This document shows positions 1 to 20,000 of a DNA stretch of 20,000 nucleotides, piece after piece. Source of the stretch: an uncultured virus (IMG/VR IMGVR_UViG_3300033068_001295). Lineage: Duplodnaviria; Heunggongvirae; Uroviricota; Caudoviricetes. The translations under genes were made by a program, and so were the position numbers. Within the stretch, counting starts at the first letter, position 1. Every line of letters begins with the position of its first letter. Below the pieces are notes generated by a model. The model did no database searches, was not told where the DNA came from, and worked only from the letters and a program-made list of their open reading frames with translations. The stretch lies in the IMG/VR virus record IMGVR_UViG_3300033068_001295; one strand, written 5' to 3'.

Positions 1-1
1 A

Positions 2-244
2 GAGTTAAGAACAGCACTTCAAGCGTACATTAAGAGAAACAATAAAGTATTTATTGGAAGGCAAGAAAGTAAAGTTGTAAAATCTTATAGCGAAATGTTT
101 ACTTTCGGAAAGCACATTAATAAAACGGTAGATGAAGTCTTTTTACTAGAAAAAAGCTATTTGGAGTGGTGCTTAGAGAAGTATTCTTTTACTTCCGCGC
201 AAGAAAAATTAAAAACAGAGATAACAGAAATTTTAAAATCGTAA
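2..244 (+). CDS. 5'-truncated protein ending in an 'FGKH...YLEW' module (DUF3820/exonuclease X C-terminal-like)
   Basis: Frame 2 is open from the window start and reads ...MFTFGKHINKTVDEVFLLEKSYLEWCLEK...; stop TAA at 242-244. Confidence 0.65.
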   Translation, partial: ELRTALQAYIKRNNKVFIGRQESKVVKSYSEMFTFGKHINKTVDEVFLLEKSYLEWCLEKYSFTSAQEKLKTEITEILKS

Positions 245-259
245 ATCGCAATATAAGAT

Positions 260-538
260 ATGACAGCATCAAAATGTAATACATGTGGACACAATTATCC
301 TTGCATGTGTAGACAACCATTAGGACAATTTAAAACAGTACATGAGAATGCAGTTTTAATTAACCCACCAAATCCAATAGAAGATATTGAAAAGTTTTTA
401 AAACAAAAAAGAGAGGAATTTACAGAACAAACTGAAAAACTTCTCGCGCAAAGAAAAATAAAAGAACTGATTAAAAAATATCCAAACGATTTAGAGTTAG
501 GTAGAGAAATAAGAAAAATGTTTGCAGATGAAATTTAA
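260..538 (+). CDS. Hypothetical phage protein with N-terminal Cys cluster and C-terminal 'YPNDLELG' motif
   Basis: ORF track 92 aa; CNTCGHNYPCMC; overlaps the next start. Confidence 0.7.
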   Translation: MTASKCNTCGHNYPCMCRQPLGQFKTVHENAVLINPPNPIEDIEKFLKQKREEFTEQTEKLLAQRKIKELIKKYPNDLELGREIRKMFADEI

Positions 539-720
539 ACTAACAAAAGAGCAGATAGGAAAATACGAACTTTGGAGAAAAACTTTAAATAAAGTTGACT
601 ATGGAGCAATCGGTGGTGGTGCTTGGTTTATGTTTTGTCCGACAGGTTTAGGGGGATATTGTAAAAGTAAAACGTGATGACGGCGCGGAAATAGATTTAA
701 CAGAAGAAGATAAGTGGTAA
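528..720 (+). pseudogene. Small phage protein (GAIGG...PTGLG type) interrupted by a +1 frameshift in a G5 run
   Basis: MKFKLTKEQIGKYELWRKTLNKVDYGAIGGGAWFMFCPTGLG, then GGGGG at 651-655; deleting one G continues as DIVKVKRDDGAEIDLTEEDKW* to TAA 718-720. Confidence 0.65.
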
Positions 721-770
721 CAAAACCCCCGAAAAAATTTAAAAACAACCATAAATTTAAGTTAAACCTC

Positions 771-801
771 TTGTAAATAAAACAATATTTAATTATATTT
801 G
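771..801 (+). promoter_or_regulatory. Bacteroidota sigma-A promoter (-33 TTG / -7 TATATTTG)
   Basis: TTG 771-773, 20-nt spacer, TATATTTG 794-801; ATG at 806. Confidence 0.75.
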
Positions 802-805
802 TAGA

Positions 806-1192
806 ATGATTAGAAAATACAGTAAGAAAGGTTTAGAAAAAAGAAAATCCGAGCGAGAGTGTTTGCCTGAATTCTTTAAAAAACATATCGACATAATTAA
901 GTACTATAAATTATCTTGTAGTAATTGTGGAGAACGTTTGGTTGGAGATGTTAGTGAAGTAGCACACAGACTCCCAAAATCTTTTTTTAAATCTATAATG
1001 TGTGATGATGAAAATGTAACTTATTTAGGAGGAAGATTTAGCAAGTGCGGTTGCCATTCCTTGTATGACGGTACAAATGAACAGTTACAATCCCTTTTAA
1101 TTTTCCCCGCAGAGAGAGAGATAATAAAAAAATTATTAGAAAAAGTAACAGAAAATATAAACTATAAACTATACGATAGATGGCTTCTTTAG
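806..1192 (+). CDS. Zn-binding HNH-like nuclease
   Basis: CSNC...EVAHRLPKS...DENV...CGCHSLYD pattern; basic N-terminus; overlaps the recA start. Confidence 0.65.
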   Translation: MIRKYSKKGLEKRKSERECLPEFFKKHIDIIKYYKLSCSNCGERLVGDVSEVAHRLPKSFFKSIMCDDENVTYLGGRFSKCGCHSLYDGTNEQLQSLLIFPAEREIIKKLLEKVTENINYKLYDRWLL

Positions 1193-2151
1193 AAGAAACA
1201 CTTAAAAAATTAAACAAAGGAAAACGAGAACAAGATAATTATTCTTTATTAAAAGAAAAAGAAGTTATAAGAACAAGAACATCTACAGGAAGCCCTTATC
1301 TTGATTACTTATCAGGTGGGTTTATGAATGGTGGTTATAACTGCCTTGTAGCTAAAGGCGGAAGCGGTAAGAGTTCTATTTCTCTATTGGCTTGTAAAGA
1401 TACAATTGACAGAAGAGGTAAGGTAGCTGTTTATTTCGATGGAGAAGGTACTTTAGATGATTCATATTTTAAAAGAATGGGTATAAATAAAGATAAGTTT
1501 ATACATATTCGGCATAGAAATTTAGAAAGAATGTTAGATGAAGCGGAAGCATTTGCACAAGCTGATGAAGTCGGAATTATAGTTTTTGACTCAATTCCTA
1601 TTTTTAAATCAACAGTTGTTCAAGAAAAATCAGCAGGTGACTATACTATTGGTATTGAAGCACAAAGATGGGGCACTCGTATGACCTTGATTGAGGGTTA
1701 TGCAGTAGCAAGAGACATTTGTTTATTAGGCTTACAACATTATAAGAAAGACCCAGGAGTTATGATGGGAGATAATCGAACACTTTCGCGAGGTGAGTGG
1801 CAAGGCACAATGATGAACACTTTTATAGATTTAACTAAAAAGAAGATAATTTTAGATGAAAATAAAAATATTATTGGGCATACTTTAGATGTGAGAATTA
1901 AAAAATCAAAAGGAAGTGCTTATGACCCAACAGAAGTTTTTAATGTTAATTTCTATAATGAAGGTGGGTTTAATCAAATAGATGAGTATGCAAGAGTTTT
2001 TGTAGAAACAGAAATAGCAAAACAAGGCGGAGCTTGGATTAAATTTCCTAACAAAGACGCTGAAGAAGTTTCAGTAAATGGCGTAGATAAATTTATTGAG
2101 CATTTAAAAGCAAATCCAGAAGATTTTGAATTTTTAAAACAGCAGTTATGA
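1180..2151 (+). CDS. recA: RecA/UvsX-like recombinase
   Basis: STGSPYLDYLSGG, Walker A variant AKGGSGKS, YFDGE, Walker B IIVFDS, C-terminal KQGGAW. Confidence 0.9.
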   Translation: MASLEETLKKLNKGKREQDNYSLLKEKEVIRTRTSTGSPYLDYLSGGFMNGGYNCLVAKGGSGKSSISLLACKDTIDRRGKVAVYFDGEGTLDDSYFKRMGINKDKFIHIRHRNLERMLDEAEAFAQADEVGIIVFDSIPIFKSTVVQEKSAGDYTIGIEAQRWGTRMTLIEGYAVARDICLLGLQHYKKDPGVMMGDNRTLSRGEWQGTMMNTFIDLTKKKIILDENKNIIGHTLDVRIKKSKGSAYDPTEVFNVNFYNEGGFNQIDEYARVFVETEIAKQGGAWIKFPNKDAEEVSVNGVDKFIEHLKANPEDFEFLKQQL

Positions 2152-2591
2152 GACCAATAGAAGATATTATAATAGAATATGAAGAATTAAGAGGTTCTTT
2201 TAAAAACTTTACCTCTGTTGGTGACGCAAATAAAGATACACTTTTAGAATACCAACAACGCTTTTTAGATTTAAAGGCAGATTTACGACCTTGGCACACT
2301 AAAATGATGCATGCCTCTGAGATGCGAAGCGATAAGTCAGCCACTGCAATTAAAATGAGGATTGCAATAGCTATGGTAAAAGATGAATATACCTTTTCAG
2401 AAGAAGAAAAGGCTATGTATGAGAAGCCACCGACCATATCAAATGCGGATAAATTTGCCGCGGCTACTAAACAGTACAGAGAATTTTTAGACCAAAGAGC
2501 CTTTTGGAAAGAAAGTTTTGTTAATGTTGCAGATTTACGAGAAGATTTACAAGGTTATATTACTTTGTGTAGAGATAGACAAAATAAATAA
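2148..2591 (+). CDS. Helical protein, possible UvsY-like recombination mediator
   Basis: 147 aa, predicted all-helical, coupled to recA by an ATGA overlap; function inferred from position only. Confidence 0.45.
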   Translation: MRPIEDIIIEYEELRGSFKNFTSVGDANKDTLLEYQQRFLDLKADLRPWHTKMMHASEMRSDKSATAIKMRIAIAMVKDEYTFSEEEKAMYEKPPTISNADKFAAATKQYREFLDQRAFWKESFVNVADLREDLQGYITLCRDRQNK

Positions 2592-2593
2592 TA

Positions 2594-2782
2594 ATGGAAA
2601 ATAAAAAACAATTAGAATGTTGGTTTACAGGAGTAATGCCTAATATTAGGCTAGATGGTGTGAGGAATCCAACAATGGAGGATTTCAATACAATGAAAGA
2701 GTTAATTTATGTTAAGGGTGAAGATATATACAAGAGCATGGATAAGATTTTTGATGAATATTTAGAAAATAACAAGATGTAA
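2594..2782 (+). CDS. Hypothetical protein
   Basis: 62 aa ORF packed in the operon. Confidence 0.65.
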   Translation: MENKKQLECWFTGVMPNIRLDGVRNPTMEDFNTMKELIYVKGEDIYKSMDKIFDEYLENNKM

Positions 2783-2901
2783 TGAAAATAATTAAAATCA
2801 GTGGACTATTAAGAGACGGTGGTTCTATAAAAGAAATTATTACAGATAAAGGAATATTTAGCAGAGTAAAAAAGATAAATGGTAGTAATAATGGATATTG
2901 A
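2782..2901 (+). CDS. Short ORF (39 aa), possibly truncated
   Basis: TAATG overlap with the previous stop; MKIIKISGLLRDGGSIKEIITDKG... Confidence 0.4.
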   Translation: MKIIKISGLLRDGGSIKEIITDKGIFSRVKKINGSNNGY

Positions 2902-3037
2902 TGACGCTTTTGTAATATTACACTAAGTGCCCAAAAATGATTATTCAGATGAAGATGTAGAGATAAGAATTCCTTTTGACCACTTTCAAGAACTGTTAAG
3001 TTGGGCGCAATACTTAAACACAACAATAAAAATATGA
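2879..3037 (+). pseudogene. Small gene with in-frame TAA
   Basis: MVVIMDIDDAFVILH*VPKNDYSDEDVEIRIPFDHFQELLSWAQYLNTTIKI*; internal stop at 2924-2926; ATGA-coupled to the next ORF. Confidence 0.5.
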
Positions 3038-3177
3038 AACGTAGCATAAGAAAAATAATAGATGAAGAACTACTATTTTTAAACAAAAATATAAAAACAT
3101 TTGATGATATATCTCAATATAATAAAAGAAAAAACACTAATTACATTAAATTAATACTATATCTTAATGAAATTTGA
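3034..3177 (+). CDS. Short hypothetical protein (47 aa)
   Basis: MKRSIRKIIDEELLFLNK...; overlaps neighbours at both ends. Confidence 0.45.
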   Translation: MKRSIRKIIDEELLFLNKNIKTFDDISQYNKRKNTNYIKLILYLNEI

Positions 3178-3226
3178 ATTAACAAAAGAACAAATAGAAA
3201 AGTATCAAAATTGGCGCAAAAAATAA
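3167..3226 (+). pseudogene. 19-codon remnant paralogous to the N-terminus of the 528-720 gene
   Basis: MKFELTKEQIEKYQNWRKK* versus MKFKLTKEQIGKYELWRKT. Confidence 0.55.
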
Positions 3227-3258
3227 TTAAAAACTATATAAACAATTAAAATGAAAAA

Positions 3259-3459
3259 ATGGAACCACACCTATTTAAACAAGACGCTAAGTCTATTGTA
3301 GACACTATATTTGAAACTAAATGTTTTAGAGAGGACTTAACTAGAGATGATATAAATGCTGTTGAGGAATTAGTTCAGTTTATGCTATCTTCTCGTTTTG
3401 ATTCTTTTCTTCAAGCTAGAAAATTATCCCAAAAGATTATTAAAAAAGAATTAAATTGA
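3259..3459 (+). CDS. Hypothetical protein
   Basis: 66 aa ORF with A-rich start context. Confidence 0.65.
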   Translation: MEPHLFKQDAKSIVDTIFETKCFREDLTRDDINAVEELVQFMLSSRFDSFLQARKLSQKIIKKELN

Positions 3460-3623
3460 GAACGTATAAAGATTGTGATGGAAATATAAAACAAATAGAC
3501 TTAGACTTTTTTATCAAGAAGTCTTTTGTAAATTCCGTTGAAGAATTTGACGACTACTTACAAACACTAGTACACAGAAGCTTAAGATTATCAGAAATAG
3601 AACAAATAATATACAAAAAATAA
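3456..3623 (+). CDS. Short hypothetical protein (55 aa, TTG start)
   Basis: TTGA overlap with the upstream stop; fills the gap up to the ATG at 3625. Confidence 0.5.
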   Translation: MRTYKDCDGNIKQIDLDFFIKKSFVNSVEEFDDYLQTLVHRSLRLSEIEQIIYKK

Positions 3624-3624
3624 A

Positions 3625-3972
3625 ATGAAAGAAAAATCACCACTAGAAAACTTATTAAGAGGAATATTAAAGTTTGTAACAGATTTACAATATATCTTCC
3701 ACAAAGACTTTATTAAAGAAAACTATTATAAGCATTTTGGATATTCTTTACCACTTACTTTTGTTTGTATTTGCATAGGATTGTGGCTTTTTGATTTACA
3801 AGATACGGGAGCTTTACCTACAATTTTAGGGGGCTTCGGCGCATTTGCATTTAATGGTATCAGAGAATCGATTTTAGAAGAGGAATATGACGCACCATTT
3901 TCATGGACGGATATTAACATAGGTGGACGGGGTGGTACTCTAGGGGGATTTTTAGCATCTTTATTTTTTTAA
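3625..3972 (+). CDS. Membrane protein
   Basis: Hydrophobic segments and a 'KHF...E...FSWTD..GG.GG' pattern reminiscent of VanZ/YfiM-like membrane proteins. Confidence 0.6.
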   Translation: MKEKSPLENLLRGILKFVTDLQYIFHKDFIKENYYKHFGYSLPLTFVCICIGLWLFDLQDTGALPTILGGFGAFAFNGIRESILEEEYDAPFSWTDINIGGRGGTLGGFLASLFF

Positions 3973-3973
3973 T

Positions 3974-4369
3974 ATGCCACCAAAAAAAATAAAAAACCCA
4001 AAAGTACCGAGAACAAGAAATAACTTTACACTAACCGAATCTGCTTTTTGGGGATTTATTAGGTCTACATTAAGAAATGCATCAAGATGGTGGAAACCTA
4101 TTACACAATGTAAATTAGAGTCAAGAAGAGTTTACAAGGGGGCTAAAAAACTACAAAAATGGGAGTACCAATGTAACCACTGTAAAGATTGGTTTATGGA
4201 AAAAGAAATACAAGTAGACCATATTGTTGATGCAGGGACACTCACTTGTGGAGAAGATTTGAAAGGGTTTGTAGAAAGATTATTTTGCGAAGTGGGTGGA
4301 TTTCAAACACTCTGTAAGCCTTGTCATCAAATAAAAACTAATAATACTCGTAATAAAAAAGAAAAATAA
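3974..4369 (+). CDS. HNH endonuclease
   Basis: YQCNHC...IQVDHIV...FQTLCKPCHQIKT. Confidence 0.85.
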   Translation: MPPKKIKNPKVPRTRNNFTLTESAFWGFIRSTLRNASRWWKPITQCKLESRRVYKGAKKLQKWEYQCNHCKDWFMEKEIQVDHIVDAGTLTCGEDLKGFVERLFCEVGGFQTLCKPCHQIKTNNTRNKKEK

Positions 4370-4370
4370 A

Positions 4371-4402
4371 TTTGCATATATCAAATTAATGTTGTATATT
4401 TG
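4371..4402 (+). promoter_or_regulatory. Bacteroidota sigma-A promoter
   Basis: TTTG 4371-4374, 20-nt spacer, TATATTTG 4395-4402. Confidence 0.8.
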
Positions 4403-4406
4403 TAAA

Positions 4407-4570
4407 GAATTTAAGAAGAGAACCGTTAGATGCACCTTAGCTGGTAGTAAATAGCAAACGTCATACTTCTTTATTGGCTAAAGCCGTTAATACCAATTAA
4501 AATAAGACGGAGAGTGTAGGCAAAGGCAATTCCCTACGACAATATAGTACTTAACTGCCAAATCTATATT
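4407..4570 (+). ncRNA. Candidate structured RNA or long 5' leader
   Basis: ~180-nt gap without a credible ORF directly after a promoter; several stems plus potential pseudoknot and kissing-loop pairings; no family recognised. Confidence 0.4.
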
Positions 4571-4585
4571 TTTAAATTTAAAACT

Positions 4586-4900
4586 ATGATTTACATTACA
4601 TATCAAAATACGATGCCCTATGAACCAACTTTTATTAGTAATGTTTGGCAAATAGATTGTGATGATGCCGAAGAAAGATGGAAAGAGTTTATGTTAGAAA
4701 AAGCAAATTCTATTGGTTTAATTATAAACCCACATCACCTAAATGCAATGAGTTATGAAAAGTTTCACTCCGAAGAACCTTACTCAGAATATGCAAAAAA
4801 GTATAAATGGTGGAATAAAAGGCTAAAAGAAAACACCTTTGAAAATTATTTAGAAAATGTTTTAGGCGCAAAAAAAGTTGAATATAAAGAAATATACTAA
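4586..4900 (+). CDS. Hypothetical protein
   Basis: 104 aa ORF, TAATG-coupled to the next gene. Confidence 0.7.
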   Translation: MIYITYQNTMPYEPTFISNVWQIDCDDAEERWKEFMLEKANSIGLIINPHHLNAMSYEKFHSEEPYSEYAKKYKWWNKRLKENTFENYLENVLGAKKVEYKEIY

Positions 4901-5682
4901 TGACAGAACAAATTAAAGATTACTTACTAAAGTACAACATTAAGTCAGAAGAAGACTTAGCTAAACATATTGAAGAATTAAAAAGAAATACTGTTCCTAA
5001 TAATGAATTAATCTTTCCTTTGGTTGAGGTTTTGTTGAATGAAAAAGCCGCTCTTAGTTCTTTTTTCCGCGAAAATATCATAAATAACAGTTCAGATTGG
5101 GTAGATATAAGACACCATTTTGCCGCAAAATGGTGTGAGATAAAGCATTTATATGATATTAGTGTAATAGGTAAAAGAAAGTTAAGTGTTTTAGAGAGTA
5201 ACTTTTACAACACCTATGGTGATATTATAGAAATAATTCGCGCAGAAACAGATGAAGATTTAAATAAAATATTGTGTAATATAAAAATGAGAGATACAGA
5301 GCAAGAATTAACATCAGAGGAGCATATTGAAGAACAGTTGGTTTTTAATGAAGGATGCCTAATGTCGCAAGAATTTGGTAAAAAAGAGACAGAAAATAAA
5401 TTACCAATGTCAATTCTATTTAAGCAGTTTCCTGACGCTTTAAAAGCAATTGTAAAATGCTCTGAATACGGGCACAAAAAATACAGTGACACAGACCAAG
5501 ACTATTTAAATTTTAGAAGAATTAAAGGGGGAAGTAAAGCTTACGCAGACGCAGGGTTAAGACATAGATTAGAAATAGGAGACGATTTAGAGAGTTATCT
5601 TCCACATCCTTACCACATTGCTTGGAACGCTCTTGCAGAACTTCAACTTTGGATAGAAGAAACAACGTTAAATAAATCATAA
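4900..5682 (+). CDS. Protein with C-terminal dATP/dGTP diphosphohydrolase domain (DUF5664-like)
   Basis: KLPMSIL...ALKAIVKCSEYGHKKY...NF...YADAGLRH...DLESYLPHPYHIAWNAL; ~150-aa N-terminal region not recognised. Confidence 0.8.
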   Translation: MTEQIKDYLLKYNIKSEEDLAKHIEELKRNTVPNNELIFPLVEVLLNEKAALSSFFRENIINNSSDWVDIRHHFAAKWCEIKHLYDISVIGKRKLSVLESNFYNTYGDIIEIIRAETDEDLNKILCNIKMRDTEQELTSEEHIEEQLVFNEGCLMSQEFGKKETENKLPMSILFKQFPDALKAIVKCSEYGHKKYSDTDQDYLNFRRIKGGSKAYADAGLRHRLEIGDDLESYLPHPYHIAWNALAELQLWIEETTLNKS

Positions 5683-5685
5683 ATA

Positions 5686-5717
5686 TTTGCATCTTAAATA
5701 ATAAAGAACTATCTTTG
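5686..5717 (+). promoter_or_regulatory. Bacteroidota sigma-A promoter
   Basis: TTTG 5686-5689, 20-nt spacer, TATCTTTG 5710-5717; ATG at 5722. Confidence 0.8.
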
Positions 5718-5721
5718 AACT

Positions 5722-6180
5722 ATGAAAAAAATATATCTAAGCTGTGTAATGCAAGTGGTAAATGAGGAAGGACAAACCTTAATTGACAGAGCCACAAATA
5801 AAAGCCAAAAAGAAGTTAATGGACTTACAAAAGAGTGGTTTCAAGAGCAGTCTTTAAAACCACCAAAAGAGTTAGAAGATGAAGAAATTGAAAGAGACGA
5901 AGAAGGTAGAATTCTATTAGATGACAAACATTTAGATTATGAAAGTCTTTCGGTTGGAATCCCTTTAAAAAATATTAACAGTTGGGTTGAACATTCTGAT
6001 ATGGGATGTATAGTAAACACTAAATGTGGTAACTCCTATCATGTATATGAAGAATTTGATGAGATAGATGATTATATTGATTTTTTAAATTTGACTTGGT
6101 TTGGGAGATTTAAAATTTCTGTTTCTAGTTTTTTCGCGCGATTTAAAAATAAAAAAGTACAAACACACATAACAAATTAA
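5722..6180 (+). CDS. Acidic hypothetical protein
   Basis: 152 aa ORF directly behind a promoter. Confidence 0.7.
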   Translation: MKKIYLSCVMQVVNEEGQTLIDRATNKSQKEVNGLTKEWFQEQSLKPPKELEDEEIERDEEGRILLDDKHLDYESLSVGIPLKNINSWVEHSDMGCIVNTKCGNSYHVYEEFDEIDDYIDFLNLTWFGRFKISVSSFFARFKNKKVQTHITN

Positions 6181-6193
6181 TAGTACAAAAACA

Positions 6194-6898
6194 ATGAATT
6201 ACAACAATTACAGTTTAAGCTCAAGTAAAGGAAAATTATACTTGAAATCAAAAACAAAACAAGACGGTTACGAAGAGGTAAAGTACGGAACAGACGGAAC
6301 AAGTGTTACATATCATAAGTATGTTCAGTCTATCAAAGGTATTCCAACTTACCTAGAAACAAAAGAAATCACCCACGAGGGAAGAGTTTTAAAGTTCCTA
6401 GAACTCACTCTAGTAGACGGAGAAGATGCTAATAAGCTATCTGTGCCTTTGAAAAATAAAGGTGGATATACAGATGAGGTAAAAGCTTTAGTATCTGCAT
6501 TAAACGGACTAGATTTAGGAGAAGAAGTTACTTTAAACCCTGTAAAAAATAAATACACAAACAAACAAGGAGTAGAGAAAGAGCAACTAGGGGTTTACAT
6601 CAATTATGTAAATAGATTAGGAGAAAATGGAAAAGGATTATCAACAGGATATATTCCATTTACAGATATTCCAAAACCAACTTCTAAAGTTGTGGCAAAT
6701 GACACAGTTTGGGACTGGTCAGAACAAACAGAATTCTATTGGAAAAGGTTGACAGAAATTGAGGCTAGGTTTAAAAATCAAACTACAAGTCCATCAACAC
6801 AAGCACCAAAAGCATCTGCACCAACAGCAACACCTGAGCAAGCTTTTCAACCTGCTGATAAAACGCAAAACACTGACTTTCAACCACTGCCCTTCTAA
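6194..6898 (+). CDS. Probable phage single-stranded DNA-binding protein
   Basis: Beta-rich N-terminal domain, Pro/Thr/Ala linker, C-terminal ...TDFQPLPF resembling the Bacteroidota SSB DLPF tail; recombination gene context. Confidence 0.6.
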   Translation: MNYNNYSLSSSKGKLYLKSKTKQDGYEEVKYGTDGTSVTYHKYVQSIKGIPTYLETKEITHEGRVLKFLELTLVDGEDANKLSVPLKNKGGYTDEVKALVSALNGLDLGEEVTLNPVKNKYTNKQGVEKEQLGVYINYVNRLGENGKGLSTGYIPFTDIPKPTSKVVANDTVWDWSEQTEFYWKRLTEIEARFKNQTTSPSTQAPKASAPTATPEQAFQPADKTQNTDFQPLPF

Positions 6899-6913
6899 AA
6901 AAGTAAACAAAAT

Positions 6914-6952
6914 ACCCCCACGAGCGCATAAGTTTCTGCAAGTGGGGTTTTT
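6914..6952 (+). terminator. Possible intrinsic terminator
   Basis: CCCCAC (6916-6921) pairs with GTGGGG (6942-6947), followed by TTTTT, just after the SSB stop. Confidence 0.55.
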
Positions 6953-6971
6953 ATAAACCAAACAAAACCAA

Positions 6972-7382
6972 ATGGAAAACAAAATTGACCCAAAAACAAT
7001 TAATCTTTTTGAATATCAATACGACGAAAACGCAGAAGTAAGTATTTCAGGAATGGCACTATACGGACTTTTACAATTTTTAAATACAGTTAAAGAGAAT
7101 GAAACTCACACTATATTTGCTCATTCATACGCTTTAAAAGGAAAAGAAGTAAAAGAAAAAGATTATTTACTAAGAGTAGAACAAGAATTTAAAACTTACC
7201 CTAACGGAGATAGTTTTTTTGCACAACAACCTGTACTTGGTACAACACAATTAGGGGCAGTAGCTACTGATTTACTATTAGGTTTACAGTCTGTGCATTT
7301 AGCTAACATTGAATCGGGCAGTGCAAAAAAATTAGGTTCATTCACAAAAACAGAAGAAAAAGATGTGGCAGTTAGTCTCTAA
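6972..7382 (+). CDS. Hypothetical protein
   Basis: 136 aa ORF. Confidence 0.75.
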   Translation: MENKIDPKTINLFEYQYDENAEVSISGMALYGLLQFLNTVKENETHTIFAHSYALKGKEVKEKDYLLRVEQEFKTYPNGDSFFAQQPVLGTTQLGAVATDLLLGLQSVHLANIESGSAKKLGSFTKTEEKDVAVSL

Positions 7383-7584
7383 ATATCACTCTAAAGAGTT
7401 AGATAAAATTAAACGCTTTACAGGTGCTAGTTACGTAAGTTATGAAGAATGTAAAAATAAGTTTAGACTAAAGTATATCAAAGATAAGAAAACAACTTAC
7501 TTTGACTTAGATGGATACCCTTCTGATGTAACTCCAAAAAGATACTTAGAATTATTAAATACAATCATTAATGAGCGAGTATAA
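7363..7584 (+). CDS. Hypothetical protein
   Basis: 73 aa ORF overlapping its neighbours. Confidence 0.6.
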   Translation: MWQLVSKYHSKELDKIKRFTGASYVSYEECKNKFRLKYIKDKKTTYFDLDGYPSDVTPKRYLELLNTIINERV

Positions 7585-7741
7585 AAAATTATATAAAACC
7601 TTACTAGATAACGGGGAATTGCAAGAGCTTTTCCCCTCTATGAAAGGTGATTGGGAACAAGATAAAAAGCAATTTATTTTAGAGCAAAAAGACTTAGAAG
7701 ATTTACTAAAAGATATAGAAATAAACGATGACGAATATTAA
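7571..7741 (+). CDS. Small hypothetical protein (56 aa, below the ORF-track cutoff)
   Basis: MSEYKKLYKTLLDNGELQELFPSMKGDWEQDKKQF...; overlaps the groEL start. Confidence 0.65.
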   Translation: MSEYKKLYKTLLDNGELQELFPSMKGDWEQDKKQFILEQKDLEDLLKDIEINDDEY

Positions 7742-9254
7742 TGACAACAATGCTTTCTTAAAAGGTTACTTTACTGTTGCCGACGCTGTTTCAAAAACAA
7801 TGGGAAAAGAGGGTAAATATGCTGTCATTGAACAGTTTATGGGACTTCCTATTGTAACAAAAGACGGTGTAACTGTTGCTAGAAACATTAATTTTTCTGA
7901 CGACCAAAAGGAAGAGCAAATGGGGGCTGCTTTAATTAAACAAGCATGCGTTCAGAGTTTAATTCTAAATGGAGATGGCACTTCTACTGCGGCTTGTTTG
8001 GCGGCATCTATTGTTCGCAGTTGTTTTAAACGTAGTTGGACTAACGGAGATAAATACTTCTTTAATAAGAAAGTGGAAAAAGGTATGCAAACTGCTTTTG
8101 AAGAAGCGCAAGAAAAGCTACATTATTATGCTACATCTGTTACTGATAGTGATTTAGAAAAAATTGCATCTATCTCGGCAAATAATGACAGTGAGATTGG
8201 TAAGATAATTTTAAAAGCTTTTAAAGCAGTAGGTAAAACAGGTATTATTTCTGTGCGTGAGGGAGATAAAACAGATTTAGTTATTTCTCAGGGTATGAGA
8301 ATAAATAAAGGTTGGGTTAGTCCATTTCTAATAAACTCTCAAAAAGACGCTACTTATAGAGCAGATGATGCACTCGTAGTTGTTTATAACGGATATGAAA
8401 TACATGCTTGTGAAGAGATAAAAAACTTCATTAACGAAAATAAAGGAAAACCAACTGTACTTGTTGTTGATAAAGTTAATAGCGAAGATTGGGTAAGAGA
8501 TTTATATCGTGTAAATTCACAAGGTGTCTATAATGTAACAGTTATTGAAGCTCCAAATTATGATGTAAAAAGAGAGGCTTGTTTAGAGGATATTGCTTTA
8601 TATGTAGGGGCAGAAGTTTTTATGCAAGGTTCTTCTAAGAAAGTAGTTGCAGGTAAAGTGAGCCACGTTGTTATTGAGCAGAATTTTAGTTCATTTATTC
8701 AAAATGAACCTAACGCCCAAGTAAAAGAAAAGATTGAAACGCTTACAGACTTACTAAACCACACAGCAGATGTTCAATTTATTAAAGAACGTATTCAAGC
8801 TTTAGAGGGAGTTTCAGCCACGATTTTTGTAGGTAGTCAAACTGAATCTGAGGGGAGAGAATTAAAAGACCGTTTTGATGATGCTGTCGGGGCAATAAAA
8901 TCTGCGGTAGAACTCGGTTGGATTTCAGGTGGCGGAAGCACTTTAGTTAAAATTGCAGGAGAGATGCAAAAATCTTTTCAAAATAAGGATGAGCAGTTTG
9001 GTTATGAGGCAATGAAAAGTGCTATTAGAGCACCGTTCAAACAGATTTGTTTGAATGCTGATAGAAACCCTAATGACTACATCAAAAAAACCGAAAAAAA
9101 CTACGGAATAGGGTATAACGCCCACACAGACAGCTTATCAAACTTAATTGAAGATGGTGTTATTGATAGTTGTAAAGCTACAAAGTCTAGTTTAGAAAAC
9201 GCTTTTTCAGTTGCTAAGTTAGTTTTAAATACAAGGGTAATAATTACAAATTAA
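7728..9254 (+). CDS. groEL: Phage-encoded GroEL-like chaperonin (Cpn60)
   Basis: VTKDGVTVA, GDGTST, ASISANND, IKERI, DRFDDA, GGG, GVIDS motifs; no GGM tail. Confidence 0.93.
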   Translation: MTNINDNNAFLKGYFTVADAVSKTMGKEGKYAVIEQFMGLPIVTKDGVTVARNINFSDDQKEEQMGAALIKQACVQSLILNGDGTSTAACLAASIVRSCFKRSWTNGDKYFFNKKVEKGMQTAFEEAQEKLHYYATSVTDSDLEKIASISANNDSEIGKIILKAFKAVGKTGIISVREGDKTDLVISQGMRINKGWVSPFLINSQKDATYRADDALVVVYNGYEIHACEEIKNFINENKGKPTVLVVDKVNSEDWVRDLYRVNSQGVYNVTVIEAPNYDVKREACLEDIALYVGAEVFMQGSSKKVVAGKVSHVVIEQNFSSFIQNEPNAQVKEKIETLTDLLNHTADVQFIKERIQALEGVSATIFVGSQTESEGRELKDRFDDAVGAIKSAVELGWISGGGSTLVKIAGEMQKSFQNKDEQFGYEAMKSAIRAPFKQICLNADRNPNDYIKKTEKNYGIGYNAHTDSLSNLIEDGVIDSCKATKSSLENAFSVAKLVLNTRVIITN

Positions 9255-9258
9255 AACA

Positions 9259-9504
9259 ATGAAAATAAATACAATTTTAGACATCGTTCTTTTATCTATA
9301 TTATTAATGTTTATCGCTAAAACTAAGGTGTGTTTTAACCCTTTTTCTATAAGTTTTGGAGCACCTTATTTAGCACTAGCATGTATTTTTCTCGGTTTAT
9401 CAATAGGTCTTTTTTCAACACATTATGAGGAAGTAGGGTATCAAAAAGGAATTACAAAATCAGTAAAAGAGGAAATTAAAGAAATACTTTTAAAAGATGA
9501 GTAG
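9259..9504 (+). CDS. Small two-TM membrane protein (holin-like topology)
   Basis: Two hydrophobic helices and a charged C-terminus. Confidence 0.55.
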   Translation: MKINTILDIVLLSILLMFIAKTKVCFNPFSISFGAPYLALACIFLGLSIGLFSTHYEEVGYQKGITKSVKEEIKEILLKDE

Positions 9505-9856
9505 GGAAACAAAACTTTGGTTAGTAATTATATTATTAGTTGTAGGAATCTATTTTGGACTTACATATTTAGACAACCATTACAATAGAGTTTCTCTTTT
9601 AGAAAAAAACGATAAAATTCTAAGAGAGAATGTAGAAATTTATAAAAAACAAATTCTGACTTACAAACAAAAGCAGGACAGTTTAAAAACTGTAATTGCA
9701 GATGGTCAAACAGAGATAGACTCTCTAAAAACAACTAGAGAACTAATTATCATAAATAAAGGTAAAGCTACAAAAGAAGTTTGGGCTGTCCCAAATTCAG
9801 AGATGCAAAAAAAGTTTGACCAAAAAGTAAAACAAATACAAGCTAGAAAACGATGA
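9497..9856 (+). CDS. N-terminal TM anchor plus coiled coil (i-spanin-like topology)
   Basis: LWLVIILLVVGIYFGL followed by a heptad-rich region. Confidence 0.55.
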   Translation: MSRETKLWLVIILLVVGIYFGLTYLDNHYNRVSLLEKNDKILRENVEIYKKQILTYKQKQDSLKTVIADGQTEIDSLKTTRELIIINKGKATKEVWAVPNSEMQKKFDQKVKQIQARKR

Positions 9857-10404
9857 AAAAACTTTTTTTACTTACAATACTATTCATATCTTTTTGTTGT
9901 GTTGGGCAAATACAACATAATGTAAAGAGAGGAGAAACAATGTTTGGTATTTCCAACAAATATAATATCTCAATCACGGAGCTAAAAGACAACAACACTT
10001 TCCTTTATAAAAAAGGATTGATTATCGGTCAAACTCTCGCTATTCCCACTTTTCAAAGACCTATTGTTGCTTTAGACTCTGTTAGTTCGCGAGTTATATA
10101 TTCAGAACTAGTAGATTGTGAATTTACCAAAAAAGAATTGGAACTTATTGAAAATGTTCTGAAAAAAACAGAAGCTAATTCTGAAACTAAGGATAAGTTA
10201 GTAGGTGTTATGGACGACGAGAGAAAAACTGTTAATAGGATGGCAGAAGCAAATCAACAGCTTTTAGTAAATTGCGACGAAGAGAAGAAAAGTTTGAAAA
10301 AAATAAACGATAAACAGAACATTAGAAACACAGTAAACAAATTTGTTTATTTTATTGCAGGAAGTTGTTTAGGTGGTGGTTTTGTTTATGTAATTTTGAA
10401 ATAA
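9853..10404 (+). CDS. Exported LysM-domain coiled-coil protein with C-terminal membrane anchor
   Basis: Signal peptide MKKLFLLTILFISFCCVG|Q; LysM HNVKRGETMFGISNKYNISITELKDNN...LIIGQTLAIP; coiled coil; C-terminal hydrophobic FVYFIAGSCLGGGFVYVILK. Confidence 0.8.
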   Translation: MKKLFLLTILFISFCCVGQIQHNVKRGETMFGISNKYNISITELKDNNTFLYKKGLIIGQTLAIPTFQRPIVALDSVSSRVIYSELVDCEFTKKELELIENVLKKTEANSETKDKLVGVMDDERKTVNRMAEANQQLLVNCDEEKKSLKKINDKQNIRNTVNKFVYFIAGSCLGGGFVYVILK

Positions 10405-10649
10405 TGATACCAACAGCACACACAGCAGATGACTACGCAGGGTTAGAAACAGAAAATTTTAGTTTTTATTTTGGATATGAAATACAAGATGAAGAGGAGA
10501 ACTGGTGTTTTACAGCAAGCGATAAAAACGGAAAAGAGTTGTTTAGAGCCTCTTCAAAAGAATTAAATTGTGTAGGGGATTATCCAGAAATAGGGTTATT
10601 GAAGGGCGTAGGAGTATTTTTAGAAAACGAAATAATAGGATTAGTATGA
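10404..10649 (+). CDS. Hypothetical acidic protein
   Basis: Start reassigned to ATG 10404 (TAATG overlap); MIPTAHTADD... Confidence 0.65.
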   Translation: MIPTAHTADDYAGLETENFSFYFGYEIQDEEENWCFTASDKNGKELFRASSKELNCVGDYPEIGLLKGVGVFLENEIIGLV

Positions 10650-11245
10650 TAGAAACAATAAGTAAATACCCAAATTTAAGAAAGGCTTTAAAGTACATTA
10701 TTTTAACAAACACAGCTAACAACGCACCATATCATAATTTAAATCATCTTTTAACGGTTACAAAACACTGTTATAATGCTTTAGAATATAGTGCATTAGA
10801 AAGTGAAGAGCTGTTAATGGCATCTTTATTCCACGACTATAATCACTCTATGGGAAAAGAAATGGATGGTATAAATGTGTCAGTAGCTCAATCAGAATTA
10901 ATCAGGTTTATTGAGAATCAAAACATAGACTTAGATATTGATTTTATGTTATCTATTTTAAGTGCAACACAATATCCTTATGTAATCCCCGCAGAAAAAC
11001 TAAACACATATCAAAAAATTATTCGAGATGCTGATTTATGTCAGATATATGAATACAATTGGATTCAACAAAATATATTTGGTTTATCACAAGAGATGAA
11101 TATTCCTGTCAAAGATATGGTGAGTGGGCAAATTAAATTTTTACAAAGTATAGAACCATTAACGGAATATGGTAAATACATGCACGACACTTGTTTTAAT
11201 AGGGTTTTAAAAAGCGTTAAATTACTAGAAGAAGTTTTAAAATAA
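10646..11245 (+). CDS. HD-domain phosphohydrolase, cyclic-nucleotide phosphodiesterase-like
   Basis: PYHNLNH...ASLFHDYNHSMG...IIRDADL; start reassigned to ATG 10646 (ATGA overlap). Confidence 0.8.
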   Translation: MIETISKYPNLRKALKYIILTNTANNAPYHNLNHLLTVTKHCYNALEYSALESEELLMASLFHDYNHSMGKEMDGINVSVAQSELIRFIENQNIDLDIDFMLSILSATQYPYVIPAEKLNTYQKIIRDADLCQIYEYNWIQQNIFGLSQEMNIPVKDMVSGQIKFLQSIEPLTEYGKYMHDTCFNRVLKSVKLLEEVLK

Positions 11246-11745
11246 TGGTTGTAAAACTAGAGAATAAACTTAATGACATAAATGAAGTTTACGAAATATG
11301 TAAGTCACAAGATATAAATACAGATTTAATAATTTCATTTATAGGAAAAAAGATTGGGTCAGGTAGTTTTAGAACAGTGTATGAATATAATTTTGATAAA
11401 AGCTATGTCATCAAAGTAGAGCACGGAAATTCAGAATGTAACTTAATGGAGTACACTCTTTGGAAAGAGATTGAAAATTTATGTGGTGATTTAGCTTGGG
11501 TTCGCGATTGGTTTGCTCCTGTGCTTTGGATTTCACCTAATGGAAAGGTGTTGGTTATGAAACGCACACAAGAAAAAGATAATAAAGAGAGACCAAGAAA
11601 AGTACCTGATTTCTTTACAGATTTAAAAAGAGATAATTTTGGGTGGATAGGTTCAAAATTCGTATGTCACGACTATGGATTTATTTATAGGTTTTTAACG
11701 TATTCTAAAAAAATGAGAACAGTTCCAAAAAGTAATTGGTGGTAA
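11245..11745 (+). CDS. Minimal protein-kinase-like protein
   Basis: Gly loop IGSGSFRTVY, VIKVE, helix-C Glu (NLME), catalytic loop DLKRDN, DFG-like DYG. Confidence 0.75.
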   Translation: MVVKLENKLNDINEVYEICKSQDINTDLIISFIGKKIGSGSFRTVYEYNFDKSYVIKVEHGNSECNLMEYTLWKEIENLCGDLAWVRDWFAPVLWISPNGKVLVMKRTQEKDNKERPRKVPDFFTDLKRDNFGWIGSKFVCHDYGFIYRFLTYSKKMRTVPKSNWW

Positions 11746-12059
11746 AGAAAGGCTACATATATTTACTGTGGGATGGAGAAGATGCTTATAAAATAGGCGC
11801 GACTAAGAACCATCCCTCAGAAAGAATTAAAAACTTAAATTCTGGAAACCCTAATAAAATAGTTTTAATAGACTACTTTGAATGCGAAAAATATTTTAAA
11901 GTAGAAAAAATGTTACATAAAAAGTATAGTCAGAATAAAACAGATGGAAACAATGAATGGAGATATTTATCAAGAGAACAAGTTTATAGTTTTAAAAGTG
12001 ATTGTGAAATATTATGTGACACATTAACTTATATTTACAATAACAATGAATTCTTATAG
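11736..12059 (+). CDS. T5orf172/GIY-YIG-like nuclease domain protein
   Basis: GYIYLL...YKIGAT...ERIKNLNSGNP...VEKMLH...NEW. Confidence 0.8.
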   Translation: MVVKKGYIYLLWDGEDAYKIGATKNHPSERIKNLNSGNPNKIVLIDYFECEKYFKVEKMLHKKYSQNKTDGNNEWRYLSREQVYSFKSDCEILCDTLTYIYNNNEFL

Positions 12060-12088
12060 CGGATGCCGAAAAGCTAATAGAGTAGGTA
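12057..12088 (+). ncRNA. Candidate compact H-type pseudoknot cis-element
   Basis: TAGC 12057-60 pairs with GCTA 12073-76; loop TGCC 12064-67 pairs with GGTA 12085-88; GC-rich island 20 nt before the ATG at 12108. Confidence 0.35.
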
Positions 12089-12107
12089 ATATATAAATAC
12101 ACAATAA

Positions 12108-12419
12108 ATGAACTACACATTACGAATTATTAATCAGACTCACAGTGGAGCTGAAGAAAGAAGAAACTCTAGTTTAGGAACAGATTATGACGTTCTTATG
12201 AAGACATCTCGCACGTGTCCTGACACACCTAACAGATTTGAGCAAGAGCAGTCAAAGCATTTCAATATTGCAGACACTGTAATAGACCAAACTCTTGTCG
12301 GTTTTGTTTTCAGTAAAGATGGGGTTAGACACCCAATTAGAGATTTTGAAGTTGCCTATATTGTTAATGAAAACGGACAAACTTTTGAAAGAGTCTACGG
12401 ACAATATGAAAGGTATTAA
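12108..12419 (+). CDS. Hypothetical phage protein (C-terminal AYIVNENGQTFE)
   Basis: 103 aa ORF followed by a terminator. Confidence 0.75.
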   Translation: MNYTLRIINQTHSGAEERRNSSLGTDYDVLMKTSRTCPDTPNRFEQEQSKHFNIADTVIDQTLVGFVFSKDGVRHPIRDFEVAYIVNENGQTFERVYGQYERY

Positions 12420-12425
12420 ATTAGT

Positions 12426-12447
12426 AACCCCCATTTAAGGGGGTTTT
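12426..12447 (+). terminator. Intrinsic terminator
   Basis: AACCCCC-ATTTAA-GGGGGTT followed by TT. Confidence 0.7.
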
Positions 12448-12462
12448 ATATAAAAAGAAGTT

Positions 12463-12969
12463 ATGGTTATATTAATAATTTTAGTTTTTGTTGGTGCTGT
12501 TGTATTTTTATTTCGGCGCACTTCGTTTAAAGGCTTTACCTGCAAAAGTAATAAAACAACAGTTTTAAAGGACAAAATAGATATAAGTATACCTTACACC
12601 TACTCAGCGTTTGAATTAGACCTTATAACGCTTATAAATAAGCATAGAGATACGTTAGGGCTACAAGAAGTGAAGTTAAATGATTATATGTCTAACTTAT
12701 GCTTGGAACATAACAAATATATGGCGGAAAAAGGAAAAGCAAGTCATGATAATTTTGATATCCGTTCTAAAGCTATTTTAGATAACTTAGAGGCTCAATC
12801 AGTTAATGAAAATGTTGCTTATAATTATTCTACACCGTCTTCTACTTTAAATGCGTGGTTAAACAGTGAAGGACATAGGAAAAACATAGAAAACCCTAAG
12901 TGGAATTTAATAGGAGTTAGTAATTTTTCAAAATTTTCTACGAATTTATTTGCACATGTAAAAAATTAG
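12463..12969 (+). CDS. Membrane-anchored CAP/SCP domain protein
   Basis: N-terminal TM; LINKHR...HNKYMA...SHDNF...ENVAY...AWLNSEGHRKNI...IGVS. Confidence 0.88.
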   Translation: MVILIILVFVGAVVFLFRRTSFKGFTCKSNKTTVLKDKIDISIPYTYSAFELDLITLINKHRDTLGLQEVKLNDYMSNLCLEHNKYMAEKGKASHDNFDIRSKAILDNLEAQSVNENVAYNYSTPSSTLNAWLNSEGHRKNIENPKWNLIGVSNFSKFSTNLFAHVKN

Positions 12970-12980
12970 TTATATATTTG
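12949..12980 (+). promoter_or_regulatory. Bacteroidota sigma-A promoter
   Basis: TTTG 12949-12952, 20-nt spacer, TATATTTG 12973-12980. Confidence 0.8.
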
Positions 12981-12998
12981 TGGAATAAAATAAGAATT

Positions 12999-13253
12999 AT
13001 GACAGCGAGACAAATATTAATGGAGGGTAACGAAGGGTGCTCTTTTATAGATGTAATAAACAATCTAACTGAAGACCAAATACTTGACTGCATGCACGAA
13101 TATGCTAAGTTAAAGTGTAAAAAGTTGTTAGAAATAGTGGCGGAGAAGGCTCAAGTAAAAACAGTTACTTTACCTAATGGTTTAAATATTAAAACTTGTG
13201 TTGTTGATGAGGTCTCTATTTATGATATTGACTTAGAAGAGTTTTGGTCTTAA
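12999..13253 (+). CDS. Hypothetical protein
   Basis: Start moved to ATG 12999 because the TTG at 12978 lies inside the -7 box. Confidence 0.65.
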   Translation: MTARQILMEGNEGCSFIDVINNLTEDQILDCMHEYAKLKCKKLLEIVAEKAQVKTVTLPNGLNIKTCVVDEVSIYDIDLEEFWS

Positions 13254-13264
13254 TATTTTTACGT

Positions 13265-13576
13265 ATGACAGAAGAATGGAATACAGGATACTACGATAAA
13301 CATGATAAATTTCAAACCTATTAAAAACGGTGGTGTTGTACAGAAAATAAAATTATACACGGCTCAGAAAAAGAAAAAATAACAATTAAAAATGATGGTA
13401 AAGGAAGAGCACAATCTTTTGAAGCAGAGTTAAATGAATCTTCGGAAGGTAATTATTGGGGACATTGGGAGGTAAGACTAAGTGGTTATGGAGCTAATGA
13501 ATATTCCGCAAAAGAAAATTTAAAACAAAAATTTTACGAACTAATAGAAAAATGGAATGAAAATAACAAAGACTAA
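13265..13576 (+). pseudogene. Disrupted small gene(s)
   Basis: ATG 13265, in-frame TAA 13322-24, then ~83 more open codons (IKNDGKGRAQSFEAEL...GYGANE...) to TAA 13574-76 with no ATG of their own. Confidence 0.5.
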
Positions 13577-13883
13577 AGAAGTTATAACAGAAGAAATAGA
13601 AGTAGTTCCAGGAACTTATTATTTTGAAGATGAAAATATAATAGCACATAGATTTATTTTAAAAGAGCCAGAAGATGAGTATTCGGAATATATGTTAGAA
13701 ACCTTATATTCAAATTCTAATAAAGTAGGTATAATTATAAGAGAAGATGGAACTTGGGATGATGAACATTTACCATTTGTATTTTCTCAGTTTATCACAG
13801 GAAACGGCGGAAAACAAATTACAAAAGAAGATTTTGAAAAAGAAAGACAAGAAGTATTAAAAAGATTAGCAGATGAAAGATAA
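13557..13883 (+). CDS. Hypothetical protein
   Basis: 108 aa ORF. Confidence 0.7.
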   Translation: MKITKTKEVITEEIEVVPGTYYFEDENIIAHRFILKEPEDEYSEYMLETLYSNSNKVGIIIREDGTWDDEHLPFVFSQFITGNGGKQITKEDFEKERQEVLKRLADER

Positions 13884-14202
13884 AATACAAACTAACGTTC
13901 AATTAATGTGTGACGGCGTAGAATTAAATATTGCCGCGACAAAAAATTTAAAAAAGGAAAAAGGTAATCTTAAAAACTTCGGTTACATACAAGTAAGTAC
14001 AGGAATGGCAGATGAAAAACATCCTTGTTTTTGGGATAATTTAAATTTTTTCTTGAAAGCAGATTTTAAAACGTTTAAAGAAGAGTGCAAAGAAGATTTG
14101 AAAAAGGGAAATTTTCCGCCGAAAAAAACTTATGAAACAATAAAAAGATTATTAAAACGAGCAACCAAGCTAAAGATAATTGAAACCATAACAATAGAAT
14201 AA
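13873..14202 (+). CDS. Hypothetical protein
   Basis: 109 aa ORF overlapping the upstream stop. Confidence 0.7.
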   Translation: MKDKIQTNVQLMCDGVELNIAATKNLKKEKGNLKNFGYIQVSTGMADEKHPCFWDNLNFFLKADFKTFKEECKEDLKKGNFPPKKTYETIKRLLKRATKLKIIETITIE

Positions 14203-14204
14203 AT

Positions 14205-14669
14205 ATGCACCACTTCTTCAGCAAAGACATCACAGTAGAAAATATAAATGAGCTTATCACCACACTAGATACAGATGAGAAAATAAACCTATACTTTAGT
14301 ACAGAAGGAGGTAGTCCATCAGCAATGAAATTTCTCATAGACTTTTTAAACACTAAAAATGTTGAAATAACTTTAGTAGATTGGGTTATGTCTTCGGGAA
14401 CTTTACTTTTTACAGATTTTAACGGTAAAATAAATTTACACGAAGAGCTAGATTGTATTTTATTCCACATGTTTGATAGAGAAAGTTACAGTTTACGTAA
14501 GGGCTTTTTAAATGAGAAGATATTAACTAAACAAGATTTAGAAGGGAATAAAAAATTCGCGGAAAAAATTAAAAACAAAGGTTATTTGACAAATAAACAA
14601 ATAAAAAAATTCTTAAAAGGAGAAGACGTAATAATATATAAAAAGACGTTTTCAAAATGGAAAGTATAA
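14205..14669 (+). CDS. ClpP-family protease-like protein
   Basis: INLYFSTEGG (cf. LYINSPGG), VMSSG (Ser), LFH (His), GEDV (candidate Asp). Confidence 0.65.
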   Translation: MHHFFSKDITVENINELITTLDTDEKINLYFSTEGGSPSAMKFLIDFLNTKNVEITLVDWVMSSGTLLFTDFNGKINLHEELDCILFHMFDRESYSLRKGFLNEKILTKQDLEGNKKFAEKIKNKGYLTNKQIKKFLKGEDVIIYKKTFSKWKV

Positions 14670-14682
14670 AAAACACTACTAA

Positions 14683-15003
14683 ATGAATTTAACAAGACTT
14701 AAAAAAGCAGATAACTGCGAAGTACAGAAGTGGCTAAAAGAAAAACTAAATCTGACTGATTACCAAATTTCTAAAATGCGAGACGAGGAAATACTAAGAT
14801 TTAGTAAGTTTAAATTTTATAAGCAGACTAAAGAAACACCTACTAATATTTTATGGAGAATTAGTTTAATACCTTACGTAGCGTATTACATTTTATTATT
14901 AATTGGGATGCCATTCACATTTTTATTTGCAGGAAAGTGGGGATATAGTCAGAAGTTTTATGATGGATTTCACTCTCCTTGGGTTAGAAAATTAGGTTTA
15001 TAG
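14683..15003 (+). CDS. Hypothetical membrane protein
   Basis: Hydrophobic ISLIPYVAYYILLLIGMPFTFLFAG. Confidence 0.7.
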   Translation: MNLTRLKKADNCEVQKWLKEKLNLTDYQISKMRDEEILRFSKFKFYKQTKETPTNILWRISLIPYVAYYILLLIGMPFTFLFAGKWGYSQKFYDGFHSPWVRKLGL

Positions 15004-15005
15004 AT

Positions 15006-15245
15006 ATGAAAGAAAACAAAGATTTTTTAGAACTTCATAAAGGTAGTTTAGAACACTTAGGTTTTTGGCAAGAAAGTTATTTACAAACCCTTTTAAAATC
15101 CGCGGAACAAAACTATAAAACGGAAATTATCAAAGACTACACCATAACAGATATAATACTGAAAGATAATAAATTTATAATGAAATGGGTAAAAAGACAT
15201 GTGCCTTTAACAAAACAAGAACTTAAAGAACAATATGGAAGATAG
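15006..15245 (+). CDS. Hypothetical protein
   Basis: 79 aa ORF. Confidence 0.65.
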   Translation: MKENKDFLELHKGSLEHLGFWQESYLQTLLKSAEQNYKTEIIKDYTITDIILKDNKFIMKWVKRHVPLTKQELKEQYGR

Positions 15246-15492
15246 CCAAAGAGAAGCAATGTACAACGGGTGGGCAAACAGTAAGATTTGGCTCGATGTA
15301 CTTAAAGAAGTCGATTATGAAAAAACTACCGTTAGTGTAATTTTTGGCGAAAAAGAATATAAAGAAACTGTTTATAAAAAAGACTGTTTCGGAAATTCAA
15401 ATCCTTATAATATAGCATTTAACAGATTGCTTACAAAAATGAAAAACATTGATAAGAATATTGAAATGAAATACGAATGGAGATTGGAATAA
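15235..15492 (+). CDS. Hypothetical protein
   Basis: 85 aa ORF; last gene before the non-coding block. Confidence 0.65.
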   Translation: MEDSQREAMYNGWANSKIWLDVLKEVDYEKTTVSVIFGEKEYKETVYKKDCFGNSNPYNIAFNRLLTKMKNIDKNIEMKYEWRLE

Positions 15493-15570
15493 AAACACCC
15501 CCCATAGCTATATAAAGCATACCCCATTACCAAACTATACCCCCCTATACAACTCAATGAAAAAAATTGT

Positions 15571-15604
15571 TTTGGCTAGGGGTTTTTGTTTTGTAGTAAG
15601 TTTG
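15571..15604 (+). promoter_or_regulatory. Possible sigma-A promoter with no downstream ORF
   Basis: TTTG 15571-74, 22-nt spacer, TAAGTTTG 15597-15604. Confidence 0.4.
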
Positions 15605-16095
15605 TCAGGATGAATCTGACTAGAAAGATATAAAAGAAAAATTTTGAGGGATTAGAGTAAAATTGATTGTACGTGGTCTTTTGTGTGTGGGAGTTAAAAT
15701 TTATCATATATGTATCTCTCAAAGAGGACTGAGGGTGATTGCAAGCGTGATGCGGGCACTTTTTTCCCAACCCCTCACCTTGCTATCACTTTCAAATTAT
15801 CGTGCTTTAAATGGCTTTATTTTGAGCTTAGTTTTTGAGGTTTATTTTTATGTTTGTTGTATGTAAGCGTTTAAAGTTATGTTTACTTTTTAGTAGTTAT
15901 GTAAATGTATGTGTTTACTTTTTTCTTTGCTATTTTATTCTTTTTTGCGGAATTTAATATTTTATTTTAATTGTCGAACCTTATTTTTACAAATTAAATG
16001 TAAGAAAATACTTTATTGATAATGTATTTCATCGATGTTTTAGGTATTTAAACGTTTTTTATGTTAAAATTTATTTTTATTGGTATCAGTTGCCG

Positions 16096-16103
16096 TAAGT
16101 TTG
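16096..16103 (+). promoter_or_regulatory. -7 box of a probable early promoter
   Basis: TAAGTTTG upstream of a leader hairpin and ORF 16178; weak -33 element. Confidence 0.45.
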
Positions 16104-16177
16104 TAGTGTTGAAAGCGAGTATTGAAAGCATACTTATTTAACACTTAAATAGGGAACTAATTTTAAAAATCAACATC

Positions 16178-16384
16178 ATGTTACAAATATCAATTCAAGT
16201 AAGAGAAGCGGGCAAAGATTGGGAACAAACGCCAAAAATAATGCACACTTTTAAAACGTGGAGCGAAGTCAGTACATTTGCTTATCGTTTGGCTTTACAA
16301 CACAGTAAGGAAGTAAGAGCCGAGAACAAAGGAAACGGGCATTATTACAGCCCATCGAATGCAAATAATTTTTTAAATTCGTAA
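16178..16384 (+). CDS. Hypothetical early protein
   Basis: 68 aa ORF. Confidence 0.65.
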   Translation: MLQISIQVREAGKDWEQTPKIMHTFKTWSEVSTFAYRLALQHSKEVRAENKGNGHYYSPSNANNFLNS

Positions 16385-16388
16385 TGTT

Positions 16389-16520
16389 ATGAAAAATACC
16401 TTTTATTATAAGCATCGTACGGCTATTGCTTGCATTGCTTTTATTATTTTTTTAGCCGTTTTAATAATGCATTTATTAACTTTGGTTATTGACCAACTAA
16501 CACAAACAGCACCATGTTAA
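16389..16520 (+). CDS. Small single-TM peptide (43 aa)
   Basis: MKNTFYYKHRTAIACIAFIIFLAVLIMHLLTLVID... Confidence 0.5.
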   Translation: MKNTFYYKHRTAIACIAFIIFLAVLIMHLLTLVIDQLTQTAPC

Positions 16521-16663
16521 AAATACAAAGAACCATTGACGGCTTTTATATAGCTGAATTTTTAGGCGGTAATTTATGCGCCTTTACTATCAACGATTTA
16601 ATTTGTCAGTTGTGGCAAATATACGGTTTTAAGTTATCTTTATTTGAATTTAATAATAATTAG
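16514..16663 (+). CDS. Small hypothetical protein (49 aa)
   Basis: MLKIQRTIDGFYIAEFLGG...; overlaps the upstream stop. Confidence 0.5.
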   Translation: MLKIQRTIDGFYIAEFLGGNLCAFTINDLICQLWQIYGFKLSLFEFNNN

Positions 16664-16703
16664 ACCCTTTAATCTTTTTGGCGCGAAAAAAGATAAGAAA
16701 CAG

Positions 16704-16910
16704 ATGAGCATAGAAAACATCACATTTGAAAACGACGATACAATTAAAGATACGTTAACAAAAACAGTCTTATTGCATTGTGGCACAACGGAACTTAAAA
16801 AGCATTTAAAATCTTTGGGTATAGCTAACTACTCTAAAGTTGAGAAAGGTGCGAAAGTAAGTTATATTTTAAGAGGTGATAATATTGGGCGGTTAGTTGT
16901 TACCTTATAA
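16704..16910 (+). CDS. Hypothetical early protein
   Basis: Start moved to ATG 16704 (MSIENITF...). Confidence 0.6.
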   Translation: MSIENITFENDDTIKDTLTKTVLLHCGTTELKKHLKSLGIANYSKVEKGAKVSYILRGDNIGRLVVTL

Positions 16911-16960
16911 ATTTCCCACAAAAACAGCAAAGATAAAACAAAAATAATTAAAAAACAATA

Positions 16961-16991
16961 GTGTATATTAAAAAAGATAATTATATCTTTA
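16961..16991 (+). promoter_or_regulatory. Variant sigma-A promoter (GTG-N20-TATCTTTA)
   Basis: Same 20-nt spacing as the other promoters, with one mismatch in each box. Confidence 0.45.
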
Positions 16992-17014
16992 CACTAACTA
17001 AAAAGATAAGTATT

Positions 17015-17461
17015 ATGAAAACAGTTAACGTATTAGAAGCAATTGCAAACGATGTACAAATTCAAAAAGCAAGTAAAAAAATGAAATGCCCAATGACTAA
17101 CGATGAGTTTTTGTCAACGGCTCAAAATTATATTAATGCTATTCGTGAAGGTCGTATGTTGTGTATTATTCCAAAAGTTTCATCTAGCGGAATGAGTAGA
17201 CAAATTAAATTTCATTCGTTTGAGATTAATACTAAACCTTTAAATCGTGAAAGTGTCGGGTATTATTGTCAATATTGGAGCTTTTTTAAAATGTTAGGCT
17301 ATAGTGAAGCTAGAAACGGTGACGCTTTTACAATCGGTGGCTGTGGTATGGATATGATTTTCCACACAAATTACACAATCATACACAAGTTAACAAGGTT
17401 AGGAATGTTAACGGAAGACGAGTGCAAAACTTTAGCACAAATGACCCCAACGGTTTTATAA
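17015..17461 (+). CDS. Conserved-looking phage protein of unknown function
   Basis: VSSSGMSRQI and GCGMDM motifs; start moved to ATG 17015. Confidence 0.75.
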   Translation: MKTVNVLEAIANDVQIQKASKKMKCPMTNDEFLSTAQNYINAIREGRMLCIIPKVSSSGMSRQIKFHSFEINTKPLNRESVGYYCQYWSFFKMLGYSEARNGDAFTIGGCGMDMIFHTNYTIIHKLTRLGMLTEDECKTLAQMTPTVL

Positions 17462-17482
17462 TTTCGCGCAAAAAAACTAAAA

Positions 17483-17656
17483 ATGGAGGTTTTAACAGCA
17501 CACAGAGAAAAGAAAAGTACTTATAACATGGTAACTACTATCAAAGATAATAACGGTAAAGTAAAAGCTATTTTAAACGGTTATAATCAACCGAATAAAA
17601 ATCAAAAAACAATTACAGTAAGAGGTACAACGTTTAATTTAAAATTTGAAGACTGA
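17483..17656 (+). CDS. Small hypothetical protein (57 aa)
   Basis: MEVLTAHREKK...; TGATG-coupled to the next ORF. Confidence 0.55.
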   Translation: MEVLTAHREKKSTYNMVTTIKDNNGKVKAILNGYNQPNKNQKTITVRGTTFNLKFED

Positions 17657-17826
17657 TGACAATACAAGATAAAATAAACAAGAAAGGTTATAATTTAGTG
17701 GCTAGCTATAACAATGGTATGAGAGTAGGCTATTTTGCAACAAGTAGATTATATAATGTTAAAACAAAGACTTATAAAACACAAACGGAAGTTTTAAAAG
17801 CCTTAAAATCGGCGGGTAAAAACTAA
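17656..17826 (+). CDS. Small basic hypothetical protein (56 aa)
   Basis: MTIQDKINKKGYNLV... Confidence 0.55.
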   Translation: MTIQDKINKKGYNLVASYNNGMRVGYFATSRLYNVKTKTYKTQTEVLKALKSAGKN

Positions 17827-17837
17827 AAACAAAGGTT

Positions 17838-18197
17838 ATGAAAACATACACCATAAACCACATATCAGATAATGACGGAATCAAAACAGTTATTACTTGT
17901 GAAAACATTTCAAAAGTTTGGTATCTCCAATGGTACGACTTCAACCGTGAAATAAAACAAGTTCAAAATATAGAAGTTGTTTCAATAACAGCAGAAGGAT
18001 TTAACCACGCTAAAGACTTGTATAACTTCCATAAGAACCAAGAAAGGTATAGAACCGAAAGCATAAGACTACAAACCAAAATTAATGCCTTAGAAAGCCA
18101 GGTATTGACAAAATTTGGTAAGTTATTGAAAGGGAAACAAAGCAAAAGTAAAATCAATTCTTTTTTGAGGGGTGAAATTTCCGCAAAGAAAAATTAA
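17838..18197 (+). CDS. Hypothetical protein
   Basis: 119 aa ORF. Confidence 0.7.
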   Translation: MKTYTINHISDNDGIKTVITCENISKVWYLQWYDFNREIKQVQNIEVVSITAEGFNHAKDLYNFHKNQERYRTESIRLQTKINALESQVLTKFGKLLKGKQSKSKINSFLRGEISAKKN

Positions 18198-18255
18198 AAA
18201 GTATTAGAAAATAATTTAGTAGTCTAAAATAAAAAGATTACATTTACACCCTAAA

Positions 18256-18565
18256 ACCATAATAACGGGATAAAATGAAATACAAGACTAGACAAAAAAC
18301 CATTTTAACGGTAGAAACTCTAATTAATTGGGCGAATGTTTCTAAACTTTTAACAGGTGGAAGCGATAGAATACGCAAAAATCGCATCCCAAAGGTACAT
18401 GAAAGTAAAATTGAAGAACTTTTAATACTCTTACAATGTTGGAAAGACAATAAAAAGCTATTTAGTGAAGAACAATTGACCCAAGCATTAAGCAAAATTG
18501 ATACAAAAACCATAATAATGGTAGAAATGGGTTTACTCTATAAGGAGTAAAACCATATTAACGGT
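18256..18565. repeat. Four 14-bp quasi-palindromic sites, consensus ACCATWWTAAYGGK
   Basis: Starts at 18256, 18299, 18509 and 18552, each preceded by AAA; spacing 43/210/43. Confidence 0.85.
18275..18550 (+). CDS. Small basic protein, putative DNA-binding regulator
   Basis: LINWANVSKLLTGGSDRIRKNRIPK resembles an HTH-like segment; bracketed by operator-like sites; variant -7 box TACATTTA at 18239-46. Confidence 0.6.
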   Translation: MKYKTRQKTILTVETLINWANVSKLLTGGSDRIRKNRIPKVHESKIEELLILLQCWKDNKKLFSEEQLTQALSKIDTKTIIMVEMGLLYKE

Positions 18566-18592
18566 ATAAATCGCGCATAAAAAAATAAAAAG

Positions 18593-18736
18593 ATGGCTTA
18601 CAACCACTGTAACAACAGAAAAGAAGCAAAGGTATATACAGATAGTTTACTACTGTGTTTAGGTTTAAAAAATAAATGTAAAACCTCGTTAAGGGCAGTG
18701 TTTATAGGGGAGGACAACCCCAACCCAAAATTCTAA
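18593..18736 (+). CDS. Possible small ORF (47 aa)
   Basis: ATG 18593 in an A-rich context. Confidence 0.35.
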   Translation: MAYNHCNNRKEAKVYTDSLLLCLGLKNKCKTSLRAVFIGEDNPNPKF

Positions 18737-18738
18737 CT

Positions 18739-18797
18739 TATCGAGTATCAACTATTATTTATCGTTTATCAATAAATAAGTATCGTTAATCAATAAA
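18739..18797. repeat. Three 21-bp-periodic direct repeats TATCGnnwATCAA
   Basis: TATCGAGTATCAA 18739, TATCGTTTATCAA 18760, TATCGTTAATCAA 18781. Confidence 0.75.
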
Positions 18798-18834
18798 ACA
18801 ACTATTATATTTTAATCATTACAACGTTATAAGT

Positions 18835-19056
18835 ATGGAATCACCACAATTTAAAAACAGTCAGTTGCAATTTGATTTAGAAAAAATACTATCTTACGAT
18901 GATTGGTGTTATACAGACATAACAACAGACTTTAGTAATGGACTAGGTTTTATTTTAGATATTAAAGATAATAGTTATTTTTATTTGAATAAATCGGATA
19001 GAGATTTGGATGACAGTCTTATTATCGAAGTGTTGAAAGATAAGTTTCTTTTTTAA
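18835..19056 (+). CDS. Small acidic hypothetical protein
   Basis: 73 aa, Asp-rich. Confidence 0.65.
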   Translation: MESPQFKNSQLQFDLEKILSYDDWCYTDITTDFSNGLGFILDIKDNSYFYLNKSDRDLDDSLIIEVLKDKFLF

Positions 19057-19112
19057 TTTTCTTTTCGCGGAATTTTTAATGATAATCATTTTATACTAAT
19101 GAGATATTAACT

Positions 19113-19256
19113 ATGGAAGCAAAAGGATATGTATTGCAAGATTTAAGAACAAAGTTTTATTTTTCAAGTCTTTATTCAGATGAATTATTCTACCGTTCAT
19201 TTTCAGACGCTCGTATATTTTTCAGTTTCTTTTTTGCCCGAAATTGTAAAACGTAA
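19113..19256 (+). CDS. Possible small ORF (47 aa)
   Basis: MEAKGYVLQDLRTKFYF... Confidence 0.4.
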   Translation: MEAKGYVLQDLRTKFYFSSLYSDELFYRSFSDARIFFSFFFARNCKT

Positions 19257-19311
19257 GCAAGGTAATAGATTAAGTAAGCATATATTTTAACCATTTTAAG
19301 ACACAAACAAC

Positions 19312-19596
19312 ATGAAAAGTATAACTAACGCACAACAAGAATTAAATGCCCTTAAAAACGATGTTATAGGGATTTATAAACATAGAACTTTAGGAGTATT
19401 TGAATTAGTTTTAAAAATTAATAGAGATGCTGAAACTATTGAAACAATTTTTATTAGTCAATTTGGAGCAATTCAAAGAGGTTTTGGAATCCAATATCAA
19501 CAAGGTATTTTACGAATGTTTGAAGAGGGTAAAAACTTTAACGATATGTTAGATAATCCTTTTGAATGGAATGATTTTATAAATTCCTTTTCTTAG
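19312..19596 (+). CDS. Hypothetical protein
   Basis: 94 aa ORF. Confidence 0.7.
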   Translation: MKSITNAQQELNALKNDVIGIYKHRTLGVFELVLKINRDAETIETIFISQFGAIQRGFGIQYQQGILRMFEEGKNFNDMLDNPFEWNDFINSFS

Positions 19597-19613
19597 TCCT
19601 TTTTCGCCCGAAA

Positions 19614-19645
19614 TTTGTTTTATTAAAAACTTTGTATTATCTTTG
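19614..19645 (+). promoter_or_regulatory. Bacteroidota sigma-A promoter
   Basis: TTTG 19614-17, 20-nt spacer, TATCTTTG 19638-45. Confidence 0.8.
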
Positions 19646-19673
19646 AATATTATTAACTAAAAAATTAGAAATT

Positions 19674-20000
19674 ATGAAATTAGAAACATTAACAAAAGAC
19701 CAAGAAGATTTAATTATTACAACTCATAATGAGTGGATAAACAGATTTAATAATACTAAAAGAATTAATCAAAAACAATTTAAAAAGGGTATTAAGTGGT
19801 TATATGAAGATTTACTTAAAAAGAAAAATCCAAAAGTATTGTATTGTGAAAGTTGGTTAGAAGCATTAATAACTATTCATGTTTTGCAAAACCACAAAGG
19901 GGCTAATGTTAGGGATAATGTTGGGGCTAATGTTAGGGATAATGTTGGGGATAATGTTGGGGCTAATGTTTGGGATAATGTTGGGGCTAATGTTAGGGAT
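19674..20000 (+). CDS. 3'-truncated tetrapeptide-repeat protein, DUF6745-like architecture
   Basis: MKLETLTKDQEDLI...EWI...GIKWLY...PKVLYCES, then (G/R/W)(A/D)NV repeats; runs off the window. Confidence 0.7.
   Translation, partial: MKLETLTKDQEDLIITTHNEWINRFNNTKRINQKQFKKGIKWLYEDLLKKKNPKVLYCESWLEALITIHVLQNHKGANVRDNVGANVRDNVGDNVGANVWDNVGANVRD
19899..20000 (+). repeat. 12-bp coding tandem repeat DGGGMTAATGTT (at least 8.5 units)
   Basis: Encodes GANV/RDNV/GDNV/WDNV; varies only at unit positions 1 and 5. Confidence 0.95.

Follow-up and report, generated by a model that had tools for sequence, protein, structure and literature searches.

What is the element, a T-rich run followed by a small CpG-rich core and an A-rich run, that recurs along a 20,000-nt stretch of DNA (the window) from an uncultured phage that is a distant relative of the crAss-like phages? 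An earlier note had listed 27 coordinates and proposed that they form a genome-wide code for a binding protein. At 27/27 of them, a CG-containing core has a T-run and/or an A-run beside it. Copies were scored by a loose rule (a CpG-containing G/C run of 4 to 8 nt with at least 3/5 T upstream and at least 3/5 A downstream), by two strict forms (TTT-core-AAA and TTTT-core-AAAA, with the mirrored AAA-core-TTT as a control), and by a sequence profile, R1, made from 24 copies, with matches counted at E <= 1. The loose rule held for 16/27 sites (193, 441, 1101, 4861, 5061, 5118, 5237, 13504, 13931, 14112, 15341, 16676, 17462, 18178, 19231, and 19600), and R1 recovered 3 further ones (14556, 18571, and 19062). 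The other 8/27, with one good flank each, passed neither the loose rule nor R1 (1784, 2454, 3211, 6131, 10985, 15099, 15941, and 17809). Loose-rule sites at 1510, 8176, and 12723 were absent from that list. The features of the window are as follows; copies carry no assigned strand, and the sign after an R1 score is the strand of the match.

185..223, no strand: copy, core CCGCGC (195-200); loose rule; R1 17.2 bits (+), 11.6 (-); within the final 50 nt of ORF 2-244, which is open at its 5' end, and 59 nt ahead of the start at 260.
434..469, no strand: copy, core CGCGC (445-449); loose rule; R1 10.2 bits; within ORF 260-538, 78 nt before the start at 528.
1100..1115, no strand: copy, core CCCCGC (1105-1110); loose rule; inside the 3' end of ORF 806-1192, 69 nt ahead of the UvsX-like gene, which starts at 1180.
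4845..4892, no strand: copy, core GGCGC (4865-4869); loose rule; R1 15.7 bits; 30 nt before the start (4900) of a dATP/dGTP-diphosphohydrolase-like gene.
5050..5091, no strand: copy, core CCGCG (5067-5071), inside gene 4900-5682; strict, TTTTTT-CCGCG-AAAA; R1 22.7 bits (+), 15.9 (-), the top score of the window.
5092..13495, + strand: block almost without the element; no R1 match at E <= 1.
5112..5136, no strand: copy, core GCCGC (5122-5126); perfect 10-bp inverted repeat with a 3-nt loop, atypical of the family.
5234..5248, no strand: weaker copy, core CGCGC (5239-5243), inside gene 4900-5682; loose rule only.
6125..6150, no strand: half-copy, TTTTTT-CGCGCG then ATTTAAAAAT; fails the loose rule (2/5 A downstream); within the final codons of ORF 5722-6180 and 53 nt ahead of the start at 6194.
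13498..13533, no strand: copy, core CCGC (13506-13509); the next start, at 13557, is 47 nt downstream; loose rule; R1 14.5 bits (+), 10.9 (-).
13923..13961, no strand: copy, core GCCGCG (13933-13938), inside gene 13873-14202; loose rule; R1 13.3 bits.
14099..14145, no strand: copy, core CCGCCG (14116-14121); the next start, at 14205, is 83 nt downstream; strict; R1 13.2 bits (+), 13.1 (-).
14556..14583, no strand: copy, core CGCGG (14558-14562), left flank weak; R1 11.1 bits (-), loose rule not satisfied; lies in the 3' portion of gene 14205-14669.
15322..15367, no strand: copy, core GGCG (15346-15349), inside gene 15235-15492; strict; R1 16.2 bits (+), 13.9 (-).
16661..16704, no strand: copy, core GGCGCG (16680-16685); strict, TTTTT-GGCGCG-AAAAAA; R1 13.1 bits (+), 11.0 (-); between the stop at 16663 (49-codon ORF) and the ATG at 16704.
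17457..17488, no strand: copy, core CGCGC (17465-17469); loose rule; R1 18.8 bits (+), 15.8 (-); fills the gap from the stop at 17461 to the ATG at 17483.
18176..18195, no strand: copy, core CCGC (18181-18184), last codons of gene 17838-18197; strict.
18558..18593, no strand: copy, core CGCGC (18572-18576), left flank weak; R1 9.2 bits; past the stop at 18550 and ahead of the ATG at 18594.
19042..19091, no strand: copy, core CGCGG (19066-19070), right flank rich in T; R1 15.6 bits (-), 13.1 (+); just past the stop at 19056.
19215..19257, no strand: copy, core GCCCG (19236-19240); the next start, at 19312, is 71 nt downstream; strict; R1 14.1 bits.
19583..19630, no strand: copy, core CGCCCG (19605-19610), just past the stop at 19596; strict; R1 11.1 bits (-).

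The excess of the element is real and looks selected. In the window, 19 of 89 CpG runs satisfied the loose rule, compared with 6.3 +/- 2.4 in 200 dinucleotide shuffles (maximum 16). TTT-core-AAA occurred 9 times (0.53 expected, maximum 3) and TTTT-core-AAAA 5 times (0.06 expected, maximum 1), so that the excess was 3-fold by the loose rule and 17- to 90-fold by the strict rule. The mirrored form was not enriched (AAA-core-TTT in the window, 0 vs 0.57 expected). We compared the window with three complete relatives of 130 to 143 kb (G001, G002, and G003) and five shorter related contigs. The same excess over dinucleotide shuffles was found by the loose rule in G001 (92 vs 30.6 +/- 5.3), G002 (143 vs 39.5 +/- 6.4), and G003 (133 vs 39.0 +/- 6.4), and in 5/5 contigs (13 vs 2.0 in L003). 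No excess was seen in the outgroups, the Cellulophaga phages phi17:2 (21 vs 22.5) and phi14:2 (5 vs 15.3) and the Flavobacterium podophage elemoB (8 vs 10.1). The element is specific to one phage lineage. Within genes, 15 copies were counted in the window against 7.1 +/- 2.4 in 100 synonymous-codon shuffles (maximum 14), 79 against 33.5 in G001, 111 against 50.3 in G002, and 105 against 48.8 in G003, and 0/100 shuffles reached the observed genic count in any of the four. The earlier note had named the lack of an excess over a codon-preserving null as evidence against the pattern; this objection therefore fails.

The distribution along the genomes was uneven. At about 1 copy per kb, the element lies within and between small non-structural genes, and its density follows the small-gene regions. 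The scarcity noticed before across 6.2-10 kb extends further, with 0 R1 matches between 5091 and 13496. This block encodes a 234-aa gene product, GroEL, small membrane proteins, a LysM protein, an HD phosphohydrolase, and a T5orf172 protein; its loose-rule sites are 5122 and 5239, on the left margin, and two weak ones in the interior, 8176 and 12723. The structural modules of the relatives were nearly empty, holding 5 of 148 R1 profile matches in 110.7 of 293.7 kb, and the claim of a genome-wide code does not stand. Strict copies were 5- to 7-fold concentrated in intergenic gaps (13/32 in G002 and 16/34 in G003, where 8.1% and 6.6% of the DNA is non-coding). In the window, 11/19 copies lay no more than 100 nt upstream of a start codon (23.6% of random positions; p 0.0014), and the copies at 16676, 17462, 18571, 19062, and 19600 lay just past stop codons, as the earlier note had stated and as the ORF list and the sequence confirm. 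Most loose-rule copies were genic, in all three codon phases and evenly spread along gene length.

The consensus is dyad symmetric, about TTTTT-AATTC-TTTTT / 4-7 nt CpG core / AAAAA-GAATT-AAAAA. The element is about 40 bp long, with phased T-tracts, a degenerate core, and phased A-tracts, and the profile of 60 strict copies was mirror symmetric with tracts about 10-11 bp apart. The core must be rich in CpG: the share of CpG runs flanked by T..A grew with length, from 108/643 (17%) at 4 nt to 86/358 (24%) at 5 nt and 47/158 (30%) at 6 nt, and G/C runs without CpG stayed at baseline (46/405 and 8/98). Both strands matched at 17 of the best 20 R1 sites, and by a hand tally about 12 of some 38 top-scoring sites were stronger on the antisense strand, although R1 had been trained on sense-oriented copies. 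The orientation of the core with respect to the gene strand was unbiased (121:83, against 464:259 for control runs; Fisher p 0.22). A "long form" has CTGT 19 nt before the core, often directly after a stop codon as TAACTGTT, and this arm occurs on either side (12 + 5 sense, 6 + 6 + 5 antisense). The extended flanks that the copies at 193 and 441 had been said to have in common were recognized on reading the sequence; the right flanks resemble each other with a 1-nt indel, which places them in different reading frames.

Our preferred reading, held tentatively at a probability of roughly 0.4, is that the element is a lineage-specific double-stranded DNA site, read by a candidate protein that would control transcription of the non-structural arm. 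The putative reader, phage encoded or virion delivered, would bind double-stranded DNA, probably as a symmetric dimer or by recognizing DNA shape, and the transcription under its control would be that of the non-structural (early/middle) region. Copies are found at gene borders and in gene 3' ends, and could serve there as operators, roadblocks, or promoter-associated sites. Apart from its genome-wide extent, the earlier proposal of a protein-read code is compatible with the symmetry, the matches on both strands, the lack of a hairpin, the excess over the codon null, and the restriction to one lineage. Among the functions that the earlier note had offered, no finding pointed to packaging, DNA entry, or protection from defence. 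A fixed dimeric site would not usually have a core whose length ranges from 4 to 8 nt.

The placement of copies also bears on an explanation we consider unlikely, a directional and phage-specific promoter. It would be recognized by the host RNA polymerase after modification by the phage, or by an RNA polymerase of the phage or its virion. The T-tracts would be the upstream element, the CpG core would coincide with the start site or lie close to it, and the A-run would give the A-rich leader preferred by Bacteroidota-type translation without a Shine-Dalgarno sequence. In favor of a promoter, the intergenic copies are found 4-60 nt ahead of start codons, and 11/19 window copies have the next start within 100 nt. 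The DNA ahead of start codons in these genomes is A-rich and carries no AGGA/GGAG signal, and the position of the long form after stop codons and the confinement to non-structural regions fit a promoter as well. According to a preprint, virion-polymerase early transcripts of the crAss-like phage phi14:2 showed no detectable common upstream motif. However, the both-strand matches, the unbiased core orientation, and the CTGT arm on either side show no strand preference; many copies are also mid-gene. There was no tie to TAnnTTTG boxes on either strand (no 10-nt bin exceeded 3.0 per 100 sites, compared with 0.5-1.5 for control runs), and the motif is missing from phi14:2 itself. In tblastn searches, large proteins of G001 and G002 gave a weak match to the phi14:2 polymerase-associated g065 and none to the catalytic g066, and the DFDxD motif was not found in them.

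An RNA-level signal, in which the U-run, CpG core, and A-run of a polycistronic mRNA would form a ribosome landing or re-initiation site or an inter-cistron processing site, appears quite improbable. It would suit the copies between a stop codon and the next start, the A-rich leaders that are the norm in these genomes, and the window itself, where all genes lie on one strand and all copies are therefore on the transcribed strand. However, DNA symmetry and both-strand matches are superfluous for RNA, the distance to the start codon ranges from 4 to >600 nt over all copies, many of which are mid-gene, and in opposite-strand gene blocks the element has no consistent sense orientation. Nor was structure found. 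Mean folding energy was -5.07 kcal/mol for copies and -5.28 for chimeras, testing flank pairing against re-paired flanks gave no improvement, and RNAalifold on 24 copies returned 0 consensus pairs. Because 11/12 window copies folded no better than shuffles (z between -1.4 and +1.0) and no GC hairpin with a T-run was present, intrinsic transcription termination, suggested previously, is not supported. Only one RNA run was found with this stretch, with contigs at a share of 0.05 (contigs show neither starts nor ends).

Comparison of relatives showed that position is kept while the core turns over at three orthologous positions. Upstream of uvsX in 5 genomes, TTTT and a CpG core are kept with differing core sequences (CCCCGC, CGGC, CGCCG, CGCGG, and GGCGG). 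The copy at 4845..4892 aligns to a G002 copy with the core CGCGCG upstream of the homologous gene, and the TTTTTTCGCG island of 6125..6150 aligns to a strict copy that G002 has at the corresponding gene border. In the pair G002 and G003, with about 90% identity over aligned blocks, site retention was 60/88 for T..A, 11/21 for the mirrored form, and 24/32 for A..A. Substitution at third codon positions of the flanks was 0.098, against 0.105-0.129 at A/T third positions genome-wide. Conservation of sites in this pair did not clearly exceed controls.

This weak retention would suit a reading we regard as improbable, in which the pattern is non-adaptive and arises from a lineage-specific bias in mutation, repair, or recombination that depends on sequence context and creates or preserves CpG runs where T-runs meet A-runs. 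Also in its favor are the spread over all codon phases and evenly along genes, and the changes between close relatives, often a shifted T-run/core boundary or an added GC dinucleotide (for example, TTTTCCGC--CG vs TTTTCCGCGCCG). CpG runs overall were in excess in element-bearing genomes (428 vs 308; 693 vs 456) and in deficit in phi17:2 (270 vs 324) and phi14:2 (159 vs 185). Such a bias leaves unexplained, however, the near-absence from the structural modules of the same genome, the intergenic concentration, the phased outer tracts with a CTGT arm at fixed spacing, and the retention at three gene borders at about 70-80% identity.

A recombination linker, with conserved borders letting related phages swap small genes as in the PeSL cassettes of T4-type phages, is very improbable. 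The element does lie at borders of small, fast-changing genes, and four other contigs from the window's run match the window in short stretches bounded near copies (16675, 17487, 19215, and 19631), four of the six loose ends listed for that run, with 120 over all runs beyond those listed. A breakpoint test on one genome pair, G002 and G003, was negative, with breakpoints no closer to copies: 9/75 homology-block ends lay within 40 nt of a site, against 9.1% of random positions, and the odds ratio was 1.02 (p 1.0) for gene junctions and 1.9 (p 0.33) for gaps of at least 25 nt.

Searches for a protein matching the double-stranded DNA reading found a ParB_N domain in 0/3 relatives and, in 2/3, an HU/IHF-like match below threshold (E 0.0013; 16.2 bits against a 22.4-bit cut-off). 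A literature search found no published description of such an element, in agreement with the earlier statement that no such system was known. The mid-gene copies, the G002/G003 retention not clearly above controls, and the uncorrelated strengths of the left and right halves (r 0.07) speak against the double-stranded DNA reading. Directly downstream of the copy at 19583..19630, a TTTG ... TATCTTTG box pair was read from the sequence, which we take to resemble the Bacteroidota promoter consensus. The inverted repeat at 5112..5136 had an RNA fold of -13.5 kcal/mol (z -3.29; 0/200 shuffles as stable) and also appeared in a terminator-like scan, on the - strand.

The T-run, short CpG-containing G/C core and A-run recorded in the earlier note as a dispersed motif were counted under a loose rule, which took each maximal G/C run of 4 to 8 nt containing CpG with at least three of five T directly upstream and at least three of five A directly downstream. 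In the window, 19 of the 89 CpG runs fitted this rule, compared with 6.3 ± 2.4 (maximum, 16) in 200 dinucleotide-preserving shuffles. The mirrored form, with the A-run upstream and the T-run downstream of the core, served as a control and was found 3 times against 7.4 expected. Strict forms gave 9 copies of TTT-core-AAA (0.53 expected) and 5 of TTTT-core-AAAA (0.06 expected), and the mirrored strict forms were absent. A variant rule with runs of at least 5 nt and 6-nt flanks yielded 13 copies, compared with 2.3 ± 1.35 (maximum, 7) in 300 shuffles. As for the 27 positions originally listed, 16 fitted the loose rule and three more were recovered with a sequence profile (see below), while the other eight were half-sites with a single flank. 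Most loose-rule copies were genic; they used all three codon phases and were distributed evenly over the length of the gene. The 15 genic copies in the window exceeded both the 7.1 ± 2.4 (maximum, 14) obtained in 100 within-gene synonymous-codon shuffles and the 4.9 obtained when codon order was permuted, so the comparison with a codon-preserving shuffle suggested at the outset came out in favor of the motif. A protein-coding artifact is ruled out by these two kinds of shuffle and by the use of all three phases.

The window is AT-rich (30.5% G+C), and its plus strand carries nearly all ORFs. Pfam and PHROGs scans gave the assignments listed below, together with many small ORFs without a family; no tRNA gene was found in the window.

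Gene products assigned in the window by Pfam and PHROGs scans
1180-2151, UvsX/RecA-like recombinase
3974-4369, HNH endonuclease
4900-5682, dATP/dGTP-diphosphohydrolase-like protein
7728-9254, GroEL
9853-10404, LysM protein
10646-11245, HD phosphohydrolase
11736-12059, T5orf172 protein

Megablast against the phage collection returned no near-identical record among deposited phages, and the GroEL of the window, used as a query, found no relative among viral contigs. A protein search of IMG/VR with UvsX gave three complete genomes of 130 to 143 kb (G001, G002, and G003) and short contigs (L002 to L004), and a 234-aa protein used as a query gave two more distant contigs (L007 and L008). The Pfam family CrAss_Ring_2, a crAss-type tail ring protein, was found in G002 (E 3.9e-27), and large proteins of G001 and G002 matched the portal, the terminase, a tail protein, and g065 of phage phi14:2 in tblastn. 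For the terminase, the closest cultured phages were the Cellulophaga phages phi17:2 (49.5% identity) and phi4:1 (49.3%). Crassvirales-type virion, portal, and terminase genes are thus present in genomes bearing the element, an assignment that concerns the genomes and not the element itself. Based on the ring protein, the phi14:2 matches, and the terminase identities, the window comes from an uncultured lineage that is a distant relative of crAss-like phages.

The excess was also found in the relatives. Under the loose rule, G001 had 92 copies (30.6 expected), G002 had 143 (39.5 expected), and G003 had 133 (39.0 expected), with standard deviations of 5.3 to 6.4 and with the mirrored form at expectation in all three. 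Genic copies again outnumbered those left after synonymous shuffling (79 versus 33.5, 111 versus 50.3, and 105 versus 48.8, in the same order), and the most overrepresented 8-mers under a third-order Markov model were motif words such as CGCGCAAA, TTTTCGCG, GCGGAAAA, and TCGCGGAA. All five short related contigs showed an excess, the densest being L003, with 13 copies versus 2.0 expected (strict, 11 versus 0.2) within 6.4 kb. The copy number is about 100 per genome. Three phages resembling the lineage in base composition and host phylum were used as controls, and no excess was detected in phi14:2 (5 versus 15.3), in Flavobacterium phage elemoB (8 versus 10.1), or in the nearest isolate, phi17:2 (21 versus 22.5; strict, 1 versus 1.3). 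A general trait of AT-rich Bacteroidota phages is therefore ruled out, and the element is a feature of this one lineage. CpG-containing G/C runs of 4 to 8 nt were themselves more numerous than in dinucleotide shuffles in G001 (428 versus 308), G002 (693 versus 456), and G003 (665 versus 458); the same count was in deficit in phi17:2 (270 versus 324) and phi14:2 (159 versus 185). The element is thus real and lineage specific. It appears to have no earlier description: none was found in a limited search of the full-text literature, which is no proof of absence.

In G001, G002, and the window pooled, the share of CpG runs flanked by T upstream and A downstream rose with run length, from 7 to 8% at 2 to 3 nt to 17% at 4 nt, 24% at 5 nt, and 30% at 6 to 7 nt, whereas for G/C runs lacking CpG it stayed at 8 to 11%. 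The best cores were CCGCG/CGCGG (14 of 31), CGCGC/GCGCG (11 of 28), and CGCCG/CGGCG (12 of 31). TTT and AAA separated by 0 to 12 nt of any sequence showed no enrichment at spacings of 4 to 7 (z -2.6 to +1.3). Since paired T- and A-runs alone are not enriched at these spacings, the CpG core is required, and a general effect of T-tract/A-tract spacing was dismissed. Among 60 nonredundant strict copies, the flanks extended about 20 nt per side and mirrored each other. On the upstream side, a dip to A/T/C at -7 to -10 separated two T-tracts, at about -1 to -6 and -11 to -20; on the downstream side, two A-tracts, at +1 to +5 and +11 to +20, were separated by a dip to G/T at +6 to +10. The rough consensus is TTTTT-AATTC-TTTTT, core, AAAAA-GAATT-AAAAA, with the tracts spaced by about one helical turn, and the extended right flank first noticed at 193 and 441 is its downstream outer arm. 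CTGT stood 19 nt upstream of the core in 12 of 254 copies, compared with about 1 to 2 at other offsets, and its complement ACAG was found 17 to 19 nt downstream in other copies; the two arms rarely co-occurred in one copy. The overrepresentation of the word TAACTGTT is explained by CTGT often following directly after a stop codon. A full palindrome, CTGT-N-ACAG with a CpG center, was rejected because there was no spacing peak and the scores of the left and right halves were uncorrelated.

For symmetry, the profile was built from sequence alone, with 24 sense-oriented copies (10 from the window and 6 from the nonstructural arm of G002 among them), and searched over the window, G001, and G002, where it had 148 matches with E <= 1. 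Both strands matched at 17 of the 20 top-scoring distinct sites, mostly with scores 2 to 6 bits apart, and by a hand tally roughly one-third of the top-scoring sites had the higher score on the antisense strand. Core orientation on the gene strand, G rich versus C rich, did not differ from that of control runs (121:83 versus 464:259; p 0.22). Folding was assessed in several ways. The flanks were no more complementary than randomly re-paired flanks, with perfect stems around the core averaging 1.73 bp versus 1.64 bp and stems of at least 7 bp at 1 of 387 sites versus 2.0 expected. The folding energy was -5.07 kcal/mol, compared with -5.28 kcal/mol in chimeras. Some weak nonspecific pairing is compatible with the chimera comparison, since a U-run will pair with purine runs of any kind; stabilities were at shuffle level anyway, as found for 11 of 12 window copies (z -1.4 to +1.0), and RNAalifold gave no consensus pair among the 24 copies. 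The sole copy that folded well, at 5112-5136 inside the diphosphohydrolase-like gene, is a perfect 10-bp inverted repeat with a 3-nt loop (-13.5 kcal/mol; z -3.29). A hairpin or cruciform as a trait of the family was therefore dismissed. The match on both strands, the unbiased orientation, and the lack of a hairpin suggest that the element is recognized on double-stranded DNA and not on RNA or extruded DNA. A signal acting at the RNA level would not need symmetry of the DNA, and we consider it distinctly improbable.

The placement of the element is uneven. In the relatives, it tracked the regions of small, nonstructural genes and was at background level in the large virion-gene modules; the structural blocks held 5 of the 148 profile matches, although they made up 110.7 of the 293.7 kb searched. 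In the window, the scarcity previously noticed across 6.2 to 10 kb was borne out by a span free of profile matches from 5091 to 13496. The functions encoded in this block (GroEL, the LysM protein, and small membrane proteins) are of the late type, so the absence is not just an effect of strand or arm. Strict copies strongly favored intergenic positions (13 of 32 in G002 and 16 of 34 for G003), with simple gene calls leaving 8.1% and 6.6% of these genomes noncoding, respectively. Most intergenic copies lay 4 to 60 nt upstream of a start codon, shortly after the preceding stop. In the nonstructural region of G002, 37% of the gaps of at least 25 nt had a copy within 60 nt, and in the window the next start was within 100 nt for 11 of 19 copies, compared with 23.6% of random positions (p 0.0014).

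A directional promoter would account for this position before start codons and for the A-rich leader; however, it leaves the missing strand preference unexplained, and we regard it as unlikely. No fixed link was found to host-type TAnnTTTG boxes, which follow the Bacteroidota promoter consensus: upstream boxes reached at most 3.0 per 100 sites in any 10-nt bin, versus 0.5 to 1.5 for control runs, on both strands. Matches of the sigma-70 type numbered 92, with 93 expected. An intrinsic terminator is not supported either, since the order is T-run, core, and A-run without a hairpin, not a G+C-rich hairpin followed by a T-run; a scan for terminator-like sequences gave 5 versus 6.5 expected, and only the palindrome at 5112-5136 overlapped a copy. 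In RNA data from one run, about 5% of the sampled window words were present, in contigs of 151 to 276 nt and on both strands, which shows neither expression nor transcript ends. Separately, TTTG...TAnnTTTG pairs resembling the Bacteroidota primary-sigma promoter were seen upstream of the genes at 4586 (pair at 4371-4400), 5722 (5685-5716), and 19674 (19614-19645); a motif copy lies immediately upstream of the last pair. By a reading of the sequence, two G+C-rich hairpins with T-runs, at 6905-6955 (ACCCCCAC...GTGGGGT+TTTTT, after gene 6194-6898) and 12425-12450 (CCCCC-ATTTAA-GGGGG+TTTT, after gene 12108-12419), look like ordinary intrinsic terminators distinct from the motif; the simple terminator scan did not list them.

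Conservation was examined at gene borders and between close relatives. In five genomes, the gene preceding uvsX carried a copy at one and the same position of the alignment, at its border with uvsX; TTTT was invariant and the cores were CCCCGC, CGGC, CGCCG, CGCGG, and GGCGG, so the encoded residues differ between genomes. The border before the diphosphohydrolase-like gene carried a copy in both the window (GGCGC) and G002 (CGCGCG), and at the border before the 234-aa gene the two had in common an island, TTTTTTCGCG, in poorly alignable surroundings. Between G002 and G003, which are about 90% identical over aligned blocks, 60 of 88 sites were retained, compared with 11 of 21 mirrored runs, 33 of 58 runs flanked by T on both sides, and 24 of 32 flanked by A on both sides. 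Third positions changed at 27 of 275 in the flanks (0.098, versus 0.105 to 0.129 for A/T third positions generally) and at 0.231 in the cores (versus 0.30 for G/C third positions), while core first and second positions changed faster than those of control runs (0.108 and 0.095 versus 0.057 and 0.055). Differences often shifted the tract-core boundary or inserted a GC step, and no clear constraint at the level of sites was detected for this pair. The picture suggested by these alignments is that the class of site is retained at some gene borders while the exact core and the weaker copies turn over fast. Such turnover, like the general excess of CpG runs, would be expected of a mutational by-product. 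That explanation seems rather improbable to us, however, because it accounts neither for the exclusion from certain regions and the concentration between genes nor for the fixed outer arms and the conserved borders.

In the sequencing run that contains the whole stretch and may be its source, other contigs that match the window only briefly were found to end or start beside copies at 16675, 17487, 19215, and 19631. These four are 4 of the 6 loose ends listed for that run, with at least 120 more over all runs; they hint at border sequences common to co-occurring relatives. These contig ends could suggest a recombination linker of the PeSL type (see below), which is anecdotal. Against it, the ends of G002/G003 homology blocks were within 40 nt of a site in 9 of 75 cases, versus 9.1% for random positions, and the odds ratio for gene junctions in this single pair was 1.02 (p 1.0). 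We therefore consider such a linker very improbable.

The best fit, to which we give a probability of roughly 40%, is a putative DNA site that would be read by a protein and control the transcription of nonstructural genes, either by repression, as an array of operators or roadblocks, or by promoting initiation. This reading is based on the symmetry, the lack of orientation and structure, and the degenerate CpG core between phased A/T tracts, as well as on the preference for gene borders, the exclusion from late-type genes, and the restriction to a single lineage. Candidate readers in the window include the 91-aa product of 18275-18550 and further ORFs without an assigned function. Searches for ParB-fold, C5-methyltransferase, and HU/IHF-like proteins identified no reader: ParB_N (PF02195) was found in none of the three complete relatives, while a control search matched 11 of 14 reference genomes; a C5-methyltransferase was likewise found in none of the three; and an HU/IHF-like protein gave a subthreshold match in two. 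No repressor candidate was found with Pfam and PHROGs in the window or among the 90 of 246 called G002 proteins that have at least 120 codons. There is a slim chance that the element is a recognition signal of the early transcription machinery, e.g., a virion-delivered RNA polymerase or its loading factor, in which case the easily melted, phased T/A tracts would open under supercoiling around the CpG core. Other readings, such as priming, DNA entry, or protection from defense, jointly have a similarly small share.

We class the element as a dispersed phage gene-border signal, a kind already known in phages. The closest known kinds are promoter-early stem-loop (PeSL) cassettes, stoperators, and palindromes of the Noc/ParB type, and the element fails defining features of each. 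PeSLs, the composite terminator/promoter cassettes of T4-type phages, are likewise short, conserved, noncoding, and repeated, border the small, variable genes of early type in a large lytic phage, and are missing from the conserved structural core. A PeSL is made up of a stem-loop and an early sigma-70 promoter (PMC4122927). Unlike it, the element has no stem-loop and no association with host-type promoter boxes, is dyad symmetric and also written into coding sequence, and in the G002/G003 comparison is not tied to recombination or replacement junctions. Stoperators, of about 13 to 14 bp, are oriented with transcription and read by one protein, which halts transcription elongation. In cluster A mycobacteriophages they resemble the element in that tens of copies of one short site lie both within genes and at borders. 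A monomeric immunity repressor binds the stoperator, which is asymmetric in sequence (PMC9283540), whereas the element is symmetric and unoriented and has a degenerate core.

Noc sites share the layout of the element (T-run, CpG-centered G/C core, and A-run) and are also palindromic and dispersed. They avoid one part of the replicon. In Bacillus subtilis, the site is a palindrome read by a ParB-family protein, with a consensus given in PMC3020112. However, it is a fixed 14-bp palindrome of a bacterial chromosome, whereas the cores of the element are 4 to 8 nt long and mostly nonpalindromic (GCGG, GGCGG, CGGCG), and no ParB_N gene was found in the three complete relatives. Coliphage N4 has hairpin early promoters read by its virion RNA polymerase, three in number, with stems of 5 to 7 bp and 3-nt loops. 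The likeness lies in a phage delivering (here, possibly) a virion RNA polymerase and in a small, inverted-repeat-like signal of the early region; the element differs in having about 100 copies per genome and no hairpin signal beyond composition, apart from the well-folding copy at 5112-5136. For phi14:2, a preprint describes host-type tripartite middle promoters and reports no detectable motif for the early transcripts made by the virion polymerase (10.1101/2020.03.07.982082).

Large lytic phages organize their expression program through dispersed gene-border signals. For the early signals of crAss-related phages, the element offers a countable handle, with its copy number, a well-defined consensus, and sister phages that serve as clear negative controls. 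Its presence in coding sequence beyond codon-level expectation shows that a noncoding signal can strongly shape phage protein sequences, as at the uvsX border, where each genome encodes different amino acids in the core. If the copies form an array of symmetric operators, they would correspond to stoperators, in an unoriented version and in a lytic phage; if the element is a promoter, it would bear on the question of early transcription in crAss-like phages; and if it is a signal of the early machinery, early transcription in these phages would have its first defined sequence signal.

Several other features were observed. An Rfam DUF805b RNA (RF02914) matched at 12056-12088 on the plus strand (45.7 bits versus a gathering score of 35.6; E 2.7e-10), in the gap between the T5orf172 gene and the ORF at 12108. 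The gene-free stretch 4410-4560, after the HNH gene, has a segment, GAGAACCGTTAGATGCACC, in common with L003 at 6250-6393, with one mismatch in L003, where it lies directly downstream of a motif copy; this conserved segment, which gave no Rfam or tRNA match, may be a small RNA. A 19-codon ORF at 3167-3226 (MKFELTKEQIEKYQNWRKK) resembles the N terminus of the 528-677 product (MKFKLTKEQIGKYELWRK...), looks from its sequence like a truncated paralogue of it, and terminates within the site originally listed at 3211. At 19890-20000, tandem units of 12/24 nt (GGGGCTAATGTTAGGGATAATGTT...) lie within an ORF open at its 3' end (19674-20000), and the summed contig depth in the run that contains the whole stretch, from several short contigs, rose about 10-fold there (509.8 versus about 47), which suggests a repeated or variable array. 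Finally, three loci of G002 (L027 9806-10735; L029 8095-9881; L029 11891-18196) encode a reverse transcriptase (RVT_1), a Thg1-like tRNA-His guanylyltransferase adjoining an RNA ligase, and an ART-PolyVal ADP-ribosyltransferase domain within a protein of 2,102 aa.
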